DNA from: Schmidtea polychroa | Lineage: Eukaryota | Assembly: GCA_044892525.1 (NCBI GenBank) | Contig: CM097885.1 | Span: 21,516,001-21,580,000, forward strand | Reading direction: 5' to 3' | Length of the DNA: 64,000 bases | Part shown: in pieces, positions 1 to 64,000 of the stretch | Position numbering within the stretch: the stretch's first letter is position 1 | Layout of the letters: every line of letters begins with the position of its first letter | Made by a program: the position numbers and the translations under genes | The notes under the pieces: generated by a model | The model's input: only the letters and a program-made list of their open reading frames with translations | Databases searched by the model: none | Told to the model about the DNA's origin: nothing

Positions 1-176
1 GAAACAGCTCCGGCGACATTCCAGAGACTCATGCACACAGTGCTAGAAGGAATGCTATTCAAGAGAGTAGTAGTTTATCTAGATGATATCTTGGTATATG
101 GTAAAAGTCAAAAAGACCACGATGAGCTATTAAGGGAAATATTCAAAAGAATTCAAATGGCGGGACTAAAAATAAA
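1..176 (+). pseudogene. Ty3/Gypsy reverse transcriptase fragment, truncated
   Basis: Translates to APATFQRLM...VVVYLDDILVYG...GLKIN, i.e. the RT motifs around YxDD; similarity breaks off near 176. Confidence 0.85.
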
Positions 177-177
177 T

Positions 178-670
178 TTTTTTCGTTTTAACGTAAAAAA
201 ATCACGAATTGATGGAGGATTAACAACAACCCTACATGAAGAATAATTTGGAATTGGCGGTTTTTGTGAATTAATTAAAACTTGTTATTTATAAATCCTT
301 TGATTAAATATATATTGTTAGTTTCAAGATTTTTGCTGCGAAATTTAAAAATGGATTTAAAGATGGATTTAAAGATGGATTTAAAATTTGGATTTAAAGA
401 TGGATTTAAAGATGAATTTAACACCAATTAATTAACAAAAAGATATCTTACTCTCCCCTTCTTAAGACTTTTTCCACTTCTTCAGCCACCCGATTCTTCT
501 TTCTTTCGTTCCTTCTTGTGAATGTAGTTCAACTCGATGAGGTGATAGAAATCTGACGATCTTTTGCATACCATTATTGTGCCTGTTCTGAGGCTTTTTA
601 CGTGTGAGTACCTTTTTCTACTGTTATTAATCCTCCGTCAATTCGTGTATATTTTGCGTTAAAACGAAAA
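178..670. repeat. ~50-bp imperfect inverted repeat pair enclosing a 12-bp tandem array
   Basis: ttttcgttttaacg...cacgaattgatggaggattaa (~178-228) is the reverse complement of ~623-670; (atggatttaaag)n lies at ~351-420. Confidence 0.6.
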
Positions 671-1512
671 CAATTCTTTTTTTCCCTTGTACATCTATTT
701 TCCAATATCTGTCGCAGCTTTCGAAACCGAATGTCCTTTTGTTGTTGTTTTCATACTTTTTCCATAGCTTCTGTTCATAGCTTTCTGTTACTGAGATCCA
801 TCACGATAGGCTTGGGGACAGTGCTGGATGTCAATGGTATCGGAGTTGGTTAAGCAGAGAACCTAAACAGGCAACGGAATGATGCTCTCTGTCAGATTCG
901 CCTGCATAGCTAAGGGAAAACCACGGATGCGGGCCTCAAGCTGGTGTTTAGTATAGACCAAATTGAAGGCATGAAATTGCTCGTGTATCAGGATCCTCTG
1001 AGTCTATGAGACTGTCCCGACACTGCTCGAGTCTGAACACTTTCTGGGACATTTCTTTCATCTGGATGGGGGTGAAACAAGTCCTCTCAAATCTATTGAT
1101 CTTGGCTCTCAATAAGCAGATCTCATCCCTCAGGGCTGTTCTGTGCATTTTTGTCAGAGCACGAGAAATAAAGTTTCAATTATTCATAACAATGAAAATA
1201 TTAAAAAAATGTGACATTTTCCAGAGACTATTTAACTAATTAAAATGTAAAAATTAAGGTAAGAACTTACAGTGATTTGTGAACAGAGTGATGATGACAA
1301 AAGGGTTGGTAAACTCTTATTTTTATTATATAATGATTAACATTAAATCATTCATCATATTCAAATCCATTAAATGTGGTGTATATAATAATACGGAAAA
1401 TCAAATCAAAGTTCGGTTGGGAACCGCATGTGTGATTACTATTATTATATCAGGTGTCAATTAAATACTTAAGATTCTGGAATATCTTAATCCTCGTTTC
1501 TTTGTTAATAAT

Positions 1513-2700
1513 TAGTGGCGTAGCTAGAAATTTTGGACCCATAGGCAATAATCGGTGTCCCGGGTCCCCTGTCCCTACTCGGTCTACTTTGTTTAACAAA
1601 ATAACAAAATTTCAGAGATCCATCACGATAGGTTTTTGGACAGCGCTGGATGTCAATGGAATTCAATAACATATACGAAACGAATAAGCTAAAACAATAA
1701 TAAGCTACAATTTTAACAAATTCAAAAGTAATATAAAAATTTATTTTCTAGATTTTACGTTTGCAAAATCGTGAATAAGTTCTGCGTAACTCATTATACT
1801 TCTAATTGATGCTCAATGGCTAGCAAAGCAAGATTTCGCAGCTTGCTCTGGTCAATTGCTGAATGACCTTTCAACACTAGTCACTGTAACCGGAAGTGTT
1901 AAGAACAACATGAAAGCAGTATAGATTTCCGAAAATTCACTTTCTAGACAGTGAGAAGCTATTCTGAAAAAGATATTATGGACATGATTTCCTTTAATTC
2001 CTTTTTTACTGGAGAATATTCATGCAGAAACTGAATGTGAAATTCAGAGGATATCACTCCTGGGTATTTTTCCAGGTTGTCACATAAGTTTAAAATATCT
2101 GCTTCAGGCAAATTGAAAATGTTTTTTGGCTCAAGAAATCCAAAACAGTTTGTAATTGTTTGCAACCCAGTAAAACGCTGCTTAATCTGATTATTTATTT
2201 CGTCCAAAACGAAATAAAATACTTCAACTCTAAATAAATGTTCCCGGTTATCAAAGCAATGATCTGATGCTAACTCATCGAAATGTCGTTTTGTGCGTGG
2301 CTGTCTTCTTGCTTGAAACGTGGCATCAATTCCCCACTTTTTGGCTTGTTCTACAGCCTCTAATTTGAGTTGTTCATATGATTTTCTAAAGTCTTGAATA
2401 TTTTCACTGACTCGATTTAAAACACATGAAGCTTCAGCTAAGTCAATGTCTTTCTTCTGAAGGGTTTTGGATGTATTATTAATTTGCACATCACTCGTAT
2501 AGAAATACACTGACAAAAACAAAATCACATGTTGCCATGTTTTTTTTTTGAATTGCCTCATCTGTCTCCTTCTTTTTTGATTTAAGACTGATTTCTGTCA
2601 GAGATTTTAATATATCAAACTGACGAACTTTAACAGCTGCCATAGACTGTAATCTACCAGACCAACGAATCGGATTGAACATTTTTAAAGTAATTTCTGA
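1513..2700 (-). mobile_element. Degenerate hAT (ZMYM1-like) DNA transposon relic
   Basis: Frameshifted minus-strand ORFs 2491-2682 and 1959-2561, followed by the hAT dimerisation motif LTLPVTVTSVERSFS (~1860-1905); terminus-like tagtggcgtagctag at 1513. Confidence 0.8.
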
Positions 2701-4084
2701 CTCTCCAGTAAATGAAGAAAGAAGATCCCACCTGTTTATGCTGTTTCCACTTTTACTTTATATTCAATTTTATAAAAGATTCTTGTAACTTCTCTTTTCA
2801 CCCTGTTTTGATTCCCCTTTTTACTCTGTCGTCTCTAATTTTACTCTACTTTTTGCCTCTAATTTCGTTTCGCTTTGCTCTCAACTTCGTTCTGTTTCCG
2901 TTCTACTTTTCCCTCCAAATTTGTCTAAATTTGTTCTCAATCTGTTCTGATTTCTCGTCCAACAGTTTTCCTTTATATAGTTGTTTTGCTTGTGGCACTG
3001 GCGACAGATTCTGTTTACCATCTTTCATTTCCTCTACATCAGCCTTATCTCTAACAGATGTCGAGATATTTTTCCATTTTCCTTTTCTGTTTAGCCGCCT
3101 TCTCCCGACAATTTCCCACTCTTTGACAGACTGTCAGGATACGGATTTTTCCCTTATTTTGTTTTTTTCTGGAATTTGAAATTCCACCTTCATTTGTACT
3201 TCTTAATTAACAACGATCTTTGTTTTAATTTCTTGTTTGTTTCCTTTTATTTGATTTATCTTTCTCATTTTTAATTTCTTTTTACTTCTGTTTTCTTTTC
3301 TGAGTTCCCATAGATCGTCCGATTTGTTATGACGATCTTCCCCACGTAATTTATTTATTTATTATTTTATTTTTCATTTAGGTATCCTCAACAAATGATA
3401 AAAGGAATAAAAAACTATTCTGGACTTATCCCAACACAATGGAATACGCATAATGCAAAATTTTCAGCAAGACCTGAAAATGAGTTATTAATGGATGCTG
3501 CGGTAGAGGAGAGCATTTGCGATATCAATACTAAAAGAATTCAAAGAGACAGGTGTTGAGAGAGAGATGTTTAGTGAATGAAGATTCTAGGAAATATGAA
3601 GACTTTGAGAAATGAAGAATTTCAGAAATGTAGCATCTGCTCACGATGTTGGTGATGGCATGTTGCAATCAAATCAAGAAGTCATTTACAAAAATGAGGA
3701 AGCGCTGCGATTATGCGAAATAATTGGATCTAAGAACTAAAATGTAGTGACGATTGTGTTATGCCCATTTTAAAAAAATTATATAATTTAAATAAATTTA
3801 AAATAGTAATAGATAATTCAGTTAGTCAGTCACAAATATAATTTTATTGTTATTAAAGTAAAAAATGTAATTAGAAATAATGATGAAATTAAGATTAAAT
3901 GTTAACTTTAAAATTATAATTTTTTTTAAATAAAAACTAATAGCAATATGAAAATAATATTTGTTATACAAATGGTTTAGTGAATTATATTTTTATAAAT
4001 CAACATCAAATCTAGCCAGAGCCTAACCTGTTAATTAACTAAAAATTAAAATAAAACGTATATATTGAACGGTTAAAATCTAAG

Positions 4085-4246
4085 CAGTGGCGTAGCCAGG
4101 AATTCATGAAGGGTTTGAGTTTAAAAATATTTATTAATATTATGGTGTATACGAATGGTGTACAGACTACAGAAAGATCGACAAATACGTGTACATGAAA
4201 AATCCAATGGGGGGTTTAACTCCTAGCCCCTTTGGCTACGCCACTG
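4085..4246. mobile_element. hAT-type MITE
   Basis: TIRs cagtggcgtagcca / tggctacgccactg; the flanking 8-mers aatctaag / aaactagg match 6/8 (decayed TSD). Confidence 0.75.
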
Positions 4247-4542
4247 AAACTAGGGAGCAAAGGGTTTTTAAAAAATATAACAATAATCAAAATTTTATAA
4301 ATTGTCACAAAATTATTTGTAATATTTAAAATCAATTACTGATAAAATAAATATTTAAAATCAATTACTGATAAATTAAATATTATTAATATATACCGCA
4401 TAAAATACCTAAATTCTTCAAAATCAAATTTGTTTAAATATTGTTTCAAATTTTTAAATTTATTAACAAATTTTTTTTTCAAAAACAGTAAATTATTATT
4501 TTTTAATAAAAATAAATAACGAAAAATATCAAGGGAAATTTA

Positions 4543-7500
4543 TTATTGATTATCTTCATCACTCTCGACACTTTTGAAATCTCCATTTAATTTCAATCTC
4601 TTTTCTTTCAATTCATAATAAACTTGCAATCCAGTCTTATCTAATGGCACTTTCGGTAATGCATCGAGGAATTTGTTTCGTGACGAAATGGCCGAGTCGT
4701 TGAAATTTTCATTTGTCAACCAATTATTTTCTTTCTACATATTTTATAATACTAATATTATTATGCTAATAATGCCTTTACTTTTGACAATATGTCATTC
4801 TCACCGAATGTCAGACAGTCGATTACGACCTTCTCTTGTCCACCGATGATATAGAAATCTATCGAATCGGCAGTCTCTATCACAGCTGCGTCCAATACGT
4901 ACATCGACAAATCGACATCGGCACTAGTAGCCGTCACCCCTTCAACAGACTCATTCAATGTGATAATTTGTAAATGGTTCTCGCTATTCGCATTTGTCAA
5001 TTGAATATGTTCATATTAACCAATTATCAACTTACTTTTTAAAAAATAGAAATATTTTATCATTCCTAATAAACATTCTAGTGACAATTGAGACGGAATT
5101 TTCATCTTTAGATGAAAATTTATGTCTGTAGAATTCTTGCTTTGATTTCAGATCCCAAATTATGAGGTAACCATCCTGGAAGACTCATTTAAAAAAAGTA
5201 ACTATCTGTATGACAAATTTCCCATTATTTAGGTTCCAAAACCATTTTTAAATCACTTTTATATTTCAAGATACTTGCCGCTACTTTCCAGTTATCTCGA
5301 TTAATTTTCAATTATAAAAAATCTTTTTAAACCAATTTAGGCAATAAACAACAGGATAATTATTTAGTCTGAGTTTATCCGATAAAGTATTTTGACCCTC
5401 TGTGGCAATGGTTCTCTATTAATATAAAAGCGTGGAACACCATTCACATGATTTTTTTACGCGGAACAGTGACAAAAAAATACTTACACACAATGAGTGA
5501 CCAATCACAAATTACTATAAATCTGTCGTAAACGTAAACAATGCCTTCTTATAAGCAAAGAAAATACCACGCGCAACAATAACAAGCAATAAAAACACTT
5601 TTATATATTTGTATGTTTATATATCTGTGTAACGGCTTTCTTATTGAATCATCTGATAAAATAATTAATTGAGGTTTTTGATGATATGTATCTTAAATGC
5701 AAATTTGAAGATACAATGTCATTTTTTTGGGGAACACTGAAAGCTTAATCGCGGAACACGGGTTGAGAATCACTGCCCTAGGGGTACAGATTGCACGGGG
5801 AAATTTTTGAAAATGACAAATACACAATTAAATTACTTATAATATATATTTTGAAGTATAAAAATATGGTTAGCATTTAATGACGCACCAAATTAATTGA
5901 ATTTGAACCAATTTTTATTAATATTGCATCAAAAATTAGGTATGTGTGTGTGTTTAGTACAACCAGTCCATATGTGACCTGTACCTCTAGGGGTTCAAAA
6001 TACTTTATCGGATAAACTCAGACTAAATGATTATTCTGTTGTTTATTGCCTAAATTGGTATTCCCAAAGATGTTATCAATAACTGAGGTTAACACTGTGC
6101 CCTACACTATTAAGTGAAATTTTTTTTAAAAGGTTGCTTTTGTTTACAAAATTTTTTATACTAGACCGGCTTAATTGAAATATATTGAAAGGATACTTTA
6201 ATTAAGTATACAGTAAATGGGAAAAGATATACACTAATCCAGGGAGATTTTTTCTGCAATATCGTTGTAATAATCGATATAATCCGAGGGAGATGATACG
6301 ACTCTCTCATAACCAAAATGAGTCGAAGCTTTGTAGTCGAATCTGTAAAAACTACCAACATTTTGATGTAATTTTGTTCCAGAATGAAAACGATATTCTA
6401 AATAATTTTCAAACTATTTCCTAAAAAGAATATTTGATGCGCAAAAATCGACACTTTAAATTATAACGATGGAAAAAGATGAAAGTGAAAGAGAAGTGAA
6501 AGAGAATTTTATGCATCACGTATCAAGCTTTAAATTTTTACATATTCCTAAATGTTAATATTGTATTATACCAGTTGGGTATCATCTATTTCCTCTCCAA
6601 TTACCCATTCCTGCATCATAACACCATTCCAATGTCACCCTCAATCGCATTGTAATAATTCAGTAAATGATGTCACTCAATAACCCAAATAGAAAGAACT
6701 CACAATTTCATGATAATAATTCCAGTTTGTATAAATAATATTAATCTAACATTCTCAATGAAGGGACATGAACCCATATTAGAAAATGAATTATCAATGA
6801 AATATCATCTCCATATGCATTATCATACACAGATGGTATCAAAATGAAGTTGAAGCGATTCTACGCCTACAATATAATAATAATAATGCCTTTGGTCGAG
6901 TTATCCAATAATATAATTATAATAATACCAGATGGAAAAGGGGAGGCAATTGAGATTATGATATTCATATAAACCCAGTGAAAAAATATGTCCTCTTCTT
7001 TATTCAAATAATCATTTACCAAGGCCTTATAATCCAATATCATTATAATGATCCCATAATATTATTCAAATAACCTCAGGGGAACATTGACCCCCATTGC
7101 AAAACAAAATACCGATAAAGAATTATATCATTAATATGGAGATTCCACACGTAGAATATTATAGTAATAATGCCTTTATCCAATAACTTAGTTCTAATAA
7201 TATCAGAATGGGATGGGGTATTACATCCATATAAATCCAATGAAAAAATATTCCCTTTACTGCATTCAAATAACCACCTAAAAATATTCTACAATCCCAA
7301 ATCATTATAATAATTAAATAGATTGCACAACTCGATAATATCATTAAAATAATCATGGGGATGGGAACATTGGCCCCTCCATGACAAAATCCATACCACC
7401 AAAGAAATATCTAACCACCATTCAATTTTGGAGATTATACACTTGCAATATTATAGTAACAATGTCCTTGATTGAGTTATTCAATAATATAATTCTATTA

Positions 7501-9316
7501 ATACTAGGTGGGGAGGGGTAGGGAGCCATTCAAGCCCATGTCATTCATATAAACCCAATGAAAAAATATGTCCTTTTACTGCATTCAAATAATATTCTAC
7601 AATTCCAAATCATTATAATAACGACATAGATTGTGTTACCCAATAATATTATACAAATAATCCCAGGAGGGTAACATTGCCCTCCTCATTGCAAAATCAA
7701 TACTACGACAGAAATATCTAATAACCATTCAATTTTGGAGATTCAACACGTATACTATTATAGTAACAATGCCTTTGATTGAGTTATTCAATAATATTAT
7801 ACAAATAATCACAGTGAGGGGAACATTGGCCCACTATTTCAAAATCAATACCACCAAATAATAATATCATTAATATCCAACCAACATTCAATTATAGAGA
7901 TTATACACTTGCAATATTATAGTAACAATGTCCTTGATTGAGATATTCAATAATATAATTCTATTAATACTAGGTGGGGAGGGTGGGGAGGGGTGGGGAG
8001 CCAATTGAGCCCATGTCATAAATCTAATGAAAAAATATGTACTTTTACTGCATTCAAATAATATTCTACAATTCCAAATCATTATAATAACGACATAGAT
8101 TGTATTATCAAATAATAACATTGCCCACCTCATTGAAAAATCAATACCACGACAGAAATATCTAATAACCATTCAATTTTGGAGATTCAGCACGTATACT
8201 ATTATAGTAAAAACGCACTTGATTGAGTTATCCAATAATATTATAGAAATAATCCCAGGGAGGGGAACTTTGGGGCCCCATTACAAAATCAATACCACCA
8301 ATGAAATATCGCATTAATATACATTATAACATTGCCAAATATATCCCAAAGAAAATATATCTAAAACGATTTGTGCCATGCGTGTAGAAATGCCTAAAAT
8401 GTGACACAAAGATTGTATTGAAACATCCGAAACGATAACCAATGTCCCGTTGTAACAAAAATAAATAATATTCACTACCCCTTCCCCTTATTAATTAATG
8501 CAAACTATAAATATTTAATTAAAATAGAAAAGCTTACCGCTCCAACTGAAATCAATTTTTTACCATCTGCAGTAAATTTGACTTGAGAAACAAATCTGGA
8601 AAATAAAAAAATTTATGATAATATAAAAAATAAAAATTTCAATTAACTTTGTATGGCCCATTAAAAATGTGTAGATTTCATAGGAATTCGGATAAAAAGA
8701 AACTCGAATTTTCTCATCTCGATCTGCTGTTGCAATTAGTTGTTGAAATGGATGCAAATCCTGGGGAAAACATTAGAAATATTTTATTTGTAGAAATCAT
8801 TTTACAAAGTCAATTAAAACTGAAACATGACCCATGGTAATCCATCTTAACTTATCTTCCTCTTTGCTATTTTGCTGGTGATTTTCAAATTCCAATGGAA
8901 TTCTTAAGATATAACCTGATTTGTCAGCAACTATAATATATTGACTGTCGTGAGTGAATTTTATATGGGAACATCGTCTCTCAAGAGAGCTTTGTCGCAA
9001 TAAAGTCCAATTGGAGTCACTATAACTGTATAGATAAAGTCCTTTATAATCATCGGAAACACATATATAGTTATTGCAGGGTGAAACTGATCCGTCTAAA
9101 ACAAATCCCAAATTTTCATCTCTTAATAAAAATTACTAATAAAATACATTCATAAAAATCATTACTCTCTCGTTGAATTGATAGCAATTGTCTGTGTAGT
9201 TTTCAATCTAATTAAATTATTAAAAATTGTAACATAAAATTCGGTTACTTTGTGTCATGTATTTTAAATTGAGATTGTTGAAAGGTAAGTAAGATATTAT
9301 TCTTAGATGCAAGCAT
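4543..9316 (-). CDS. WDR4: Multi-exon host gene: tRNA m7G46 methyltransferase non-catalytic WD40 subunit (WDR4/Trm82)
   Basis: Approximate exons, with GT-AG introns: 9316-9249, 9207-9167, 9121-8805, 8760-8648, 8596-8538, 5175-5037, 4984-4780, 4735-4543. Motifs IIVADKSG, MGHVSVLID, IATADRDEKIRVSFYPNSYEIYTFLMGHT and DGYLIIWD. The start codon is tentative. Confidence 0.85.
5331..6059. mobile_element. Intronic TIR/foldback element with a probable nested hAT MITE (~5406-5776)
   Basis: 5331-5399 is the reverse complement of ~5990-6059 (accaatttaggcaataaacaacag...tttatccgataaagtattttg); inner caatggttctc...gagaatcactg termini. Confidence 0.6.
6640..8330. repeat. Degenerate tandem repeat array in the WDR4 intron
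   Basis: ttatagtaacaatg..cttgattgagttattcaataatat recurs at ~7451, 7757, 7917 and 8202, and caaaatcaatacc recurs with it. Confidence 0.75.
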
Positions 9317-12300
9317 GATGACCGCAATAAATATGCATTATTTAAACAAAAATAATTATTTTACAATTGAGAGATTATTATAAATAATTTTATGATTTAT
9401 ATCATTAGAAAAATTATAGTTAAATCAACGTAAAATTGTAAATAGTAATACAAAATAATGTATTGATGACAATTAATTTGTATTTTAAAATTTTATCATA
9501 TAGAAAACTTTTTTTTTGGAATAGACTTTGAAATTACCGTCAAATGTTTTACTTTTACAGTCATTTCATAGAAACAATTCAATATACGGTAAAAGGTTAA
9601 TGTGTGTCTTTTTTATCTGATTTGTAAAAACATGACTACCTTTTGATTCTAGGTTCTCATCCTTTTACAGATCCTAAACAAAGATTAAACAAAGGATGGT
9701 TACTTGTTTGCATAAAAGCATTGATAAATTTCTGAACATTTTTCTTCACAAAATTCAAATAATTATAAAAATTTTTCTAAATTAAACATTGAAATTATTG
9801 ACTGCAATTAAATTGTATTTTTAAAGATTTTTCAGTTAAACAATCTATGACAATATTGGTAGTGAAAACCCTCATAAAATATATTTCTGTGTTTATGTGT
9901 GTGAAGTTGTGGTTGTTAACCTAAATTAGTTTACTTGACCACTGGGCGAGTTAAATCTCTTTAATTGTTCCAAGGGCTCCAATTCTAACAAGAGCGATTC
10001 TAAACCAAAACGTAATGTAAATTAAATCACACCAATCACTTGTGACGTTAGTACTGTTTATCGTGAATGTAGTCCTTAAACACAACTGAAACCCTCCAAG
10101 GTCTACTTAATCTCAAATTATTCGGGTTCATTATATCGAGAAAAGGAACTTGCTCACATTTCACTAATGTGGGGTTGTGACTGTTGACATAATTTCGTCA
10201 CTCTGATAATTAAAGCTATTTATTTACGGTTTTGGCACTATCATTATTACTTGAACAGTTACAACCTCAATCAAAATACGATTTCGATTAAGGCACATCC
10301 GTCACAAGTAATGTTAGTACTGTGTGCCTTAGGTGGAATTTGAAAGTAAAAGTAACGAACTTCCCGTGCCTGCTAATTTATGCATTTCTCCGGTTCAAAG
10401 TGCTGATTGGAACCATTATACTATTACTTTGGTGGATCACGGGTAACTAAAATTTTAACTTATCGTGAAGTATCCAGCGTAACCCATAATATACAGACAC
10501 CCGTAGAATGGATGAATTTTAGTAAAAAGTGATCTCACTAAGGTGGACTATCGTTAGCTAACATTATCATGGTCCATGGACTATGAATGGAAGATATGTG
10601 TCTAATTTGCTTCACGATCTCCACTGTCGTTTGAGTCTTAACGGAAAACATAAAAATTGTAAAAAATTAGACCTACATCTAATTTGATTTATGTTTACTG
10701 CAAATTATTATCAAGTTAAATTTTTTTAAAAATTATGTTTGCTCCTTTTTCAAGAAAGCAAAATTTCATAAACTTTATTCGTAACCATCTTTCATAAGGA
10801 CGACCAACAGCATAAACAATTGATCTAACTCAAAACATACTATCAATAAATTATCGCAAACTACTGTTAGATAATGCAAAAATATCTCAATACAAATAAG
10901 ACAATTATCTACAAGACCAATTTCAATAAAGCAAATTGCAACTCAATGAATATTAATAATTCTCTAACATTTCCCCTTAGAAAACGAAAAACTACATCAA
11001 CACTAAAAATTTATAGAAAATTGATTTCGTTTAATATATGCTGTGGCCAAATTTCTTTTTCATCTGCGATTCATCTAATTGTGCCAAATTTTATAGTATT
11101 CTGGGTTGTCTATTGGCTATATTTGGCTATCTGCCAGGTATTAATTGTTGAAACTTCTTATTCATTTGATTATTCGATTTAGTTGTTGCAACTGTTTCAA
11201 AATAAATAGCTATTACACTATTGTAGAACTGTTGAAAATGTATTACGTTCGTAAAATTTTAAATTGTTCAAATTGCTCTGGTCTCTGGATTTTGGAAAGG
11301 AGAAATCTTAGTATTATATATTCAAGATGAGAAAAGTCATTGCCAGGCTTTTAAGCTTGACGCGATACCCAAATCTTGATATTTAATTTTTTTCCAGCCT
11401 GCCATAATGATAATGGCATACCAGAAGTAGAATTATTCATTGCATTAAGACGTTCACTTTAAACAAAGTATTGTTTTACATCGGCACAGGAGTCTATCGG
11501 ACTAACAGCATGCGACATATAAACTGCTATAACATCATGATGTTCCATTACGTTAGATTTTGCTAACTTTCATGTAATCTGTAGTAGTTGTGGGCCCGAA
11601 AATATTCTATGTATGAATTGATTGAAGTAAAAATTAATTAACATAATAAAAATAAAATTATTCCTCAAAAGATTTAATGAAATGATATAAAATGACAAAG
11701 ATAACATTGAAATCAGCACAGCAAAATATAAGAAGTGCATAAAATTTCAAACTAAACAAGTTGAAATTGTCGTCGGTATTTAATACCTGGTTTTGTGTTT
11801 GAGAGTTAATGCGCATGCATTAGTGCACTTAAACAAATTCAAATATTTTTAATCAATTTATTTATTTTTGTAATTTTTATTATTTTTTATTAATTAATTT
11901 TAAAATTTTTATAATTTATTTACTTTTTGTTATTTTCGATTTCATATTAAATTTCTCAGTTTTAATTTATTGTTATCTTTTTAACTCTTTCGCATTATAT
12001 TTTTTCCAATTTATTTTTATTAATTTACTTCCTAAAATTTCTAATTTCATCAATTTATCTTTTTCGCAAATTTATGTTGAATTTCGTGACTTTTAACCCA
12101 TTTTCGTTCCTTTTGAATAATTTATTGTATTATAAATATTTTTTTTGATTTTTCTTATTCTAATATTTAATTCATTTTTTTCTAAAATTTTATTATTATC
12201 TTTTATTTCTTATTATCGCCTTCTTTTTTACTTTGTTTTAATTAGGTTATTTCTTTTTTGTTATGTTTGTATTACTTTCTTGTTGAATCTCTTGCAGATT

Positions 12301-14039
12301 ATTTTAATATTTATAATTTTCTATGTCTGTTTTCCATATTTAACTGTTTACTTGTTGTTTTTATCGTAATTTGAGTTTAACTCGACTTAATGCGATATCC
12401 CTTTTTGTGTTTTATTACCTACCTATTTCCACAAAATCATCACTATTATAATTTCATTTTATCTAATGTCAGTTTTGGAACAATAGTTCACTAAATTGGT
12501 TCTTCATAGTGTTGGGCTAGAACTGACTTCTAGACCCAAACTTGAATTGTGACTGAAAGGTGCAGGTACACAACATGCAAAAGCAAGACGTTTAGCTAAA
12601 TATTAAAATTACATCAAATAAACAATATTAACTAAAGGAGAAAGCAACAAAAACATAAACAAAGAAATTAAACAAAATTATACAAAAGCAAGAAGTGATG
12701 CAAAAATCTAACTCAAAAATAACCAAATAAACACAGAGTTACAAAAAACAGACTCGAATAACTTAAAAGACGATAAAAACAGTAAAACATTCCAGAAAAA
12801 CCCAGAACATTCTATAAAAATGGCGATGACCATCACAAAAGTCATCTAGAACAACAAAAGTTAAGGAAAATAAATAAATTAGTATTAAAAATAATAAATC
12901 TTTAAAAGAAATTCACAAAACATCAGTTAAAATAAAAATTAAATTAAAAATAAAATAGAATGTTCTGGAACCGTTCCAAATCCATCATGGACGGCAAATT
13001 AACGAAAAATAATTAAAAAATAAAAATATAAAAATAAAAACAAAAATTATGGCACAAAAATTGTCATTAAAAATAGCAAAATCGCTAAATAGAAAATTCT
13101 GGAATAAAAAGAATTCGAGTTTGTTTTAATGCATCAATACATACACGTGTACTAAATAGGTATATATACTGACACGTTTCAGTCACAATCAATCACTTTT
13201 ATGCCAAATTTTTGTGACGAAATTTCCAAAATCGATAGTAAGCATTGATCTTTATTTGTATATTAATTGTTTAATTATATAGATGGTATTTTAAATTTAT
13301 TTTTGCTTAAAATTTTTTGCGATGTATGAGTGATCAACGGCGTACTGGTATTCCTGCGTCGTTGTTCAGTCCTGCATCCAATTTATTAAAATCGTTATTA
13401 ACAGGACATGCAGACACGCATTATCATTATTATAGTGATATTTATTATATGATTTCTTTTTGTTCGGGTCAGCCGGAGGTCGAACTACTTCATGGTCCTG
13501 CCATGGAGTTAGGTCGAGGAAACCCTCCGCCTGACTCTTTGTATTTATTCAAGGTCAACCGTAAATGGTTGACTTAGCACACAACACTAAGGTTTGTAGA
13601 AGTGGTCACAGTGGGGCCATGGAAGCAATATTCTTCCCGACTTTCGTTTAATACACATGAAAAATCCACATTCAAAATCATAAACAACGACTCCACACTA
13701 AGGTCCTAAATTGAGTAGAGCTCATACCTAAACTTACACAATTCTGCAAGCACATTAATGTAGTTGGTTGATCAATAATAATATTTTGGTACACTTGGAC
13801 ATATGCCGAATTAGGTTTGGTAATAGGAGCCCATGGTAATTGGAATAATAGAAATGGTAAAATTCTTCGGCCTATGTCTAAGTAGAGCTTAAATTTGGAT
13901 AGACCTGTGAATAAATCACCGACTTAATGAACCCAACGTAAGGGAAAAAGTTATAAATTTAAAAGAATCCCGAATCTAAATTCTCACTGTAACATATTCC
14001 TAAAGGTATAAATAATTGATTATAACTTTTATAAATAAC

Positions 14040-14940
14040 TATAATAGCTTGGAGATAATTATATTGATAAATTATAGACCTAAAACCGTAAATTACTGAA
14101 TATAAAACTACCAACTATAAATTAAAAACTTAAATTTCTAAATTGTAGACTTTAAAAGTGTAAAGTATAATCATAAAGTCTAAAATACCGAATATAGTAT
14201 TATAAGTTATAAACTATACAACTATGGATCAAAAATCTAAACTGTAGATCATAAAAGGGCAAATCATAACGATGAAGTCTGAAATGTAAGAGCGTAAAAT
14301 GTGGAATATAAATTGTCAGCAAAAACTATATAATCATAAAGTAAAAATCTAAATTTCTAAATAGTAGACTATAATTGTATAAATCATAACCATTAAGTCG
14401 AAAACATAACGTCGTAAAATATTGAACAAAAAATTTAAACCATATAATCATAAATCAAGAATCCAAATTTCTAAATGGTAGACCATGAAACTATAAATCT
14501 GAAAATAGAAAATTAGGAAGTAAAAAATATAAAATGGTAAAATGTTAAATAAACAATTTATAAATTATAAAGTGTATGATGAGAACTTCTAAAGTATGAA
14601 TTTATAAACTGTAAGATAAAAAATTGAAAATCGTAGACGAAAACCTGTAAAGTGCAAAATGTAACCTTCGAACTCATAAAATATGAATCCCTAAATTGTG
14701 AAAGCCAAAATACGAATGGTAAAATATAAAGTTATATTATCACTATTATTATTAGTGTTGCCATTATCATTATTACTATTATTATTGCTATTATTGTTCT
14801 TATTGCTATCCTTATTGTTCTCATTATTATTATTATCATTATTGTTATTATGACTATTACTATTATTATTATTACCACTACGATCATTTGTTATCCTCGT
14901 TATCACCATTTTTACGGTTATGATCATAATTAGTATTACT
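14040..14940. repeat. LTR-internal degenerate ~110-bp repeats followed by an (ATT)n-like tract (also in the 3' LTR)
   Basis: aaatttctaaa.tgtagac...aatcataa units at ~14131, 14235, 14350 and 14465; decayed ATT repeats at 14730-14940. Confidence 0.65.
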
Positions 14941-15821
14941 TACTAGGAAAGCAAAAAATCAATTATTGATTTTTTCCCCATATCTAGATTTGGAGTCAAT
15001 TCTTTTGCCCAATAAAAACGTTCCTAACTGAAAATCTATATTTAGCAACACCCCCCCCCCCAGAGAAACCTTAAGGAAAAATTCAAGACGGGGCTATGAC
15101 AATCAAGAGTTTCCAGGAGATGGTGAGGATGACTCCGGCGAACCATGCAATTGAATAAATAAGCCATAATTCGCAGAGATTTACCTACATACAGAATACA
15201 AATATTCCCGAAAAATTTCCAATTTTCGGCGAGGGACAAATTGCGGGTCCAAATCAAATATTGGGCATGAAATGTCATTCCCTGGGAAGAACTATGGGAA
15301 GACTACTCCAAGCTAATATATTCCCCTTACTCGATCGAGGTTCCTAATGTTATCGCCTAAAAATTAAGGAAGTAAAAAAATCAAATAAATTACTTGCATG
15401 TAGAGCAAACCACTCATAACGAGCACAACCGAAGGAAAGGTAAGCAGACGAAGAGCTTAGTTCGTTGCTAGTACCTGTCGCCCCAGCGTGCCCGAATTTA
15501 GTGGCCTAAAAATGACGATCTAAAAAAATTCACATTTTATTAACATATAAATTAAAATTTATAAATAGTAATTAAAATTGCCACTCGGTGGTAAGCAGGA
15601 TTTTGAATGGAAATGATTGATTTAAACAAACGAATTTTGACGAAATTTTTTTTTTGTGTTTGTTTTGATAAAGTAGGAAATCTTATTCCACTGCTCCTAA
15701 GCTTATAGATGTTAGTCTTAAAATAAAATATTTTTTTAAAAGGGAAAAAGGGTCAACAAAATCTTGTGGTTGACGTCGTATCTCAATCAGCATAGAGGGG
15801 CTTGATTATTATTTTGTAGAA

Positions 15822-16187
15822 ATGTCCTACTCTGACAGCGATAGCCACGAAGAAGCCGACCGACAGATGCTTACCAGACTCCGTACACGGTACATATGGC
15901 ACCGTATCCATGATTGGAATCGGGGTTTGGACCTCGACAACTTTGGCCCAGTAATCAGGAGTGGGCCGGAGCCGGACGCTCCGGCGTGGGTAAAAACAGA
16001 GCCCACAAACGATTTTTTGCAAGAGGCCCGCGACCGAGCGGCCATCGAGGTAGAAGCAGCTCAGATGCGACTCAAGAAGATCGAGCTACAAATCCAAGCA
16101 GAAAAAGAGGGAAAAACCGTGGAGGACCTAGAAGAGGCCGAGGCAACCCCGCGGAAGAGGGGAAGGCCTCGCAAGCGACTGAACTGA
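15822..16187 (+). CDS. LTR-encoded 121-aa protein with a C-terminal AT-hook
   Basis: GC-richer ORF within the AT-rich LTR, ending PRKRGRPRKR (RGRP AT-hook core) after a short coiled coil; preceded by ttttgtag. Confidence 0.7.
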   Translation: MSYSDSDSHEEADRQMLTRLRTRYIWHRIHDWNRGLDLDNFGPVIRSGPEPDAPAWVKTEPTNDFLQEARDRAAIEVEAAQMRLKKIELQIQAEKEGKTVEDLEEAEATPRKRGRPRKRLN

Positions 16188-16396
16188 CTCGTCGTCAAAA
16201 TTTTGTTTTTGCAAATTAACATTCAGTTGCGATTTTATTAAACTTTGATTTTAGTGATAATTATTTCAGTCCTTTTAATAAATCATCTTGTGTATTGCGT
16301 GCTTAACATCCGAAACTATGTTTATTTATAATATTGATTTTATTTTATAATTGAATGAATAGTATGCTGCAAGAATATAATCGTTGAATTTATCTA

Positions 16397-16867
16397 GTGT
16401 TCAGACTATTGGAAAATCTGCGAAGAGATAGGGCAGAAGCTCAAAAACAGTCCGAGGAGCTCCGCATACGAGTAGACAAGCTCAAGGGACGGTGCCGGGA
16501 ACTAGAAAGCACCTGGTTTAGTCCCGAGGATATGAAAAAGAAGGTGGCGCAGGTCCTTCAACTGCAGTCTCAAGCCGCGCAGGATCAGATGGAGATCCGG
16601 GCACTGAAGCTCCAGCTCCGCGCGCTAGAAACCGAGCGAAATGAACAAGTAGTTCACGGAGCCGCCATAAGCCAAATCCGGCCGTTGACCGTGGAACTAG
16701 CAGCAATATACCCCCCGGCCGCGAAAGAGAAACCCAAAAGAAAGCGGTTAGGCCGAAATATTCGGGAAAAATTGAAGAAAGCTAGACTGGCCGAATACGA
16801 GCGACAAGCAAATTCGTCACTAGCAGCTGCGACGGAATTGGCCAGTCCTACCAATAAGCCTGTTTGA
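16397..16867 (+). CDS. LTR-encoded coiled-coil protein with a basic NLS-like patch (start uncertain)
   Basis: Heptad-rich helix and KPKRKRLGR; opens at an acceptor-like tctag and has no early ATG. Confidence 0.6.
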   Translation: MFRLLENLRRDRAEAQKQSEELRIRVDKLKGRCRELESTWFSPEDMKKKVAQVLQLQSQAAQDQMEIRALKLQLRALETERNEQVVHGAAISQIRPLTVELAAIYPPAAKEKPKRKRLGRNIREKLKKARLAEYERQANSSLAAATELASPTNKPV

Positions 16868-17272
16868 ACTTATATTCGGTTTTAGGCGTTTGTAGTATTT
16901 TTATGTATTGTGGTAGTCTTCAAATAATATGTTCCTTGTTAACATACTGCACGTTTTGTAGGGATAAAATAATGACTAGTACAGTTTATGATTGTCTGGG
17001 AAATGAGAGTTTGTGCATAAGATTGGGAAAACAATTTTGATAAAGGGACCTGAGAAATCGGACACACACCTCCTATCGGTAGTCCGTGAACCCACGGAGT
17101 ACTCGACAACTATAATGCTTTGATGCGCTCACTTTTTGCGAGTACTCAACCCTTGGTACAGTACCAACGTTGATCACTCAACGGGTACCAAGCGGAAAAA
17201 CAATGTTGTATTTTGGGTTACGCTGGTAACAGCACTCAATCATTCAACCACCAGTAACCCACCATACAAATT

Positions 17273-17290
17273 TGGGGGCTCAGCCGGGAT
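17273..17290 (+). promoter_or_regulatory. Primer-binding site complementary to the tRNA-Pro 3' end
   Basis: TGGGGGCTCAGCCGGGAT matches 16/18 of the classical tRNA-Pro PBS TGGGGGCTCGTCCGGGAT; it lies 8 nt downstream of the 5' LTR. Confidence 0.9.
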
Positions 17291-17989
17291 CTTGAAAATT
17301 TAATTGGTGAAAGAACCCGAGAATAGATATAATAGAGAGAGTAAAAGCGGATATAAAGTGATATGCATTCAAGACCGAGCAAGTTGTTTTCCCAAGCGCT
17401 TAAACTTAGTATATGGATATGCGAATATGATAAAATGTATGTAGAATGTCTAAATGAGTGATGGAAGTTTTAAAGTATGACGACATATGAATGTATTGAA
17501 AGTGGGTATGAGAATGCTGTACGAATAACTTAGTAATAGAATGAATGAGGATAAACGAAAATTAAAACGAAAACAAATTATAATAAAATTGTAGATAGCA
17601 ACGATTAATAAAATGTAAATATAAGGAAATAATAAAAATTTAAAAATAGGGAAAAGGGGGGATAGCACGCTAATAAAGATAGAACAAATAAACAATGAAA
17701 TTAAACTTAATCAGAAAACGTGTAAAATATGGCGATAAGGAATGGGATATGGGTTATATATAATTAAAACGATTGTAATAAAATCACAAGATCATGAAAG
17801 AAATGTGCGCGGAATAGAGCATTAAACAGAGGGAGACGGGGTTGTTAAGGGTAATAAGTAGAATGTAAAGGTTTATCGAAGCACTAATAAAATAAAGTAT
17901 TCTGGATATTAGGGGGAAAAACGATAAAGGGGGAAAAATGACGCGGAATATTAATAAAAAGAGAACCTTAATTAATAAATCTTACTTAG

Positions 17990-18472
17990 ATGGAATCAAC
18001 CGGCTACATTACAAAGAGACTCGGAAAATTCGTAGATTTAACACACAATTCGTTACAACGGCTAAATCGCAAAGCGGACCAGTTAATAAAAATCCAAGAT
18101 GAGATGAGCTTGAATCCAAGACCGCAAGCTGAGGAAATATGTATAATGATGAAAATAGCGACACCTAATGCAGAATTGACCACTAAAAGAGTTTATCAAC
18201 TTCAAAATTTACGATTAGATAATGCCAAATTTAACATCAAATGGCAGGAGATAATGATAAAAATGGAAACGATCGAGGAAGAAATTAAAGAAGCAATCGA
18301 ACATCAAGTTAAAGATTTTAGAAAATGCTTCATATGCAGAACCAATGAAATACGAGTAATGACGATTCCATGTGGTCATTTATGCTACTGCGAGAATTGC
18401 GCAGAGAAAATTAAACGATGCAACGTATGCGATACGAATGTTAGAGAGAAAATTGTAATATACCTCCCATAA
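17990..18472 (+). CDS. Coiled-coil plus C-terminal IAP-type C3HC4 RING protein (putative E3 ligase)
   Basis: CFIC...PCGHLCYCENC...CNVC at the C-terminus. Confidence 0.88.
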   Translation: MESTGYITKRLGKFVDLTHNSLQRLNRKADQLIKIQDEMSLNPRPQAEEICIMMKIATPNAELTTKRVYQLQNLRLDNAKFNIKWQEIMIKMETIEEEIKEAIEHQVKDFRKCFICRTNEIRVMTIPCGHLCYCENCAEKIKRCNVCDTNVREKIVIYLP

Positions 18473-19199
18473 GGAGATGTTGTCAAATAAATTTCTTGTG
18501 AATGAATATGAAGTGATAAAATTAGTAAATTATATTAAAAATCCATTATAGCAACCGAAAGGTGTAAAACATACGATGAACATAGACATATAAAGGACAC
18601 AAAATACGTTAAATAAATAGACAAGCAACACAGCAATTAGAACTAAAATCAAAGTTGAGTGCAGGACTGATCATAGTCGTATGAATGAGCTGATCGCTAA
18701 GATCAGTACGATTTTTATTTCCAATTTTCTTTTCTTCCTGTTTGTTATTTTGGCATAAAGAGATACGATAATGAGGGGATGACAAGTGAATCGTCCTTAC
18801 GACACTTGCCCGGATGGGGAAATCCTGATCACCCTGATGAGAGAATGTAGTAGGATCCATCGCAAATGTTGGGGAGTTTCTGTCCAGTGACTGATCACCA
18901 CTTGTGGGAAACGAACCAACGCGATTATTATATTTTTTTGTCTGGGAGACGGGGACTAACTAAAAGGGTGAATAAAAATAGAAAAATAAAATAAAAATTG
19001 AAAAACGCGCGCTAAATGTTAAAAATTTAATCCGAGAGCAGCTGCGGATTTGAAGAAACCGTTTTTGGACTTCAAATCAGATGAGAATAATGATTTTTCC
19101 CTAGCGAGTGATGAGGCACCCGAGTACAGCGGCTAACCACCGGACTGTAGTGTCCAGGAGATTATCGGTCAAGGGACTGATGATGCTGGATCACCCAAT

Positions 19200-19760
19200 A
19201 CAAAAACCCGGATGCCACACCGAGTATTGGGCGCACTTTTTTGAGTTGCTAGCGGGACTTGATACAAAAACCCGGAAGGGTAGCGAGCGAGAGAGACCCA
19301 GTTACCTACACCGAGTATCAAGGAGCCCAGTGAAACGGTTGTGAGATGCGAGTCAACCGGTAAAGGACTCATACTCAACAGGCAACCAAGATTGGACCAG
19401 TTGTGAGGCGGGAGACCGAGAGTCAACTGCATACCCAATTTCCTTTTAGCTTCACTAGTCGGGAGATCTGGTTCATCACTTTTGAGAATCACGATCAAGG
19501 CGATTAGGCATTTCCGTGTTTTTTAAATCCTGATAGATAGGATGTTTTTCTTCGTGATTATTGCTAGCAGGGGTCGGTACAAAACCCGGATGCCCACACC
19601 GAGTACCGATAGGCCCAGTGAAACGGCGATGAGATTAGAGTTACCGGTATTAGACTCTTTTCAATAAGCGGCCAAGAATTGAGCCAGTTGTGAGGCCTCA
19701 GCAGATTAAGAGTTGGAGTAGGAGGAGCCTCGAATTTTTGATTAGCCCGAAAGTCAACTG
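19200..19760 (+). repeat. Diverged direct duplication in the non-coding leader
   Basis: tacaaaa(a)cccggatgcc(c)acaccgagta and gcccagtgaaacgg...accggta...gactc occur at ~19200-19430 and again at ~19578-19760. Confidence 0.7.
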
Positions 19761-19879
19761 TCAACTCAATTTAATCGCGGTAGGGACGATAGTAGGTGTT
19801 AAAACCGAAGGCGTCTGGGGGTTGAAGAAACCTCATTTAGGGCATTTGAAACCGGTCAGGGACCGAAGACCGCGAATAC

Positions 19880-20190
19880 GGCGTAATGGTGTAAAAGCCC
19901 AGGCGTCTAGGAGTCGTAAAAGACTTCAATTTTGATTAAACCGGCCGGAAGCCGATGCCGACGCGGAGGTCTAACAAACCAAAGCGTTGATGGGTAATAG
20001 TAGAGTATATGGCGTAATGGTGTAAAAGCCCAGGCGTCTAGGAGTCGTAAAAGACTTCAATTTTGATTAAACCGGCCGGAAGCCGATGCCGACGCGGAGG
20101 TCTAACAAACCAAAGCGTTGATGGGTAATAGTAGATTATATGGCGTAATGGTGTAAAAGCCCAGGCGTCTAGGAGTCGTAAAAGACTTCA
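19880..20190 (+). repeat. 131-bp tandem repeat, ~2.4 near-perfect copies
   Basis: ggcgtaatggtgtaaaagcccaggcgtctagg starts at 19880, 20011 and 20142. Confidence 0.92.
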
Positions 20191-21281
20191 TGAGATTAAA
20201 ATGAGTTGATTAAACCGGCCAAGGAGCCGATGGTAATTGAGTGAAATGATTTAAATGAAAATAAAGGAGTTGAACAAACCGGCCAGAGAGCCGATGGTAA
20301 ATAAAGGTGGATGTAGAGGTCGCGCGAACCAAAGCATCAATGATTAACTATGAAATTGATTAAACTGAAATAGATTAAGTGCGATAAATATGTAATGAGT
20401 AGAGGAGAATTATGATAAAGCGCCGGCGCAAGCGAAAATTAAACCAGTTTTTGGATGGGGAAAAGCGAACGAATAGATAGTAGTTGAATTATTGAATTTT
20501 ATTTATTAATGATATGTTTATTTTGATATTTATGTGATTAATATTATATTTCTATGATAATAATAAAAGGGATAGATAATTGATACGACTATATAGATAA
20601 TTGATACGAGTTATAGATAATTTAAAATTAACTTAAAATCAAAATGGGGCGAATAGCGAGAAGTGTAGAAAAGCTAGAAAATTTGAAGCGAAGGGACAGT
20701 AAAATAAAGGGAAAAAGGAAAGTAAATGAAGGGTTTAATAAAGAGAATTTATGATATGTACTAGAGGTGTTAATTATTTTAGAATAAAGCAAACAATTCA
20801 GAAAGAAATCAAAGAAATCAAGAAAGCAATAGAAATCAAGAGATATAGAGAAATCAATTAGAAGCGAAGAATCAAGGAAATTAATAAAACCAAATCCAAG
20901 AAGAGTTAGAGAATCGTAAAGATTAAAGCGAGAAAAATACTTAGAAAACATCGAGCTCGATTGACAAAGTAGAAAATTTATCAAAGGATATTAAAAGGAG
21001 GAAAAATTGATAGCATAGCTAACCGAACGAGGCGAAAAAGTAAAGGAAACCTCAGTTTATTGGAAAAGGAAGAGATACAAAAGGCCAAGACCAACAGAAA
21101 ACTACACAGGAAGCCAGCATCAGTAGAAACAGTATTTGAATCAGACAGTTTAACAAACGAATTTGAGAACAGCGACGATCTTAAACGAACCGAACTAGAT
21201 CCGATAAGTGACATTGAATCATCAGACGAGGAAGGAAATAGTTCAGAGTCAACCAATATAACAATTTTGTGTCAAGAAATA

Positions 21282-24200
21282 ATGACAGACGGAATTCCAA
21301 ATGTAACAGGGCTAACGGACCCACCGGAAACAAGTAATGTGCACGTCAACATTGGAGAATTCAGAGAGAAATTTCGAGGAGAGCCATTCGATGGAAATAT
21401 AAACCAGCTGGAAACGTTTATAAAGGAATTCGAAGTATACATTACGATATGTCACTGGCCAGACATAGTCGTACGAGAACGAATACCCCTATATCTAAAG
21501 GGAAGCGCCCAAGATGTATACTTGGAGGCGAAATGTGATGCAACTAAGTTGAGAACGTGGAAAGAGATCAAAGAATTTTTAATAAAAACATTCGGTACCG
21601 AAAAAGAGGGAAATCGAAAAATGTTAGACTTTCTGCATCGAAAGCAGAAATATAACGAATCCAACGCACTGTACGCATGCGAATTGAGACGACTAGCACG
21701 AGAAGCCTTCGATTCAAATCAACCAGTTCCGGAAGACAAAATAATAGCCGTATTCGTAGATGGCATGAAACGAGAGGATATACGAGCAACCTTGGGATGC
21801 CGAGCACCAGAGACGCTGGAAGAAGCACTAAAAATCGCTAACAAATGTGAAACCTACTTAACACCAATACAAGTAGCAGCAATGACAGCAGCTCCAGCAG
21901 CTCCAGCGGCAACAGCAACAACCACAAACAACCAAGTCAATAATGCAAATCCAGTAATGAATCAATTCATCCCAGGATCGCAACAGTTGTTCAAAACTCC
22001 ACAAACAAGAAACCAAAACAATGGAGGTAATATTCAAAATTTTACTAATAATTTCAGGAACAACGACATCAACAATCGAACGTGCAACATATGCCAACGA
22101 CCAGGGCATTGGAGCAATGAATGTTATAAAGCAAGGATGTGTCAAAAGTGTGGGAGAAGAGGCCACACGGAAAATGTCTGCAGAGGACCCATGATGTCTA
22201 TGAGCAGAGGAGGAACCAGAACCTGCTACAATTGTAATCAGCCTGGACACATGGCAAGAGAATGCACGATGAGAACCAAACCAAATCAACCAGGATCAAA
22301 CAATCCAGTTCAGAACACACAAATCAACCTCATGCAGGAAATCGAACAATTAAAAGATATGATCCTGCGAATACCGACTAATAACCAACAACAACGAATC
22401 AACATGATGCAGAGCACCGAGGAAATCCGGAACCAACCAAGTAAGCAACAACAAGATCAGCAACGAGTCGAATGGCAAAGATTACAAAACGAGGAAGCCA
22501 GAGAAATTCAAGAAAGATGGAAACAACGGGAAGCGAATCCCGGAAGAATAAATATGATGAGATTAACAAATAAAGAGGAATCGCACACTGCGGAGCAGTG
22601 TGTTAACAACGACGGGAGTGAACCGATAATAAACAAGGAGATAAAAACGACAAAAGAAAATGAGATCGATCCACGAACAGAATTGAGCAGTGAAGAGAAA
22701 ATACAATTGATTAAAGAATTTACCAAAGAGGAGAAAGAAAGGAGACAAAAGAGAGATGAGAGTAAAGACGAACCAAAAAGCAATGAGATAGTTACAAAAA
22801 ATCGAATTCAGAGGGTACTACTACAAAAAATCGAAGACAGAATCAAAAACGAAAACCCTACATTAACTGAGGAACAAATAAAAGAAAAAGTGAAAGAGCA
22901 TTGGTTCAGGAAGAATGAGTGGTTTGAAAAGAAGGAACCACATACCAAAGCTAAAATAAACATGCTGAGACAAATGCGGAGCGATCAGACGGATCAGGAA
23001 GATGAGAAAAGTGAGGTGAGCAGCCTGGGAGGCGAATTATTTCAGTCAAGTGAGGAAAATAACGAACCGAAAACACCTCCAAACAGTGAAACACCTCAAA
23101 GTAGTGAGGAGAGTGAAAATGATGACATGAAATCAATGATAGAAAAAGATGAAGAAGAGATATTCGAGGAAATTCTCGACACAGTAACAGAAATAGAGCG
23201 AAATGAGAGCTACATCAACGAGTTAACATACAGAAAATGCTTAAAACTTATAACTCAAGTATACCAGTGTGAAGGAGGTATAATAACGGCAGCATGGAAA
23301 GATTTAGCAACAAAATATAAAGAGAAACTAAAGGAAGCAGGCCCAGATCAATATCAAGTAAGCATTCAACACCCCGAGATTCAGATACAGACTATCGAAT
23401 TAAAAGGAACAAATACCGATGAACTGTACAACTGGGTACAGGAAAAAATGGGAACGAGCCATAAAAATAAACAATTATATGTCGATGGTTACAAAGTTAA
23501 AATAGGCATACATTTGGTAGATGCGATGATATGGCCAAACGAAACTAACATCTTAACCTTAGAGAAAACCAGGGATGACGACTCGGTAGCAGAGATGTTC
23601 AAGAAAATCCAACAAGTGTTTAACAATGAAGTAGAACCAGAATTGGAAAAGATCGAACGAAAAATAATGAAAGAAAATCAAATAATCTTAGTCAAACAAG
23701 CTATCGATCAGACAAGGAAATACATTAATAGATTGAGAGAAAGATGGCCACAACTAATGAAACAATTTGTTAAAGACGTACGAGACACGGAAATTATGAG
23801 ATTCGAAGACAAACGAGCGACAGAATTGATATCTAAATACGGAGAATACGAGAGAACCAAATGCGAGCATGAAACGATAAAAATAAAGGTGAAGTTGCCA
23901 AATGAAGAGAAACAAATAATAGAAGTTAATCCCGATTGCCAAGTTGACGAGTTAGTGCAAATCATAGATCAAGAGATCATCCAAAAAGCTCGAGAAAATA
24001 GTGAGGATGGAATGATCGAAGATGTGATAATAATGTACAACCGGCACATGCTAGAAAGAGGAGACCGAACTGTAATTTACGAACTAGGAATCTGGGAAAA
24101 TGGAGCCGTCATCAATATAATCGCGATGGATGAACCATCTGGTGGGCATAAAAACGCCACGAAAACCGAGCAACAAATTAAAAGATTCCAATGGGGAATG

Positions 24201-27200
24201 AGGGCAAAGATGGATCGAATAATAGATATTTATAACCATTGGCTAAAGGATGATAAACTAAAACTAGCAGCCTTCAATGACGAAGATTGCAAACTGATAC
24301 CATGGAAAAAAGTGTGGATCGAAAGTGAAGCTCGATGGGATTGGGAGCAGCAAAAGTTGGAACCAAATTGGATAGATAATATACCCGAAGAGATCGCAGC
24401 AGCATGGGTAAGAGAGAAACCGATCGATACTTACCAGGATATATTACCACAAGAATTCCAAAATGAATTACCATCAGGAGAAGATGAGGAGATACGAGAA
24501 CCGGTAAGGTTAGCACCATTCACGTGGAAAATTGAGAATTGGATGGAAAAGATAAAATCAGCAAAGGAAGAGAAAATCACACGATTAGTAAGTCCACCGT
24601 TCTACTCAGGATTAGGTGAGTACAAGATGAAATTGCGAATATACCCGAACGGAGACGGGATAGGTAAAGGAAGTTATGTGTCGGCATTCTTCGTCATCTG
24701 CAAAGGAAATTATGACGACAAGGTACCATGGCCGTTTAACAGAAAAGTGACGATAGCAATCGAACCATTGAAAGATAGCCTTAACAGGCATAAAGAAACA
24801 TTGAAACCAGATCCAAGGAGCGCCTGCTATCAACGACCAACAACATCAGAAAATATCGCTTCTGGGACACCTAAATTAATACGTCTAAGTTACATTGAGA
24901 ATGAGCAGTCAAAATTTGTGAAAAACAATGCTATCCAGATCAGAGTAGAAGTTGAAACAGAACAAGAAATGAACCAACGACTGAACATACCAGAAAATCA
25001 ACCGAGAATCTGTATGATGAGGAGAAGAGTGTCTGATTCAGGACATCTACCAATAGACGCCGACGCAGATGAGGAAGAAGCAGCAACATTGTTGGAAGCA
25101 CAAAAATGTAAGGAGTTGATGGAGATATTACAAAACGGGGCGAAAAATCGTCGACGAGCGGTGGTAGAACTAGCAAAATGGATAGCCGAATCATGCAAAA
25201 GGATTCAAAATCTACGAAAGATCGTTAAAGCGATTGAAGAATATCGACGGGTATACGTATGGTACCCTGAACAATTTGGTGAAATCATCCGGAAATGGAA
25301 ACAACAAGAGTGGGCCGAAAACTCACCTGAGAAATATCAATTAAAAATATTCATGCCAGATTGTGAACCAATGGAAAAGGAATTCTATACGACAGCTAAA
25401 GTCAGAGAAGTTAAAAAGAGAATACCTTATGAACTCCCATTCCACTTACAACACGAGGGACGATCATTAGACGACGATATTGAGATTGGTGTGACACCAC
25501 TCCAAGGAGAAATTGTGAACAGATTAACGGTGAGTAAAATTGCAGGTAGAGAGCTAAGGAGAAGAGAGATAAAGCAAAAATCATCCACCCAACAGCCAGG
25601 AAGTTTGGACACACCAGAAGTTCCAAATGCGGTTAGTGAAGTGACGATCGAAACAACGGGAGAAGACGAAATACTGGATGAATTACAAGAGATAGTAGAA
25701 GCAGGCGAGATTATGAGAGCATCGCAATCAGGAGATCTATTTATCGACGAAGGTGAACTGACAACTGATGATTTAGATGGATTTGTATGCGCGCAGAGAC
25801 AACCAGTGGAAACGACGGAAGCCGAGACGGATTTAGATAACGTGGAAAGAGATGCCAATAAAGATGTAACCACAACCGATGAATGGAGCAACTGGAGAGT
25901 AGATCCAGGAGCGACCACGTCAAAAGATACAACTTACAATCCGCCAAAACGGAAAGAAACCGGAACAGCTATGGATCGACGAACAAGAGGAAGACCAAAA
26001 ACAGATAAAGCAGAGATCGAACCAAAATCCAAAGTTCAGGCGCAAATGGAACAGGTAAAAACTAAAATGGATAAACTAAGTGCATTAGTAAAACAAGTTA
26101 AAGTGAAGACAAGCGTCCGAGAACAAGGGACACGATGGATAAATGACCTATTAGCCAACATGTTAGCATTAGCAAATCCAGATGTGAAAAGAGTAATGAG
26201 GAAGGATAATATCCCGACCGAAGCCAAACAATTATGGGCAGTATTGAAACCGATAATAATGAAAATCATGGATAATAAAATTCGATTAACGTTAAAAGAT
26301 CCCGTGGAACTCAGATTAATTGTGGAACATCTATTAAGCAGATCAGAGGACCAAAATCGATTTTTAGTGGGATTAGCATATTTAGTATATAACGTTATCG
26401 GTCAATATAAAAAACGAATGCCAAAATATAACGCAACGGGTTACGAATTCACAGTAACAGAAATAATTAAACGATCAATAGAACCATATATACTTGAACA
26501 AGGGGGATGGAGAAGCTTCATCGAATCAACTGGGAAGAAAGATCAAACGGAAATGATGCAAGCAAAGTTACGCGATTTGCTAACTGAATTCGAAGGAACA
26601 ATCAATATAAACGACCCAAGAGCAAGTCGAAAGGGAATGAATGCCATAATAACCACGATATTGATATGGATGATGTGTATCAAAGGAACGGAGTCATTTG
26701 CAGTATACGACTGCGACAACATAAAAATCCATGAGAAATATTCATTAAAGGATACGGAAGACTGTAAAGCGGCAAACCCAAGAAAATTACAAACAGTCAT
26801 GGCATCAGTCTCGTACAACGTATATCAAGAAGCAGATTTCATCAAAACTATGGTCCAAGAGTGTACGGTAACCAGAAAGATATTCGCACATCACTGCGGT
26901 TCATCCTCACACTCAACAATCATAGAACCAGGATTGGAATCGACAGTAATATTACTATCAAGAGAGGAATGCGAGGAAGGGTTCCGATCAGGGAGAATCC
27001 ACTTAAGGCAAGGGATTGAAATCGCTGCAGAACCAGGAAAAATAAAAACGACTCGCGTATATACGGCGGGCAGAATCACTAAAGGAGACGGAACATGTGA
27101 GACAGGAACATACACCTTGAACGGACAACTGGTTAGTGGAGTGGTCGTAATAGAAAGTTACGAAGCTAAATTGGAAAAGTATCAAGGCTACTTTGACCCT

Positions 27201-30200
27201 GACACGCAAGCAATGAAGAAATACCCAAGCTGTCTCGCATCAGATCGATCATGTTCAACCGGAATGTCAACTCTGGTATACCACGCAGATCAGAAAGTAT
27301 GTCGACTAATGTTACTCAAGACAGCAATATTCGAAGAAATCCAAGGGAAAGTGTACAGTGAACCAAAAGGAGAAGCAGAGAGACGAGCGATGGAAGAATT
27401 GAGAGCAAGGAAAGGATTCAGGGAAGACGTAATAACATCGAAATTGGAATCGGAAGTAACACCCACAGCGATAATCTCCAAAGACGATGGAATAGGAATG
27501 AGGTTCATAAAGAACAAAATGGTGAGTAAATGCGATGAGATGGTGATCAGCACCAATTATAAAGGGATCTACTTGTCGCGGAGAACCCTAGCAAATGCAG
27601 TCGGAAGACTAAGCGAAAAGGATGTCAAATTATATTTATACGCTAATAATAAGATGGATTTCTTATATCACAGAGGATTAACATCCACGGAAAAAGTCTA
27701 CCATGATCTGTTAAGAAACGATTGCCTGCTCAACAAAGAAATATTGAGAACAAAATTAGCAATGGCGATTACAAATCCAGATAACGCAATTCCACTACTA
27801 CCATTACAGGAAGGATATTTCGGACGAATCGTGGGCGAAGTGATGTACACCTACCAATGCAAAAAGATAATGGCAAGATTGCCGGAAAACCCTACAATAC
27901 CAAGGGATAAGTGTGCAAACGAACTCGAAATTATTCACGAAGGTAAACCCAGGTTTGTGCAAGCAGTCACTAGGATAATGAACCCGGTAGGGTTTCAGCC
28001 AAATCTGTTTAATTGCAGTAATGCATATGGACCAATGTATGAAAAAGAAGATGGACAATGGGTTCAATTTCCAAGTAAAACAATCGTAGTGACACCCAAG
28101 AAATTTGGATTGACGGAACTAACAACAGAATTAGAGTTCAAGCCGATAGACGTATCACAGAGTGGATTATATACACCAAAAGATCTTGAATCAGCAAGGG
28201 CCCACATGTTATTCCCAGCACACAGACAAGCGATCCTATCAAATATAGTGACTATTTCTGGAGGAAATAATTATGGGGGGAGCCCAAATTACGAGCTATT
28301 ATTATCACCAAGTCACTATCAACAAGCAACAGCAAACATGATGAAGGCTATGTGGGGTCGATTTTTGGTATTTGGCCAAATGATGGCAGGAATACTCGGA
28401 ATTATTCTGATAATACAAATAGTCAGAGTAATACTAACCCAGATGCTAGCATGTTTTGACATCTATAAGCGCGAGAGAAAAGTAAATTGGAAACTTGCAA
28501 TTGGATTCTTACCGTTCTTAGCGAAAACAATGGTGTTGCATGGACACTCAAAGGATATTCATCGAATAAAAAGATTGTTGAAAATACTAACGCAAATGAA
28601 AGGGACAGACGAAGAAGTCGGACGTAAGTTCAAAGTGATAATGAGATTAGAAGCAGAAAGAACTCAAGAGAAAGCAAAAAGAACCGGGAAGTGGAAAAAG
28701 TGGATGAACCTCAGACGAGACGATGATAGTGACAACGACAATGATGATTTCAACGACGATGATAATAACCAAGGAGGAGCAATGTTGATAAATAAAAATA
28801 CAGCCACTTGGGAAAACGAAAAAATGAAACCATGGGGATCACCGTATTCACAGACCCCATATTTACAAGCACCAACTAATGGACCAATGCGACGACCAGG
28901 AACAATGAGAGAACGGATAAGAATGGGAACCGGAAGATTACCCATACCGAACATTTATCCAACAGCTTATGAACCAAATTGGGCAGCAATGGATCCAACG
29001 ATGATCAAACAGGCTAAAAGTGTAGAACAAGAAGTGGAGACACGAACGATTGCGGTATTGCAGACACCAGCCGGACCATCATTAACCATCACGGTCGAAG
29101 TAAACGGAATAGAAATGGATGCAATGATCGATACCGGAGCAAATATTTCGGCAATAAATATGAATATGCTACCAGGCAGACTATGGCCATGCATTGAAGA
29201 GACAACCATGGATGTAATAACATGCAGCAAACAATCCATAGCGGTGGTAGGAAGAGTATGGTCAACGATTGAATATAAAGGGGTTAAAGTTACAACGTAC
29301 CTCGCAGTCATTAGACAGCTAAGCGTATCATGTATAATTGGAACAGATGTAATGCCGGAATTATTGAAAGAAATTGTGATTGATTTGAGTTCCATGAAAT
29401 TAAAAGATAAAACTGGACAGATATGCACAATGAGAACAGAAGTGAGATGCTCCGAAAAAATGATAATACCAGCACGTACCCAGACAATATGTTATGTCAA
29501 GGTCGATAACGAAGCCAAAGGAGATATGATATTTGAACCAAGTCAAAAATTCGAGAAGAGAAGGGAGCTGCCATTGGCAAGAGAAATTGTCAGTATAAAT
29601 GAGGATAACGAGATACCCATCAATATCACCAATTTTGATGAGGAAGATAAAGTAATCTACGAAAACGAGAGACTTGGAAAACTCACACCAATGATGAACA
29701 TTGAGCTACCGGAGATAAAAAGCGAGGGAGCAGACGAAAAAGAATTATGGACCATCGATAGCGAACTCCTAAATAAAGACGAAAAGGAACAACTCAGACA
29801 ACTACTGATTGAGTTTAAAGAAATTTTTGCGGCTTCAGATTTGGAATTGGGTACTAGCGATGTAACTCAACACATTATACCATTAACAGATGAGACACCC
29901 ATAACGTTAAGACCATATCGATTGGCTGAAGCACAAAAAACGGTAGCAGAGGAAGAAGTACAAAAGATGTTAGATGCTGGGGTAATAGAACCTAGTTGCT
30001 CACCATGGCAATTCCCAGTGGTAATGGTCAAAAAGAAAGATGGCACACAGAGATTTTGTATTGACTATCGGAGGTTGAACGCAGTAACAAAAAGAGATAC
30101 ATATCCACTGCCAGACATAAACGAAATGTTACAGATGTTGCATGGAGCAGCATACTTTACATCTTTAGATCTAAAGAGTGGATACTGGCAAATTAAAGTT

Positions 30201-33200
30201 AAAGAGGAAGATAGAGAAAAGACAGCCTTTACCATCGGAAAAGATTTATATCAGTTTAAAAAGATGCCATTTGGATTAACAAACGCACCTGCTTCGTTTC
30301 AGAGATGTATGAACTTTGTGACACACGGGATCAAACAATGTATGGTGTATATCGATGATCTGTTAATTTATTCAGGTACTTTCGAGCAACACTTAATCGA
30401 CATCAGAAACGTATTCATAAGACTGAAACAATGGAAGCTGAAATTGAAACCGTCAAAATGCGACTGGGCAAAGGAGAGAGTCACATTTTTAGGACACATT
30501 GTGTCGGCAAAAGGAAAAGAACCAGATCCGAGAAACGTTGAGAAAATAAAGAATTGTCCGATACCAAAAACCGTGACTCAGGTACAAGAATTTCTGGGAT
30601 TATGCGGATACTACCGCAAGTTTATCAAAAATTATGCAACTATCGCAAAACCAATTCAAGAACTAACAAAAAAAGATACTCCATTTTTGTGGGAAAGAGA
30701 ACAGCAAATAGCATTCGAATCGTTAAGAGATAAACTAATAGCCTCACCTATTCTAATACACCCAGATTTTAAAAAGCCTTTTCTACTAGCAACCGATGCC
30801 AGTGGATATGCATCAGGAGCTGTGCTAGGACAATGGGATGAGGAGAAACGAGAAAGAGTCATCGGATATTATAGCAAGACGTTCAAAAAGCACGAAAAGA
30901 ATTACTCGGTCACAGAAAGAGAAGCCTTAGCAATAATTCAGGCGATAAAACATTTCAAATATTTATTGTGGGGACACGAGATAATTATTACTACAGACCA
31001 TCAACCTCTAGTTTGGTTGGGCCAACACAAAGAAGCATCTAGCCGATTGATGAGATGGGCAATGCAGTTACAAGAATATTCCCCATACATCAAATTCAAG
31101 TCAGGAAAAGCAAACGCAAATGCAGACTGCATGTCGAGATTTGTATTTGAAGAACTCATGGATCATGACGTCAGACGAATATGCCTGATAATCGCGGAAG
31201 ATATCGATTTTACCAATCTAAAGAACGAACAAAAGGAAGACAATGAATTAAAACTAATAATTGAGTTCCTGGAAAAAAACGATATGAAAATATTCAACAA
31301 CGATGATCGACTAAAAGAACACATGGAGAAAAATCGTCACAGATATACGATCGAGAAAGGATGGCTATTGGTAATGGATGGCGACAAACGATTGATGTGT
31401 CTACCAGAAAGTAGACGGAAAGCAATTATGATTCAATACCACGATGGTAAATTGGGCGGACATATGTCAGCCAAGAAAACAGAAGCAAGGCTCAAACAGA
31501 AATATTACTGGCCAAATATGAGCGATGACGTGAAAGAATGGATAAAGAACTGCCTGATATGCGCAACCAGAAAAACAACGGGCAGTAAACTAAAGCCACC
31601 ATTGAAACCAATGCCGATACCGCCAGAACCGATGACAATGATTGCAATGGATGTAGTTGGACCACTACCAGAGACTAACAGTGGAAATGTGTATATATTG
31701 GTAATAACTGATTATCTGACTAAGTTCCCTGAAGCATTTGCGATGCCAGACCAGAAAGCACGAACGGTTGCAAGGATATTAGTGGAAGAGATCTGCTGCA
31801 GATATGGAACACCAAAACAAATCTTAACTGACCAAGGAACTAATTTCATGAGCGAGATAATAAATGAAGTGACAAATTATTTTAGAATTGCCAAATTGAG
31901 AACCTCACCATACCACCCGCAAACGAATGGTCAGACAGAAAGATTTAACGGCATACTAATAGACATGATGTCCAATTACGTGAGTAAACATCAAAAGGAC
32001 TGGGATGAATATATTAAGTTGTGTCTAATGGCTTATCGAATGTCAATACACTCAGCAACGAAAATGAGTCCGTTTAAACTCATGTATGGAAGGGAATGCA
32101 ACATGCCGATGGATCTCGAATACCAACCGCCAATCTCACAATATATGGAGATAGATGATTATGTGACAAAGTTCAAGGAGAGAATGCAAGAAATATGGAA
32201 AACCGCAGGGATGAACATCCGATTCAACCAAGAGAGTTATAAGGAATTACATGATAAAAAGAAGAACGTGCAAAACCATCAATTTAAAATCGGAGATTGG
32301 GTTATTATAGAAACACCCGAATTAATCCCAGGAACAGCAAAGAAATTACAACGTAATGGCAGAGGGCCATATGAAATCATCTATGTAAACGAGAACAACG
32401 CTAGAGTGAAGTTGGTTAACAATCCACTAATTAGACCCATTTATGTGAATACATGTCGATGCAAAGCAGTAGCGAAAACTGCCACTAAAGACCCAGAAAC
32501 AAGAAGGATAATCACGAGATCACAAACAAATGCCACAACGGAACCAGAAGTAAGCGGTAGATTAACTAGATCACAGACAAGACGAATATTCATGTTGAGA
32601 GGAGAAACAAGCAGCAGCGCCCATAAAGGAACTGAAGCAGAAAGCGAAGCTGACGCAATGGCAAGGAGCCAAGCAACATGGAATATGACAATAAAAATAG
32701 CACGAGAAATTGTACCAGAATGGGCCGATATAACCAATAAATACCAAGTATTGGGCAAACTAATGTTAGTAGCAGAAAGATATGCGAAAGGACGAAGATA
32801 TGCCGAAGGATTACAAATACCGACTCAAATATATGAACTAATCCGGAGATTACCAATCATGTTCCTAACAAGTGATTTGAGTAATAACTGGCCAATCCAT
32901 CATGCAGTGAAAGCAGGACAAGAAAAACGAGCTTTAGAGATTATACGAATAATGGAAAACTGCAAACAATCAACAAACGTCAAAAACAGTAAAGGAAAAA
33001 CTCCACTGATGAAAGCCATAGCAATAGGCGCGTCAAGAGATGTACTCAGAGAATTATTAAGAACGGGATCCACGCTGAAAGAAAAAGACAACAAACAACG
33101 AACCGTATTACGTTATGCCGTCAGGTCAAAAAGACCTAGTATAGTGAACTTTATCACAGGAAATGCAACAACCGAAGAAGCCGAGGTGTTGGGACAGAGC

Positions 33201-35348
33201 ATTGAACCAATTCTGGAAGCCATCAGAGGAAACTTAGACAGAACCGCAGCAATATTAATCAAATGGAAACAAAACGAATTAAGAGCGGAAGTAATTGATA
33301 TAAATCAATTCCAAAACAACGAAAATATCGTACTAAGAAGCGCCATATACTCAAGACCACCAATGCCAAAAACCATTAAAGCAATATTACAGAGAAATAG
33401 AACAGAATTGACAGGTAATTGGTGGGAATGCACAAAAACACATGCGATGAAAAAGCAACTAGAAATACTAGTGTGGGAATGGCACCGGAAACAACGGAAA
33501 TATCAAGGAACCAAAGAAGAACGAGAAAGTATCCACAACGACAAAAAAGAGATAATTAAAAAATACGAGGAGATGATCAAAGCAGCAAATGTCGAGGACG
33601 ACATTTTCAGGAAAACCCCGGGTGAGAGGAATGACGACGACGACGACGACGAAAGGATGGGGGATAACGATAACAACCCAGAGGAAAACGACAGAGAACA
33701 GAATCCGGAAGGCGGAGAAACAACGAGTGATGATGAGGAATTGGAAGAAGACGAAGAAGACCAATGTCGAGGTGAAGATCAAGGATTCGACAAAACGGAG
33801 AACAAAAAACGAAAGTCCCCACTACATAGCATAGTGTGTCGAAATCAAATCCAGCCAATCCTACTACAAAGAATATTTATAATATTAACATCCATCTGTT
33901 TAACAGAAACAAAAAATATAAGAATCGTAAGAGAAGCTTCCCAAGAAGGTGAAGCATTTATGATAAAAGTCAGTGATTACGACGGAAATGCCGTCGGAAT
34001 ATGTGTGCAACTAATGGAAGGAACAGGAGTAAGTTGTGATTTCAGATCGATAACAAAAGGAAAGATTTTTAGCAGCCAAAAAAGAGATCCCAGGCTATGT
34101 GGAGATTATGACATCTGTAGAGACATATCAACAGAGGAAATGGAGCTAGAAAGAGCCAACGAAACCGGAGTACATTTTCAACTCAACATTTTGGAAGAAG
34201 GTATCGAAATAGAAGATAAAGGGAGTCGATCAATTACACATGTATGCATCAGAGAAGACAGAGACATATGCATAATAACTGATATGACACAAGACCACAA
34301 ATTCTTCTGGGGAGAGGTCAAACCAAATACCCCTACTGTGGTATGCGCAGGAACACAAGGGATAGTAGTATGTAAAGGAACAAGAACTGCACCAAGAAAA
34401 GACAAGCCAAAGAGTATGGCAATGAAACAAGATCCATTGAGGGGGATAGCAACCAAGAAGCCAAACAAATCAGTTAGTACAAAAACAACAACAGAGCAAA
34501 ATCAAACCGAATTAATAACAACAACAACATGGATTAACGAAGTAATTAAAGACGAAAGACGGGAAGTGCAGATAACTATTAACCTCAACAAGAAAGGTGA
34601 AGAGGTAATTACAGTCAAAAACCAGGAAGGAGAACCAATCATAAGGATATGTGTAATGGATAAGACGGGAATAATCGACTGTACAACAACACCGATAGAC
34701 AAAGGTACAGACGTTAAAATGGAGACAGGGAAACGGAAAGAACGATACCAAGTATGTATCCTTAAGAAAGGAAGAGGAACCAGCGTATGTCAACCAATAA
34801 CTCGACAAAAACCCCAATTAATAAACATACCATGGATACCCCGAGATCAAGAAGGGGGAGAGAAACGGGAAAATCACAGTCACCTAACAGAAAAAGAGAA
34901 GGAACGATTACATCAAGCATTCAAGAAAATCAAAGCACCAGAAACAAATACCACAGGTAGTACAATATTAACGACAGAAAAAACAAATAATGGAACAACG
35001 ATCATCACAAAGATGATATGGATAACTAGCGCGATAGTAAGCACGATAATAGCGTTAGCAATGATTCAGTGGATAAGAACCACCAAAAGATGTAAACAAA
35101 AACCGAGAAACCAAAGAAAATGGCCCAAAGTGGAAAAATTTGAATACGGTATTCCAACAGAGAATCTGAATCTAGAAGAATACGAGGTGGTAGAGGATCC
35201 CGGATCCAGCGGATTGTGGATGTCGGAACTACCAAGAATACCCACACCGAACGAATGGACACACGAAGTCGATATATACCGAATAACGGACGAAAGATAT
35301 GGGGGAATGCGCACGCTGCATTCCGGCCCCATGGCGACACTGGTATAA
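21282..35348 (+). CDS. Giant single-frame Gag-accessory-Env-Pol-accessory polyprotein (~4,688 aa from the first ATG)
   Basis: Uninterrupted frame 21060-35348; first ATG at 21282; domains are listed separately below. Confidence 0.95.
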   Translation: MTDGIPNVTGLTDPPETSNVHVNIGEFREKFRGEPFDGNINQLETFIKEFEVYITICHWPDIVVRERIPLYLKGSAQDVYLEAKCDATKLRTWKEIKEFLIKTFGTEKEGNRKMLDFLHRKQKYNESNALYACELRRLAREAFDSNQPVPEDKIIAVFVDGMKREDIRATLGCRAPETLEEALKIANKCETYLTPIQVAAMTAAPAAPAATATTTNNQVNNANPVMNQFIPGSQQLFKTPQTRNQNNGGNIQNFTNNFRNNDINNRTCNICQRPGHWSNECYKARMCQKCGRRGHTENVCRGPMMSMSRGGTRTCYNCNQPGHMARECTMRTKPNQPGSNNPVQNTQINLMQEIEQLKDMILRIPTNNQQQRINMMQSTEEIRNQPSKQQQDQQRVEWQRLQNEEAREIQERWKQREANPGRINMMRLTNKEESHTAEQCVNNDGSEPIINKEIKTTKENEIDPRTELSSEEKIQLIKEFTKEEKERRQKRDESKDEPKSNEIVTKNRIQRVLLQKIEDRIKNENPTLTEEQIKEKVKEHWFRKNEWFEKKEPHTKAKINMLRQMRSDQTDQEDEKSEVSSLGGELFQSSEENNEPKTPPNSETPQSSEESENDDMKSMIEKDEEEIFEEILDTVTEIERNESYINELTYRKCLKLITQVYQCEGGIITAAWKDLATKYKEKLKEAGPDQYQVSIQHPEIQIQTIELKGTNTDELYNWVQEKMGTSHKNKQLYVDGYKVKIGIHLVDAMIWPNETNILTLEKTRDDDSVAEMFKKIQQVFNNEVEPELEKIERKIMKENQIILVKQAIDQTRKYINRLRERWPQLMKQFVKDVRDTEIMRFEDKRATELISKYGEYERTKCEHETIKIKVKLPNEEKQIIEVNPDCQVDELVQIIDQEIIQKARENSEDGMIEDVIIMYNRHMLERGDRTVIYELGIWENGAVINIIAMDEPSGGHKNATKTEQQIKRFQWGMRAKMDRIIDIYNHWLKDDKLKLAAFNDEDCKLIPWKKVWIESEARWDWEQQKLEPNWIDNIPEEIAAAWVREKPIDTYQDILPQEFQNELPSGEDEEIREPVRLAPFTWKIENWMEKIKSAKEEKITRLVSPPFYSGLGEYKMKLRIYPNGDGIGKGSYVSAFFVICKGNYDDKVPWPFNRKVTIAIEPLKDSLNRHKETLKPDPRSACYQRPTTSENIASGTPKLIRLSYIENEQSKFVKNNAIQIRVEVETEQEMNQRLNIPENQPRICMMRRRVSDSGHLPIDADADEEEAATLLEAQKCKELMEILQNGAKNRRRAVVELAKWIAESCKRIQNLRKIVKAIEEYRRVYVWYPEQFGEIIRKWKQQEWAENSPEKYQLKIFMPDCEPMEKEFYTTAKVREVKKRIPYELPFHLQHEGRSLDDDIEIGVTPLQGEIVNRLTVSKIAGRELRRREIKQKSSTQQPGSLDTPEVPNAVSEVTIETTGEDEILDELQEIVEAGEIMRASQSGDLFIDEGELTTDDLDGFVCAQRQPVETTEAETDLDNVERDANKDVTTTDEWSNWRVDPGATTSKDTTYNPPKRKETGTAMDRRTRGRPKTDKAEIEPKSKVQAQMEQVKTKMDKLSALVKQVKVKTSVREQGTRWINDLLANMLALANPDVKRVMRKDNIPTEAKQLWAVLKPIIMKIMDNKIRLTLKDPVELRLIVEHLLSRSEDQNRFLVGLAYLVYNVIGQYKKRMPKYNATGYEFTVTEIIKRSIEPYILEQGGWRSFIESTGKKDQTEMMQAKLRDLLTEFEGTININDPRASRKGMNAIITTILIWMMCIKGTESFAVYDCDNIKIHEKYSLKDTEDCKAANPRKLQTVMASVSYNVYQEADFIKTMVQECTVTRKIFAHHCGSSSHSTIIEPGLESTVILLSREECEEGFRSGRIHLRQGIEIAAEPGKIKTTRVYTAGRITKGDGTCETGTYTLNGQLVSGVVVIESYEAKLEKYQGYFDPDTQAMKKYPSCLASDRSCSTGMSTLVYHADQKVCRLMLLKTAIFEEIQGKVYSEPKGEAERRAMEELRARKGFREDVITSKLESEVTPTAIISKDDGIGMRFIKNKMVSKCDEMVISTNYKGIYLSRRTLANAVGRLSEKDVKLYLYANNKMDFLYHRGLTSTEKVYHDLLRNDCLLNKEILRTKLAMAITNPDNAIPLLPLQEGYFGRIVGEVMYTYQCKKIMARLPENPTIPRDKCANELEIIHEGKPRFVQAVTRIMNPVGFQPNLFNCSNAYGPMYEKEDGQWVQFPSKTIVVTPKKFGLTELTTELEFKPIDVSQSGLYTPKDLESARAHMLFPAHRQAILSNIVTISGGNNYGGSPNYELLLSPSHYQQATANMMKAMWGRFLVFGQMMAGILGIILIIQIVRVILTQMLACFDIYKRERKVNWKLAIGFLPFLAKTMVLHGHSKDIHRIKRLLKILTQMKGTDEEVGRKFKVIMRLEAERTQEKAKRTGKWKKWMNLRRDDDSDNDNDDFNDDDNNQGGAMLINKNTATWENEKMKPWGSPYSQTPYLQAPTNGPMRRPGTMRERIRMGTGRLPIPNIYPTAYEPNWAAMDPTMIKQAKSVEQEVETRTIAVLQTPAGPSLTITVEVNGIEMDAMIDTGANISAINMNMLPGRLWPCIEETTMDVITCSKQSIAVVGRVWSTIEYKGVKVTTYLAVIRQLSVSCIIGTDVMPELLKEIVIDLSSMKLKDKTGQICTMRTEVRCSEKMIIPARTQTICYVKVDNEAKGDMIFEPSQKFEKRRELPLAREIVSINEDNEIPINITNFDEEDKVIYENERLGKLTPMMNIELPEIKSEGADEKELWTIDSELLNKDEKEQLRQLLIEFKEIFAASDLELGTSDVTQHIIPLTDETPITLRPYRLAEAQKTVAEEEVQKMLDAGVIEPSCSPWQFPVVMVKKKDGTQRFCIDYRRLNAVTKRDTYPLPDINEMLQMLHGAAYFTSLDLKSGYWQIKVKEEDREKTAFTIGKDLYQFKKMPFGLTNAPASFQRCMNFVTHGIKQCMVYIDDLLIYSGTFEQHLIDIRNVFIRLKQWKLKLKPSKCDWAKERVTFLGHIVSAKGKEPDPRNVEKIKNCPIPKTVTQVQEFLGLCGYYRKFIKNYATIAKPIQELTKKDTPFLWEREQQIAFESLRDKLIASPILIHPDFKKPFLLATDASGYASGAVLGQWDEEKRERVIGYYSKTFKKHEKNYSVTEREALAIIQAIKHFKYLLWGHEIIITTDHQPLVWLGQHKEASSRLMRWAMQLQEYSPYIKFKSGKANANADCMSRFVFEELMDHDVRRICLIIAEDIDFTNLKNEQKEDNELKLIIEFLEKNDMKIFNNDDRLKEHMEKNRHRYTIEKGWLLVMDGDKRLMCLPESRRKAIMIQYHDGKLGGHMSAKKTEARLKQKYYWPNMSDDVKEWIKNCLICATRKTTGSKLKPPLKPMPIPPEPMTMIAMDVVGPLPETNSGNVYILVITDYLTKFPEAFAMPDQKARTVARILVEEICCRYGTPKQILTDQGTNFMSEIINEVTNYFRIAKLRTSPYHPQTNGQTERFNGILIDMMSNYVSKHQKDWDEYIKLCLMAYRMSIHSATKMSPFKLMYGRECNMPMDLEYQPPISQYMEIDDYVTKFKERMQEIWKTAGMNIRFNQESYKELHDKKKNVQNHQFKIGDWVIIETPELIPGTAKKLQRNGRGPYEIIYVNENNARVKLVNNPLIRPIYVNTCRCKAVAKTATKDPETRRIITRSQTNATTEPEVSGRLTRSQTRRIFMLRGETSSSAHKGTEAESEADAMARSQATWNMTIKIAREIVPEWADITNKYQVLGKLMLVAERYAKGRRYAEGLQIPTQIYELIRRLPIMFLTSDLSNNWPIHHAVKAGQEKRALEIIRIMENCKQSTNVKNSKGKTPLMKAIAIGASRDVLRELLRTGSTLKEKDNKQRTVLRYAVRSKRPSIVNFITGNATTEEAEVLGQSIEPILEAIRGNLDRTAAILIKWKQNELRAEVIDINQFQNNENIVLRSAIYSRPPMPKTIKAILQRNRTELTGNWWECTKTHAMKKQLEILVWEWHRKQRKYQGTKEERESIHNDKKEIIKKYEEMIKAANVEDDIFRKTPGERNDDDDDDERMGDNDNNPEENDREQNPEGGETTSDDEELEEDEEDQCRGEDQGFDKTENKKRKSPLHSIVCRNQIQPILLQRIFIILTSICLTETKNIRIVREASQEGEAFMIKVSDYDGNAVGICVQLMEGTGVSCDFRSITKGKIFSSQKRDPRLCGDYDICRDISTEEMELERANETGVHFQLNILEEGIEIEDKGSRSITHVCIREDRDICIITDMTQDHKFFWGEVKPNTPTVVCAGTQGIVVCKGTRTAPRKDKPKSMAMKQDPLRGIATKKPNKSVSTKTTTEQNQTELITTTTWINEVIKDERREVQITINLNKKGEEVITVKNQEGEPIIRICVMDKTGIIDCTTTPIDKGTDVKMETGKRKERYQVCILKKGRGTSVCQPITRQKPQLINIPWIPRDQEGGEKRENHSHLTEKEKERLHQAFKKIKAPETNTTGSTILTTEKTNNGTTIITKMIWITSAIVSTIIALAMIQWIRTTKRCKQKPRNQRKWPKVEKFEYGIPTENLNLEEYEVVEDPGSSGLWMSELPRIPTPNEWTHEVDIYRITDERYGGMRTLHSGPMATLV
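21384..22265 (+). other. gag: Gag capsid-like domain and three CCHC zinc knuckles
   Basis: PFDGN..F..EF, YLKGSA, TW..IKE, Q...ES...Y, FVDGM, P.TLEEA; knuckles CNICQRPGHWSNEC, CQKCGRRGHTENVC and CYNCNQPGHMAREC. Confidence 0.92.
24519..24956 (+). other. TRAF-type MATH domain inside the polyprotein
   Basis: FTWKIENW...SPPFYSG..YKMKLRIYPNGDG.GKGSYVSAFFVICKG.YD..VPWPF.RKVT. Confidence 0.92.
26637..28540 (+). other. Envelope-like glycoprotein (chuvirus G / class III fusion-like) with internal signal peptide and TM anchor
   Basis: Signal-like MNAIITTILIWMMCIKGTES, then AVYDC..YSL....C..VYQ..V.EC.V...HCG..SHS and a Cys-rich ectodomain, then W.RFLVFGQMMAGILGIILIIQIV. Confidence 0.75.
29080..32470 (+). 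other. pol: Pol: aspartic protease, RT, RNase H, integrase
   Basis: IDTGA (29130) and IIGTD; LDLKSGYWQ, MPFGL and YIDD (30348); TDAS, EREALA, TDH and NADCMSR; HHCC zinc finger (H..GH..CLIC), MDVVGP, TDQG and GQTERFN. All catalytic residues are present. Confidence 0.98.
32883..33270 (+). other. Ankyrin repeats (about 3-4) downstream of integrase
   Basis: WPIHHAVKAG, NSKGKTPLMKAIAIG...LLRTG, DNKQRTVLRYAV, PILEAIRGN. Confidence 0.85.
33858..35348 (+). other. C-terminal type I membrane protein module
   Basis: Signal-like RIFIILTSICLTET, paired-Cys beta-rich repeats, Thr-rich stalk, TM MIWITSAIVSTIIALAMIQWI followed by a basic stop-transfer and a tail. Confidence 0.7.
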
Positions 35349-35496
35349 CGAGAGGAGGAGTTGTTGTAAATAATGTATAAATGAAATGATAAAAGTAGTG
35401 ATAATAGTAGTGGTATGTACAAAATAAAAGTAGTAAATTAAAACAATATGTAGAAAAATCAAAAACAAGTATGATGACCATGTATTATAAATAGGA

Positions 35497-35952
35497 ATGA
35501 ACCAGAGAAACGAAGAGCAAGAACACCCAAATGGGATACCACATATTGTTGAAGTAAGAGAACAGCCGCTTATGAATGTACATCCAGTAGACATGATGGA
35601 AATGAACGTGCCAAACCAGCCGAGTCAGCCAACAGGATCCATGTGGAGGGCACAGTGTGAATTAATGACCCAATTGACAAATCAGACTCAAGAGCACTGG
35701 GTACGAAACCAAACGGCGTTGATAGAGAGTATTAATAGAAATGCAATATATATTACAAAAATAGAGGAACAACACCAAATAATCGCGCAACTAGAGTATA
35801 ATAACAATCAGTTAATAAGCCAAATCAGATGGCAAGCGGAAGAAATTAGAAGGTTGCATGAAAATCGACAACATGATGATATTACCAGTTTAGTCGAGTG
35901 GATGACCGGGTTACCAGGAACAGGGGAACCGGACTCGACGGTAGATGTGTAG
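35497..35952 (+). CDS. Accessory 151-aa coiled-coil protein, unknown function
   Basis: Intact ORF with the element's codon bias and cassette-type flanking motifs. Confidence 0.7.
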   Translation: MNQRNEEQEHPNGIPHIVEVREQPLMNVHPVDMMEMNVPNQPSQPTGSMWRAQCELMTQLTNQTQEHWVRNQTALIESINRNAIYITKIEEQHQIIAQLEYNNNQLISQIRWQAEEIRRLHENRQHDDITSLVEWMTGLPGTGEPDSTVDV

Positions 35953-36041
35953 GAGAAAAAGGAGTGAAATGTAAATAATCCTGTAAATAAATAGAGTTAT
36001 AATCAAGTAGAAATCCCAAGATTAAAAATCATCATTGTAGA

Positions 36042-37466
36042 ATGCAAAACAAAGCAGAGGAAAACCGGAGAGAAGCAGAGGAACAAAAGATTAACTATGA
36101 GTTGATGAGAAAATACCAAGCCGAGCCGGACGAGTTCGAAGAGAGATTATTATGTGCCGATACAGCATGTAGAAGATTATTAATTGGAGCAAGTCAAACT
36201 CGATGCGGGTGTAGATTGTGCCGAGGGTGTGATATAAGATTAGCCAGACTAAAGCGAGAAACTTGTCCAGGATGTGGAGAAGCATTTAAGTTGGTTCCCA
36301 CTGGTACGATACCGGATAGAGCAATGAACCGAGAAATCAGAGAAGTGAAAATAAGATGCACCCAAAGGTCATGCGAATGGACAGGCCGAGTAAAGGAGTT
36401 AAGAGCCCATACAGACGTATGCGAATATCTAGAATCGGAATGCGAAGCATGCACGGTAAAGTTTTTACGAAAAGAGAAAACCAAACATAAAGGGGAATGC
36501 AAAGCGCGAACGGAAAAATGCGAATTTTGCGGAGAAACTGCTAATTGGAGAGAAATCGAAATGGAACATCGAAACGCAGTAGAAAGACGGATTTGCGACG
36601 AATATACAGGGAAATGCCCAAACGAGTGTGGAGAAATTAACAACGTCAGATTAAATGAACATTGGGAGATATGCACGAGAAAAGCAATAAAATGCCCAAT
36701 GGTGACATTCGACTGTAGAGCACAATTACCAGCAGAAGAAATGAAGAAGCATGTGGAGGAGAATACATTCGAGCACATGCAAAAGATGATGAGAGCAATA
36801 GAGTTAACAGCAAGAGCAATTGAAGACGTCAAAGACGAACTCAAATCACATAAAATCATGATAAAAGAAATGCTGAGCTCACAGGAAAGCTTCGAAAATA
36901 CGAGAGAAGCCGTAACACAAAGGATGTTGAAATTAGACGACAAATTAGTCGAAGTAACTAAATTACAAACCAAATGGACTACAAAGGAACTGACAACAGA
37001 GGAACTACCAATACTACCATACATGTGGAAAATCCAAGGAATAACGGAAATAATGGAGCAAGCAAAGCAAGGAATCCAGACAACGATAGTGAGCAAACCA
37101 TTCTACGCCAAGAAACATGGATACAAGATGAAATTGAGATGGTTTCCAAATGGTGAAGGAAAGTTTAAAGATCGGTGCATGTCCATATATATGCAAATTT
37201 GTAAAGGAGATTTTGACGACCTAATAGCATGGCCATTCCGACATCGATTAAAAATATCTCTCTTAGGAGCAAAAAAGACACATATAATGTGTTTTCGAGC
37301 ATCCAGTCCAGCAGGGAATAAACCGATTACAGAGGTTAATCCTGCGGTAGGAGTAGCAGAGTTTATGCAGCTATACCAATTTAACGAAGGGTCCTACATA
37401 GAAAAGGACACTATATTCTTCCTAATCGAACTAGATGAGGAAGGACCAACAATAGAAATACGATAG
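36042..37466 (+). CDS. Full-length TRAF-like protein (RING, zinc fingers, coiled coil, MATH), intronless
   Basis: C..C..CGCRLC..C..CPGC RING; C...CEWTG....L..H...C TRAF zinc fingers; YMWKI...SKPFY...GYKMKLRWFPNGEG...KGDFDDLIAWPF. Confidence 0.95.
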   Translation: MQNKAEENRREAEEQKINYELMRKYQAEPDEFEERLLCADTACRRLLIGASQTRCGCRLCRGCDIRLARLKRETCPGCGEAFKLVPTGTIPDRAMNREIREVKIRCTQRSCEWTGRVKELRAHTDVCEYLESECEACTVKFLRKEKTKHKGECKARTEKCEFCGETANWREIEMEHRNAVERRICDEYTGKCPNECGEINNVRLNEHWEICTRKAIKCPMVTFDCRAQLPAEEMKKHVEENTFEHMQKMMRAIELTARAIEDVKDELKSHKIMIKEMLSSQESFENTREAVTQRMLKLDDKLVEVTKLQTKWTTKELTTEELPILPYMWKIQGITEIMEQAKQGIQTTIVSKPFYAKKHGYKMKLRWFPNGEGKFKDRCMSIYMQICKGDFDDLIAWPFRHRLKISLLGAKKTHIMCFRASSPAGNKPITEVNPAVGVAEFMQLYQFNEGSYIEKDTIFFLIELDEEGPTIEIR

Positions 37467-37606
37467 ACGGATAGAAGGGAACTGTAAATATTTTGTAAAA
37501 ACGATGTAAAGTAAATATAAAGTTATTGTATACAGTAAAGTAACGTGCCAAAACCATAAAAATTAGAAAAAGAAAATGTAAAAAGAAATGATGAAATTTA
37601 TTATAG

Positions 37607-38785
37607 ATGATTAATCAAGAGAGACCGAATATCCGAAAGAAAACGATCACAATGAGAGAGGAAGAGGACAATATGTCACCTAGAGAAAGAGTGAAGGATG
37701 CGGAAGTCAGCAAAACAAAACCAAGTAGTTACGCATATTATCGGAGAATGGGAAACGATTATAATTGGGTACACGAAAATTTGAAACTGGGAAATAATGA
37801 ACAATTCAGATGTGAGAACCAGAGATATCTGTCATTTGAACATCAGACCATTTTTACCAAGGAACAAAGCCGAGCGCTAGCACGCGACGGATTTTTCTTC
37901 TCCGGAAAACCAGAGATACCCGATCAAGTAACATGTCGTTTCTGTAAAGGGAAATTAGCAGAATGGAAAAAAGGAGAACACCCAAAGGAGGAACATCGTA
38001 GACGATTCCCAACTTGTCTATTCGTACTGGGATTTGATGTACACAACAAACCGGAAATCAAATACGAAGCCTTGGAGAAATTGAAAACTGAAGACGAAAA
38101 AGGAGGGAAAATGAGCATCGCGATAACCAGAATCGTTGATGAGTATGTTCCAACTTGTGAAGGGGAATTCCTCACGCAAATAGCAGATAATAGAATGAAA
38201 ACGTTCGGAGATGATACGAGAGGACCTGAATTAGCAATAAGAGGGTTCTACCTAACAGAAAATCAAATACTAAAGTGTGAAAGATGCGAAAGCCAACAGA
38301 GATTACCGGAAGAAGGCATACCAGAAATTAGACATCAAGCATGGTGCCTATATCACAACGAACAAGAAACCGAATATCCGGAAGTACTAGTAACAGAGGA
38401 AGAGGTTGACGAAGTGGTAGACAAACCCAACATGTGCAGAGCGTTGAAAGCAGCCGGAATAGGCACGACAAGGGCAAAGAACATGATTAGAGAGAAACTA
38501 CAGAAAAATGTACATATACCAACAACAACGTACGATATGATCAGAGCGATAACCCAGTATAGAGAAAAACCTGAAACAAAAATAAAAGAAGAATCAATGG
38601 TCAAAACAGCTATCTTACGAGATATCAAATGTACTATGTGTTGGGAGAGGAGTGTAGAAGTTATTCATATGCCATGCGGACATTTGATCGCATGTGCCAC
38701 ATGTAGTAGAAAAGTAAAGGAATGTCCGATGTGCAGACAGAGGATTGCGCAGCGAATCAAAGGATTCCGCTACGCCGATCAATAA
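37607..38785 (+). CDS. Inhibitor of apoptosis (BIR, degenerate BIR, C-terminal RING), intronless
   Basis: RYLSF...LARDGFFF...DQVTCRFC...W..GEHP..EH....PTC; second RMKTF..LAIRGFY..C..C..H...C; CTMC...PCGHLIACATC...CPMCR. Confidence 0.95.
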   Translation: MINQERPNIRKKTITMREEEDNMSPRERVKDAEVSKTKPSSYAYYRRMGNDYNWVHENLKLGNNEQFRCENQRYLSFEHQTIFTKEQSRALARDGFFFSGKPEIPDQVTCRFCKGKLAEWKKGEHPKEEHRRRFPTCLFVLGFDVHNKPEIKYEALEKLKTEDEKGGKMSIAITRIVDEYVPTCEGEFLTQIADNRMKTFGDDTRGPELAIRGFYLTENQILKCERCESQQRLPEEGIPEIRHQAWCLYHNEQETEYPEVLVTEEEVDEVVDKPNMCRALKAAGIGTTRAKNMIREKLQKNVHIPTTTYDMIRAITQYREKPETKIKEESMVKTAILRDIKCTMCWERSVEVIHMPCGHLIACATCSRKVKECPMCRQRIAQRIKGFRYADQ

Positions 38786-38867
38786 CAAAAATTAAAATTC
38801 CGTGTATAAAGTGTAGATAATAAATGTATGAAATAATAGTGGTAGTAATAGTGTAATTATTTAGACA

Positions 38868-40466
38868 ATGAATAAAGAATCACAAACCTATGTGGAAACC
38901 GAGATGCAACAACTCGAACAGTACAAATCCATCATACAAACATACGAAGCAGAAAGAGTAAAGAGAGAAATAGAAATGTACAAAACCATGTATGAGAAAA
39001 AGCAACAAGAATTAGAAGCGGAGAAGGCGGAAGCACTAGCAACAAAGGAGGAGTGGATGAAACAGGTAGAGGAATTAACCGAGGATGTGAGAAATACCTC
39101 AACATACCAAGAATTGGAGGAAGAGCTCTCGAATTTACGAACTCAGCGGATTATGGAGATAGTTGGGTTATGCGGAGAGATAATAATGCAGAAGGCACAA
39201 ATTAGGGAAGCAAAGGAGCAATACGAGGAGGAACAGCGTAAAACGGAACGAATAAAACTACAAGCGCAACAATGGAAACTAAAGTACGAAACCCTCCAGA
39301 CAAGGCAGAATGATAGTCACGAACATCAAATACGGAATTACAAGGCCGAACTAGAAGAAGTAAAGGGCAAATGCGCAATGATGAAAGAAAAATGGGAAAG
39401 ATGCAAAAAGACCCTAAACGAAGTCAGAGGGCAAGGGAGGAGAACACCGCATAGAGAACCAATTGTTAGAGATAACGTATTAGAGCGAATTAACACACAA
39501 ATAAAGATACAAGCCCAGAAATGGAAGTATAAATACCGAGGAAGTCAAACTCAAGTGCTATATTGGAAAATCAGTAGCAAGGAACAACTGCGATTACGAA
39601 AAGCAGACCAAGAATTTTACGAAACAAGAGCTGCACAGCGAGAAGAAGAGGAAGTAGAGTGGAGAAAACGACAGCAGAAAACTGAGGAAACCGAAAAGTG
39701 TCTCAAGCATCAAGCCCGAAAATGGAAAAAGAATTGGAAAGAGACCAAAGAGGAGTTAAGACAGTTACCAATAAAACTGATGGAAAGAGACGAATTTAAA
39801 ATATGGGAAACGATAGAAAACCAAAAAGATGAGATCAGCCGATTGAGTAGAGAACATAGAATCAAGACGCGGATCAGCGACGGTAGACAGAGAATCATAA
39901 AGAAACAGACTCGAGAAATAAGAAGGTATGAATTCCAGGAAAAGAGATGGGAACAACAATTGACAGACCAAGATCGACAGATCCGACAATTACAAACTGA
40001 AGTGGAAGAAGCCAATCAAGAGATGAACGGATATAAAGGTATGTACACCCAAAGGGATGTGAATTGGAAGCACCAGATTGAGCTTAATGCGAAATATAGA
40101 GAGGAGTGCGACAAGACAATTCAACAAACCAAACAGGAAACCGAGATAATAAAACGATGCTTCGAAGAAAATGAAGCAAATTTGAGAGCGGAAATTGAGA
40201 AACTAAAAACGCTCGAAAGAACCCAACGATTGGAAGAGGAATTAAACGAAATGATAGAAAACGAAGGTAGATTAACGTTTTTATTGGATGAGGAAATAAA
40301 CATCTCAACGGAACTACGAGAGGAAATAGATCGGTTAAGGAGACAACCACCAATATTATTAATGCCACTCTACCCGTTCCCGTTGCAAGTGCCACAGCCT
40401 GCCGAAGTCACCACAGATGAAGGCTTCGATGAAAATAACGAACAAAATAACGCAACATGGATTTAG
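38868..40466 (+). CDS. Accessory 532-aa long coiled-coil protein
   Basis: E/K/Q/R heptads throughout, a repeated QA.KWK motif and a Pro-rich C-terminus. Confidence 0.8.
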   Translation: MNKESQTYVETEMQQLEQYKSIIQTYEAERVKREIEMYKTMYEKKQQELEAEKAEALATKEEWMKQVEELTEDVRNTSTYQELEEELSNLRTQRIMEIVGLCGEIIMQKAQIREAKEQYEEEQRKTERIKLQAQQWKLKYETLQTRQNDSHEHQIRNYKAELEEVKGKCAMMKEKWERCKKTLNEVRGQGRRTPHREPIVRDNVLERINTQIKIQAQKWKYKYRGSQTQVLYWKISSKEQLRLRKADQEFYETRAAQREEEEVEWRKRQQKTEETEKCLKHQARKWKKNWKETKEELRQLPIKLMERDEFKIWETIENQKDEISRLSREHRIKTRISDGRQRIIKKQTREIRRYEFQEKRWEQQLTDQDRQIRQLQTEVEEANQEMNGYKGMYTQRDVNWKHQIELNAKYREECDKTIQQTKQETEIIKRCFEENEANLRAEIEKLKTLERTQRLEEELNEMIENEGRLTFLLDEEINISTELREEIDRLRRQPPILLMPLYPFPLQVPQPAEVTTDEGFDENNEQNNATWI

Positions 40467-40498
40467 TCGAAGGGAGATGTTGCCTGTAAATAAGAATG

Positions 40499-40544
<46 letters not shown>
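40499..40544 (+). repeat. 46-nt poly(A) tract between accessory ORFs
   Basis: Pure A run starting 33 nt after the stop at 40466. Confidence 0.9.
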
Positions 40545-40546
<2 letters not shown>

Positions 40547-40629
40547 AAAACCAAATAAAAATTACAAAACCAAAAAATTCAGAATAAAAAGAAGACAAAA
40601 GGAAATATGATATGTATATTTTTGTAGAT

Positions 40630-41397
40630 ATGAATTATTTAAAAGAAAGAGAATCAACGAGTAACGAAGGAAAGTCAAACGACCAACCTGAACAAAACCA
40701 GGATATGATACCAATCAAACAAGAACCGATGAAATATTATAGCAATAAATGGAGAGTCAGCAAGAAGTTGTTCAAATTAAAGATTGCAAATCAAAATGTA
40801 GAGATTACGAGATTGAGGCAGCATATTGTTCAATCAAGACGATTAATAAACACTGTCAAACAAGAAATTTTGAGGGAAATAAAGGAATCGAAACGAAAAG
40901 AGACAGAAAATAAAAACCTGAGACAAGAGATAGTAGAGTTGAGAGCTCAGGCAGTAATCGAAGATTATTGGAAATCAGAAACAAGGAAGTTGAAAAAGAT
41001 TGTGAATATCGACCAAGTCTATATCGAGCAGTTAGAAGCACAATATGCTTATGCAAAAACAAGAGTGCGAGAAAGTAAAAAAGTCGAGAAGAGAAATGTA
41101 AAACTCAAGGAAGAGATCAAGGAACAAAGAGAGGAAACAGAAAAACAATGGAAGTTGAAAGAAAATTACCGGAGAATCTTAAATCAAAAACGACGAAGCA
41201 TGCAAGCATTGCAGACGGCAATAACCATCAAGCAGAGAAAATGGAAAAGTAAAGAGAAGCAATTACAAGAAATACCAGAATTAAAGAGACAGTTGATAGC
41301 AACGCAACTCGAAGTAATAAGAATGAACGAGTTGAGCAAAAGACGAGCACCTGAACCTCCCGTAAAATTAAGGGATGAGGTCGGTGGCTCCCAATAA
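40630..41397 (+). CDS. Accessory coiled-coil protein (probable start 40630), probable paralogue of 38868-40466
   Basis: ORF 40612-41397; the second ATG follows ttttgtag; KW..IANQNVEITRL resembles KW..IENQKDEISRL. Confidence 0.75.
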   Translation: MNYLKERESTSNEGKSNDQPEQNQDMIPIKQEPMKYYSNKWRVSKKLFKLKIANQNVEITRLRQHIVQSRRLINTVKQEILREIKESKRKETENKNLRQEIVELRAQAVIEDYWKSETRKLKKIVNIDQVYIEQLEAQYAYAKTRVRESKKVEKRNVKLKEEIKEQREETEKQWKLKENYRRILNQKRRSMQALQTAITIKQRKWKSKEKQLQEIPELKRQLIATQLEVIRMNELSKRRAPEPPVKLRDEVGGSQ

Positions 41398-41473
41398 ATG
41401 AGACAAAATAACCGTGTAAATAAATTGTAAATAAAGCCAAGTAATTATTATTAACATATATGTATATGTAAAG

Positions 41474-42460
41474 ATGAGAAGCCTAATCGTGATGATGATT
41501 ATAATGACAATGCCAAAAATCCTGCAAGCAGAAGAATCAATGATCAGATGCCAGAAAGAATACCCATATCGCAGAGAAGATAGTACATGTAGTAGCTTTA
41601 AATCGATCTGCGAAAAACCCAATGAGGAATGCGAACAAATCAAGTTACAATGTTCGCAATGTCCACAAACAACTGAAAGTTCGACGGAAGTGCAAATGGC
41701 TCAGACAATAAAAACAATGTTAGAACAAGAAATGAAAGTTATCAGAACCCAGATAGCAACATTAGCCAAACAATGTCAAAGTCAGAAATCAAAGAGAGAA
41801 TCCCAAACAGATCCAGCCGCAATGAGAATGATGGTAATAATATTAGAGGAAATAAAACAACAGGTAACAGCAACCGCCTATGGACGTTCAAGCAATTGCG
41901 AAACAGTAGTAAAATCTTTGGAGGAAATGAAAGGAAAAATAACTTCCATCATCAAAGAGGAACCCAGCATTAAAAATGAGGTAACGAAAACCTTGAAAGA
42001 AATGACAAGGGAAATCCTAACTACCATAAACAAAAACCCAACGAACTCCGAGAAGATGATTAAAACCCTTGAGGCAATAAAGAAAGTTGTCACCTCAGAA
42101 GAAAACAAATTCAATAAGCCCGAAAAATCAGAAACGGCGGATACAACCCAATTAAAAGAAATTATGAACAAACCCAAAGTAATAGAACCGAGAGAGTCTG
42201 AATCCCTCACAATATTGATCCTATTAGCGGCGAGCCTAATGATAAACATCACCGTACTGAGCCTGATTGCACTCAAACCCAATTCCAGTAAAGAAAGAAA
42301 CAAAACCCTCAAACTAAAGGAACAATCAAGAAGTATTCGTATCCCAATGGAAGAACAGCTAGTCCAAACAACGAACCAACCAAGCTACTTCAAATCTTCC
42401 CCAAACATTGAAACCAGAGCCGTCATCGAGACGAGATCCCGAACAACCGAATTTTATTAA
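41474..42460 (+). CDS. Accessory type I membrane protein (signal peptide, 6-Cys head, helical stalk, TM)
   Basis: N-terminal MRSLIVMMIIMTMPKILQA; Cys cluster; three K[ST]L.E[MI] helical repeats; TM LTILILLAASLMINITVLSLIAL. Confidence 0.8.
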   Translation: MRSLIVMMIIMTMPKILQAEESMIRCQKEYPYRREDSTCSSFKSICEKPNEECEQIKLQCSQCPQTTESSTEVQMAQTIKTMLEQEMKVIRTQIATLAKQCQSQKSKRESQTDPAAMRMMVIILEEIKQQVTATAYGRSSNCETVVKSLEEMKGKITSIIKEEPSIKNEVTKTLKEMTREILTTINKNPTNSEKMIKTLEAIKKVVTSEENKFNKPEKSETADTTQLKEIMNKPKVIEPRESESLTILILLAASLMINITVLSLIALKPNSSKERNKTLKLKEQSRSIRIPMEEQLVQTTNQPSYFKSSPNIETRAVIETRSRTTEFY

Positions 42461-45400
42461 TGTGACATCACGACAGTATAAACATTTCATGACATTATAA
42501 AACATTATCAAACAATCATGATTTCAAAGACTGAGACTGATTATGACTAATAACATTGATTCTTGAGCATGATAATTTTATTTTTGTGTGGACCGACCTC
42601 GGTCGTTCTTTTTCTTCATCTTTCAACCCATCCGTAGAATGTAGTATAATAGTAGCCTTTTTATGTATGTGGGTATTGAGGTCACGACCCTGTAGCTCGT
42701 AGACCCAATTTGCATGTAGGCACTTGTAATATAGTGCAAGTATTCTGAAAAATAATTTTCTTCATCTTGTGATTTAAATTGCGGGTCGCAATTTTATGGG
42801 CCCCCGAGTGTTTTATGTTGGGCTAGAACTGACTTCTAGACCCAAACTTGAATTGTGACTGAAAGGTGCAGGTACACAACATGCAAAAGCAAGACGTTTA
42901 GCTAAATATTAAAATTACATCAAATAAACAATATTAACTAAAGGAGAAAGCAACAAAAACATAAACAAAGAAATTAAACAAAATTATACAAAAGCAAGAA
43001 GTGATGCAAAAATCTAACTCAAAAATAACCAAATAAACACAGAGTTACAAAAAACAGACTCGAATAACTTAAAAGACGATAAAAACAGTAAAACATTCCA
43101 GAAAAACCCAGAACATTCTATAAAAATGGCGATGACCATCACAAAAGTCATCTAGAACAACAAAAGTTAAGGAAAATAAATAAATTAGTATTAAAAATAA
43201 TAAATCTTTAAAAGAAATTCACAAAACATCAGTTAAAATAAAAATTAAATTAAAAATAAAATAGAATGTTCTGGAACCGTTCCAAATCCATCATGGACGG
43301 CAAATTAACGAAAAATAATTAAAAAATAAAAATATAAAAATAAAAACAAAAATTATGGCACAAAAATTGTCATTAAAAATAGCAAAATCGCTAAATAGAA
43401 AATTCTGGAATAAAAAGAATTCGAGTTTGTTTTAATGCATCAATACATACACGTGTACTAAATAGGTATATATACTGACACGTTTCAGTCACAATCAATC
43501 ACTTTTATGCCAAATTTTTGTGACGAAATTTCCAAAATCGATAGTAAGCATTGATCTTTATTTGTATATTAATTGTTTAATTATATAGATGGTATTTTAA
43601 ATTTATTTTTGCTTAAAATTTTTTGCGATGTATGAGTGATCAACGGCGTACTGGTATTCCTGCGTCGTTGTTCAGTCCTGCATCCAATTTATTAAAATCG
43701 TTATTAACAGGACATGCAGACACGCATTATCATTATTATAGTGATATTTATTATATGATTTCTTTTTGTTCGGGTCAGCCGGAGGTCGAACTACTTCATG
43801 GTCCTGCCATGGAGTTAGGTCGAGGAAACCCTCCGCCTGACTCTTTGTATTTATTCAAGGTCAACCGTAAATGGTTGACTTAGCACACAACACTAAGGTT
43901 TGTAGAAGTGGTCACAGTGGGGCCATGGAAGCAATATTCTTCCCGACTTTCGTTTAATACACATGAAAAATCCACATTCAAAATCATAAACAACGACTCC
44001 ACACTAAGGTCCTAAATTGAGTAGAGCTCATACCTAAACTTACACAATTCTGCAAGCACATTAATGTAGTTGGTTGATCAATAATAATATTTTGGTACAC
44101 TTGGACATATGCCGAATTAGGTTTGGTAATAGGAGCCCATGGTAATTGGAATAATAGAAATGGTAAAATTCTTCGGCCTATGTCTAAGTAGAGCTTAAAT
44201 TTGGATAGACCTGTGAATAAATCACCGACTTAATGAACCCAACGTAAGGGAAAAAGTTATAAATTTAAAAGAATCCCGAATCTAAATTCTCACTGTAACA
44301 TATTCCTAAAGGTATAAATAATTGATTATAACTTTTATAAATAACTATAATAGCTTGGAGATAATTATATTGATAAATTATAGACCTAAAACCGTAAATT
44401 ACTGAATATAAAACTACCAACTATAAATTAAAAACTTAAATTTCTAAATTGTAGACTTTAAAAGTGTAAAGTATAATCATAAAGTCTAAAATACCGAATA
44501 TAGTATTATAAGTTATAAACTATACAACTATGGATCAAAAATCTAAACTGTAGATCATAAAAGGGCAAATCATAACGATGAAGTCTGAAATGTAAGAGCG
44601 TAAAATGTGGAATATAAATTGTCAGCAAAAACTATATAATCATAAAGTAAAAATCTAAATTTCTAAATAGTAGACTATAATTGTATAAATCATAACCATT
44701 AAGTCGAAAACATAACGTCGTAAAATATTGAACAAAAAATTTAAACCATATAATCATAAATCAAGAATCCAAATTTCTAAATGGTAGACCATGAAACTAT
44801 AAATCTGAAAATAGAAAATTAGGAAGTAAAAAATATAAAATGGTAAAATGTTAAATAAACAATTTATAAATTATAAAGTGTATGATGAGAACTTCTAAAG
44901 TATGAATTTATAAACTGTAAGATAAAAAATTGAAAATCGTAGACGAAAACCTGTAAAGTGCAAAATGTAACCTTCGAACTCATAAAATATGAATCCCTAA
45001 ATTGTGAAAGCCAAAATACGAATGGTAAAATATAAAGTTATATTATCACTATTATTATTAGTGTTGCCATTATCATTATTACTATTATTATTGCTATTAT
45101 TGTTCTTATTGCTATCCTTATTGTTCTCATTATTATTATTATCATTATTGTTATTATGACTATTACTATTATTATTATTACCACTACGATCATTTGTTAT
45201 CCTCGTTATCACCATTTTTACGGTTATGATCATAATTAGTATTACTTACTAGGAAAGCAAAAAATCAATTATTGATTTTTTCCCCATATCTAGATTTGGA
45301 GTCAATTCTTTTGCCCAATAAAAACGTTCCTAACTGAAAATCTATATTTAGCAACACCCCCCCCCCCAGAGAAACCTTAAGGAAAAATTCAAGACGGGGC

Positions 45401-46127
45401 TATGACAATCAAGAGTTTCCAGGAGATGGTGAGGATGACTCCGGCGAACCATGCAATTGAATAAATAAGCCATAATTCGCAGAGATTTACCTACATACAG
45501 AATACAAATATTCCCGAAAAATTTCCAATTTTCGGCGAGGGACAAATTGCGGGTCCAAATCAAATATTGGGCATGAAATGTCATTCCCTGGGAAGAACTA
45601 TGGGAAGACTACTCCAAGCTAATATATTCCCCTTACTCGATCGAGGTTCCTAATGTTATCGCCTAAAAATTAAGGAAGTAAAAAAATCAAATAAATTACT
45701 TGCATGTAGAGCAAACCACTCATAACGAGCACAACCGAAGGAAAGGTAAGCAGACGAAGAGCTTAGTTCGTTGCTAGTACCTGTCGCCCCAGCGTGCCCG
45801 AATTTAGTGGCCTAAAAATGACGATCTAAAAAAATTCACATTTTATTAACATATAAATTAAAATTTATAAATAGTAATTAAAATTGCCACTCGGTGGTAA
45901 GCAGGATTTTGAATGGAAATGATTGATTTAAACAAACGAATTTTGACGAAATTTTTTTTTTGTGTTTGTTTTGATAAAGTAGGAAATCTTATTCCACTGC
46001 TCCTAAGCTTATAGATGTTAGTCTTAAAATAAAATATTTTTTTAAAAGGGAAAAAGGGTCAACAAAATCTTGTGGTTGACGTCGTATCTCAATCAGCATA
46101 GAGGGGCTTGATTATTATTTTGTAGAA

Positions 46128-46493
46128 ATGTCCTACTCTGACAGCGATAGCCACGAAGAAGCCGACCGACAGATGCTTACCAGACTCCGTACACGGTACA
46201 TATGGCACCGTATCCATGATTGGAATCGGGGTTTGGACCTCGACAACTTTGGCCCAGTAATCAGGAGTGGGCCGGAGCCGGACGCTCCGGCGTGGGTAAA
46301 AACAGAGCCCACAAACGATTTTTTGCAAGAGGCCCGCGACCGAGCGGCCATCGAGGTAGAAGCAGCTCAGATGCGACTCAAGAAGATCGAGCTACAAATC
46401 CAAGCAGAAAAAGAGGGAAAAACCGTGGAGGACCTAGAAGAGGCCGAGGCAACCCCGCGGAAGAGGGGAAGGCCTCGCAAGCGACTGAACTGA
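46128..46493 (+). CDS. 3' LTR copy of the AT-hook ORF
   Basis: Translation identical to 15822-16187. Confidence 0.7.
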   Translation: MSYSDSDSHEEADRQMLTRLRTRYIWHRIHDWNRGLDLDNFGPVIRSGPEPDAPAWVKTEPTNDFLQEARDRAAIEVEAAQMRLKKIELQIQAEKEGKTVEDLEEAEATPRKRGRPRKRLN

Positions 46494-46702
46494 CTCGTCG
46501 TCAAAATTTTGTTTTTGCAAATTAACATTCAGTTGCGATTTTATTAAACTTTGATTTTAGTGATAATTATTTCAGTCCTTTTAATAAATCATCTTGTGTA
46601 TTGCGTGCTTAACATCCGAAACTATGTTTATTTATAATATTGATTTTATTTTATAATTGAATGAATAGTATGCTGCAAGAATATAATCGTTGAATTTATC
46701 TA

Positions 46703-47173
46703 GTGTTCAGACTATTGGAAAATCTGCGAAGAGATAGGGCAGAAGCTCAAAAACAGTCCGAGGAGCTCCGCATACGAGTAGACAAGCTCAAGGGACGGTG
46801 CCGGGAACTAGAAAGCACCTGGTTTAGTCCCGAGGATATGAAAAAGAAGGTGGCGCAGGTCCTTCAACTGCAGTCTCAAGCCGCGCAGGATCAGATGGAG
46901 ATCCGGGCACTGAAGCTCCAGCTCCGCGCGCTAGAAACCGAGCGAAATGAACAAGTAGTTCACGGAGCCGCCATAAGCCAAATCCGGCCGTTGACCGTGG
47001 AACTAGCAGCAATATACCCCCCGGCCGCGAAAGAGAAACCCAAAAGAAAGCGGTTAGGCCGAAATATTCGGGAAAAATTGAAGAAAGCTAGACTGGCCGA
47101 ATACGAGCGACAAGCAAATTCGTCACTAGCAGCTGCGACGGAATTGGCCAGTCCTACCAATAAGCCTGTTTGA
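46703..47173 (+). CDS. 3' LTR copy of the coiled-coil ORF
   Basis: Translation identical to 16397-16867. Confidence 0.6.
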   Translation: MFRLLENLRRDRAEAQKQSEELRIRVDKLKGRCRELESTWFSPEDMKKKVAQVLQLQSQAAQDQMEIRALKLQLRALETERNEQVVHGAAISQIRPLTVELAAIYPPAAKEKPKRKRLGRNIREKLKKARLAEYERQANSSLAAATELASPTNKPV

Positions 47174-48167
47174 ACTTATATTCGGTTTTAGGCGTTTGTA
47201 GTATTTTTATGTATTGTGGTAGTCTTCAAATAATATGTTCCTTGTTAACATACTGCACGTTTTGTAGGGATAAAATAATGACTAGTACAGTTTATGATTG
47301 TCTGGGAAATGAGAGTTTGTGCATAAGATTGGGAAAACAATTTTGATAAAGGGACCTGAGAAATCGGACACACACCTCCTATCGGTAGTCCGTGAACCCA
47401 CGGAGTACTCGACAACTATAGTGCTTTGATGCGCTCACTTTTTGCGAGTACTCAACCCTTGGTACAGTACCAACGTTGATCACTCAACGGGTACCAAGCG
47501 GAAAAACAATGTTGTATTTTGGGTTACGCTGGTAACAGCACTCAATCATTCAACCACCAGTAACCCACCAATAGTCATTGCACAATTTCAAAATCTTTAC
47601 TCAATTTAAAGCATTAGCAATTCAAATTTCTACCAATCAAACTGTATATTAAACAATTGCACATCTGGTCGCTGAAACGAATTTTTTACCATTTTTATTT
47701 CGATATAAATTTTCAATAGGACCAACGTAAAGCTAGAAGGCAGGCGAATGCAGATAGACAAAGGCCAAGGAGACAAAACGTGAAACAAACGGCAAGCTCA
47801 AAGGAAAACTGAAACTGTGGATGAGTATTATGCCAGATTGGAAGCTTAACAGAGAAGAAACACGAAACTCAAACTGAATAGCCGATGGATTAAAATCTTC
47901 AATTAAGTGCTGCCCAAAATTTTCACTTTCATTTCATACGTAACTATATTCAATTTCTTTGCTAAATATAATATTCTAAAATATTTTATAAATATTTTTA
48001 AGTATATTTTATTAGATTAATCAAGCAATTTTAAAATATACTTATTTGATTAAAACTTTCAAGAAATTTTAATAAAAATATGAAAGATAATTTGTTTAAA
48101 TAATACAAGAATACTAAAAATCTTTCATATATTTTTAAAATAATTTTAATTTCAAAAATTTTAATTC

Positions 48168-50856
48168 ATGGGCACATCGTTGTGCAAATCTTGCATTCCT
48201 AAAAGAAAGAAACAAAAAGATAATGTTTTTATATTAATGTTTTCTTCGTAATTTAGCTTTATTTAGAAAAATCCTTTGTATAAAAATCAGACAAAGCACG
48301 AAAAAGTAAACAATTACTTATTTAATTAATACTTATATATTTAACATAGCCTTTCACCAGCCAATATTTATTAAATGAAAATTTGTCATCATCCGAAATT
48401 AATTTGCTCAATCAATTACGAGAGGGGAAAGAAAAATTCCAAAGACCTAAAGGCATTGAATTTAGAGGATTAATTAACTGTAAACCTGTAATTAGAATTG
48501 CATCTTGGAATGTTAATAATTTAACAACTGAAAAAGTTATGAATCCAGGAGTGTTGACAGTGATTTGTTTAACCATTTTAGAAAATAATTTATCCATCAT
48601 TGCTTTACAAGAAGTTATTAGCAAAAAAGCAATTGAAATTGTAAGGATTTATTTTAATCATAAAATTTTATTAAAGTAGTATCATATATGGACAAAACTA
48701 CTTGAATAATATAATACTTTATGAGAAATAGGAAGGTGGGAAGAATTTAATGAATTTTTAATATAAAATCACATATTTATCAACTACAATAAAAAAACGC
48801 GATTTTTCCCTTTTGTGCTCATGTAAGATGGCATTTACCCCAGTATAGAAATGCATTAATATTGGTTTACAAAGTGATATTTTATATTCTTATTTAGTAT
48901 TTAATATAATAATGCAGCCTAATATTCAACTTCATGCTTTTTTGGATCTATTTAATAATCATATTTAGTACACGAATCAATCACTCGAGAACCCTCTTCC
49001 TTCCTCTTCCCTCCTCTTCCTTCCTCTTCCTTCCTCTTCCTTCCTCTTCCTTCCTCTTCCTTCCTCTTCCTTCCTCCTCCTTCCTCTTCCCTCCTCTTCC
49101 CTCCTCTTCCTTCCTCTTCCCTCCTCTTCCTTCCTCTTCCTTCCTCTTCCCTCCTCTTCCTTCCTCTTCCTTCCTCTTCCCTCCTCTTCCTTCCTCTTCC
49201 TTCCTCTTCCTTCCTCTTCCCTCCTCTTCCTTCCTCTTCCCTCCTCTTCCTTCCTCTTCCTTCCTCTTCCTTCCTCTTCCCTCCTCTTCCTTCCTCTTCC
49301 TTCCTCTTCCCTCCTCTTCCTTCCTCTTCCCTCCTCTTCCCTCCTCTTCCTTCCTCTTCCTTCCTCTTCCTTCCTCTTCCTTCCTCTTCCTTCCTCTTCC
49401 TTCCTCTTCCTTCCTCTTCCTTCCTCTTCCCTCCTGCAAAACGATGCGTTTATATTTATTTACGTTTTTTTCATATTCAATTGTAAAATTTATGCCAGTT
49501 CAATATGGATATTTTAAAACAATTAACATTTTGACATACCATTTTATACCAGTTTATCTTAACATTACAATTTGCACGATATGGGATATTGCTTAGCTAT
49601 TATGTCATTTATATCCTCACTGCTCGAATGCGATCCTTTACTAATTCTGACCTTTTGTTACCAATTGCAACATGAATACTACATTGAATGAATTGAAACA
49701 GATTTGTAATTTCAACTTATCATATATTTGATGTAGAAAAACCATAATGTTCTCATTGCACAACTCCTTGACGCTGCTAACATTTCCACAACATAAATAC
49801 TCATGAAATGATAACATATCATACCTACCCTTGCTCCATAAATAAATATTACAATATTAGAATTAATCAATAAATTATATATTTTATATTGAAATTGCGA
49901 TAGATTTGCAACGAGTTGAATAATCCAACATTGACAAAGATCAAACTACACCAGAATTCACGGTCATGGGCCTATGCTATATCCGATGAATCAGTGGGCA
50001 AGAGTTATCAGGGATATGAATATGGCACCTTAATCTATGATAAGTCAAAGAAAATAAAAATCCTTGGCACGAATCAGCTGAATACTGAACAGAAATCCTT
50101 TGTCAGAAATCCATTTTTGGTCAATGTAAATGTTAGTGATAGATTTTCTTTTTATTAAATGAGGCATTTGATATTGGACTTCTCTTCTCGTCCAGATCCA
50201 TAAAACCTTTTATCTGTTTGCGATATTTCACATCAAAGCAATCACAGATTCCGATAAAAAGAAAAACGATAGCAGAACGAGTGAAGAAATGGCTGATTTG
50301 TCAACGCTAGCTGACGCTATAAACCAAACAGTAAAAGGTGGCCATAATTAATTTTTGTACTTAATTTTTAATTTATTTAAATGTATTCAATTCTTTAATA
50401 AACATTATAATAAAATAACATATAAATAAAATAAAATAATAATAAACAGTATAATAAAATAACTATTATGTAAAATTAATAAATTATATTAATAATTTCA
50501 GCCAATCACAAAGTGATAATTTTAGGAGATTTCAATTTAAATCCAACCAATGAATGTGAGCTAATTAGTTTTGGACTAGGTATTGATTCATTTGTGAAGG
50601 TTTCAAAGGACTGAAAGAGCAGAATTACATGTATTGTATTGATTCCAACCTGTCGACTAATACAAGCAAGAAAGCCGGTAAATCATATGACAATATCTGG
50701 ATCAACCAATCATGTGAGCAGTATTACACGGGATCATCTGGCATCATCAGTGAAGGCCTTTATCATAGGCATATACCCAAAAATGGCATGATGGGCTGGG
50801 GCGGATGTGCCAGTGATCACCGACCTGTTTGGGCCGATTTTTTCACACAATCATAA
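48168..50856 (+). CDS. EEPD1: Multi-exon host gene: EEPD1-like endonuclease/exonuclease/phosphatase protein
   Basis: N-terminus MGTSLCKSCIP; RIASWN...EKVMNPGV..VICLTILEN....IALQE; ICNELNNPTL; IILGDFN; YDNIW; WGGCASDHRPVWADF; GT-AG introns. Confidence 0.85.
48992..49435. repeat. Pure polypyrimidine minisatellite (TTCCTCTTCC / CTCCTCTTCC)n in an intron
   Basis: About 44 ten-base units with no purines on the plus strand. Confidence 0.95.
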
Positions 50857-52791
50857 AGATTTTTGTCGATTATCTATTTATATCAAAACTGCATGGAGGA
50901 ATATTTTTATACGTAATAAAATTTTGGTGTTGTATTGTTTATTTTTGTGAACTTTCATTCAGTGGTAACAATTGAAACATGAAAAAGTCACATTGAAATT
51001 CATAATTTTACATAAATTATTTGCTCCGTGTGTTGGAGTTTGATAAAAACAAAAACCAGTTGAAAACCAATAAAAACATCGAAATTCAAAAATCAATATT
51101 TTTCCGGGTACCGAAAATCTGGATTGTCAAAATTTTTTTTTCATTAGAGTCTTTGAGGAAATTGAGAATTAAAGGAAAACCCGAGATGAAAGGGAACCCG
51201 ACTTCAATTAAAAGTTAATTAAATTACCCTAAAAAAAGTTCCGAGACCCCAATATTGACAACAAATTAGTAAACCAAATTAACAAATTCAACTATCATTT
51301 AATTAACTTAAAAAGAAAAGAAAACTTAATTACGAGAGCAATATAAAAAGAGGAGACAAGCTCACGAACGTAGCTAGGGACATGTGCCCCCGAAAAATTA
51401 TAGATGAAATATTTAAAAAAAAATTTATTTTGGTTTTGTTCTGAGAATTGTATGAGAATAAAAAGAACTAAAGAAAATGGAAGAAGAACTTCAAAATTTT
51501 AATAACCTAATTGATTTTTATCAAAAAGATATTGATTGTAACAAAAAAGCTCTTGAATGAGTTTAAGCTGTGGTAGAAAAAAATTTGTTCTATATTCACA
51601 AAGACGTCCCTGTAAAAGTTAATGAAATTACAGTTGGCCGAAGACAATTTAAAGAAATTAAGAGCTAACTCAGATGTAGTATTAAATTTTAGTGCCAGAA
51701 ATAAAATTTTTAAAATTCTTTTTGGGATAAATCAAATACTTCTACACGAAAAGGAAGTACATAGACAGATCTAGGGATTTTCATTCACAGACAATGCTGT
51801 AATTTAAATGTCGATTGAATTGTATTTAACTGACTAAATATTTTTTGTCGTAAACTAAATGTTTATAATTCCATTCCCTAAAACTGAACCCTAAGCGGGT
51901 TGAAGTGGGTTGCAGGTAATCAACATTTTACCCCTTTATGGTTTATCCAGTGCAACTCAGGATACAATTAATTATTGAGTGTTCAAAGTTAGTAATGTAT
52001 TACGTCTATTAACATTATTATACAAATATTTACAAACGAAATAAAAATAATAAAAAAGATAAGAACAAAATAAAATGAACAAATGACAGCTGAAGACCTA
52101 TTAGATTGATCAGGCTAAAGTTCTGCAAAATCATCATTACCGGAGATTCAGCAGCAGTTTAGAATTCGGTTAAATTCATTCCGGACTACGCACTCACCCG
52201 TGTTACTCAGATACCACCACATCCGTTTCCATGCACTGCATGAGGTACTACCTCAATATTTCGACCGAGATGTGGAAATATTCGCCATTTGTACTTGGTA
52301 TGGTGCCCTATAAAATTTCACGCTTGACTCGCGTCAGATTACCGATTGTTAAGTGCACTCCATGCACTACTTGTGGCGAGGTTTGCCATGCGGTATTTAG
52401 GGTAGGCTCCAGTTTCAGCAATACCACTGAAAATCCGCTGTGAGTGCATTATATATTGGAGGCCGGTTTGTTAGACACGGTGCTTCTATTCGAAACTCCT
52501 GGTTCCACGATTCAATCCAAAATTTTCTCCATGATTATCGTCCCACTCCGATTTGCTGAGTTACTCACAATGAAGACTCATCACCTGAAATCATAAATAC
52601 ACATAACGCTTCACTACTTCACCATCTCATCATTCAAGACTCATTTCTCACCACGTCATCATAAACAATTTGCGATACTAGTTCCCGCTATTATCGTCAG
52701 TATTTATTTCTAAATTATAAGCGGAGTTATCCCCATGATTAGTGCACTTCGTGTAAATAAAATACTAAAATATTTTTTAATCATTTAACCC

Positions 52792-53850
52792 TGTTGAGGT
52801 CTGTAAATTAAAATAAATTGAAATGAAATTTAGGTTAATAATTTAAATAAAAAGTAAGTGAAGAATAAAGACAAATAAAAGCGGGATCATGCACAGAATC
52901 GATAGTAAAGGAAAGTGTGATGGAAGCAGTATTAGAAAATGCCAGAAGCATTTACGAAAGGCAAGAATCCGGAAATCCGAGAAAAATCAATAAATTGTAA
53001 AATCATCGAAATCGAATTGGGAAAACAGGACAGGTATAGATTAGCTAATGGTCAACAAGATGATGATTAGGGATTTCTCAGGAAATGGTTAGGAAGGGTC
53101 GAAAAGCATTCAAATGTGTAAAAACAGTAAACGTTAATTAATTAATTAATTGGCTAATAGAAAACCCGAGCTAATGGGAAACTCGAGCCAATGGAGGACC
53201 CGAGAGAAGGAAACCCGAGCTGGGAAAACAAGAAGAAAAGTAAACAGAAGGAAGATTTGGGCCCATTAGCTTGACACAATGATTAATTGGAAAAGAGCAA
53301 GGAGAAGATAGTGCGTGTAGAAAGGCCGGACGGGCCATTAATTATCTTGGTTCGTTGGAACATTATGGGTGACAGCCGAAGCAGATACGTGGAAGCAAAT
53401 GTCAAGTGAAAGATTGGCTCGGCAATAACCATTTGTCATCCCGATTTCGAGAAGTATATAAGAAAGGGGAAAATCAGAGAAAATCGGCATTTTGCCTCAG
53501 CTAGAGTTAGAAGAAACCGAGTTAGGAATAGGTAAAAACGAATTAAGGATATTAGGGAAAAGAAGATATAGAATAGGAATACGGAAAGGTGAAAAAGAAT
53601 CAAATCAAACAGAAAAAGAGGAAAAAGTGGGTCAAGAGAATCTAAAGAAATAAAAAGTGAATATTATCTATTTACAAAGCATCAACGCCGTGCTGAGAAT
53701 CGGTCAAACGTAACTTTGATTATTGATTGTAAAGTGGTGAGAAAAGATTATGAATTTTGCTATTTCAATATACGTTGGGTCGCTATTGTTTTGATTTAAA
53801 GGACACGAGGAGTCAGAGGTAACCGACTTAAATTAACCAAAAACCCAACA
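52792..53850 (+). mobile_element. Solo LTR (1,059 bp) of a different family
   Basis: TGTTG...CAACA termini flanked by ACCC at 52788-52791 and 53851-53854; internal TATA-like gtatataa (~53455) and aataaa (~53650). Confidence 0.85.
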
Positions 53851-54885
53851 ACCCTGTTACTGTTACAATGTTTGTATCACTTTGCGATTTCTCACTATTC
53901 ATTTCCGTCATTTTCTATTTAGTAACTCGAATTTCTCACTAATCCCGTCTATATAACACAATATACTCATCTAGCATATCAATCTTTAGCGTTCAATCTC
54001 AGTCAAGGTCGGTGATTTAATATCTAATCTGCCAGTATTTATGGGATTATCGTAGAATGTACAAGAGGAGTCAAACAGTAATTAAGTTAATTTCCATGGT
54101 TTTACTTTCATCGAAGGTTTGTGGAACTTGCAAAAGGGTGACAGTTGTATTTATGCTAAAAGCTGTATTTTGTTTGACTTTATCAGTTTAATCAATAAAA
54201 GTTTATATTGTCTGGAGTTCGTTATTATTGTTAAACTAAGCACATTTTGGAGTCAGATCAATATTTGCTAATTTCATCGACGACACCAACACCTATATAC
54301 TGATTTATGTTTCAGCTTAATCAATCAGGTGAGAGTACTTCCCCTTACTTAAGTTTATTTTAACATAATCTTTTCTGTTAAAATTTTGTTAAATTTCATT
54401 GGCTAATTTTATTTTCATTTCTTACTCTTTATTATTTTTAGTCTATTTTCTCCTTTTTTCCCTGATTTATTTTACCTTCGCTTTTTATCTAACCGAGAGC
54501 TTTTAGGCCGCCATCTTTATTTTTCCGACTGACCTGTCTTTTTTTGCAATTCCATTGTTTTGCTTTAATCAATATGTATCGTGTGCGCGTGTTTGTTTTC
54601 TTTATTTTAATAGTTATGTATTTAAATTTTTATTAATTTATTTTTGTTGATTAATTGTTTTTTAATTGGTATTTTCTCATTTTGAATGACGGTTTACGGT
54701 TTCTGTGTTTCATAACTCAGGTTACGAGGTACTTTCCTCCGATCTCGCTGTATTTACTCAATTTATTTCTATTAGTTTGTCTGGTTGGTTTGTATTGTGA
54801 TGTTCTAATGTTATTACTAGTAATAGTGTAATTATATATAGCAATAATGTGTTGATATATGCGTGTTATAAGATATAGAGAGGGG

Positions 54886-55860
<975 letters not shown>

Positions 55861-58013
55861 GCACTCCAGCACCGGTAAAGAAATGCTTTGTAACCCAACG
55901 CTTAGGTTAATTTCTTATTCACTTTCGGCTTAGTTCACAAACACGATTACTTTATCCGCTTCTTCCTGGAGATTTTCACTTTGATCAAACAACTACACTT
56001 ACTACACTATTAATGTTTGTAATTTTTCTTTTAGTTAAATGATAATAGAGTTTGTAAATAATGAAACAGGCTCAAAATGTCAAAAACTAGTATATATTTG
56101 GATTGACTGATTGTGTGCGGTACAGGATGAACTCGCGTGAAAATAACCGTATCCCGCACACGGTTCCCTAGTCGGCCCACACGCATCCCTTAAGGGCCTT
56201 AAGGCGCTGGCGCCAGACCAGTGATAACAAGCACTTGACTCTTGACAAACAAAAGATTGCCATATGTGCTTACCATTACTGCAAGATGCGTTTGTGCCGT
56301 GTAGACTTTTCCGCAACGGGGGTTCCGAAAGCAATCTTGGCAACGGACACTCTCCAGATGCACCCCATACTTACGCACTAAAAAAGGAGGAACATAGTTC
56401 CTACAAATTGAAATCATGATCTTTTCATAAAAAAATCAAGTGATATAAATCATGATAGATTTTTTCTCCGGAGCCCCTAGAACGCAGGGGCCCGGGTATT
56501 TTCCCCATCAACCCCCCCCCCCCCCCCCCTCATGTCGGCATTCGGAATATTTCTTAAATTGTTTTAAGTTTATATATTTATTAATTATAGTTTTTTATAT
56601 TGTTGTTGGAATCATGGGAGGGTTAAACACCCAGTAACCCCCTGCGTACGCCACTGAGCACCAAGCCTAGTCTCCTTTAAAAATGATGTTTCGGGACAGT
56701 TTAGGTTTTTGTATGTCTGATATTATATAAATGTAGCAATTAAAATAGATATTGAAGAAAAAATTATATATAAGCTAGATTGACTTCAAACATTTTATTA
56801 ACATTAAGGGGATTCCTGAACGTTCTTTACAAAATTTATCAATTTTCTATTATTTCCCTCTTTTGATACTCCAATTTATTTTCTCGTTAATTTTGGTTTT
56901 TTATTTTCTCTTTAGCTTCTGAGTATTTTGGATATTCTGGATTTCTGTTTTATTTCTATGTACCTTGGAATTCTTGATTTTCTATTTATTACTTTGAGTT
57001 GCTTGGTTAATTTTTAGTTTAATTAAAATTTTCTTTTTTATTGATTATAATTTCCAACGATTGATCTAATTTTCAAATTTACTTCTTGCAATTTAATATT
57101 CATTTAATTTAATATTCAAAAGAAATAAAAATTAAAAATATCAATTTGTTTTAATTACTCTGTTTTTTCGAATCCTAAACTCATTATTTATTTCTTGTAT
57201 AATCGAATGTAATGTTCCAGTTCTTTATATTATCAAACATCATTCATTTATTTTTACACTTTTGCTTCACCTATTGCTTTTAGAATCATTGTTAAACATA
57301 ATTTTATTTTAACCTCTTCTAATTCTTTATTGAAGTCACCACTAGCATTCACAACAATCTACCGATCAAAATCATCACAAATTACTTTTTATTTATTAAA
57401 TACAATATTTGCATAGAAATGAACTCTCATCTTTTATGGAACACTTTGTGAACAAGTGACTCAATATTTTATTTGCTCGCCCTACACCGCTCACCAAACG
57501 TCAGTGAGACGAGTTCTAGTGAACTGTATCAAGATTCAATGCTTCACGACCAATCCAAAAGCTTGTAGCGATTTGCGTATCTTGCACTATATAAGTCATC
57601 CTGCCCTTTGTGCTCCATAGCGCCCAACTTACGAAGAAACCCCGACAATAGACTAATTCGATGCGTTACGGCATTCCATTCTCTAAATAACCTTTATCCA
57701 CTGCGGCACGGAAGTTTAAAGAGTTTTACTACATATAACAACCCGATAATCCGATTATTTTTAATTTATTTTACTAGCTAGCTTTCTATCCTGTGCTGGC
57801 TGTGGGTCAACAAATCATGCATGTGAATTTTAAACAATTATGAAAATTATAGAAAATAAATCATAAAACATTACCATAAAAAATTTAATACTATCTTACG
57901 ACATTACAAAGATTACACATAAATGAAGTACTTATTGTGACAAATTGGCAAATAATTTTAGTCAAATTTTGGCATAAAATCATTAAACTCTACCCAAAAT
58001 GCGTTTATATATA

Positions 58014-58357
58014 CACTAAAACTTCGATTTGCGTCGTTAATTGGACACCAAGTAAGACGTCGCAAATCAAAATTAATTTTTCCATGTAAAACTGTATTTT
58101 GTTAATTAGTATTAAAACAAAAGATCCCTTGGATTAAAAACTATTTTTATTTTAATCATTATGTATATATATATAATACATAAACCAACATTAAATATAA
58201 TACATAAATTCATTAAAATATTAAAAAAAATATAAAACATAAATTCATTAAATAACAAATAAGCAACGCAAATCGAAATTTTAACAACGTAACTCTGAAA
58301 TAACAGAATTCCAAAAACAACTCAACTTCGAAAACGACGCAAATCGAAGTTTTAGTG
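58014..58357. mobile_element. Tc1/mariner-type MITE (344 bp)
   Basis: Perfect 25-bp TIR cactaaaacttcgatttgcgtcgtt with TA on both flanks. Confidence 0.9.
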
Positions 58358-58734
58358 TATTTATGTGTGGTAATTGGTGTATCTATGTTAATATATTAAA
58401 ACAAATTCAAATTCTTTTTAATCAATTTCTTTTTGTGATCAATTTTTTTCCTTTTTAATTGCGATTTTTGATTATTTAATATTTAATTTATTTCTAAAAT
58501 TTGATAATTTATTTAATTTTTATTATTTGTGACTCCGAGAGGGAGTTAGAATTTTTCTACGAATTTTATCTTATTTTAAAATTATTTTTGCTTAAATTTT
58601 ATTTCTTTTTCTGTCAGTTAGATATCTGAATTTGTTTTAATAATTTAGTTTACATAGTTTAAAAAAAAAATTAAAAACTTGTTATATAATAAATTTATGT
58701 CAGATTTGAAATTGGATTTAAAGTTGGATTGAAC

Positions 58735-59020
58735 TGGCGACCACGCCGAAAATCAGAAGATCAACGCCATTTCGAAATAGGCAAAATCACTAATGGAATT
58801 CCTACCGAAATCATGCCAAGACATGCTCACACTGAACATCAGTCGATATGATGGACGAGGTCTAAAAGAAGCCGAAGAATGGATCATGGATATAGAAGAA
58901 TGACTGCTGACAGACGGACAGCGATTGACAAGCACTTTCGATGTGTTATTAGTGACAGAAGAAAATGCATTGTGGGGAAACGTCAGAGAAACAGAAACAA
59001 CAGAAGTAGAGAGAAGTGTG
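58735..59020 (+). pseudogene. PBS-like TGGCGACC followed by a decayed gag N-terminal fragment
   Basis: RYDGRGLKEAEEWIMDIEE* resembles the gag (F/Y)DG....W motif; contains an in-frame stop. Confidence 0.45.
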
Positions 59021-59409
59021 CTCCATGACTCATCGTTTTTTGTCATTTTTTTGCACTACCCCCCCCGATGACTCAGCGCAAAACAAAGACATATGACTCA
59101 TCGGTGACTCATCCATAGCAACAGCGGTAACTGGGTCAAGGTTATATGACTCACCCATAGCAACTGGGTCAAGGTCACATGACTCATCCATAGCAACCGC
59201 GGTAACTAGGTCAAGGTCATTCTATTTTTAGTAACTAGGTCAAGGTCATTCTATTTTTAGTAACAGGGTCACGTGACGTCATCGATGACTCATCAAGGTC
59301 ATTCTATTTTTAGTAACAAGGTCATATGACTCATCATTTTTGGAACAAAGCCAACTGACTCATTATTAAAGTATGTATGACTCATCATTTTTTAAACAAA
59401 GACATATTT

Positions 59410-59590
59410 AATATTTAAATAAATACATTTAAACAAATATTTAAATAAATACATTTAAACAAATATTTAAATAAATACATTTAAACAAAAATTTAAATAA
59501 ATACATTTAAACAAATATTTAAATAAATACATTTAAACAAATATTTAAACAAAGACATTTAATCAAATATTTAAATACATTTAAACAAAG
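59410..59590. repeat. 26-bp tandem repeat
   Basis: (atttaaataaatacatttaaacaaat)n. Confidence 0.85.
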
Positions 59591-59777
59591 ACATATAGAC
59601 AAAGACTCATCGATGACTCATAGTTTAGATAGGGGGTTTCTTTTTTTTGCATACTCCCCCCCCCCCTTGTATGACTCATCGATGACTTTTTTGAACAAAG
59701 ACCAATCATTTATTTTTAAGACAAAGACTATCACACACGATTAGAACGATGACTCAGGACTCCACTAGAACAAAGAT

Positions 59778-61012
<1,235 letters not shown>

Positions 61013-61139
61013 TCATGTCTTTGTTAATCATGCACGTTTATTGCAAAGTCTTTGTTAATTATGTAAGTGTATTGCAAATTTATTAGTCATACCCATGCTA
61101 GGATTACACACCTTAAGGGTAGAAAAATATTTCTGAGTG

Positions 61140-62380
61140 ATTGTGTGTGCAATAGCCAAAAATAATAAATTTTATCAAATACATGTAAATTTTTTTAAAA
61201 AATCTATGTGTGTGTTATTGGTAGAGTGTGTGTGTGTAAAATATAAAATTTTATCATATACATGTATAAATTTAGGTAAATTTTATGAAAAATCCATGTT
61301 TTTTGTGTGTGTGTGTTATGGGTATAGTATGTGTGTGCGTAAATATATGAAATTTTATCAAATACATGTAAATTTAGTTAAATTTTATAAAAAATCTATG
61401 TGTGTGTGTTACGGGTATAGTATGTGTGTGTAAAAATATGAAATTTTATCAAATACATGTAAATTTAGTTAAATTTTATGAAAAATATATGTTTTTTGTG
61501 TGTGTGTTATGGGTAGAGTATGTGTGTGTGTAAAAATTTTATCAAATACATGTAAATTTCTTTAAAAAATCTATATGTGTGTTTGTCCTATGGGGTAGAG
61601 AATTATTGTATATGTGTGTAAAAATTATATCAAAAATTATATTAAATTTATGAAAAATCTATATATGTGTTTGTTATGGGGAAGAGTATGTGTGTGTAAA
61701 AAACTTTGATCAAATACATGTAAATTTCTTTAAAAAATCTATGTGTTTGTGTGTTATGGGGTATAGAATTATTATGTGTGTGTGTAAAAATTTTATCAAA
61801 TACATGTAAATTTCTTTAAAAAATCTATATGTGTGTTTGTCCTATGGGGTAGAGAATTATTGTATATGTGTGTAAAAAACTTTTATCAAATACATGTAGA
61901 TTTCTTTAAAAAATCTATGTGTGTGTGCTATAGAGTAGAGTATGTGTGTGTGTAAAAATATTAAATTTTATCAAATACATGTAAATTTCTTTCAAAAATC
62001 TATGTTTTCTGTGTGTGCTATGGTTAGAGAATTATTATGGGTGTATGTGTGTACAAATAATAAATTTTATAAAAATCATGTAAATTTCTTTAAAAATCTA
62101 TGTTTTCTGTGTGTGTGTGTGTGGTATGGGTATTTATTATGGGTGTGTAAAAAACTTTTATCAAATACATGTAAATTTCTTTAAAAAATCTATGTGTGTG
62201 CTATGATTAGAGAATTATTATATGTGTATTTGTGTACAAATAATAAATTTTATAAAAATCATGTAAATTTCTTTAAAAAATCTATGTGTGTGTTATGGAC
62301 TAGAGAATTATTGTGTGTATGTGTGTAAAAATTTTATCAAATTTCTTTAAAATTTATGAAAAATCTATGTTTTTGTGTGA
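61140..62380. repeat. Degenerate ~80-90-bp satellite
   Basis: ttttatcaaatacatgtaaatttctttaaaaaatctatgtgtgtg recurs more than 10 times. Confidence 0.9.
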
Positions 62381-62525
62381 ATTGTACATGTATTGCACAT
62401 GCTTATTTTAACACGGGTATAAATGCTTAATATGTGATTATACTCTGAGTTTATCCGACAAGATATTTTGTCCCCCTATGGGTAATGTTCACACTCAACA
62501 TGTTGCAAGTGTACTGCTCACAAGG

Positions 62526-62547
62526 GTATTATTATTATTATTATTAA

Positions 62548-62601
<54 letters not shown>

Positions 62602-62803
62602 CACAAGCTCACACTCAACATGTCTCAAAGGGTATAAATTCTGACCAATCAAGGAAGGGGTAGAAAAAATATATATTACGTTGCAGTATTTTAAAACTTA
62701 AATATATTTTGACACCATTTTCAACATTTTCATCAATTATTATTATTTTTATTATTGTTATTATTAACGCGCGGGGATATTATTATTATTTATAATATTT
62801 TCA

Positions 62804-62839
<36 letters not shown>

Positions 62840-62840
62840 G

Positions 62841-62931
<91 letters not shown>

Positions 62932-63296
62932 ATTATTATTATTATTTTCATTATTATTATTATTATTCTTTTTTTTTCAAAGTATTATTATAATTATTAT
63001 TATCATATAAACTATCAGTTTATCCGACAACATATTTAGTCCCGGATGGATAATGCTCATATACAACATGTCTCAAAGGGCATATTATTAAATTCTGACT
63101 AATCAATGAAGGGGTAGAACAAAAATATATTACGTTGTGGTATGTTAAAATCTTATTTTCAAAACATATTTTGACGCCATTTTCATTAGATGCAAGAACA
63201 TTTTCATAATTATTTTCATAATTTTTGCATCGATTTCATGATTTTCAACATTTTCATCATTTGCATGAATATATTATTTTCAAAGTTATTTTCAAT

Positions 63297-63382
<86 letters not shown>
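62526..63382. repeat. (ATT)n microsatellite blocks
   Basis: Runs at ~62526-62600, 62805-62970 and 63298-63382. Confidence 0.92.
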
Positions 63383-64000
63383 TCGATGGGTTTTATGTAG
63401 GGTATCCGAATGTTGTAATAAGCAATATTTTCATTGTTTTTCATGATTATTTTCTTCAAAATTCTTATTTTATAAAGTATGACTCATTCAAGGTCATATG
63501 ACTCATCAAGGTCACGTGACTCATCGATTACATTTTGAAAATTCTAATTTGATTGGCTATATCTATTGTGATAAATGTAAAAACAAAAGTAATTTAGTTA
63601 TTACTGATGATTTCTACAAGTAAAACTGTTGAATATGATTGTGTAAATCACAAAATGTATTTGGTAACTTTATTATTTTATCAATTTTTTATATATTTTT
63701 GATTTATAGCAAGGAACTCGAAATAATGAAAAATTAAGTCCATCCTATTCTGAAATTTCATTGAAATTTTTTAACAACACAGTTGAAGATTTTATAAATA
63801 ATCATGATGCTTACACTGATAAGAAAATCATAAATGTTTTAAAAATTTTCAAACATTCCTCTATTGAATATTTGATTGATTTATTTAATTATGATAAATG
63901 TATTTTGAAGTTATCTAGTTATTTAATGTATTTTGAAAAAACAGTGGTAAACAACGATACACTGAATGAATACTTTTGGAGTTGCATGTATTTAAGATTG

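Follow-up and report, generated by a model that had tools for sequence, protein, structure and literature searches.

The window, the whole 64,000-nt stretch of DNA analysed here, contains a 35,061 bp LTR element at positions 12510-47570 (Table 1). Its two LTRs align over 4,755 nt with one mismatch and no gaps, the sole difference being A at 17115 versus G at 47421, and they start with TGTTGG and end with CCACCA. The same four bases, ATAG, flank both ends of the element, with unique sequence on one side and an old repeat on the other. Each LTR also contains three small ORFs, of 83, 121 and 111 aa. The primer-binding site begins 8 nt past the 5' LTR, and its 18 nt are perfectly complementary to the 3' terminus, with CCA added, of a tRNA-Pro(TGG) gene in the same genome; at all six of the other-copy junctions listed, the match reaches 23 nt. 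No purine-rich tract of the classical polypurine type was found directly upstream of the 3' LTR. The leader contains a 131-bp tandem repeat at 19876-20190.

The internal region carries a single polyprotein ORF in the order Gag, MATH, Bcl-2-like (weak), class III fusogen, PR-RT-RH-IN, ankyrin and C-terminal membrane domain. The LTRs, target-site duplication, primer-binding site and unbroken 14-kb ORF together confirm the complete giant Ty3/gypsy-type element of the original prediction. Across the polyprotein and the accessory ORFs, Pfam matches comprise CCHC, Retrotrans_gag, MATH, Monjiviricetes_fusion, PR, RT, RNase H, integrase, ankyrin, zf-TRAF with MATH, BIR with RING, and RING. More specifically, Gag matches both Retrotrans_gag and Ty3_capsid, and the best solved match of RT-RH-IN is the Ty3 Gag-Pol (7q5b, E 4.5e-116, query residues 3-710 of 751), with caulimovirus and retrovirus enzymes ranking behind it. 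The earlier reading of the cargo as IAP, Bcl-2, ankyrin and RING is borne out by Pfam for IAP, RING and ankyrin, whereas Bcl-2 gave no Pfam match in the polyprotein at E<=0.5. A single-sequence search of the Bcl-2-like region against solved structures returned Bcl-xL in 30 of 30 matches (E 0.9-2), and a five-sequence profile returned Bcl-xL or Bcl-2 in all 60 matches listed (E 8e-4 to 5e-3); the predicted structure of this region has low pLDDT. This weak but consistent similarity points to a putative Bcl-2-like module in the polyprotein.

Seven accessory ORFs lie in the internal region, all on the + strand. The original prediction had the strand right, and its count of nine was approximate, the tally being seven internal ORFs plus three small ones per LTR. 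The RING of the 160-aa ORF is 36% identical to that of the IAP ORF, and the MATH domain of the polyprotein is 33% identical to that of the TRAF ORF. A conserved gene-end word stands 17-19 nt past six stop codons and is followed in one case by an encoded poly(A) tract.

Table 1. Features of the LTR element (window coordinates; aa numbers within the polyprotein refer to its 4,688-aa ORF)
Feature	Position	Strand	Basis or remark
Left target-site duplication, ATAG	12506..12509	+	directly precedes 5' LTR
5' LTR, 4,755 bp, TG...CA ends	12510..17264	+	1 mismatch vs 3' LTR
Small ORFs inside 5' LTR	13326-13577, 15822-16187, 16532-16867	+	ORF list
Primer-binding site, 18 nt, TGGGGGCTCAGCCGGGAT	17273..17290	+	complementary to tRNA-Pro(UGG) 3' end plus CCA
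Accessory ORF, 160 aa, C-terminal IAP-type RING finger	17990..18472	+	zf-C3HC4_3 E 3.5e-12
Leader, 2.8 kb, without + strand ORF of at least 80 aa	18473..21281	+	ORF list
Single polyprotein ORF, 4,688 aa	21282..35348	+	ORF list, Pfam
Gag: Ty3-type capsid aa 35-193, CCHC zinc knuckles aa 266-329	21282..22301	+	Pfam
MATH/TRAF-C domain, aa 1080-1224	24519..24953	+	Pfam E 4e-29
Putative Bcl-2-like BH1-BH2 region (weak), ~aa 1650-1760, GGW at 1741-1743	26229..26561	+	profile search vs solved structures
Env: signal-like segment aa 1788-1800, predicted class III gB/chuvirus-type fusion ectodomain, anchor aa 2367-2385	26637..28436	+	Pfam, model
Retroviral-type aspartic protease, aa 2603-2691	29088..29354	+	Pfam
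Reverse transcriptase, RNase H, integrase, aa 2916-3546	30027..31919	+	Pfam, structure match
Ankyrin repeats, aa 3872-3959	32895..33158	+	Pfam
C-terminal membrane domain: hydrophobic aa 4190-4208, Cys-/sequon-rich part, anchor aa 4578-4596	33849..35069	+	topology prediction
Accessory ORF, 151 aa, no family	35497..35952	+	open in 19/19 other copies
TRAF homologue, 474 aa: RING and TRAF zinc fingers, coiled coil, MATH	36042..37466	+	Pfam; open at 90/90 scored loci
IAP homologue, 392 aa: BIR and C-terminal RING	37607..38785	+	Pfam; open in 19/19 other copies
Accessory ORF, 532 aa, charged, helical-looking, no family	38868..40466	+	open in 18/19 other copies
Gene-end word TGTAAATAA then, 5 nt on, encoded A46 tract (40499-40544)	40485..40544	+	sequence
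Accessory ORF, 261 aa, no family	40612..41397	+	open in 18/19 other copies
Accessory ORF, 328 aa, hydrophobic N-terminus, membrane segment ~aa 242-269, no family	41474..42460	+	open in 19/19 other copies
3' LTR, 4,755 bp	42816..47570	+	LTR alignment
Right target-site duplication, ATAG	47571..47574	+	directly after 3' LTR

With high confidence, we regard 12510-47570 as a Burro (also GYPSM1) family copy whose structure is intact and whose insertion is very recent, the family being assigned from the published layout. These giant Ty3/gypsy-type, env-bearing endogenous retrovirus-like elements were described from the planarian Schmidtea mediterranea (Burro-1 to -4/GYPSM1: Jurka 2007 and Grohme et al. 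2018, as cited in PMC6431247). Section 7 of PMC6431247 (Arkhipova & Yushenova 2019) describes a Gag bearing three CCHC knuckles, MATH_TRAF_C, a motif resembling Ubi2/SUMO, BCL2, an env placed in frame between gag and pol, PR, a motif resembling dUTPase, RT, RH, IN, ankyrin, BIR and accessory ORFs, and puts forward Burro elements as integrated proviruses that interfere with apoptosis and ubiquitination. The present element shares the total length above 30 kb, multi-kb LTRs, internal region of ~25 kb and thousands of copies. It likewise has one giant ORF running from Gag (three CCHC) through MATH_TRAF_C, the BCL2-like part and in-frame env to PR-RT-RH-IN and ankyrin, as well as BIR, RING and coiled-coil (Smc-like) parts among its accessory ORFs. 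Its ORF1 has 4,688 aa against the 4,873 aa published for Burro1/GYPSM1, and Pfam at E<=0.5 gave no match for the dUTPase-like or the SUMO-like motif of the published account. The guess that this is a Burro element thus fits both the published layout and the 1,319 candidate loci found with an RT probe, while the suggestion that its gene-level architecture might be undescribed falls to that same section 7. Because family and gene layout are already in print, the observation is real but not new. In the accessible parts of the published accounts of these elements, we found no mention of the tRNA-Pro primer, the gene-end word with its encoded poly(A), paired hydrophobic segments in the polyprotein or mosaic recombination among copies. 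For BURRO1, the available text of PMC8532177 reports RNA in intestinal cells by FISH, which rises after smedwi-2 RNAi, and no alleviation of the phenotype of smedwi-2(RNAi) by BURRO1 RNAi or RT inhibitors.

Env matches the Pfam family Monjiviricetes_fusion (E 9e-68), and a search of 1.84 billion representatives yields 990 relatives at E<=1e-3. The nearest of these are embedded in proteins of 1,300-3,243 aa, and the next are free-standing proteins of ~650 aa with 21-29% identity. An AF2 model with pLDDT >90 over most of the ectodomain gave 114 Foldseek matches to the PDB at E<=1e-3; those listed are all herpesvirus gB (best 7k1s_A, E 1e-13). Against BFVD, chuvirus-like glycoproteins rank highest, with E 2.5e-39 to 1e-33. 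The predicted fold is therefore clearly that of a class III fusogen of the herpesvirus gB / chuvirus G type, whereas PMC6431247 linked the Burro env to the gypsy Env (F type) by HHpred. Of the "envelope genes" anticipated earlier, this one stands as a solid fusogen but the plural is not borne out: no viral relatives were detectable for either the C-terminal membrane domain or the 328-aa membrane ORF.

According to the available part of PMC13524379 (eLife 2026), flatworm elements bear only gB-type ENV in the order GAG-ENV-POL. The gB-type errantiviruses of Platyhelminthes, Nematoda and Bryozoa described there resemble the present element in their Ty3/gypsy pol, their HSV-gB-like class III Env between gag and pol, and several near-identical intact copies. 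No mention of death/signalling modules or a 7-kb accessory array, as seen here, was found for them in that part, and the words Schmidtea, planarian and Burro are absent from the main text. Mosquito BEL/Pao and insect gypsy elements with Chuviridae-like glycoproteins (available part of Dezordi et al. 2020, PMC7642597) are likewise LTR retroelements that acquired a Jingchuvirales-type class III glycoprotein; unlike here, they involve another retroelement superfamily and host phylum, with env as a separate ORF and no apoptosis/TRAF cargo reported in that part.

In the predicted topology, hydrophobic segments are paired around both presumed luminal parts of the polyprotein, which suggests a membrane-threaded protein. 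The long ORF product would pass in and out of the ER membrane, the two presumed luminal parts each flanked by a signal-like segment on one side and a stop-transfer anchor on the other; signal peptidase and the element's own protease would do the cutting. The hydrophobic stretch that follows the Bcl-2-like part may then double as the tail anchor of that part and as the Env signal peptide. Spliced RNA is the usual source of env expression in retroviruses and errantiviruses, which favours a rather unlikely alternative, namely that Env comes from a spliced subgenomic mRNA starting at Met aa 1786, as in ordinary retroviruses, its in-frame position being incidental. A methionine does stand directly before the Env hydrophobic segment. 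However, the frame is open through gag-env-pol here, with no stop gains in six of six other copies, and the paired segments fit co-translational threading of a polyprotein. No splice joint is seen in contigs over 17265-37264, but as these are not confirmed to be RNA they hardly bear on the question.

Within the host genome, which comprises 781 Mb and includes four very large contigs, the 2-kb RT probe scored 99-100% identity at all 40 of its candidate loci that were scored, and a 7.4-kb cargo probe found 662 candidates, of which the 20 scored are 98-100% identical. The cargo is present in 19 of 19 other copies compared, with 112 of 114 cargo ORFs open, although these were the best-scoring copies and intactness is thus biased upward. 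The TRAF ORF is open at 90 of 90 scored loci, and 60 loci besides the window's own score the same as the self-match, pointing to a recent burst of copying. Individual copies differ by 14-43 substitutions per 7.4 kb, with private indels and block-wise mosaicism in which env blocks are 3-4% apart, and three of six other polyprotein copies carry a 1-bp indel.

Substitution patterns indicate that purifying selection acts on env, gag, pol and most cargo. In six other copies, the polyprotein has 81 nonsynonymous (N) versus 220 synonymous (S) differences (pN/pS about 0.095), with N:S of 7:64 for env (pN/pS 0.03), 1:47 for RT-RH, 1:13 for gag and 5:20 for the Bcl-2-like part. Cargo variant sites number 43 N versus 47 S (pN/pS 0.20 for singletons, 0.26 for shared variants), including TRAF 3:8, IAP 6:8 and the 261-aa ORF 7:12. 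The cargo is family-wide and evolves at a pN/pS of ~0.2; the proviso that it might occur only in this copy or drift neutrally therefore fails.

We consider it very unlikely that the element is strictly intracellular, with Env and the death/signalling modules as functionless passengers of a copying burst. Such a reading draws on the little or no constraint seen in the small six-copy sample for MATH (12 N : 9 S), ankyrin (4:1) and the C-terminal domain (5:4), on a pN/pS of ~0.5 for the 532-aa ORF, and on copies so young that little decay would be expected anyway. Against it, the env ratio holds across the diverged blocks, so that this divergence must have accrued under selection on a replicating lineage, and the TRAF, IAP, 261-aa and Bcl-2-like ratios lie far below neutrality. 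Furthermore, non-coding spacers of the cargo region are ~3x as variable as its coding DNA (38 of 969 versus 89 of 6,432 nt), and relatives in other hosts retain env within long polyproteins. Least probable is that the copy's perfection (one LTR mismatch, open ORFs) is partly an assembly artefact: polishing in a family of thousands could homogenise sequences, the scored RT loci are near-identical, 61 loci including the window's share one TRAF score, and the longest contig from public runs (8.7 kb, in X8) does not span the element, but the substitutions, private indels and block patterns between copies argue against wholesale homogenisation, and the distinct flanks with their clean 4-bp duplication speak against an artefact.

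The selected, env-bearing Burro element would copy itself by tRNA-Pro-primed reverse transcription followed by integrase-mediated insertion, and Env may let it pass from cell to cell or from animal to animal. The TRAF, IAP, RING, MATH, Bcl-2-like and ankyrin modules may help the producing cell to survive or dampen that cell's signalling. Large DNA viruses, among them baculoviruses, herpesviruses and poxviruses, encode IAPs or Bcl-2-like proteins that are presumed to keep infected cells alive. The element resembles them in carrying a BIR-RING IAP and a putative Bcl-2-like module; the difference from these DNA viruses is that the carrier here is a reverse-transcribing LTR element, into whose polyprotein the genes are partly fused.

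The 35,061-bp element, with 25,551 bp between its long terminal repeats (LTRs), is real, intact and young, and is very probably a member of the already described Burro/GYPSM1 family of giant planarian LTR retroelements, whose published layout it matches. To our knowledge, no LTR retroelements larger than Burro elements have been described, and few others combine a viral fusogen with apoptosis and TRAF-type signalling genes. They make up a sizeable share of the genome of a major regeneration model. The two LTRs start with TGTTGG and end with CCACCA (TG...CA), their single difference is an A at 17115 against a G at 47421, and a copy of the target-site duplication ATAG lies at either end of the element. 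The primer-binding site (PBS) is the exact complement of the 3' end plus CCA of tRNA-Pro(TGG), genes for which are found elsewhere in the same genome (ARAGORN, Rfam), and in six other copies the complementarity to tRNA-Pro reaches 23 nt. Rfam matched no family within the 64-kb window, and no polypurine tract was found directly 5' of the 3' LTR, the 46 nt preceding 42816 showing no purine richness; the element may have a tract of unusual composition or position.

The interior is A-rich on the plus strand (A 0.41, T 0.20), with a higher G+C content than the flanks. Along this strand, a 160-aa ORF comes first, then a leader of 2.8 kb that is poor in ORFs; the polyprotein ORF of 4,688 aa lies next, and six more ORFs of 151-532 aa follow. 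Between the RING ORF and gag, the leader holds a 131-bp unit repeated 2.4 times with 98% matches (19876-20190). The LTRs, target-site duplication, PBS and unbroken ORF of about 14 kb in the original prediction are all borne out by these features, and its count of nine accessory ORFs was approximate, with seven on the plus strand of the interior and three small ones in each LTR.

Features of the element with their coordinates. N:S, nonsynonymous to synonymous variants, counted in 19 other copies for the downstream ORFs and in 6 other copies for the polyprotein parts, some module counts being small; per-ORF pN/pS of the downstream ORFs was calculated from N, S and site numbers.
Feature	Window (nt)	Polyprotein (aa)	Description	N:S	pN/pS
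Element	12510-47570		+ strand		
LTRs	12510-17264, 42816-47570		direct repeats, 4,755 nt each, 1 mismatch, 0 gaps (window self-comparison)		
PBS	17273-17290		TGGGGGCTCAGCCGGGAT, 8 nt inside 5' LTR, 18/18 nt complementary to tRNA-Pro(TGG) + CCA		
160-aa ORF	17990-18472		RING		
Polyprotein	21282-35348		4,688 aa		
Gag		35-193	Retrotrans_gag / Ty3_capsid, plus three CCHC knuckles (Pfam)	1:13	
MATH		1080-1224	Pfam E 4e-29	12:9	
Bcl-2-like				5:20	
Monjiviricetes_fusion			polyprotein, Pfam E 9e-68		
Env				7:64	
Aspartic protease		2603-2691	then RT, RNase H, integrase (Pfam)		
RT-RH				1:47	
Ankyrin repeats		3872-3959	Pfam	4:1	
C-terminal part				5:4	
151-aa ORF	35497-35952			2:3	0.16
TRAF ORF	36042-37466			3:8	0.09
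IAP ORF	37607-38785			6:8	0.19
532-aa ORF	38868-40466			9:4	0.52
261-aa ORF	40612-41397			7:12	0.13
328-aa ORF	41474-42460			16:12	0.34

The polyprotein shows the PR-RT-RH-IN order of Ty3/gypsy (Metaviridae) elements in Pfam. Among solved structures, its RT-RH-IN region best matches Ty3 Gag-Pol (7q5b, E 4.5e-116), with caulimovirus and retrovirus enzymes scoring far lower. The accessory ORFs add a set of signalling domains. The 160-aa ORF encodes an IAP-type RING with 36% identity to the RING of the IAP ORF, which itself carries a BIR (E 9e-16) and a C-terminal RING (E 3e-12) in Pfam, matches NAIP, XIAP and cIAP, and by this predicted domain pair belongs to the IAP family. The TRAF ORF contains zf-TRAF and MATH domains (Pfam); its RING-zinc finger part resembles TRAF6 (E 8e-10) and its MATH domain TRAF5/1/3/2 (E 1e-16 to 8e-20). 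Its predicted architecture, an N-terminal RING and TRAF zinc fingers, a coiled coil and a C-terminal MATH domain, is that of a full TRAF homologue. The MATH domains of the polyprotein and the TRAF ORF share 33% identity. No Pfam family was found in two charged ORFs, the 151-aa ORF or the 328-aa membrane protein.

We compared this organization with that of the published family. In S. mediterranea, Burro/GYPSM1 elements exceed 30 kb in total, with up to 25 kb of internal sequence and thousands of copies; their 4,873-aa ORF1 comprises Gag with three CCHC, MATH_TRAF_C, SUMO-like and BCL2 parts and an in-frame env, followed by PR, a dUTPase-like motif, RT, RH, IN and ankyrin, and the accessory parts are BIR, RING and Smc-like (Arkhipova & Yushenova 2019, PMC6431247). 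The S. polychroa element likewise exceeds 30 kb with an interior of about 25 kb, is represented by at least 1,319 (RT probe), 662 (cargo probe, covering the downstream accessory ORFs) and 1,909 (TRAF query) candidate loci, which are lower bounds and not copy numbers, and likewise encodes Gag, MATH, a probable BCL2-like part (weakly supported), an in-frame env, pol, ankyrin, and BIR/RING ORFs. The guess that it is a Burro element therefore fits in size, interior and giant-ORF plus BIR/RING layout, and the suggestion that its gene-level architecture might be undescribed falls away because the same layout is already published (PMC6431247). An eLife 2026 article (PMC13524379) further describes flatworm 'errantiviruses' with gB-type ENV only, in GAG-ENV-POL order; taken together with the 2019 layout, this means that the original prediction drew the right picture, but one already in print. 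Burro elements have been hypothesized to be integrated proviruses that interfere with apoptosis and ubiquitination (PMC6431247), and Li et al. 2021 (PMC8532177) report BURRO1 RNA in intestinal cells, increased after smedwi-2 RNAi. Beyond the published accounts, our analysis adds the tRNA-Pro primer, selection figures, mosaic blocks, paired hydrophobic segments and a gene-end word, some of which supplements and Grohme 2018 may cover. Concrete handles for RNA and protein work come from the tRNA-Pro primer, the putative punctuation at gene ends and the proposed topology, all of which leave the kind of element unchanged.

For the envelope protein (Env), HMMER was run exhaustively over 1.84 billion representatives and found 990 relatives at E<=1e-3, of which 477 reach E<=1e-10 and 42 reach E<=1e-30; a word-based search returned 2 matches only, and cluster names gave no further information. 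The nearest relatives lie within proteins of 1,300-3,243 aa, and the next are free-standing proteins of about 650 aa with 21-29% identity. An AlphaFold2 model of aa 1585-2450, built on a 72-sequence alignment, shows an ectodomain with pLDDT >90 over most of its length, behind which lies a membrane anchor (transmembrane segment aa 2367-2385). Foldseek against the PDB returned herpesvirus gB throughout the matches listed, the best being VZV gB (7k1s_A, E 1e-13), with 114 matches at E<=1e-3 over 620-660 aligned columns; against predicted viral structures, the top matches were chuvirus-like glycoproteins (E 2.5e-39 to ~1e-33). The TM-scores of these matches are modest (0.26-0.48), in keeping with a difference in conformation. 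Based on the gB and chuvirus-like matches, the modelled Env belongs to the class III fusogens of Jingchuvirales type and is encoded in frame between gag and pol. This predicted fold refines the 2019 account, which linked the protein to gypsy Env.

The polyprotein probably also contains a Bcl-2-like module. Pfam gave no match to this region at E<=0.5. Against solved structures, the region alone matched Bcl-xL in 30 of 30 cases (E 0.9-2), over the BH2 motif only. A GGW motif lies just 5' of env in 4 of the 13 long relatives inspected, and a profile of these four GGW-bearing relatives plus the window sequence (n=5, GGW being invariant across all five) matched Bcl-xL/Bcl-2 in all 60 PDB matches listed, over BH1-BH2 and with E 8e-4 to 5e-3. 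The region is modelled as helical with pLDDT 40-65, and a search of the ESM Atlas with it gave no usable match.

Hydrophobic segments of the polyprotein occur in two pairs. The first, a short signal-like segment (aa 1788-1800) and the anchor of Env, brackets the Env ectodomain, and the second (4190-4208 and 4578-4596) brackets a Cys- and sequon-rich C-terminal part. From these paired segments we infer a putative membrane-threaded precursor, which may resemble that of flaviviruses. Such threading would keep Gag, MATH, the Bcl-2-like part, PR-RT-RH-IN and ankyrin all on one side of the membrane, and the segment behind the Bcl-2-like part could serve at once as the tail anchor of that domain and the signal peptide of Env. 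For the C-terminal part, two word-based searches (protein lengths 277-882 and 2,578-8,204) found no relatives at E<=1e-3, and the ESM Atlas search yielded no usable match. Its single-sequence AF2 model has a mean pLDDT of 49 and is confident only over aa 4426-4515, a generic Ig-like beta-sandwich whose best Z of 9.0 is within the background range.

To assess conservation, other copies were compared across the 781-Mb host genome, whose assembly has four very large contigs (272, 190, 145 and 93 Mb) and carries the window on contig C1. The best 40 scored loci for the 2-kb RT probe are 99-100% identical, and the best 20 scored for the 7.4-kb cargo probe are 98-100% identical. With the TRAF protein query, 90 of 90 scored candidates are open; 60 of them, not counting that of the window, equal the self-match score. 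Across 19 other copies, the cargo ORFs are open in 112 of 114 cases, both exceptions being stop gains. Relative to the window codons, cargo variant sites comprise 43 nonsynonymous and 47 synonymous changes, singletons giving a pN/pS of 0.20 and shared variants one of 0.26. Like those for the polyprotein, these figures come from the best-scoring, near-identical loci, in which assembly polishing could have homogenised repeats. The cargo is thus neither confined to this copy nor neutral, in line with the original prediction. Variable positions in the cargo regions amount to 38 of 969 in the spacers versus 89 of 6,432 in the ORFs.

The polyprotein was followed in six other copies; three contain an indel of 1 bp within the ORF, and stop gains are absent from all six. 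Its 81 nonsynonymous and 220 synonymous variants give an overall pN/pS of 0.095. As a whole, the analysis supports maintenance by selection of env, gag and pol and of the majority of cargo genes. Differences in the polyprotein are arranged in blocks: a 25.8-28.8 kb block, 3-4% from the window, is common to two copies, another at 30.0-30.6 kb is also common to two copies, and at 30.6-31.2 kb, 22-25 sites separate the window from all six. The clustered blocks 3-4% apart indicate that env has been kept intact across that divergence. Such block mosaicism is what recombination between co-replicating lineages would be expected to produce, and recombination among copies strengthens the published idea that Burro acts as a virus rather than a plain transposon.

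The downstream ORFs are separated by spacers with a recurrent motif. Behind the polyprotein and each of the next five ORFs, in all six spacers (35365-41434), TGTA[AT]A[TA]A[AGT] starts 17, 18, 17, 18, 19 and 18 nt past the stop codon. The window holds 8 instances of the exact word TGTAAATAA versus 2.56 expected, six of them within these spacers. At each of the five spacers covered, 18 or 19 of the 19 copies retain a word of the general form. At the gene starts, AG falls within 5 nt preceding the ATG in 6 of 8 ORFs (background 0.34, binomial P 0.02). Judged from these positions, the word reads as putative polyadenylation-type gene-end punctuation. In the spacer of the 532-aa ORF, it is followed by 5 nt and an encoded A46 (40499-40544), and of the 19 other copies, 14 have 13-148 A at this junction. 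The A46 looks like a reverse-transcribed poly(A) tail, possibly the trace of capture from polyadenylated RNA.

A further reading, which we consider rather unlikely, is that the 7-kb 3' region forms an operon-like array of retro-captured cassettes with their own punctuation, together with a membrane-threaded polyprotein. Transcripts would then be cleaved and polyadenylated at each gene end and spliced at each gene start, and this splicing might be spliced-leader trans-splicing, which has been described in S. mediterranea (PMC12582326). If true, the retroelement would express its accessory genes through the operon-resolving machinery of the host. Contigs from four public runs (X1, X2, X3 and X8), none recorded as RNA, were aligned over 17265-37264, and no joint was listed among them. 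One X1 contig of low depth (2.2) connects 33606 to 37040 through 31 other letters, and may represent a family derivative with a deletion.

The gene-end word is absent from the LTR ORFs, and two of these were rejected as genes: a 111-aa ORF that is open in 8 of 8 copies, yet shows 6 nonsynonymous to 6 synonymous variants, and a 121-aa ORF covered in 1 copy only. In the LTR region 45900-47570, 7 of 8 other copies (loci L042-L049) have about 440-465 nt less sequence ahead of the 111-aa ORF than the window, so LTR length varies within the family.

The insertion site and the remaining parts of the window were also inspected. An assembly search with both flanks found no allele without the insertion. 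On the left, 11900-12509 is an old dispersed repeat (199 candidate loci at 69-83% identity); the right flank, 47571-48200, consists of essentially unique sequence. A 24-nt pattern of the tRNA-Pro T-arm and acceptor has 2,283 matches genome-wide at <=1 mismatch. As Burro junctions, 2,275 PBS-pattern matches were rejected, most being tRNA-Pro genes in 475-bp arrays; long tandem arrays of this kind, bearing tRNA-Pro(TGG) genes, lie on C1 at ~130.90-130.95 Mb and 133.14-133.16 Mb (loci L026-L029). Beyond the element, a (CCTCTTCCTT)n microsatellite occupies 48993-49435 with 44 units. This repeat has all six frames open and accounts for the ORFs called at this place and for the strongly negative GC skew. 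An AT-rich satellite block occupies 59410-63003, with (TTA)n at 59779-60159 and 60748-61010, an array of ~90-bp period at 61185-62379, and (TAT)n at 62778-63003. On the minus strand, a 111-aa open frame at 8797-9132 weakly matches CPSF_A / WD beta-propeller (E 6.6e-6, under the Pfam cut-off) and could be one of the exons of a host gene whose intron region hosts the element.

Follow-up and report, generated by a model that had tools for sequence, protein, structure and literature searches.

Conserved splice signals suggest that one LTR leader serves about ten ORFs in a giant Burro-type retrotransposon of Schmidtea polychroa

How genes lying 20–28 kb inside a Burro element are expressed is not addressed in the Burro literature that we found. 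This question arises in a 64,000-nt stretch of Schmidtea polychroa DNA (hereafter the window), which contains a 35,061-bp Ty3/Gypsy retrotransposon. Its LTRs, which differ at a single position (17115), run from TG to CA and are accompanied by a 4-bp target-site duplication (ATAG) and a primer-binding site that is presumably tRNA-Pro-like; the sequence of this site has 1061 exact matches in the genome. The polyprotein contains a Gag zinc knuckle, MATH, a fusion glycoprotein (PF24664), protease (residue 2603), RT (2916), RNase H (3137) and integrase (3375–3546) in the Ty3/Gypsy order, and ankyrin. A polypurine tract was not found before the 3' LTR, where a hairpin and GGGCCCCC occupy its place; these are common to 30/30 loci, all retrieved by that motif. 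Searches for tRNAs and against Rfam returned no match.

The element is of an already known planarian kind, the Burro-type giant Ty3/Gypsy elements, an assignment resting on length and domain content compared with the published description (PMC6431247). Like Burro/GYPSM1, it exceeds 30 kb, has multi-kb LTRs and accessory ORFs, including a BIR domain, and encodes a single huge polyprotein with Gag knuckles, MATH, an in-frame env between gag and pol, ahead of the protease, then PR-RT-RH-IN and ankyrin (PMC6431247). It differs in polyprotein length, with 4873 aa reported there against 4688 aa from the first ATG here. BCL2-like, SUMO-like and dUTPase-like motifs were not detected by Pfam at E 0.01; the published work used HHpred for some of them (PMC6431247). 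Copies were compared in three groups: family A, to which the window element belongs, a non-autonomous family, and family B of the same genome. Family B accessory proteins are only 25–33% identical to those of the window element, and its LTR has no DNA similarity to the window LTR.

Table 1. Features of the element, in window positions.
Feature	Position	Strand	Remarks
5' LTR	12510..17264	+	4755 bp, TG...CA
TATA box (predicted promoter)	13161..13168	+	present in each of the 16 LTR rows listed
Predicted leader exon, ~45 nt, final base A	13190..13237	+	start inferred as TATA + ~30 nt
Predicted major splice donor GTAAGC	13238..13243	+	77 nt after TATA box
Acceptor TAG 15819 and ORF1, 121 aa	15817..16187	+	C-terminal RGRP, which we take to be AT-hook-like; no Pfam match
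AATAAA between ORF1 and ORF2	16277..16282	+	candidate poly(A) signal
Acceptor TAG 16397 and ORF2	16395..16867	+	conserved frame opens at AG/TG, without its own ATG
Primer-binding site	17273..17290	+	8 nt after 5' LTR
Acceptor TAG 17989 and RING-finger ORF, 160 aa	17987..18472	+	
Likely acceptor for polyprotein mRNA	20767..20782	+	unchanged in 16/16 copies, with identities as low as 70%
ATT in strong start context, in frame	21006..21008	+	candidate non-AUG start, 92 codons before first ATG
Polyprotein, 4688 aa from first ATG	21282..35348	+	
Seven TGTAAATA motifs, Pumilio-element-like	35365..41433	+	3' spacers
Acceptor TAG 35494 and 151-aa ORF	35492..35952	+	no Pfam match; rule kept in 13/13 copies
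70-nt GT...AG segment	35971..36040	+	precisely missing in a single genomic copy, L206
Acceptor TAG 36040 and TRAF-like ORF, 474 aa	36038..37466	+	zf-TRAF, MATH; 14/14 copies
Acceptor TAG 37606 and IAP-like ORF, 392 aa	37604..38785	+	BIR, RING; 14/14 copies
Acceptor TAG 38864 and charged ORF, 532 aa	38862..40466	+	no Pfam match; 15/15 copies
Acceptor TAG 40627 and 255-aa ORF from ATG 40630	40625..41397	+	14/14 copies
Acceptor AAG 41473 and 328-aa ORF	41471..42460	+	hydrophobic N- and C-terminal stretches; 14/14 copies
3' LTR	42816..47570	+	second copies of leader, donor, ORF1, ORF2

An earlier note on this DNA had read every ORF as starting right after a splice-acceptor-like AG, and all ten AG contexts that it listed are present. 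In the window many ATGs have a bare AG close by (within 3 nt for 34% of 666 internal ATGs). On this A-rich strand the ten sites are T-rich upstream, all within the top 7% of 2365 AGs, and are preceded by AG-free zones of 13–32 nt. A combined rule, set after these sites had been seen, asks for a T-rich AG 0–9 nt before the ATG; it holds for 9/9 ATG-started ORFs versus 6.3% of 730 ATGs, and for 13.5% of 163 non-coding ATGs. The ten AG sites far exceed chance. No ATG follows the AG at 16397, and the site at 21276 was not confirmed. Nine of the ten genes as first listed have a conserved acceptor directly before them, and that of the tenth lies further upstream.

Conservation among copies separates these AGs from their surroundings. 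In older family A copies 84/84 acceptor triplets were unchanged versus 573/609 other spacer AGs, although the copies are related, so that such counts overstate independence. Where ORFs have decayed, the AG was lost as well; acceptor 17989, for instance, reads TTAG/ATG in 10/10 family A copies, and its AG is gone in 3/4 non-autonomous copies. In family B the rule holds for 35/35 starts against a background of 3.7–6.3%, with the ATG after the AG taken in those copies of four ORFs that have another in-frame ATG upstream. ATG 40612, upstream of ATG 40630, is GTG in older copies. The spacers upstream of each acceptor contain 1–8 ATGs, which would hinder scanning or reinitiation. As in complex retroviruses, a conserved acceptor precedes each ORF. 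Together with one GT-AG deletion described below, conservation and loss at decayed ORFs make a role of the AGs as splice acceptors for about ten ORFs well supported, as the earlier note had proposed.

For the polyprotein, the acceptor is probably 20782 rather than the previously suggested 21276, which lies inside a frame open from 20973 and loses its T tract in diverged copies. Positions 20783–21281 contain no ATG in 11/11 family A copies, and site 21006 is ATT in 14/16 copies and ATG in 2/16.

We then considered which donor might supply these acceptors. Downstream of the predicted TATA box, which reads TATATAAA in the non-autonomous family, the GT and +5 G of the donor at 13238 are kept in 21/21 LTRs, while neighbouring columns drop to 4–10/20. 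Six variants occur (GTAAGC, GTAAGT, GTGAGT, GTAGGT, GTAAGA and GTAAGG) with diverging flanks, and the genome contains 215 exact sites. Family B LTRs have a TATA followed 55–57 nt later by AG/GTAA (5/5). Judged by conservation, the element has the major donor after the (here predicted) start site that characterises complex retroviruses. This donor had been overlooked in favour of GTAAG at 15440 and 15591. Both motifs exist, but we rejected them as unconserved: the first is GC in one variant and is without an equivalent in four more, and the second lacks the +5 G in 8/8 aligned copies.

ORF2 would connect this donor with an acceptor. Its AG at 16397 is present as described earlier, but the first in-frame ATG comes only at 16532. 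The frame opens with YAG/TG in 8/8 rows with 39–98% amino acid identity, and protein homology begins sharply at a T-rich TAG or CAG followed by TG (8/8 rows). Since the predicted leader ends in A, cis-splicing would build a start codon, A/TG. The base at donor position −1 is A in the window and in 15/15 family A LTRs, and G in 4/5 non-autonomous LTRs, which have no ORF2; in family B it is G, and the ORF2 homologue has its own ATG. An A also occurs in LTRs that no longer have ORF2 (L091), and in L083. Flatworm spliced leaders (SLs) reported so far all end in ATG (PMC12582326), so that an SL joined at 16397 would not match the reading frame of ORF2. This disfavours an SL-resolved operon at 16397, a frame argument limited to ORF2. 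A 36-nt mini-intron before 16397 was rejected, as L093 lacks its GT. AATAAA or AATAGA lies 120–171 nt upstream of the ORF2 acceptor in 7/7 LTR variants. An Atlas search with ORF1 gave no usable match.

Conserved acceptors before the genes and a conserved donor near the promoter make about ten mRNAs from one short leader likely. We propose, with a probability of roughly 0.65, that the element makes about ten proteins from mRNAs in which one ~45-nt LTR leader has been cis-spliced to alternative acceptors. From a predicted start site, the leader ending at 13237 would be joined to 15819, 16397, 17989, 20782, 35494, 36040, 37606, 38864, 40627 or 41473, its final A completing the ORF2 start codon, and unspliced RNA would serve as the genome. 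Splicing to acceptors beyond 17290 would remove the primer site, and the resulting RNAs could not be copied back into DNA. The earlier suggestion of about ten mRNAs from one transcript, by cis or trans routes, now leans towards a cis leader, with the operon version disfavoured for ORF2. A difficulty for this model is that, to reach 41473 from the donor at 13238, splicing would have to bypass nine acceptors within 28 kb.

One leader joined to many alternative acceptors is familiar from HIV-1 and the adenovirus major late unit; HIV-1 keeps unspliced RNA as its genome, and adenovirus ORF blocks have their own poly(A) sites. The window element differs in being Ty3/Gypsy, and no Rev-like export factor was identified in it. 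Foamy viruses likewise have a major donor inside both LTRs shortly after the start site and express an enzyme-coding ORF from spliced RNA (PMC3694450). Their accessory genes have an internal promoter (PMC3694450), whereas here there are about ten acceptors, two within the LTR, and splicing would be needed for the entire Gag-Env-Pol polyprotein. Flatworm SL operons also place an acceptor just before each of several same-strand ORFs less than 300 nt apart, but mostly comprise two genes and receive a leader in trans ending in AUG (PMC12582326); the window element has its own conserved donor.

The 3' ORFs are indeed separated by short spacers, as noted earlier, measuring 148, 89, 140, 82, 163 (to ATG 40630) and 76 nt. 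These contain TGTAAATA at 35365, 35970, 35982, 37483, 40485, 41415 and 41426. The motif takes the forms TGTA[A/T/C]ATA in family B, with 44 sense and 0 antisense occurrences and never GTAAACA; this variation and strandedness fit an RNA element. The Pumilio response element consensus is UGUAHAUA (PMC4995099), and the motifs agree with it on the sense strand of 3' untranslated sequence. Lying after stop codons, they may subject each mRNA to 3'-UTR control by the host. We rejected a reading of TGTA as a CFIm poly(A) element, such elements being reported absent in planarians (PMC5068929). An A46 tract at 40499, considered as a captured poly(A) tail, ranges from ~8 to >50 nt among copies, which looks more like slippage.

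We searched for traces of spliced forms. The segment missing from L206 ends at acceptor 36040 without microhomology, and this is the only GT-AG-bounded deletion among 26 listed from 59 loci. It is likely a fossil splice, although a single event, with a local donor rather than the LTR donor and a 3' break fixed by the search. DNA copies of the leader joined to an acceptor did not appear: 0/24 'leader + not G' matches fall in an element leader. A search from seven acceptors found none at 16397, 35494, 15819 and 41473, one point change at 37606, two unrelated matches at 38864 and the one deletion at 36040. No leader-to-acceptor RNA junction was seen in assembled contigs, whose RNA status is guessed. 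Those aligned to 35000–47570 came from 4 of 15 listed runs, X1, X2, X3 (RNA guessed) and X8; none of their nine joints connected an acceptor with a donor, of whichever kind, in its 3'-LTR copy. Contigs from X1, X2 and X3, ~4–5% diverged from the window, were unbroken across 36040 (X1, X2), 38864 (X1, X2, X3) and 41473 (X1), which lends the model no support, though the runs are possibly DNA and rare branches get lost in contigs. Of 145 loose ends, the 23 listed included none at the downstream AGs, where SL-bearing ends were sought; contigs lose short tips. Protein searches for transcript-derived N-termini of ORF2 yielded none, and a further one gave an uninformative relative (40%). The 151-aa ORF had one 95% match with an identical start, and protein searches of metagenome and viral contigs found no relatives.

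Other routes to the 3' ORFs were weighed against cis-splicing from the LTR. An unlikely but serious one is mixed: cis-splicing would join the leader to the polyprotein and to the ORFs near it, and the six 3' ORFs would be released by 3'-end cleavage behind each ORF and host SL trans-splicing at the AG that comes next. It needs no 22–28-kb intron skipping many acceptors, and SL trans-splicing does occur in planarians (PMC10899757). The 76–163-nt spacers lie within the ≤300-nt flatworm operon spacing, and flatworm cis and trans splicing often use common acceptors (PMC12582326). AATAAA is found in five of the six spacers, but is not enriched (7 vs 5.6 in shuffles, p 0.31). The terminal AUG of an SL would be out of frame for 3/6 of these ORFs, and family B AG-to-ATG spacings of 0–6 nt show no frame preference. 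Acceptor 36040 also appears to have been used in cis at least once (L206), while cis-splicing is strongly prevented at operon-resolving acceptors in flatworms (PMC12582326).

Two further readings turn on the spacer motif. Introns confined to the spacers, with their donor in TGTAAATA, would bring each stop near the next ATG for reinitiation on a polycistronic mRNA. The L206 deletion matches this exactly; it is the one case, with none at the six other acceptors searched. Family B motif variants would be poor donors, the ORF1–ORF2 spacer has no motif of this type, and T at −1 would not build the ORF2 start, leaving this reading the least probable. Hardly better are spacer promoters, in which TGTAAATA would be a Forkhead site (we take GTAAATA to match that consensus), each ORF would have its own capped start, and the AG would be incidental or part of the start context. 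Foamy virus accessory genes do use an internal promoter (PMC3694450), and BURRO1 RNA is tissue-enriched (PMC8532177); it also increases in animals under smedwi-2 RNAi. The sense-only family B variation speaks against such promoters, which also leave the exchange of TAG and CAG, the missing ATG of ORF2 and the GT-AG deletion unexplained.

Cis-splicing from the LTR leader gives exact junction coordinates that are testable at once in existing planarian RNA-seq. The available part of the Burro/GYPSM1 description deals with domains only and mentions neither splicing or a leader nor a split start codon or motifs in 3' UTRs (PMC6431247), and a complex-retrovirus-like splicing programme in this known element is likely undescribed. 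If true, complex-retrovirus-style expression evolved independently in Ty3/Gypsy, including a start codon whose bases come from both sides of a splice junction. More tentatively, and with some doubt on our part, Burro may have the most elaborate retrotransposon splicing programme known: an LTR leader spliced to ten acceptors as far as 28 kb away, a donated start-codon A, a non-AUG Gag-Env-Pol and Pumilio control of every message, kept across families with accessory proteins ~30% identical. Burro elements carry IAP, TRAF and RING genes and have been proposed as proviruses meddling with host pathways (PMC6431247). Expanded TRAF transcripts are reported in planarians (PMC6109357); if the model holds, some of these could stem from the element and not from host genes.

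All ten of the splice-acceptor-like AGs that the earlier note had placed before ORFs are present in the sequence. Proximity of an AG to an ATG is a weak signal alone (34% background within 3 nt). The ten sites also follow T-rich stretches, free of AG for 13-32 nt, and all rank in the top 7% of 2365 AGs. A combined rule, a T-rich AG 0-9 nt before the ATG, is satisfied by 9/9 ATG-started ORFs, compared with 6.3% of all ATGs and 13.5% of non-coding ATGs. Because this rule had been defined on the window's own sites, family B, located through the shared primer site, served as a separate test. Its five copies fall into two related groups, with no DNA similarity to the window element in the tested stretches and accessory proteins 25-33% identical. 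All 35 of its starts satisfy the rule against a background of 3.7-6.3%, the ATG after the AG having been chosen despite an upstream in-frame ATG in some copies of four ORFs. Across 15 aligned loci of family A, the window element's own family, acceptor triplets are unchanged in 84/84 cases versus 573/609 for other spacer AGs. In a non-autonomous family with decayed accessory ORFs, the AG before RING is lost in three of four copies, that before the 151-aa ORF is absent from the one copy examined, and that before the TRAF remnant is kept as CAG. We have little doubt that the AG acceptors are functional.

Features of the window element and its flanks
Feature	Position	Remarks
Broken ORF, flank	1959-2561
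LTR element	12510-47570	35,061 bp; all ten AG sites within
TATA box	13161	conserved in LTR alignment
Primer-site spacer	17265-17272	8 nt, between LTR and primer site; same in all families seen
Repeats before gag	19296-20190	non-coding; two related ~115-nt blocks and a 131-bp tandem, copy number variable
Region 5' of 3' LTR	42776-42815	no polypurine tract; perfect hairpin and GGGCCCCC directly 5' of LTR
Broken ORF, flank	55215-55774 (- strand)

The donors proposed earlier, at 15440 and 15591, are not conserved among LTR copies. In an alignment of the window with 20 LTR loci (21 rows), a donor at 13238, 77 nt past the TATA box, retains GT and +5 G in every row amid variable neighbouring columns, and occurs as six variants of the splice consensus. 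In family B, TATA is followed 55-57 nt on by AG/GTAA in 5/5 LTRs. From these distances, a leader of ~45 nt is therefore predicted (25-30 nt in family B). By eye, a second, tandem copy of the predicted leader follows the donor in family-B LTRs L155, L159, L163, L167 and L191; in four of the five this extra copy ends in AG that no GT follows. Further Gag-only or ORF-less elements (L171-L190), with LTRs of 1.5-1.7 kb and the same primer site, share a TTTTATGCC leader motif followed by TG/GTAAT.

The polyprotein acceptor also needed revision, as 21276 lies inside a frame open from 20973 and its T tract is lost in diverged copies. The acceptor at 20782 is invariant in 16/16 copies, and the 499 bases after it contain no ATG in 11/11 family-A copies (8.4 expected; p 0.0002, base shuffle). 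On sequence grounds, 20782 rather than 21276 is probably the main polyprotein acceptor, with 21276 a possible secondary one. Families B and C have the same layout, a strong acceptor lying 419-666 nt upstream of the first ATG; family B has an additional T-rich AG 257-266 nt upstream of the ATG. In three families the Gag frame is open, without an ATG, for 101-185 codons upstream of its first ATG (window, 20973-21281), and this stretch has a near-cognate codon in strong context, which is ATT in families A and C and ACG in 4/5 B copies. The in-frame ATT at 21006 is replaced by ATG in 2/16 A-type copies. This suggests a non-AUG polyprotein start, with ATT 21006 as the candidate. The non-autonomous family (L061-L065, L081-L085; ~70% identical), in which Gag is fused to the polyprotein C-terminus and env and pol are missing, retains the donor and the 20782-type acceptor.

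The earlier note had allowed for splicing in cis or for trans-splicing of a spliced leader (SL), and ORF2, whose acceptor is at 16397, bears directly on this choice. Its 45 codons upstream of the first ATG are conserved at the protein level, and homology starts sharply at a T-rich TAG/CAG followed by TG in 8/8 rows, down to 39% identity. The frame needs one base supplied from upstream. ORF1, inspected by eye, showed no conserved donor of ORF2-fitting phase and keeps its own stop. The last base of the leader is A in the window and in 15/15 family-A LTRs, and joining the leader to ORF2 gives ATG. That base is G in 4/5 non-autonomous LTRs, which lack ORF2, and in family B, where the ORF2 homologue carries its own ATG. 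The flatworm SL, as described in an excerpt of PMC12582326, terminates in ATG and would be out of frame at the ORF2 acceptor. ORF2 would thereby decide for a cis leader within the LTR, and such a leader for both LTR ORFs is highly probable. Among L081-L100, the middle part of the LTR is highly mosaic: elements with near-identical internal regions carry LTR variants whose ORF1 and ORF2 proteins diverge by as much as 40%.

We favour a single LTR leader that would be spliced in cis to the acceptors of all ORFs, at a probability of roughly 0.65. A mixed route, with the LTR leader acting in cis on the LTR ORFs and the six 3' ORFs resolved as in an operon, is a live alternative, because the 3' ORFs offer no frame test of the ORF2 type and are spaced like the flatworm operons described in the same excerpt (PMC12582326). 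Seven acceptors were searched for genomic copies without the acceptor G, and one informative locus, L206, was found. Its deletion coincides precisely with 35971-36040, a 70-nt segment that starts with GT, finishes with AG and shows no microhomology; this is the only GT-AG-bounded deletion among 26 (>=25 nt) listed from 59 loci. The simplest reading is that acceptor 36040 was used in cis by the spliceosome and the RNA then copied into DNA, in a single event with a local donor and a 3' break fixed by the search design. Contigs from four sequencing runs, of which three are only presumed to be RNA, read through three acceptors without a break and show no donor joint, which counts neither for nor against the model. 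Searches of the genome recovered 215 unspliced LTRs but none carrying a leader-ORF1 or leader-ORF2 junction, as expected if these mRNAs end early or escape packaging. Between ORF1 and ORF2, AATAAA/AATAGA is kept in 7/7 LTR variants.

The six 3' spacers show no enrichment of AATAAA. TGTAAATA occurs seven times in them (0.4 expected; 0/2000 shuffles) and is absent from 18 kb of element coding sequence. The family-B version, TGTA[A/T/C]ATA, occurs 44 times in sense and never in antisense in 25 spacers, and two Pumilio-type motifs lie past the intact ORF of the non-autonomous family. By its match to the consensus UGUAHAUA (excerpt of PMC4995099), the spacer motif is a Pumilio element and a putative binding site.

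The two 4755-bp LTRs differ by one base and the target duplication is 4 bp. The 4688-aa polyprotein comprises a Gag knuckle, MATH, fusion glycoprotein, protease, RT, RNase H, integrase and ankyrin, and is accompanied by nine smaller ORFs, including RING, TRAF-like and IAP-like proteins. This content fits the planarian Burro/GYPSM1 description in an excerpt of PMC6431247, and on that basis the host is probably a planarian. For one stretch of the element, the genome contains at least 299 candidate copies, the best 40 at 99-100% identity. The element itself is thus of an already known type; its splice architecture is real and conserved, with the donor and one acceptor corrected. The literature covered on Burro splicing and accessory genes, and on spliced accessory ORFs in LTR elements, described no matching splicing programme, and that on Pumilio elements in retrotransposons yielded nothing; the original Burro paper and Repbase entry, outside this coverage, could bear on novelty.

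The repeats before gag are candidate packaging elements. GGGCCCCC is an approximate complement of the primer site, and 415 exact matches to the perfect hairpin occur in the genome; plus-strand priming may be unusual. The broken flanking ORFs resemble what we take to be a hAT-type transposase C-terminus.

Follow-up and report, generated by a model that had tools for sequence, protein, structure and literature searches.

We have found that eight related hexamers in the polyprotein of a giant retrotransposon from Schmidtea polychroa are likely to be cut sites of the element's own aspartic protease. This assignment is made because the hexamers are located in linkers, because their register resembles that of Ty3 and Ty1, and because a looser form of the pattern recurs at homologous borders in relatives, namely RNase H/integrase and the protease N-terminus. 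A sequence-only reading of the same DNA had proposed a map of protease sites which would release each cargo domain; the sites themselves are probably protease targets, but the release of every cargo domain does not follow from them. It should be said that protease sites at the borders of a Ty3/gypsy polyprotein are an expected finding.

The window, i.e., the whole stretch of 64,000 nucleotides that was analyzed, holds a retrovirus-like element of about 35 kb (12510-47570) with two long LTRs, on both outer sides of which it is flanked by ATAG. Its main frame, ORF1, runs through Gag, cargo, an Env-like protein, Pol, ankyrin and a membrane protein in that order, and Pfam places everything from Gag with its CCHC knuckles through PR-RT-RH-IN in this one frame; MATH, ankyrin and BIR cargo were all detected in the element by Pfam. 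The primer-binding-site-like sequence presumably resembles tRNA-Pro.

12510..17264, forward strand: 5' LTR of 4,755 bp, direct repeat of 42816-47570 with 1 mismatch
17273..17290, forward strand: primer-binding-site-like sequence directly 3' of the 5' LTR
20973..35348, forward strand: ORF1, 4,791 aa between stops; its first Met is at nt 21282 (aa 104)
42816..47570, forward strand: 3' LTR, partner of the 5' LTR in the direct repeat

This is a Burro/GYPSM1-like giant Ty3/gypsy element, a type already published from planarians. In a review section devoted to them, Burro/GYPSM1 elements (Jurka 2007 and Grohme 2018, as reviewed in PMC6431247) are giant gypsy-like LTR retrotransposons of planarians, which share with ours a size above 30 kb, long LTRs, one ORF (4,873 aa there and 4,791 aa here), Gag, three CCHC knuckles, MATH, an in-frame Env between Gag and Pol, a dUTPase-like domain between protease and RT, ankyrin, and accessory ORFs with BIR and RING. 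That section contains neither processing sites nor a signal-peptide topology, both of which are predicted here. No processing map for Burro-like elements was found in the literature searched, and Grohme 2018 may already describe part of one; PMC11410931 names Burro once, PMC13524379 makes no mention of Burro or planarians, and PMC10076021 gives cut positions for PEG10 and no usable sequence rule. Sequence matches to the element included no named Burro family reference, and scans of metagenome and viral contigs yielded no related locus.

All eight hexamers of the sequence-only reading are present where it had placed them, and all are in the frame of ORF1 (the slash marks the predicted cut):

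22320..22337 (aa 450), forward strand: QIN/LMQ, end of nucleocapsid; leave-one-out rank 1 of 4779
22395..22412 (aa 475), forward strand: RIN/MMQ, spacer; leave-one-out rank 1
22545..22562 (aa 525), forward strand: RIN/MMR, spacer; leave-one-out rank 1
22953..22970 (aa 661), forward strand: KIN/MLR, where the first cargo block begins; leave-one-out rank 1
25005..25022 (aa 1345), forward strand: RIC/MMR, the only cargo/cargo site and the best match of all
29418..29435 (aa 2816), forward strand: QIC/TMR, protease/dUTPase-like border, the least secure; leave-one-out rank 1 of 4,779
31176..31193 (aa 3402), forward strand: RIC/LII, RNase H/integrase border; leave-one-out rank 5
32583..32600 (aa 3871), forward strand: RIF/MLR, integrase/ankyrin block border; leave-one-out rank 2

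They are the sole matches to [RKQ]-I-[NCF]-[MLT]-[MLI] in the 4,791-aa protein, and the four-residue core I-[NCF]-[MLT]-[MLI] alone yields exactly the same eight; the residue before the core is R, K or Q at all eight sites (background 0.20) and the residue after it R or Q at seven of the eight (background 0.11). The border labels which had been attached to them are borne out by the Pfam limits in ORF1 (MATH aa 1183-1327, protease 2706-2797, RNase H to 3369, integrase from 3478, ankyrin 3975-4062). That the four Gag-proximal sites arose by recent tandem duplication was considered and rejected: their flanks are without DNA likeness (0.18-0.36 against a background of 0.31) and the codons of the hexamers differ at silent positions, which indicates kept islands and not a fresh tandem repeat. 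Two weaker, canonical candidate sites, overlooked in the earlier reading, would bring the total to ten:

21870..21887, forward strand: QVA/AMT, capsid/nucleocapsid (CA/NC) border; matches the pattern drawn from the ORF1 protein alone
29046..29063, forward strand: TIA/VLQ, protease N-terminus, in a low-confidence segment of the structure model

The six residues of the former are also carried by relative P0180, and a cut at the latter would put the catalytic Asp at mature position 26, as compared with 25 in HIV-1 protease.

Position is better evidence for the hexamers than the motif statistics are. The same polyprotein includes an intact D-[TS]-G retropepsin (DTG at aa 2720), and the Pol region is arranged as follows:

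29055..29426, forward strand: aspartic protease with DTG at 29130-29138; cutting at both sites would leave 124 aa
29427..31184, forward strand: predicted dUTPase-like, RT and RNase H product, 586 aa
31185..32591, forward strand: integrase, 469 aa

AlphaFold2 was used to model aa 2680-3879 (mean pLDDT 84.7; 114 of 1,200 residues below 50), and all four Pol-region sites overlap segments of the model with pLDDT below 50; two of these are internal and the other two are the chosen ends of the model, where low pLDDT may reflect poor alignment. A further low-confidence linker at aa 2909-2921, within the predicted dUTPase-like, RT and RNase H product, is without the motif. The flanks of the six N-terminal sites consist of 0.77-0.87 disorder-promoting residues. 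When the Pol model was used for a fold search, the matches listed were all RT and integrase structures. Folding the protease region from its single sequence gave no usable model (pLDDT 34).

For the relatives, which are non-independent samples, we relied on the narrower pattern taken from the ORF1 protein alone. Of 11 Burro-clade relatives, 3 have it at the RH/IN linker (0.4 expected), as do 9 of 74 other Ty3/gypsy representatives (1.7 expected); among 13 protease domains, 3 have it in the N-terminal window (0.2 expected), and the control windows have none (0/11, 0/11 and 0/13). At the integrase C-terminus it was found in one of 10 relatives, that match being in a signal-like stretch; a hexamer similar to the 32583 site lies at the same place in relative P0046. 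At RH/IN and before the protease the relatives keep an [IV]-small-hydrophobic-hydrophobic pattern, which is looser. With a wider pattern, which was adjusted once the relatives had been viewed and is not blind for the Burro clade, matches are found at 8/11 RH/IN, 8/13 protease N-terminal, 0/7 protease C-terminal and 4/10 integrase C-terminal borders, and the looser versions before the protease include extra protease copies downstream of integrase. The exact pattern of the sequence-only reading occurs once among 14 relatives examined (P0051) and its core in a single one of the 43 border windows from Burro relatives; a profile built from its eight sites performs weakly in relatives (Fisher p 0.08 at RH/IN, 0.01 at the protease N-terminus, 0.83 at the protease C-terminus, 0.11 at the integrase C-terminus), and a de novo finder detected no such motif in P0003, P0046, P0051 or P0093. 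Among 15 near-identical members of the P0003 cluster 131 of 4,029 positions vary, including 1 of 36 site and 14 of 360 flank residues, which are too few to bear on conservation of the sites. When contigs of four runs were compared with 21800-32800, none of the differences counted (40 of 1,248) fell in the ten hexamers; since only about 0.65 would be expected there, the zero says nothing on conservation. Two diverged contigs of run X1 realign from 22318-22319, at the first site, which is a weak hint, without letters.

It is unlikely that only some of the sites are used, i.e., that the canonical ones (capsid/NC, end of NC, protease N-terminus, RH/IN and integrase C-terminus) are cut, that QIC/TMR stays uncut, and that some spacer and cargo sites are redundant or vestigial. 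The protease would then remain fused to the dUTPase-like domain and RT, as foamy virus protease is described to remain on RT (PMC6669543; PMC3185560), and such a fusion would suit the relatives, where the narrower pattern follows the protease in 0/7 Burro relatives and 0/41 other representatives and where the protease runs directly into the dUTPase-like domain. QICTMR nevertheless has the leave-one-out rank given above and occupies the only low-confidence break between these two domains in the model, and the cargo/cargo site at 1345 is the best match of all. It was also considered whether QICTMR could be the final strand of the protease dimer interface, which the same low-confidence break makes less likely.

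The cut itself would be made by a dimeric aspartic protease after the third residue, in the register [RKQ]-I-x/[MLT]-[MLI]-[RQ], with R, K or Q at P3, Ile at P2, Asn, Cys, Phe or Ala at P1, hydrophobic residues at P1' and P2', and mostly R or Q at P3'. In 4OL8 the RT chain of Ty3 terminates in S-R-A-V-Y, which we take to be the mature terminus, and Gag-Pol of 7Q5B continues T-I-T. This RT/IN junction, x-V-x/T-I just after RNase H, shares the shape x-[IV]-x/[LT]-I with RIC/LII. The position strictly homologous to the Ty3 cut is 14 residues upstream of RIC/LII. Unlike Ty3, the present element has no frameshift, carries Env plus cargo between Gag and Pol, and has about ten sites that share a tight sequence. 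Ty1 sites have Val or Ile at P2 and P2' and hydrophilic P3 and P3' (PMC6952103), and the ten sites here show beta-branched P2, hydrophobic P2' and polar P3 and P3' (mean hydropathy from P3 to P3': -3.8, +4.5, 0.0, +2.2, +2.7, -2.9). Asn at P1 is shared with the Ty1 PR/IN site, whereas P1', hydrophilic on average in Ty1, is Met, Leu, Thr, Val or Ala here, and Ty1, which belongs to the Pseudoviridae, has three sites as against ten predicted here (PMC6952103).

An uncut short linear binding or structural motif, adding a strand to the sheet of a partner such as the element's MATH or ubiquitin-like domains or a host factor, would be suited by a hydrophobic core with basic flanks in disordered linkers, and also by the unusual tightness of the hexamers, retroviral proteases being said to lack a consensus substrate sequence (PMC3185560). 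We consider this quite improbable, as the hexamers fall where a Ty3/gypsy polyprotein must be cut and at the right distance from the catalytic Asp, and as looser versions, in a pattern tuned by eye, precede 8 of the 13 protease domains in relatives.

By naive chance 0.25 matches to the original pattern would be expected in the ORF1 protein against the 8 seen, with the caveat that the pattern was drawn after the sites had been seen; the maximum was 3 in 5,000 full and 4 in 5,000 local shuffles. A single-seed similarity statistic with post-hoc correction showed no excess (9.4; range 8.7-10.0 in 25 shuffles). A greedy de novo finder gave the hexamer family as best motif for 6-12 sites, and its score was reached by 3 of 204 shuffles at N=6 (0/14, 3/102 and 0/88), a modest excess, by 1 of 102 at N=8, and by 0 of 88 at each of N=10 and N=12 (z 2.5-4.7). 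The finder's set overlaps the original one only partly (4/6 at N=6, 5/8 at N=8) and takes in decoys at aa 429 and 4558. Trained on the four Gag-proximal sites, a profile puts 1345 in first place among 4,782, 3871 in second and 2816 in seventh; one trained on the three Pol sites puts 1345, 525, 475, 661 and 450 at ranks 1, 3, 6, 7 and 12. On a profile for which they are the training set the ten sites score 10.8-20.5, and nothing in the nine separate accessory ORFs (2,631 aa) exceeds 6.9; decoys rivalling the weakest sites are 4558 (11.6; RICVMD at 34644, in the predicted luminal domain of the C-terminal membrane protein), 429 (10.0; inside zinc knuckle 3) and 3638 (9.5). A post-hoc pattern, composed of old duplicated spacers after the nucleocapsid and chance look-alikes in an Ile/Met/Arg-rich protein, would fit the single-seed result, the three shuffles, the decoys at 429 and 4558 and the rarity of the exact motif in relatives, but is very improbable given that Gag-trained and Pol-trained profiles predict each other's sites, that the sites coincide with model linkers, and that the larger motif sets beat all 88 shuffles.

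If the hexamers are protease sites, ten cuts would give capsid, nucleocapsid, three spacers of 25, 50 and 136 aa, a 684-aa MATH-ended block, a 561-aa block, protease, a dUTPase-like, RT and RNase H product, integrase, and an ankyrin block. The Gag and cargo region comprises:

21384..21857, forward strand: capsid (Ty3_capsid / Retrotrans_gag; Pfam E 1.2e-06 and 4.5e-07)
22083..22265, forward strand: three CCHC zinc knuckles
22962..25013, forward strand: predicted 684-aa cargo block with an acidic region, a weak ubiquitin-like match and MATH at its C-terminal end
24519-24953, forward strand: MATH (Pfam), closing the 684-aa block
25014..26696, forward strand: predicted cargo block of 561 aa with a signal-like leader at its end

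The ubiquitin-like matches (aa ~963-1056, upstream of MATH) are below Pfam cut-offs. Ubi/SUMO-like and BCL2-like regions have been assigned before Env in Burro-type elements (PMC6431247); neither was detected in the 561-aa block by Pfam or the ESM Atlas, and the latter gave no match for the pre-Env region. The motif is absent from aa 664-1344, where the weak ubiquitin-like match and the MATH domain are, and from the stretch between aa 1348 and 1908, where the literature places the Ubi/SUMO-like and BCL2-like regions, and the proposal that the cargo domains are freed as separate proteins is unsupported; judged from the sequence, cutting would probably give multi-domain blocks and not one piece per cargo domain. 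Of the eight sites, seven would make sense as trimming of NC, spacers, protease, RT or integrase, something that any such element needs; only the site at 25005 separates cargo from cargo.

The membrane-associated parts of ORF1 are the following:

26637..26696 (aa 1889-1908), forward strand: internal signal-peptide-like leader of Env, below the 19-residue hydropathy threshold
26697..28436, forward strand: Env-like glycoprotein ectodomain and transmembrane helix (aa 2470-2488; Pfam, hydropathy)
32592..33911, forward strand: predicted 440-aa ankyrin block, repeats at 32895-33158, ending in a second signal-like leader at 33870-33911
33912..35345, forward strand: C-terminal type I membrane protein of no known family, transmembrane helix 35013-35069 (hydropathy)

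Env matches Monjiviricetes_fusion (PF24664, E 9.8e-68, aa 2176-2499), is mononegavirus-like, and is in frame between Gag and Pol; a hydrophobic stretch is found at equal distance upstream of the YDC motif in all four relatives covering the Env start. The C-terminal membrane protein had no Pfam match and its ectodomain none in the ESM Atlas. Since both proteins have signal-peptide-like leaders, they are more likely to be freed by host signal peptidase, which for Env would probably act in place of the retropepsin, with two cuts at the internal leaders (aa 1908 and 4313). Pol could then not stay joined to Gag, because a signal-peptide-led Env stands in frame between them, and would be left on the cytoplasmic tail of Env. 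We tentatively suggest, as a possible scheme, that host signal peptidase splits Gag-cargo from Env-Pol co-translationally, that Pol enters the particle as the Env cytoplasmic tail and not as Gag-Pol, and that a strict-consensus retropepsin then frees the enzymes, a soluble MATH-ended block and a BCL2-like block anchored by the Env signal peptide. Flavivirus polyproteins are likewise cut by a viral protease together with host signal peptidase. There is a likeness to hepatitis C virus core-E1, where the cytosolic capsid region ends in the envelope signal peptide (PMC5402940), and to polyproteins of that type in having enzymes downstream of a membrane anchor; these are unrelated RNA viruses with another protease class, and the analogy is one of topology, not kinship.

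Burro-like elements have been noted for their size and their apoptosis and ubiquitin cargo, and the site map would supply a product list for an ORF of 4.8k aa, in which the predicted products come with sizes and termini that are testable by proteomics. It would be unusual for a retropepsin to have a near-consensus site, because retroviral proteases are described as lacking one. The map also exposes a packaging problem, in that Pol would be cut off from Gag by the signal-peptide-led Env between them.

The motif is carried by the ORF1 protein (P0001) of a giant Ty3/gypsy element, which is delimited in the window as follows.

12510 to 17264 and 42816 to 47570, forward strand: LTRs of 4,755 bp, differing from each other at one base, with ATAG at both outer flanks
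20973 to 35348, forward strand: ORF1, a single ORF of 4,791 codons

Pfam domains follow one another in ORF1 in the order capsid, three zinc knuckles, MATH, Monjiviricetes-type fusion glycoprotein, aspartic protease, RT, RNase H, integrase and ankyrin repeats, and separate ORFs encode TRAF, BIR-RING and RING proteins. The planarian Burro/GYPSM1 elements are described as having the same architecture, with an in-frame Env placed between Gag and Pol (PMC6431247). Downstream of ORF1 (36003-38785), complete ORFs encode TRAF-like proteins with RING-like, zinc-finger and MATH regions and IAP-like proteins with BIR and RING; three coiled-coil or membrane ORFs come next and reach 42460. Each LTR holds two forward-strand ORFs of 137 and 159 aa (15774-16867). 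The leader upstream of ORF1 has a tandem repeat (131-bp unit, about 2.4 copies, 19876-20190), and no clear polypurine tract was seen immediately 5' of the 3' LTR (42770-42815). The first ATG of ORF1 is preceded by 103 open codons (20973-21281), which, together with the conservation of residues 30-191 at 86% in the relative P0181, suggests a non-ATG or spliced start.

All eight hexamers proposed by the sequence-only reading as protease sites (QINLMQ, 22320; RINMMQ, 22395; RINMMR, 22545; KINMLR, 22953; RICMMR, 25005; QICTMR, 29418; RICLII, 31176; RIFMLR, 32583) are in frame and are the sole matches in the ORF1 protein to its pattern, [RKQ]-I-[NCF]-[MLT]-[MLI], for which naive shuffles gave a mean of 0.25 matches. 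Because this pattern had been drawn around the sites, two further shuffle controls gave the shuffled proteins equal freedom of motif choice. A single-seed statistic showed no excess over shuffles (9.4 versus 8.7-10.0, 25 shuffles). An uninformed greedy motif finder returned the hexamer family as the best six-residue motif at 6, 8, 10 and 12 sites, with scores equalled in 3/204, 1/102, 0/88 and 0/88 shuffles respectively (totals pooled over runs with unequal seed numbers); set to four sites, it ranked the zinc knuckle first. The finder's set takes in decoys at residues 429 (zinc knuckle) and 4558 and omits some of the eight hexamers. Given the single-seed null, the few shuffles matching the finder and the decoys among its picks, the recurrence by itself is real but modest. 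The upstream RING-finger ORF (17990-18472) holds a weak look-alike, E-I-C-I-M-M (aa 49-54, score 3.9).

A profile built from the four Gag-proximal sites (aa 450, 475, 525 and 661) placed 1345 at rank 1, 3871 at rank 2, 2816 at rank 7 and 3402 only at rank 62 (of 4,782); the reciprocal profile, from the three Pol sites, placed the five N-terminal sites at ranks 1, 3, 6, 7 and 12. Leave-one-out ranks of the eight were 1, 1, 1, 1, 1, 1, 5 and 2. In an AlphaFold2 model of aa 2680-3879, built on a 73-sequence alignment and covering the Pol-region sites, 114 residues have pLDDT <50, and sites 2692, 2816, 3402 and 3871 all overlap such segments, two of them internally and two at model ends that we chose. 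The dUTPase-like/RT linker, also internal and of low confidence, is without the motif.

The Ty3 RT chain of 4OL8 terminates in S-R-A-V-Y, which we take to be the mature terminus of Ty3 RT, and the Gag-Pol chain of 7Q5B runs on T-I-T; this RT/integrase junction has the same shape as RIC/LII (slash, predicted cut), but the latter is 14 residues farther from the RNase H end. At Ty1 sites P2 and P2' are Val/Ile, with polar residues at P3 and P3' (PMC6952103), and foamy virus sites are described as similar to those of yeast retrotransposons (PMC3185560). By analogy with these three systems, the protease would cut each hexamer after its third residue. Read in this register, the protein shows two further, weaker candidate sites where such an element needs cuts: QVA/AMT (21870), after the capsid and identical in relative P0180, and TIA/VLQ (29046, aa 2692), which would make the catalytic Asp residue 26 of the predicted mature protease, versus residue 25 in HIV-1. 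The hexamers are likely to be sites of the element's own protease; the post-protease site (2816) is the least secure of those predicted.

An RT-RNase H match was found in 278/285 proteins, and removal of 14 near-duplicates of P0003 left 264 in the tree, where P0001 clusters with ten others (support 0.97) with P0093 as sister. In the Burro clade formed by these eleven relatives of P0001 (Pol identity 38-48%, for part of them), a narrow pattern drawn from P0001 alone, [IV]-[NCFA]-[MLTVA]-[MLI], occurred at the RNase H/integrase linker in 3/11 proteins (0.4 expected), in the protease N-terminal window of 3/13 protease domains (0.2 expected), after the integrase in 1/10, after the last zinc knuckle in 0/2 and in the post-protease window in 0/7. 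In a dereplicated set of 102 other Ty3/gypsy proteins, it was found at the RNase H/integrase border in 9/74 with an anchor (1.7 expected), with no enrichment at the remaining borders (1/36, 0/41, 0/38, 1/20). By eye, P0046 has R-I-C-A-L-Q at that border and Q-I-S-M-L-Q after the integrase, P0003 has D-I-C-T-L-W spaced from the catalytic Asp exactly as TIA/VLQ, and P0051 has the exact original pattern following the post-NC coiled coil. On these hits, a loose site type appears common to relatives at two canonical borders, RNase H/integrase and the protease N-terminus; the tight version appears specific to the window element's family, and the post-protease site appears not to be shared. These results concern borders other than those of the cargo at 661 and 1345, which no relative covers. 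P0003, P0042, P0046 and P0068 have up to three extra protease-like domains, one after the integrase, most of them preceded by a site-like tetrapeptide. Two copies of a basic I/L-T-R-S motif stand directly upstream of the integrase C-terminal site (32505-32582), a possible nuclear or chromatin-binding tail; at this place several relatives carry R-Y-[PK]-L-R-[SN]-R.

The proposal that the cargo domains are released as separate proteins is not supported: neither aa 664-1344 nor 1348-1908 contains the motif, so the cargo is predicted to be released in two blocks, of 684 and 561 aa. Site 1345, the only one between two cargo regions, is also the strongest match, the one good argument for cargo fitted into processing. 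Env is preceded by a hydrophobic leader (aa 1889-1908) with counterparts in 4/4 relatives holding Env's start, a putative signal peptide that falls under the 19-residue hydropathy threshold; a C-terminal membrane protein is predicted from a second leader, at 4300-4313, and the last transmembrane helix, at 4681-4699. This protein (with its leader, 33870-35345) is predicted to be of type I and falls in no known family; relatives have a similar layout. All ten sites are on the predicted cytosolic side, which is weak support since that side makes up about four fifths of the protein. Cleavage at the leaders, should it occur, would part Gag from Env-Pol during translation and leave Pol attached to Env's cytoplasmic tail. 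No processing map for Burro/GYPSM1-like elements was found in the literature searched, which included few subscription papers; the supplements of Grohme 2018 may bear on the point. Elements of this kind are already known, and what would be new, if they hold, are the site map and the two-enzyme topology.

Follow-up and report, generated by a model that had tools for sequence, protein, structure and literature searches.

In most retroviruses and errantiviruses, env occupies a reading frame of its own, 3' of pol. Another arrangement has been described for the Burro elements, in which env lies "in-frame between gag and pol" (Arkhipova & Yushenova 2019, PMC6431247). In the available parts of that article, Burro and GYPSM1 are LTR retroelements of giant size and Gypsy-like type found in Schmidtea mediterranea (citing Jurka 2007; Grohme et al. 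2018). BURRO1 is reported to be active and repressed by PIWI, its RNA occurring in differentiated cells, enriched in the intestine, and not in stem cells (PMC8532177, excerpts). 'Errantiviruses' with a gB-type Env and the order GAG-ENV-POL are described from Platyhelminthes, Nematoda and Bryozoa (Chary & Hayashi 2026, PMC13524379, available sections; Sacco et al. 2022 cited there), and six Schmidtea elements listed in that work carry the label ENV_HSV. Anakin and other mosquito elements of the BEL/Pao type bear a chuvirus-derived env (Dezordi et al. 2020, PMC7642597; cited in PMC12440569 and PMC13524379). The in-frame gag-env-pol arrangement has therefore been in print since 2019 and the gB-type classification since 2026, and the sequence-only reading of the locus analyzed here had overstated its novelty.

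An env placed between gag and pol imposes a different expression logic, with an internal signal, a membrane-tethered Pol and a 1:1 stoichiometry. It also makes it likely that the giant elements of planarians are proviruses and not just retrotransposons, and bears on the route by which selfish DNA gains access to the sole dividing cell population in a fission-capable animal. The present analysis adds a confirmation by independent methods, delimits one intact copy together with its LTRs and offers a model of topology that can be tested.

An intact giant Ty3/Gypsy element

The element was located in the window (the whole 64,000-nt stretch of Schmidtea polychroa DNA analyzed) and is intact: it measures 35,061 bp, its 4,755-bp LTRs differ by 1 mismatch in 4755 positions and a target-site duplication flanks it (Table 1). 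The Pfam order PR-RT-RH-IN, with a Gypsy-type RNase H and an H2C2 integrase, is of the Ty3/Gypsy (Metaviridae) type. A stop-free frame of 4791 aa (20973..35348, + strand, first ATG at 21282) contains the whole of ORF1. Env follows the Gag, MATH and BCL2-like parts and precedes PR-RT-RH-IN, and the domain order thus bears out the earlier placement of Env in frame between Gag and the protease of a Gypsy element. The D-T-G motif is found at aa ~2716, the Pfam protease match spanning aa 2706-2797. At least 65 near-identical copies of the element are present in the genome. Among 65 copies scored, on four large contigs, the Env segment was free of stops in every one and the full 4791-aa frame was kept in 43, a frame of 4784 or 4788 aa being found in 8 more.

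Table 1. Features of the element, in coordinates of the window
Feature	Position	Strand	Basis or remark
Target-site duplication ATAG	12506-12509 and 47571-47574		flanks both LTRs
5' LTR, TG..CA, 4,755 bp	12510..17264	+	matches 42816-47570 save one base (17115)
PBS-like 19-nt stretch, TGG first	17273..17291	+	8 nt past LTR end; read directly
ORF1, one polyprotein	21282..35348	+	4688 aa from first ATG
Gag zinc knuckle (three CCHC knuckles in translation, best one given)	22218..22268	+	Pfam zf-CCHC E 6e-10
MATH/TRAF-type domain	24519..24953	+	Pfam MATH_2 E 3.9e-29, TRAF-mep_MATH E 1e-26
BCL2-like region, BH1-BH2-like, invariant G-G-W	26310..26558	+	directly 5' of Env signal; profile search
Env signal-peptide-like segment, internal, Met first	26637..26687	+	hydropathy; spacing to first conserved Cys
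Env ectodomain, chuvirus-type, predicted gB-like class III fold	26688..28361	+	PF24664, AF2, fold searches, 14 conserved Cys
Env transmembrane helix (predicted stop-transfer)	28362..28457	+	hydropathy; AF2 long helix
Env cytoplasmic tail and protease linker	28458..29087	+	short conserved hydrophobic helix in tail; runs of basic and of acidic residues
Aspartic protease, D-T-G	29088..29363	+	Pfam RVP and gag-asp_proteas, under curated cut-offs, position as expected
Reverse transcriptase and RNase H	30027..31079	+	RVT_1 E 7e-35, RT_RNaseH E 3e-38, RT_RNaseH_2 E 2e-34
Integrase, H2C2 zinc domain and core	31404..31919	+	Pfam Integrase_H2C2 E 2e-20, rve E 4e-12
Ankyrin repeats	32895..33158	+	Pfam Ank_2 E 7.5e-8
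C-terminal second membrane-glycoprotein-like module	33849..35345	+	hydropathy, sequon counts
Six accessory ORFs	35497..42460	+	ORF and Pfam scan
Accessory ORF, 151 aa	first listed of the 35497..42460 set	+	no family
Accessory ORF, TRAF zinc finger and MATH	36042-37466	+	Pfam
Accessory ORF, BIR and RING	37607-38785	+	Pfam
Two accessory ORFs, coiled-coil-looking	within 35497..42460	+	no family
Accessory ORF, signal and TM protein	41474-42460	+	
3' LTR	42816..47570	+	LTR pair comparison

The element shares with Burro, as described in the available parts of PMC6431247, a length above 30 kb, a single ORF1 of ~4,800 aa, accessory ORFs that include a BIR domain, a high copy number (given as thousands for Burro) and the ORF1 order Gag (3 CCHC), MATH, BCL2-like, env, PR, RT, RH, IN, ankyrin. 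The ORF1 of Burro was published as 4,873 aa, compared with 4,791 from stop to stop here; the match is to this published description. With the gB-type errantiviruses it has in common a Ty3/Gypsy pol, an Env ahead of pol and numerous near-identical copies. Its Env lies outside the six Schmidtea elements listed in PMC13524379 and is roughly 70% identical, by eye, to the fragment of Smed_errantivirus_6, while the Env of a second family, described below, is ~98% identical, again by eye, to the Smed_errantivirus_2 fragment. LTR and PBS are given as 'none' for the Schmidtea elements in the available part of that work, whereas LTRs of 4.75 kb are defined here; its main text as available uses none of the terms 'in-frame', 'single ORF', 'fused' and 'polyprotein'. 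The element is probably a young and intact endogenous retrovirus of the giant Burro type of Ty3/Gypsy, the Env segment being its envelope domain.

Family and predicted fold of the Env segment

The interval 26637-28540 (+ strand) encodes a signal-like segment, a Cys-rich ectodomain of ~560 aa and a TM helix, all inside the ORF1 frame. The signal-like segment, Cys pattern, ectodomain and TM that the sequence-only reading had noticed upstream of the DTG were all recovered where it had placed them, by frame, hydropathy and Pfam. The signal reads M-N-A-I-I-T-T-I-L-I-W-M-M-C-I-K-G (ORF aa 1889-1905, ATG at nt 26637) and has a Kyte-Doolittle 13-residue peak of 2.47. It is short, and is scored only with a 13-residue hydropathy window. 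From its Met to the first conserved Cys is a distance of 25 residues, which falls within the usual 20-30 residues at the N-termini of stand-alone homologues. The segment is followed by ..AVYDC.., then by the Cys pattern ..SL..C.. and ..HHCG..SH... The ectodomain contains 14 Cys, all 14 of which are conserved at 90% or more in an alignment of 101 sequences. A single N-x-S/T sequon is present in 573 aa, an uncommonly low number among viral glycoproteins. The TM, F-L-V-F-G-Q-M-M-A-G-I-L-G-I-I-L-I-I.. (aa 2464-2495), gives a 19-residue peak of 2.53, the highest in ORF1. With an N-terminal signal, a C-terminal TM and a short tail, the hydropathy of Env is that of a type I layout.

The Pfam family PF24664 (Monjiviricetes_fusion) matches Env in two stretches with 239.2 bits (cut-off 27, E 8.3e-71). 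Of 1.84 billion representatives scanned in full with HMMER, 996 were related at E<=1e-3, and 42 of these reached E<=1e-30. The 996 include the glycoprotein of a chuvirus, Tacheng tick virus 4, with E 1e-36 by sequence; the identification is far beyond chance. The AF2 model (pLDDT 87.3) has a helix at model residues 341-388 and places the TM within a long helix at residues 567-622. Foldseek against the PDB matched this model to herpes gB with E 1e-14 and probability 1.0, 119 matches being found at E<=1e-3. In the VIA fold search, herpesvirus gB occupied all 50 of the matches listed, with Z up to 10.9 (best alignment: Z 10.9, rmsd 8.0, 418 residues), and the viral fold search (BFVD) was topped by chuvirus glycoprotein models (E 2e-40, TM 0.55-0.63). 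The chuvirus-like character claimed from the letters was thereby upheld, as was the class III fold, whose absence would have told against that claim: Env belongs with the chuvirus-type glycoproteins, and its predicted structure has the fusion fold of class III (the class of gB, rhabdovirus G and gp64), in a form resembling herpesvirus gB.

Env is a relative of the chuvirus glycoprotein, and its carrier is not a chuvirus because the ORF that encodes it is that of an LTR retroelement and also specifies RT and IN. It shares with chuvirus (Jingchuvirales) G, such as that of Tacheng tick virus 4, the HMM family, Cys framework, length and signal/TM layout; identity is ~20-29%, and chuvirus G has a gene to itself on a negative-strand RNA genome, in contrast to the retroelement polyprotein found here. 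Anakin and the other BEL/Pao elements, from the excerpts available, are likewise LTR retroelements bearing a chuvirus-type glycoprotein, but they belong to another superfamily and their env is described as an acquired gene instead of a domain in frame between Gag and PR. The likeness to herpesvirus gB concerns the multi-domain fold and long central helix (VIA Z ~10-11 over ~400-436 aligned residues in the matches listed), whereas sequence identity is 9-12%. Triggering of gB requires gH/gL; no comparable partner was identified for this Env.

Relatives and capture history

A second family has a frame of 3334 aa with unchanged domain order, 36.9% identical to ORF1 over 2105 aa, from the BCL2-like part through IN. 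Env was joined to PR and/or RT/IN on one protein in 9 of 12 distant long relatives, 4 of which carried Env-RT-RH-IN. In a FastTree tree of Envs from which labelled BEL/Pao Envs were left out, the 14 polyprotein-embedded Envs grouped as one clade (99). The independent capture by a Gypsy element proposed in the sequence-only reading is unproven by this tree; one clade of embedded Envs fits a single old capture in this retroelement lineage, and Chary & Hayashi (2026, PMC13524379, available sections) argue in favour of an ancient association.

A hydrophobic core was present at the position of the Env signal in the slices of all 15 polyprotein relatives, lying 5-13 residues upstream of (Y/F)DC in each of the 12 slices that reach this motif. 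The copy in the window carries a Met at its Env signal, and separate initiation is possible for its own family.

Topology of the polyprotein and alternative readings

Four hydrophobic segments only were detected in ORF1, in the order signal/TM/signal/TM, and the pattern is repeated in the second family. The last two belong to the C-terminal module, which comprises a signal-like segment (33849-33905), a Cys-rich ectodomain with 6 N-x-S/T, a TM (35013-35069) and a tail of ~90 aa, and for which no relative was found in Pfam or Atlas. From this alternation in hydropathy, Gag, Pol and the ankyrin region are predicted to be cytosolic, and the placement of Pol in the ER lumen, which would have told against the original proposal, is not what the segments indicate. 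A short hydrophobic segment lies ~30 aa past the Env TM and is stronger in the second family (13-residue peak 2.21). As a second span it could in principle flip Pol into the lumen; we discount this because the tail motif is common to stand-alone viral homologues (alignment consensus).

We consider it likely that Env is an internal domain of a polyprotein threaded through the ER, and we infer membrane insertion, cleavages and fusion activity as parts of this scheme. The Gag, MATH, ubiquitin-like and BCL2-like parts would first be made in the cytosol; the internal signal (aa 1889-1905) would then direct the nascent chain to the ER, where the ~560-aa ectodomain would be translocated until the TM helix (aa 2464-2495) halts transfer, and PR-RT-RH-IN-ankyrin would again be made in the cytosol. 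The N-terminus of Env would be freed by signal peptidase, and Pol would remain tethered to the Env tail until released by the element's own protease. The second signal/TM pair may repeat the scheme for the C-terminal module, and Env may let particles from differentiated cells enter other cells. Flavivirus- and pestivirus-type polyproteins contain internal signal and stop-transfer segments. The logic may be likened to theirs (capsid part in the cytosol, then an internal signal, a glycoprotein in the lumen and enzymes back in the cytosol); there is no homology, however, and here hydropathy alone gives the alternation, while a retroviral aspartic protease is proposed to make the downstream cut. 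Polyprotein topology is not discussed in PMC6431247 and PMC13524379 as available, our literature search having been aimed at subjects other than signal peptides and topology.

Env or Env-Pol could also be expressed, in the manner of ordinary retroviruses, from a subgenomic mRNA that arises by splicing, trans-splicing or internal initiation, the in-frame site being a matter of genomic economy. The Met that opens the window's Env signal, where stand-alone homologues begin, speaks for such a message, as does the use of spliced-leader trans-splicing by planarians. However, neither ORF1 nor the second-family frame has a stop codon after the Env tail, a nearby Met is missing in 9 of 15 polyprotein relatives, so that separate initiation is not conserved as an option, and neither a pyrimidine tract nor an AG acceptor is obvious in the sequence just 5' of 26637; we judge this mode of expression unlikely. 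Still less probable, in our estimate, is that Env is a fusion-inactive module for membrane targeting or assembly that takes Gag-Pol to the ER of an element spreading only inside cells. The single sequon and a very high copy number, as in an ordinary retrotransposon, would suit it, and the smedwi-2(RNAi) phenotype was not rescued by BURRO1 RNAi or by reverse-transcriptase inhibitors (PMC8532177, excerpts), an outcome that does not address infectivity. Yet relatives down to 28% identity keep the whole class III ectodomain with its 14 Cys, central helix and TM, and conservation of the entire ectodomain exceeds the needs of a membrane anchor.

The 2019 description tied Burro env to the class I Env of gypsy through a 96.7% HHpred match (PMC6431247, available part), whereas a class III fold is predicted here. 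A gypsy/baculovirus-F-type Env is contradicted by the fold searches, whose listed matches are confined to models of gB, chuvirus G and rhabdo-like G, by the ENV_HSV label of Schmidtea elements in Chary & Hayashi (PMC13524379, available sections), and by the ectodomain, in which no internal fusion peptide was found and a scan of aa 1906-2463 gave no furin-type R-x-K/R-R site, an absence expected under the class III assignment; we find a class I Env scarcely credible. That the long frame arose by assembly error or chance merits equally little belief, being refuted by the identical frame in the 43 copies on four large contigs and by the domain order retained in divergent relatives.

Threading of the polyprotein through the ER can be extended into a joint proposal, which we hold as a whole to be tentative and rather doubtful: the chain would pass the membrane four times, the cleaved Env signal would stay behind as a C-terminal anchor of the BCL2-like domain, and the element, with its second C-terminal glycoprotein, would be a true infectious retrovirus moving from differentiated cells to planarian stem cells. 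If so, the retained signal would imitate the tail anchors that cellular Bcl-2 proteins carry, and an anti-apoptotic module, a fusogen and a tethered Pol would share one ER site. A 6-sequence profile of the BCL2-like region matched Bcl-xL, Bcl-2 and A1 chains with E 9e-4 to 1e-2, members of the Bcl-2 family making up 59 of the 60 matches listed; as a single sequence it gave E 0.5-1.5, with Bcl-xL in 35 of 37 matches. The Pfam scan of this region gave no match and its AF2 model was of low confidence (pLDDT 46). In the slices examined, 6 of the 15 polyprotein relatives have a BH2-like G-G-W that precedes their Env signal by ~20-55 residues.

Position and identity of the Env domain in ORF1

ORF1, the giant polyprotein frame of this Burro-type Ty3/Gypsy LTR element, spans positions 20973-35348 (+) as one frame without stops (4791 aa, or 4688 aa from the first ATG at 21282). 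The sequence-only reading had proposed a chuvirus-like fusion glycoprotein (Env) fused in frame between Gag and the protease (PR) at 26637-28540. This interval corresponds to residues 1889-2522 of ORF1 and opens with a short hydrophobic segment that has Met as its first residue, followed by a Cys-rich ectodomain of ~560 aa and by a helix (residues 2464-2495) that is the strongest hydrophobic helix anywhere in ORF1. The motifs on which the proposal relied (YDC, SL..C, HCG..SH, FG..AG..GI and a downstream DTG) were all recovered in place, and family PF24664 indeed falls between the CCHC/MATH part and the protease within one frame. Between PR and the reverse transcriptase (RT), where a dUTPase-like motif is reported in Burro (PMC6431247), the ORF1 scan gave no Pfam match at E<=0.01 (29364-30026, ~220 aa). 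Late-domain motifs (P-T/S-A-P, P-P-x-Y, Y-P-x-L) gave scattered single matches only, without evident meaning.

Features of the LTR element and of its polyprotein frame
Feature	Window position	ORF1 residues	Strand	Remarks
5' LTR	12510-17264			direct repeat, 4,755 bp, TG start, CA end
PBS-like stretch	just after 5' LTR			TGG-initiated
CCHC zinc knuckle		416	+	Pfam; three knuckles visible in translation
MATH domain	24519-24953	1183-1327	+	Pfam
PF24664 Monjiviricetes_fusion			+	'viral fusion glycoprotein'; Pfam scan of ORF1, E 9.8e-68
Aspartic protease		2706-2797	+	Pfam, under curated cut-offs
RT		3019-3177	+	Pfam
RNase H (RH)		3240-3369	+	Pfam
Integrase (IN)		3478-3649	+	Pfam
Ankyrin repeats		3975-4062	+	Pfam
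Accessory ORF			+	151 aa, without family
TRAF zinc-finger and MATH protein	within 36042-38785		+	474 aa
BIR and RING (IAP-like) protein	within 36042-38785		+	392 aa
Two accessory ORFs			+	without family match
Last accessory ORF	41474-42460		+	328 aa; signal-like start, TM near C-terminus; without significant family match
3' LTR	42816-47570			direct repeat, 4,755 bp, TG start, CA end

With the Env segment alone, the Pfam match to PF24664 reached E 8.3e-71. A word-index protein search returned nothing in the near length class, a blank that reflects a limit of sensitivity, since a full HMMER scan then gave 996 relatives at E<=1e-3, of which 485 reached E<=1e-10 and 42 reached E<=1e-30. The top matches were long polyproteins; stand-alone proteins of 610-720 aa appeared from about E 1e-40 downward, among them a chuvirus glycoprotein (Tacheng tick virus 4, E 1e-36) and a cluster in a beetle genome. 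All 14 Cys residues of the ectodomain are at least 90% conserved in a 101-sequence alignment.

A PDB sequence search with Env yielded a chance match only (E 1.7), so that kinship with solved structures is visible only at the level of the fold. The AlphaFold2 model built from the 101-sequence alignment (mean pLDDT 87.3, pTM 0.64) has long beta hairpins and a central helix of 48 residues. Foldseek retrieved 119 PDB matches at E<=1e-3, headed by herpesvirus gB from at least eight viruses (E 1e-14, probability 1.0), and in a second look with VIA gB made up all 50 of the matches listed (Z up to 10.9), with alignments of ~400-436 residues covering model residues 26-565. Against predicted viral structures the best matches were glycoproteins of chuvirus and chu-like type (E 2e-40 to 1e-33, TM up to 0.63), and rhabdo-like G proteins and gB ranked after them. 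No R-x-K/R-R site is present in the ectodomain. Combined, the sequence matches, the fold searches and the lack of such a site identify Env as a predicted chuvirus-type, gB-like class III fusion glycoprotein. The chuvirus-like character proposed earlier is thus upheld by PF24664, the tick virus glycoprotein and the top-ranking chuvirus models, and the class III fold by the match of the predicted structure to gB. An HHpred hit cited in 2019 had suggested a class I (gypsy/F-type) Env; this reading is unsupported, as the fold searches give gB, chuvirus G and rhabdo-like G.

The ectodomain (26688-28361) contains a single N-x-S/T sequon in 573 aa (0.17 per 100); the C-terminal module of ORF1 reaches 1.5 per 100 and the parts predicted to be cytosolic 0.5-0.6 per 100. 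So low a number is unusual in a viral surface protein and was counted against the Env working model proposed here.

Predicted membrane topology and internal signal

In a Kyte-Doolittle profile with a 19-residue window, ORF1 exceeds 1.4 only at residues 2470-2488, 4293-4311 and 4681-4699. A 13-residue window adds the signal-like residues 1891-1903 and a helix inside the BCL2-like part, and the same series of segments is found in family 2, a second in-frame Env family from the same genome. The four segments of ORF1 would act as signal, stop-transfer, signal and stop-transfer, which would leave Gag, PR-RT-RH-IN and the ankyrin repeats cytosolic and direct both Cys-rich modules into the ER lumen. 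The earlier suggestion that the chain enters the ER and returns to the cytosol agrees with this alternation, which, as read from hydropathy, would put PR-RT-RH-IN on the cytosolic side and not in the lumen. Signal peptidase would cleave at the Env signal, with the new Env N-terminus predicted directly behind I-K-G (residue 1905), the protease of the element would cut between TM and PR, and Env would have fusion activity. A short hydrophobic tail helix after the TM was counted against this topology; it is assigned to the native cytoplasmic tail, since the alignment consensus carries the same tail motif in stand-alone homologues.

The Env Met of the window sits 25 residues before the first conserved Cys, and stand-alone homologues have their own N-terminal Met at the equivalent spot, mostly 20-30 residues before that Cys. 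A hydrophobic core (11-residue peak >=2.15) lies just upstream of the Env start in 15 of 15 polyprotein relatives, 5-13 residues before (Y/F)DC in all 12 slices that reach this motif; a nearby Met is absent from nine of the 15. No stop follows the Env tail in the window's family or in family 2. Taken together, these sequence features favour the use of an internal signal within the polyprotein. Contigs from four public runs over 16800-36700 have no joint inside ORF1 and small skips in the leader only; their RNA label is a guess, they are blind to rare spliced forms, starts and strand, and they decide nothing. One of them begins at 26634, which was not counted as evidence. Keyword literature searches, which were not targeted at topology and covered few subscription journals, found nothing on the membrane topology of Burro env.

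The last ~500 aa of ORF1 (33849-35345) comprise a signal-like segment, 13 Cys, six N-x-S/T, a TM and a ~90-aa tail, and from this composition resemble a further type I membrane glycoprotein. No relative of the module was found in Pfam or Protein Atlas. A comparable module occupies this position in family 2, and no similarity between the two sequences was detectable (E 0.14).

A six-sequence profile of the BCL2-like segment matches Bcl-xL, Bcl-2 and A1 chains over the BH1-BH2 region (E 9e-4 to 1e-2), with the Bcl-2 family accounting for 59 of 60 among the matches listed; a single BCL2-like sequence reaches E 0.5-1.5 only. Pfam gave no Bcl-2 family in this segment, and its AlphaFold2 model from a 6-row alignment was unusable (pLDDT 46). 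A G-G-W motif is invariant in the six sequences and lies ~20-55 residues upstream of the Env signal in six of the 15 polyprotein relatives. In cellular Bcl-2 proteins, BH2 is closely followed by a C-terminal tail anchor; by analogy we speculate that the Env signal segment, once cleaved, may serve as the tail anchor of the BCL2-like domain.

The in-frame arrangement in relatives and in the genome

Pfam detected PF24664 in all of 12 long polyprotein relatives. In nine, PR and/or RT/RH/IN follow Env within one protein (Env-RT-RH-IN in four of the 12, CCHC-Env-PR in one), and the other three hold only Env, behind a long N-terminal extension. An unrooted, FastTree-only tree with several long branches, labelled BEL/Pao Envs not included, was built from 115 Env domains with at least 75% model coverage (40 of 155 matches, of lower coverage, were left out); in it, a branch with support 99 sets the 14 Envs embedded in polyproteins apart from all other sequences, the named chuvirus included. 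A single old capture in this retroelement lineage would fit such a tree, which is no proof of it and leaves the independent capture put forward in the sequence-only reading as a hypothesis. Cluster records gave no names for the stand-alone sisters of the Env clade, which may be viruses or genomic copies. One related protein (P0007, 2627 aa, Env-PR-RT-RH-IN) is deposited as hypothetical protein HBK71150.1 of a Flavobacteriaceae metagenome-assembled genome and is almost certainly from a mis-binned animal retroelement contig.

When the window's own 781-Mb assembly was searched with a 681-aa query from Env, 2891 first-look candidates came up, of which 65 were scored. All 65 copies were ~100% identical and matched without a stop; the open frame around Env measured 4791 aa in 43, 4784 or 4788 aa in eight and less in 14. 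The Pfam-model search of the same assembly gave 2580 candidates, and the 68 scored were other, better-scoring Env lineages. A recurrent 3334-aa frame surrounds Env in eight of these 68, from which family 2 was taken. Its order, assigned by eye and BLASTP, is Gag with three CCHC knuckles, BCL2-like G-G-W, signal, Env, TM, PR, RT, RH and IN, followed by a second signal, ectodomain and TM. BLASTP identity to ORF1 of the window is 36.9% across 2105 aa, from the BCL2-like part to the integrase. As family 2 carries the same order, the in-frame layout is older than the split of the two families.

Published Burro elements and the intact insertion

Burro/GYPSM1 of Schmidtea mediterranea is described as >30 kb long, in thousands of copies, with an ORF1 of 4,873 aa (Arkhipova & Yushenova 2019, PMC6431247). 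According to that account, it holds Gag with three CCHC knuckles, MATH_TRAF_C, a SUMO-like motif, BCL2 and env, followed by PR, the dUTPase-like motif, RT, RH, IN, ankyrin and BIR, and the env region matches arthropod and fish mononegavirus fusion glycoproteins. Ty3/Gypsy elements of gB-type GAG-ENV-POL structure are reported from Nematoda, Bryozoa and Platyhelminthes, including six from S. mediterranea (copy numbers 45, 215, 3, 8, 1 and 1), and the env association is argued to be ancient (Chary & Hayashi 2026, PMC13524379). Compared by eye with that source, the family 2 Env is ~98% identical to the Smed_errantivirus_2 Env fragment, and the window Env is nearest to Smed_errantivirus_6 (~70%). 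BURRO1 is reported as highly abundant and active, with RNA in differentiated cells and enriched in intestine; it is repressed by SMEDWI-2, and stem cells express it only when several PIWI genes have been removed (PMC8532177). The agreement with these published elements suggests that the host is S. mediterranea or a planarian very close to it. The sequence-only reading was right in its main points: Env is chuvirus-like and of class III and lies in frame between Gag and PR of a Gypsy element, and the topology would allow a cytosolic Pol. The in-frame Env is already in print. What is added here is the assignment of this family to class III at the level of the fold, together with the LTRs, target-site duplication and age of an intact copy, the internal signal conserved across 15 polyproteins, and the four-segment topology model with the tail-anchor idea.

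The two LTRs are identical except at base 17115, lie between the copies of the duplication ATAG and are unusually long, together making up more than a quarter of the element. The single difference, the TG/CA ends and the duplication indicate a very recent insertion of 35,061 bp. Its G+C content is ~0.39 compared to 0.2-0.3 in the flanks, and its A-over-T skew is also greater. Small ORFs of 83-121 aa occur inside the LTRs.

Six further forward-strand ORFs lie between ORF1 and the 3' LTR. Those encoding TRAF/MATH and BIR/RING proteins appear to be host genes for cell death and signalling that were captured; the second MATH domain of the element is the one in ORF1. The leader (~4 kb, from the 5' LTR to ORF1) contains a 131-nt unit in two tandem copies (19876-20137, 98% identical). 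A public-run contig omits exactly 262 nt there (19879 to 20142), and the copy number of the unit thus varies.

Follow-up and report, generated by a model that had tools for sequence, protein, structure and literature searches.

The window, a 64,000-nucleotide stretch of the Schmidtea polychroa genome (GCA_044892525.1, contig CM097885.1, positions 21,516,001 to 21,580,000), contains a complete Burro-type gypsy LTR retroelement of 35,061 bp (12510..47570, + strand, as for all features below) bounded by a 4-bp target duplication, ATAG. The 5' LTR (12510..17264; 4,755 bp) encloses two small ORFs and shows 1 mismatch against the 3' LTR (42816..47570). To our knowledge, Burro elements are the largest LTR retrotransposons known. 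A 4,688-aa polyprotein (21282..35348) comprises a Gag knuckle, MATH, a mononegavirus-type fusion protein, PR, RT, RH, IN and ankyrin. Upstream of it lies a RING ORF (17990..18472), whose ATG is abutted by an acceptor-like TAG and whose stop is followed by AATAAA at +14 and not by the post-stop motif described below. Downstream are a 151-aa ORF (35497-35952), a TRAF-like ORF with zf-TRAF and MATH domains (36042..37466), an IAP-like ORF with BIR and RING domains, its ATG abutted by TAG (37607..38785), a 532-aa ORF behind an acceptor AG ending at 38864 (38868..40466), an ORF at 40630..41397 and a last ORF of 328 aa (41474..42460), where AAG abuts the ATG, the flank is U-richer and the post-stop motif is not conserved. 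The likely start of ORF 40630..41397 is 40630, behind an acceptor AG ending at 40627, the first in-frame ATG being at 40612; a Pfam domain search gave no match for this ORF or for the 532-aa ORF. By comparison of architecture and domains with the descriptions in PMC6431247, the element belongs to an already known kind, the Burro-type gypsy retroelements, and it is young. It exceeds 30 kb, has multi-kb LTRs, a target duplication and a primer site, and its single polyprotein places the fusion protein between gag and PR-RT-RH-IN and also includes MATH and ankyrin.

The earlier note had reported a TGTA-type motif shortly after six consecutive stop codons, and its coordinates are correct both for the first copies, TGTAAATA at 35365 (+17 from the stop), 35970 (+18), 37483 (+17), 40485 (+19) and 41415 (+18) and TGTATAAA at 38803 (+18), and for second copies at 35982, 38812 and 41426; two further second copies lie at 35374 (TGTATAAA) and 37494 (TGTAAAAA). 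The motif stands as pairs at 35365..35381 (TGTAAATA and TGTATAAA, the latter at +26), 35970..35989 (TGTAAATA twice, the second at +30), 37483..37501 (TGTAAATA and TGTAAAAA), 38803..38819 (TGTATAAA and TGTAGATA) and 41415..41433 (TGTAAATA twice, both running into AATAAA), and singly at 40485..40492, where a genomic A-run of variable length comes next. This arrangement is exact and far beyond chance. The 680 nt of spacer contain TGTAAATA 7 times in sense and 0 times in antisense, and the 6,432 nt of accessory coding sequence contain it 0 times. All six spacers carry TGTA[AT]A[AT]A within one 3-nt window against a maximum of 3/6 in 5,000 dinucleotide shuffles (reached in 3 of them), a pattern picked post hoc, for which the independent test is that on the 12 spacers not used for finding elements; there, TGTA.ATA stood at +14 to +23 in 6/12 against a maximum of 2/12 in 3,000 shuffles.

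What is the motif anchored on? Spacer length ranges from 55 to 334 nt, whereas the stop-to-motif distance stays, and the distance from motif to AG varies from 28 to 317 nt, such that the motif is anchored on the upstream stop and not on the downstream start. The distance is nonetheless looser than the fixed 17-19 nt first claimed: copies range from +16 to +19, and the families compared from +14 to +23. In the window element the motif is sense-only, usually paired and limited to spacers between the 3' genes, and sense:antisense counts in the spacers of three elements are 7:1, 8:0 and 11:0. It was not found in the LTR or leader. Nor does it follow the RING ORF, the LTR ORFs or the last ORF, most of which have U-richer flanks. 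The sequence GGAGATGTTG is indeed common to 18473 and 40473; the GGAG-rich stretch to which it had been related is not conserved (470/4,647 sites substituted) and is missing from the sister family and metagenome relatives, which leaves a role for it unsupported.

Among 50 diverged copies, 0.05-0.5% of motif sites are substituted as compared with ~10% in adjoining sequence, and second sites are conserved to the same degree as first sites (1/1,880 substitutions). Conservation begins sharply at the T before the GT and extends 8-9 nt, the 4 upstream bases varying freely. The motif recurs 14-23 nt past stops in a sister family with accessory proteins ~30% identical, and also in two metagenome relatives, in the finding of which it played no part. 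Between families chiefly position 5 varies: at 22 first TGTA sites (+12 to +25, four families), a tally that counts sister subfamilies that are not independent, position 5 is A in 13 and T in 9, positions 6 and 8 are A in 22/22, position 7 is T in 20/22 and position 10 is A in 7 only. One sister-family ORF is without the motif in 3/3 subfamilies although another ORF follows, and the same is true of 2/3 internal ORFs in the element L100; in L101 the last ORF does carry the motif, at +35.

A second feature accompanies the starts. YAG lies 0-6 nt upstream of the ATG at 31/35 starts (25/29 without six starts where the second in-frame ATG was taken) as compared with 82/456 internal Met codons, and 2/554 substitutions are seen among copies; the AG of the predicted 3' splice site of the 151-aa ORF, at 35493..35494, is 2 nt before its ATG. 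Purifying selection acts on the motif and on the AG that lies 0-6 nt ahead of nearly every following ATG, and both persist in distant families. This grammar is shared by elements whose accessory ORFs are unrelated and is therefore older than the cargo genes. The combination of a motif at the stop end with an acceptor before the next start suggests one spliced message per gene. A near-full-length copy, L102 (G000:C3 near 110.69 Mb; 95-96% identical), lacks precisely the 70 nt at 35971..36040, from GT to AG and without microhomology. This copy records a precise splice from the motif GT to the next AG, and the motif GT has thus served as donor at least once, in one copy and one spacer. Four genome-wide acceptor searches returned 1 precise loss, and none was present among 21 other deletions in 50 copies. 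A donor-typical G at -1 or +5 is lacking at the motif, which has T and A there throughout, and a search of the elements for a conserved leader donor found none. Sequencing runs that may be DNA contained no leader joints, spacer joints or RNA ends. The acceptors, the donor use of the motif GT and the Burro-type identity had all been overlooked in the earlier note.

The Pumilio response element consensus, UGUANAUA with position 5 free, is matched by 20/22 first sites, with at least one match in each of the six window spacers. Host Pumilio (exons read from open frames) has canonical recognition residues in all eight repeats, as judged by the eight-repeat recognition code. Against a Pumilio reading, 3/11 window sites match Pumilio poorly, with A at position 7, but are no less conserved, and predictions of site accessibility are mixed, with unpaired values of 0.05-0.88. 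What survives of the original interpretation is a shared, stop-anchored RNA-level signal best matched by the Pumilio element; the fixed distance and the GGAG role do not. DjPum is described as expressed in neoblasts (PMC5855632), Burro RNA is abundant in planarian stem cells or neoblasts (PMC6884822), and Burro1 B-IAP is reported to protect stem cells (Lee 2026, cited via PMC13465017); on these papers, a relevance of the motif to stem cells is plausible.

Our favoured explanation, to which we give slightly less than an even chance, is that the element's messages are nested and spliced, and that a Pumilio-type protein sits on them immediately past the terminating ribosome. A common leader (in cis) or a host spliced leader (in trans) would be joined to each AG to give one message per gene, and the messages would likely continue through downstream genes and finish either in the LTR or at the U-rich region that follows the last gene. 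Such read-through would leave a kilobase-long tail at each internal stop. The conserved, sense-only UGUA(A/U)A(U/A)A pair on element RNA would likely be bound by host Pumilio, docking 14-23 nt beyond the stop, immediately past the ribosome that terminates there, and acting locally on that stop. The weak donor within the site may occasionally be spliced to the next acceptor. As to effect, neither candidate is probable by itself, but we tentatively prefer a shield against nonsense-mediated decay, in which Pumilio keeps the stop from being treated as premature, over ordinary Pumilio repression, which is slightly less probable still. Counting against a shield, the usual effect of Pumilio is to destabilise RNA, and a literature search listed no paper in which Pumilio protects RNA from decay.

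The only direct trace of function is the splicing event, and it fits equally well with a motif that acts chiefly as a weak 5' splice site. Each gene would then be an exon that opens at the AG before its ATG and closes at the GT 14-23 nt past its stop, the spacers being introns that are either retained or removed. So short a distance would leave the junction in the zone that escapes junction-triggered decay, or would allow re-initiation by setting the next ATG 15-22 nt past the stop. The exact GT-to-AG loss in L102 argues for this, since only 14 of the 1,830 deletions possible within the spacer have such ends, as do a stop-to-ATG distance after such splicing of 15-22 nt in 20/21 spacers and the terminal ORFs, which need no donor and are without the motif. 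However, in two host genes whose donors were read by eye, 6/6 donors carry G at one of the two positions where the motif has its invariant T and A, the redundant second site is conserved equally, and the sister family has the same 8-mer a few bases before acceptors, where a donor role is impossible. GT-to-AG is just 28-41 nt in the last spacer of that family, precise losses are as rare as stated above, and a cryptic event would likewise find its best donors in the motif GTs. We consider a chiefly donor role unlikely, although it is the strongest of the rivals.

A less probable account is operon-like processing, in which tandem UGUA (CFIm sites) and a weak hexamer end each message in the spacer and the next gene receives a spliced leader at the AG. 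The spacers of 55-334 nt, the motif running into AATAAA at several sites (including 3/4 in L100/L101), host TRAF genes that often have AATAAA 18-25 nt past the stop, the presence of CFIm25 in the host and the occurrence of trans-splicing in planarians (PMC10899757) are consistent with it. But motif positions 9-10 are not kept where 6-8 are, some spacers are without any AATAAA/ATTAAA, spacer T content is 0.11-0.34 versus 0.34-0.56 in 13 host flanks, and six internal ends would cut the genomic RNA. Planarian poly(A) sites are without UGUA, and CFIm59/68 were not found (PMC5068929). Neither the conserved hexamer nor the U-rich downstream flank of a CFIm-type poly(A) signal was seen, which weakens the 3'-end reading put forward earlier. 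Still further down we place a DNA element, a TATA-like box or forkhead site acting as internal promoter for each next gene. The TATA consensus is TATAWAWR, from which TGTAWAWA differs at position 2 only, and the A/T tolerance at both positions 5 and 7 fits TATA and so would explain the position-7 exceptions; G at position 2, though, is a known non-functional change, the anchor is the upstream stop, the motif is absent from the LTR and leader, where promoters lie, and the AGs behave as acceptors. The forkhead version is weakened by the strict strand bias and the A-to-T change at position 5. A neutral leftover of a single duplicated spacer module, suggested by one 10-mer common to two spacers, is effectively refuted by substitution twenty- to two-hundred-fold below flanks and by retention of the motif among elements whose accessory genes are unrelated.

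How does a one-promoter retroelement express eight or more genes? A mechanism is not described in the literature examined, and the finding supplies a base-level grammar with named acceptors, a named protein as predicted binder and a natural spliced copy. If the shield reading is true, Pumilio would have a new job. Rather more speculatively, and in our view improbably, a lineage of giant enveloped retroelements may add captured host genes at will by means of a plug-in cassette, made up of an acceptor, an ORF, a stop and a pair of Pumilio sites that overlie a weak donor, with Pumilio turned from repressor into stop-proximal shield and cargo including the anti-apoptotic IAP licensed only in Pumilio-rich stem cells.

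Complex retroviruses and the adenovirus late unit splice one leader to many acceptors, and nematode operons offer a further comparison. The window element resembles these systems in its short spacers and in an acceptor abutting each start codon, and differs in that its leader donor and its use of a spliced leader are hypothetical. The known elements that it most resembles are the Burro1 / GYPSM1 giant gypsy retrotransposons of dugesiid planarians (Jurka 2007, Grohme 2018; reviewed in PMC6431247), with which, as described there, it shares long LTRs, a size >30 kb, BIR and coiled-coil accessory ORFs, and a single huge ORF that includes Gag, MATH, ankyrin and an env in frame between gag and pol. 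The account of these elements in that review mentions neither splice acceptors at accessory ATGs nor a post-stop motif. Like the Pumilio response element and paired Nanos response elements described in PMC5855632, the motif is an 8-mer with position 5 free, in sense, post-stop and paired; unlike them, it occurs once per gene in a mobile element, within a ~10 nt range of the stop, overlaps a usable donor and often has A at position 7 of companion sites. Among retroviruses, a stop-proximal shield whose action depends on position has a precedent in the PTBP1-bound Rous sarcoma virus RNA stability element described in PMC4764554, likewise a host-protein site right after a long-tailed retroviral stop, with host binding predicted in the present case. 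That element is ~400 nt, pyrimidine-rich, single and tested, whereas the window motif, as read from sequence, comes as pairs of an 8-mer at up to six stops.

The earlier note placed a TGTA(A)ATA motif shortly after the stops of six consecutive ORFs (35348-41433), and on re-reading all of its motif coordinates proved correct. Within the window, TGTAAATA occurs seven times in 680 nt of spacer (the stretch between the stop of one ORF and the ATG of the next), with no antisense occurrence in the spacers and none within the accessory coding regions, which total 6,432 nt. A positional test against shuffled sequence found the aligned motif in 6/6 spacers and in at most 3/6 after shuffling, for a pattern chosen post hoc, and in 5/6 spacers a second site lies 9-12 nt downstream of the first. 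The motif is present at stops with further genes downstream and absent after the RING, LTR and last ORFs, where the flanks are mostly U-richer and often contain a hexamer. Several spacers also carry GTAGT/ATAGT repeats downstream of the motif (35395-35415, 38835-38850 and the polyprotein spacers of the metagenome relatives L100 and L101), which we take to resemble Musashi elements.

All six stops belong to a complete LTR retroelement at 12510-47570 (35,061 bp, ATAG target duplication) whose two LTRs, 4,755 bp each, differ at one base. Its 4,688-aa polyprotein combines a Gag knuckle, MATH, a mononegavirus-type fusion protein, PR-RT-RH-IN and ankyrin, and RING, TRAF and IAP are found among the accessory ORFs; in the available text of PMC6431247, this is the layout of planarian Burro/GYPSM1 elements. 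The Burro family is already known, and the accessible portions of the sources report its RNA in neoblasts (PMC6884822), intestinal expression upon smedwi-2 loss (PMC8532177) and protection of stem cells by its IAP (cited via PMC13465017). The 781-Mb host genome has four large contigs, and the 40 element copies scored in it showed 99-100% identity throughout; the host is most probably a dugesiid planarian. A primer-binding site at 17270-17290, common to all families checked, resembles the 3' end of tRNA-Pro. Two ORFs, 15822-16187 and 16388-16867, are present in both LTRs and have homologues in related LTRs; the first ends in what we take to be an AT-hook-like basic motif. The second has 48 further open codons ahead of its ATG, downstream of acceptor-like AGs, so that both ORFs may form exons of a single regulatory protein. 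Ahead of its first ATG the polyprotein frame runs on, open and protein-like, for 103 codons (20973-21281; 91-185 codons in relatives), and translation may begin at a non-AUG codon or on a spliced-in start. The LTR further contains a degenerate GTAAA/ATAAA-rich repeat tract (14080-14730) and the leader a 131-bp tandem repeat (19876-20190), with tandem repeats also seen in the leaders of relatives; a search for Rfam families gave no match and a search for tRNA genes found none.

Judging from 50 copies, picked from 150 BIR matches so as to favour unlike scores, the motif is under selection, and the idea that it is a neutral leftover is scarcely credible. Substitutions numbered 10 in 2,198 positions of first sites, 1/1,880 at second sites and 2/554 at the AG before the next ATG, compared with 470/4,647 in the stretch from stop to motif and 9,054/98,731 at third codon positions, counts that are not independent events because the copies are related. 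Variants shared between copies affect 1/48 positions in the first sites, 0/40 in the second sites and 0/12 in the AGs, against 37/101 in the stop-to-motif stretch and 692/2,138 at third codon positions. The conserved block begins sharply at the T of the motif and ends at position 9.

Comparison with relatives indicates that the motif is old and deeply conserved. A sister family of three subfamilies, reached via a pattern search and contributing one spacer to discovery, shares 55-65% identity with the window element in the polyprotein, 25-33% in the accessory proteins and the same gene order minus IAP. In this family TGTATATA follows the polyprotein stop at +14 and the TRAF stop at +16, and TGTAAATA or TGTATATA lies elsewhere at +17 to +23, with one ORF lacking the motif. 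Two metagenome elements retrieved by the fusion protein alone, with pol 42-44% identical and accessory genes unrelated, carry TGTAAATA at +19, +17 and +18; the last ORF of one has the motif at +35, and three L100 ORFs have none. Among 12 spacers unused for discovery, the 8-mer lay at +14 to +23 in six, against at most two in 3,000 shuffles. Placement after the stop thus extends to related families, whereas the constant distance of 17-19 nt that had been proposed widens to +14 to +23. Since the spacers range in size between 55 and 334 nt, the motif is anchored on the upstream stop. Two further families, C and D, have no motif behind the polyprotein stop, where family A shows an imperfect copy at +21. 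Genome-wide, the search pattern was barely enriched (3,293 matches versus 2,654 for the control) and so is no general host signal; 18 places examined comprised four Burro-like and 14 unrelated ones, and 1/20 host TRAF flanks contained TGTAAATA, at +38. Fusion-domain searches of the protein set and viral contigs gave no match, three viral-contig matches were ordinary elements lacking the motif, and searches with the BIR, RING and MATH families led for the most part back to host genes and to the element family of the window.

Further observations were made on these relatives. The sister-family spacer after the 345-aa ORF (L061, L064 and L065; G000:C1 near 17.53 Mb) lacks a stop-proximal motif and contains two or three tiny hairpins, several TGTA-looped, and an A-run as in spacer 5 of the window. 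A captured poly(A) tail is excluded for the spacer 5 run, which is genomic, varies in length and has this counterpart in the homologous spacer. Near-identical host TRAF genes cluster at G000:C2, about 115-121 Mb (L021-L040), with AATAAA 19-25 nt past the stop. Both metagenome elements have exonuclease accessory genes (L100 12169-13473, L101 10617-12107), and because metagenomes hold Burro-like gag-env-pol polyproteins (14 proteins; P0039-P0063), the Burro lineage may extend past its known hosts.

A feature that the earlier note had overlooked is a splice acceptor predicted just before gene starts. TAG or CAG lies 0-6 nt upstream of the ATG at 31/35 gene starts versus 82/456 internal methionines (shuffle mean 9.2); six of the 35 starts were set at the second in-frame ATG, and the count is 25/29 without them. 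AAG occurs in three of the four starts that miss TAG/CAG. A search for TRAF starts preceded by foreign sequence found one near-full-length copy, 95-96% identical to the window element, that lacks precisely 35971-36040, from the motif GT through the AG, with the other covered spacers intact; the right end of this deletion was partly set by the search design and the left end was free. We read the loss as the trace of a reverse-transcribed, partly spliced RNA; it shows that the AG of that spacer works as an acceptor and that its motif GT can be a donor. No second spliced copy appeared among the 50 copies or in three further start searches (no matches for the IAP and 151-aa ORF starts, two unrelated for the 532-aa ORF start), whose patterns fit some subfamilies only; the genome-wide search covered all but the last two acceptors. 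No donor conserved across families was found in the LTR or leader. Strong donor-like GTAAGT/GTATGT sequences lie downstream of the motif in the polyprotein spacer (sister family +32/33; L101 +29, +106 and +136; window about 35413). Four sequencing runs over 33500-40495, all of which may be DNA, revealed neither joints nor a leader nor poly(A) ends.

A further question is what reads the motif. Pumilio repeats recognize RNA through a repeat code, and the host Pumilio has the canonical recognition residues in all eight repeats. In the set of 22 first TGTA sites located +12 to +25 from the stop, either A or T occupies position 5, A occupies positions 6 and 8 in 22/22, T position 7 in 20/22 and A position 10 in 7/22; set against the Pumilio footprint in the available text of PMC5855632, this pattern points to that footprint and not to a poly(A) hexamer. 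We therefore tentatively regard the motif as a Pumilio-type site, at slightly below even likelihood. Counting against it is an A at position 7 in 3/11 window sites, equally conserved, which would also fit a TATA-like reader; a promoter element is a decidedly improbable alternative. That the motif is chiefly a splice donor is unlikely, though its GT was used once, in the copy missing 35971-36040: T at -1 and A at +5 make it atypical for a donor, it occurs in duplicate, and in some spacers it stands too near the AG. The earlier note had also named CFIm, and the host does have CFIm25, but planarian poly(A) sites are U-rich without UGUA in the accessible portion of PMC5068929 and the motif spacers are U-poor, so that a 3'-end signal is rather improbable and, of those candidate readers, it is Pumilio that the position pattern favours.

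A literature search found no account of splice sites or Pumilio sites in Burro elements, and because the main Burro papers fell outside its coverage, novelty is provisional; the available text of PMC10558129 and PMC11410931 has nothing on the motif. We observed conserved acceptors, conserved paired 8-mers and one splice event. Each gene would yield its own spliced message, with a leader supplied by cis- or trans-splicing, the latter occurring in planarians (PMC10899757, available text). Pumilio docked just beyond the terminating ribosome would then protect long-tailed messages. The lower distance of the motif from the stop, about 14 nt, fits the shadow of the ribosome. Each of the sites is conserved in its own right, including the first, whose message would contain ten more farther downstream; this argues for a local role at the stop in use. 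The RNA grammar inside this known element is real and deeply conserved, and its proposed mechanism would be a new variation on known kinds of control. On the basis of this local role and of a viral precedent, we lean to Pumilio as a protector, with ordinary repression nearly as likely; that precedent, the closest tested likeness to the proposed stop-local protection, is the Rous sarcoma virus stability element as described in the accessible portion of PMC4764554.

Follow-up and report, generated by a model that had tools for sequence, protein, structure and literature searches.

The window analysed here, a stretch of 64,000 nucleotides from contig CM097885.1 of Schmidtea polychroa, contains a complete, env-bearing LTR element of 35,061 bp (positions 12510-47570) flanked by a 4-bp target duplication, ATAG. 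All features given below lie on the plus strand. The 5' LTR (12510..17264; 4755 bp, TG...CA) and the 3' LTR (42816..47570) show a single mismatch, and the element is young and recently mobile. Its polyprotein (21282..35348; 4688 aa counted from the first ATG, 4791 from stop to stop) comprises Gag with three CCHC motifs, a MATH domain, a weakly matching Bcl-2-like stretch, a mononegavirus-type fusion protein, PR, RT, RNase H, IN and ankyrin. Between MATH and env, where Burro/GYPSM1 elements have Bcl-2-like and ubiquitin-like segments, Pfam gave no match over the cut-off, and the one match was to the BH2 region of Bcl-xL (E 0.47). The polyprotein MATH (24519..24953), the second in the element, is 41-43% identical to the host TRAFs L031 and L032 and 32% identical to the accessory TRAF described below, and lies nearer to host TRAFs than the MATH domain of the accessory TRAF does. 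An upstream accessory ORF of 160 aa (17990..18472), with a coiled region and an IAP-type RING, is present in the two sister elements, B and C, as well.

We assigned the element to the Burro1/GYPSM1 type of LTR retrotransposon by matching its anatomy to the published description. It exceeds 30 kb, has multi-kb LTRs, and carries one giant ORF with Gag (three CCHC), MATH, an in-frame env, PR-RT-RH-IN and ankyrin, together with an accessory gene bearing a BIR. Passages of PMC6431247 report that Burro1/GYPSM1 (Jurka 2007, Grohme 2018) carries MATH_TRAF_C, BIR, BCL2-like and ankyrin motifs and an in-frame env, and propose that it interferes with host apoptosis and ubiquitination. Parts of PMC8532177 describe BURRO1 RNA as visible by in situ hybridisation, and BURRO1 RNAi as not rescuing the smedwi-2 phenotype.

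Six accessory ORFs lie downstream of the polyprotein. The first (35497..35952; 151 aa) has no Pfam match, is under selection (dN/dS 0.11) and keeps its position in B and C. The TRAF and the IAP come second and third. The remaining three (38868..42460; 532, 261 and 328 aa) match no Pfam family over the cut-off; those of 532 and 261 aa have sequence counterparts in B and C, where an ORF is placed similarly to that of 328 aa.

The TRAF (36042..37466; 474 aa) is full-length and has the layout of its family: a CGC-type RING (36153-36275), TRAF zinc fingers, a coiled coil and a C-terminal MATH domain (37017-37436). Pfam matched zf-TRAF and MATH, and the RING, zinc fingers and MATH matched human TRAF structures. 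A search of the coiled coil against TRAF1/2 gave no match up to E 10, coiled coils being a region that aligns poorly, and a large protein database gave no match for the TRAF and one with a TRAF profile. The IAP (37607..38785; 392 aa) begins after 140 nt, and both ORFs are uninterrupted, in agreement with the initial annotation of a complete TRAF adjoining an IAP. The cysteine at the usual histidine position of the RING, also pointed out there, was likewise seen (C38-C43-C55-G-C57-C60-C63-C75-C78). Of the 12 host TRAF frames examined, 9 show this CGC form and 3 are without a complete RING, so the feature is not peculiar to the element.

Both genes had been described as A-rich like the element, and base composition bore this out. 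Third codon positions are A at 0.49 in the TRAF and 0.44 in the IAP, matching 0.46 in the polyprotein and differing from five host TRAFs (A 0.31-0.38, T 0.30-0.44). That both genes are intronless holds in that each ORF is uninterrupted, but the trait is informative for the IAP only, because the coding regions of host TRAFs are single open frames too.

The IAP has the CCHC BIR and C-terminal RING that define its family, and Pfam recognised one of each. Its full layout is an intact BIR (aa 64-146, 37796..38044), a reduced second BIR (aa 190-250, 38174..38356) that retains its zinc ligands and has a shortened groove, a UBA-like three-helix domain (aa 263-321, 38393..38569) and a C3HC4 RING of IAP type (38624..38767). 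The earlier description of a BIR-BIR-RING protein was therefore right about the second BIR, which is real though reduced, but overlooked the UBA-like domain. The latter has no Pfam match and was recognised from its alignment with XIAP and from a weak match of its fold. Residues 195-387 align without a break to BIR3-UBA-RING of mammalian XIAP (E 8e-14), and the zinc ligands of the reduced BIR (C224, C227, H243 and C247) are the sole invariant columns in an alignment of 43 IAP sequences. Pfam gave no CARD match in the IAP, and only about 18 residues separate the UBA-like helices from the RING.

Structure was assessed on an alignment-based model (pLDDT 72) that is confident across the four domains, the single-sequence fold (pLDDT 35) being unusable. 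Residues 263-321 of the model gave a weak match to the UBA of XIAP (Z 4.1, rmsd 3.4, 56 aligned). BIR folds tied in the structure search; DIAP1 BIR1 came second (Z 12.0, rmsd 2.8, 88 aligned), nearly level with other BIRs, and the best viral matches were baculovirus IAP-3 proteins. ESM Atlas returned leads that were all below 0.9 and all of BIR families.

In the intact BIR, the caspase/Smac-binding groove is of type II, with G115, L117, W120, E124 and E129. Its best single-domain PDB match was XIAP BIR2 (50.6 bits), and the next-best distinct domain was cIAP2 BIR1 (43.5 bits). Against profiles of the BIR classes it scored 79.9, 73.3, 71.7, 69.9 and 63.0, a modest separation, and the same modest margin applies to first BIRs of two-BIR IAPs (79.9) versus those of three-BIR IAPs (69.9). 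The glutamate at E129 is the type II residue, found in 90% of second BIRs and 26% of first BIRs among 76 three-BIR homologues. According to passages of PMC6360406, the E319/E219 position holds an acidic residue in type II BIRs and Lys or Arg in type I BIR1.

A host IAP lineage was found in the genome assembly searched (G000), with intron-containing exons at C2:155.08-155.11 Mb; the idea of a host without any BIR-RING IAP was rejected on these exons. The host BIR is interrupted by a GT-AG intron where the element BIR is continuous, and the two share a 3-residue loop insertion present in 8 of 362 other BIRs. The host IAP is nearest to the element IAP by tree path, without a supported clade. Because of the missing intron and the common insertion, these data fit capture of the element IAP as a spliced mRNA from the host IAP lineage, although the link is weak. 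The large protein database gave two matches for the IAP. Over its reduced BIR, UBA-like region and RING, the IAP shares 38% identity with a 169-aa protein (P0006). Among 150 scored places in G000 nothing exceeded 40% for P0006, and the IAP cargo is therefore old.

Copy number was estimated from exact 24-mers in G000, which occurred at least 253 times for the TRAF and at least 267 times for the IAP, with reversed controls at 0. We surveyed the reading frames at the first 40 TRAF places in coordinate order, skipping the window itself. Both frames were intact in 23 copies, the TRAF only in six, the IAP only in five and neither in six; an IAP region, truncated in one case, adjoined the TRAF in all 40. 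Copies at least 98% identical had both frames intact in 17 of 18 cases.

Selection was measured on the window and 20 diverged copies that the BIR search had supplied (93-97% identical), by a counting estimate that assumes a transition ratio of 4 and is not tree-based; IAP codons 1-51 were left out as an alignment artefact. Variants present in at least two of the 21 copies gave dN/dS of 0.22 for the TRAF and 0.17 for IAP codons 52-392 (p about 1e-20 versus neutrality), compared with 0.54 and 0.45 for single-copy variants and 0.01 for RT-IN. With 52 distinct copies the values were 0.31 and 0.27. By domain, dN/dS was 0.29 in the intact BIR, 0.02 in the reduced BIR, 0.09 in the UBA-like domain, 0.03 in the IAP RING, 0.22 in the TRAF RING and 0.33 in MATH. 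Shared variants in MATH were more often non-synonymous than those in the rest of the TRAF (30:31 vs 30:65, p=0.03), and the peptide-binding strands of this MATH domain have diverged from those of the host. As judged from sequence, the findings support the view that TRAF and IAP are host-derived cargo kept functional by purifying selection.

Sister elements were located at C2:35.89-35.92 Mb (B) and C1:0.26-0.29 Mb (C). Both have the gene order of the element in the window (family A) and an intact CGC-RING TRAF, but no IAP follows it; nowhere in B or C did a search match a BIR (best E 0.09), and their polyproteins are without MATH. At least 92 copies of the B TRAF were counted, and in all 25 B loci fetched the TRAF was followed directly by the next ORF. 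The B TRAF is under purifying selection (dN/dS 0.20, 21 distinct copies). The TRAFs of A, B and C form a clade (95/96) in a tree that carried a composition warning, and the MATH-only tree had no resolution. The TRAF is therefore retained in sister elements without an IAP. BIR motifs are noted in Burro-2, -3 and -4 in passages of PMC6431247, which counts against generalising the absence of BIR from B and C.

The suggestion that such copies inflate apparent TRAF and IAP family expansions proved partly correct. A BIR search of G000 returned 309 candidates, and the 150 scored were nearly all element copies by frame length and place. Two translated BIR candidates are host genes resembling BIRC6 and survivin. 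Among 1551 candidates from a MATH search, 27 of the best 30 were translated and all were host-type, many from C2 clusters; the lower 100 of those listed were mostly element copies. Element copies thus swamp genome-level BIR and TRAF counts, and with hundreds of them intact they contaminate gene counts and can cross-react in RNAi or read mapping. A genuine host TRAF/MATH expansion nevertheless exists: the one reported in passages of PMC6109357 is real here, because all 27 translated top MATH candidates are host-type. A search of G000 for NF-kB/Rel domains, which gave no control signal, returned no match.

The spacers between the 3' genes share a motif. TGTAAATA lies 17 nt past the TRAF stop (37483..37490) and recurs at 35365, 35970, 35982, 40485, 41415 and 41426, with a variant at 38812. 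TGTANATA occurs in all six short spacers of the 3' region, with 8 matches in 680 nt against 0.23 expected, a count reached in none of 5000 single-base shuffles; the opposite strand has one, and the ORFs have 3 in 20,982 nt. In five spacers the first TGTANATA sits 17-19 nt past the upstream stop, and the spacer after the IAP has a near match at 18 nt and an exact one at 27. The three spacer motifs checked were invariant in 20-21 of 21 copies. Spacers of the sister elements contain TGTANATA 10 times in 537 nt (B) and 7 times in 626 nt (C), one spacer in each being without it. In addition, the ATG is preceded at a distance of 0-3 nt by a YAG in five of eight ORFs, TRAF and IAP included (background 0.13).

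The spacer motif equals the Pumilio element and resembles a forkhead site. UGUA as an ordinary planarian poly(A) element is disfavoured, as passages of PMC5068929 report none upstream of poly(A) signals. Contigs from four runs, whose type was guessed and not recorded as RNA, cover both ORFs and showed no splice joint to either. Each 3' gene may be expressed from its own processed RNA, the processing relying on the conserved spacer motif and on the AG immediately ahead of the ATG. The motif offers a testable answer to how six genes downstream of a polyprotein are expressed. Neither a conserved UGUANAUA motif between 3' genes nor a full-length TRAF across three elements was found in the papers searched.

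The initial annotation had read the two genes as a TRAF2-cIAP-type pair joined through BIR1. Passages of PMC6360406 place TRAF2 binding on cIAP2 residues L30, M33, E47 and R48. Aligned against a cIAP-type BIR1 (P0073), these correspond to N71, Y74, S88 and R89 in the element IAP in 21 of 21 copies, so that one of four contacts is kept (R89 = R48). A type I BIR1 has Lys at the E319 position and Leu at the W323 position, and the element has E129 and R133. The CARD that cIAP1/2 carry between UBA and RING is absent. In three tests the sequence thus speaks against a specific TRAF2-cIAP pair, and the comparative data, with sister elements that have the TRAF but no BIR, do not call for one; a pair joined through BIR1 is not supported.

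We therefore favour, with a probability of about 65%, a reading in which a young 35-kb element of Burro1 type carries the TRAF and the IAP as intact accessory genes under selection. The two were likely taken from the host separately and likely work in parallel instead of forming a single complex of the TRAF2-cIAP kind. By analogy with XIAP or baculovirus IAP-3, the IAP would use its BIR to hold processed caspases or Smac-like antagonists by their exposed N-terminus and its RING to attach ubiquitin to them; the element-expressing cell would survive as a result. The TRAF, more tentatively, would be an older cargo, would trimerise and could serve as adaptor or ligase on host stress or innate-immune signalling (TAK1-JNK/p38). 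Its receptor specificity would probably be altered, because the peptide-binding strands of MATH differ from those of host TRAFs. An invertebrate pair that has diverged could also bind via other residues, a consideration that tells against parallel action.

Other readings were weighed against the same data. It is unlikely, in our estimate, that the IAP is brought to a TRAF trimer by its first BIR, to form the element's own TRAF2-cIAP-like ligase module. The constant adjacency in family A (40 of 40), selection on both genes, the retained R48 equivalent, the 43.5-bit cIAP2 BIR1 score and the strong constraint on a reduced second BIR without a known partner would all suit such a module, but the type II groove, three changed contacts of four, the missing CARD and a TRAF without any BIR that is selected in B and intact in C do not. 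Somewhat more doubtful is a virus-like Burro immune-evasion operon, in which a code of UGUANAUA plus AG in the spacers would cut a long transcript into separate mRNAs; the TRAF, with its fast-changing MATH groove, would be a decoy of the expanded host TRAFs and in family A would recruit the IAP via the almost invariant second BIR, by a contact unlike the vertebrate one. We also thought improbable an enzyme-substrate relation, in which the IAP would ubiquitinate the TRAF of the element or those of the host and thereby dampen JNK-driven death, as is the case for DIAP1 and DTRAF1 in flies. That precedent is cited in passages of PMC3315533, the two-BIR plus RING layout is that of insect IAPs and DIAP1 BIR1 ranked second, near-tied, in the fold search; selection for a full TRAF merely to degrade TRAF is nonetheless hard to explain, and the TRAF persists in B and C without an IAP.

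A role of the TRAF in the life cycle of the element, for example as adaptor for an envelope tail or in particle traffic, and not in host survival, seemed more improbable again. The TRAF does occupy the same position in all three elements examined, an envelope-like gene is present and the MATH groove has diverged from host TRAFs. The excess of non-synonymous shared variants in MATH, however, is in keeping with a surface turned towards the host, TRAFs act as adaptors in signalling, and TRAF knock-down in planarians leads to more cell death (PMC7586133, in part). That both genes are functionless passengers is scarcely credible and is contradicted by the selection test: at least one frame is broken in 17 of 40 copies, but shared-variant dN/dS is far from neutrality while single-copy values are near 0.5, and the reduced BIR and C-terminus recur in the homologue of 38% identity.

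For the favoured reading of two genes acting in parallel, the earlier suggestion that the element keeps host cells alive stands in part. A survival role for the Burro1 IAP is reported second-hand in passages of PMC13465017, which cites Lee et al., Dev Cell 2026 (doi 10.1016/j.devcel.2026.03.001), for the finding that the Burro1 BIR-RING region (B-IAP) protects stem cells from caspase-mediated apoptosis and aids regeneration; such a role would likely not be exerted as a TRAF2-cIAP pair, given the type II groove and one contact of four. Passages of PMC4993586 describe xiap and traf2-1 as opposed in infection-driven degeneration in planarians. The element type, its cargo motifs and the IAP survival role are thus already known. 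The literature searched contained no paper on the Burro TRAF gene itself, although the text or supplements of Grohme 2018 and Lee 2026 may already describe the TRAF ORF. If the IAP already aids planarian stem-cell survival, the neighbouring TRAF would be the obvious candidate for a second lever, and sister elements with a TRAF but without an IAP provide a natural comparison.

Among known systems, Burro1/GYPSM1 is the closest in anatomy, sharing a length above 30 kb, long LTRs, a giant ORF with three CCHC knuckles, MATH, a putative and weakly matching Bcl-2-like stretch, in-frame env, PR-RT-RH-IN and ankyrin, and further a BIR and accessory ORFs; B-IAP is likewise a BIR plus RING gene within Burro1. 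Compared by description, the polyprotein differs in length (4688 aa, or 4791 from stop to stop, vs 4873 published), and the passages of PMC6431247 name MATH_TRAF_C and BIR motifs, not a full RING-zinc finger-coiled coil-MATH gene beside an IAP. The TRAF2-cIAP1/2 complex (PDB 3M0A) is alike in uniting a TRAF with RING, zinc fingers, coiled coil and MATH and an IAP with BIR, UBA-like domain and RING. It differs in that the element IAP is without a type I BIR1, keeps one contact in four and has no CARD, and in that the element TRAF groups with the host CGC-RING set and is not shown to be a TRAF2 orthologue. XIAP, in its BIR2-BIR3-UBA-RING part, and baculovirus IAP-3 share with the element IAP a type II BIR and a C-terminal RING, and IAP-3 resembles it also as an IAP carried by a virus-like element. 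In contrast to both, the second BIR here is reduced, and the carrier is an integrating retroelement present in hundreds of copies.

Two Burro-type sister elements were found elsewhere in the same genome assembly (G000): element B at G000:C2:35889511-35919611 (loci L151-L154 and L135) and element C at G000:C1:262069-290807 (L150, L131 and L132). Both are young, with LTR identities of 100% and 99.8%, respectively, and both carry a TRAF and no IAP. All three elements, including the family A element of the window, share a separate 160-aa ORF upstream of gag that encodes an IAP-type RING without a BIR (window 17990-18472). A primer-binding-like site that resembles the tRNA-Pro type lies 8 nt 3' of the 5' LTR (17273-17290). 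Each LTR contains two short ORFs of 121 and 111 aa (15822-16867 and 46128-47173), for which no Pfam family scored above the cut-off.

At G000:C2:155085104-155113866, two host genes for IAP-type RING proteins are represented by exons on opposite strands (L192, L197 and L199), and in one of these genes the BIR is split by an intron. The lineage of these genes is a candidate source for the IAP of the element. L190 (G000:C2:1878927-1879103) is a single isolated BIR within a frame of 242 codons and does not belong to family A. Loci L031-L060, mostly on G000:C2, comprise host TRAF genes with single-frame coding regions and CGC-type RINGs, together with C2 clusters in which MATH exons are numerous.

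The family A polyprotein contains a second MATH domain (window 24519-24953), which is present only in this family among the three elements and is nearer to host TRAFs L031 and L032 than the accessory TRAF is. Within the accessory TRAF, amino-acid variants cluster at residues 402-425 (37245-37316), each in 8-10 of 21 family A copies compared, pointing to a pair of MATH haplotypes close to the strands that bind peptide.

In the region of the 3' ORFs (window 35349-41473), the spacers contain UGUANAUA a short distance 3' of each upstream stop codon, and YAG directly precedes most ATGs. A run of about 45 A residues (about 40500-40545), with the spacer motif directly 5' of it, was also observed between the 532-aa and 261-aa ORFs. 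The combined UGUANAUA and YAG pattern is also kept in elements B and C. It may act as a signal in splicing, trans-splicing or 3' processing, or in control by Pumilio.
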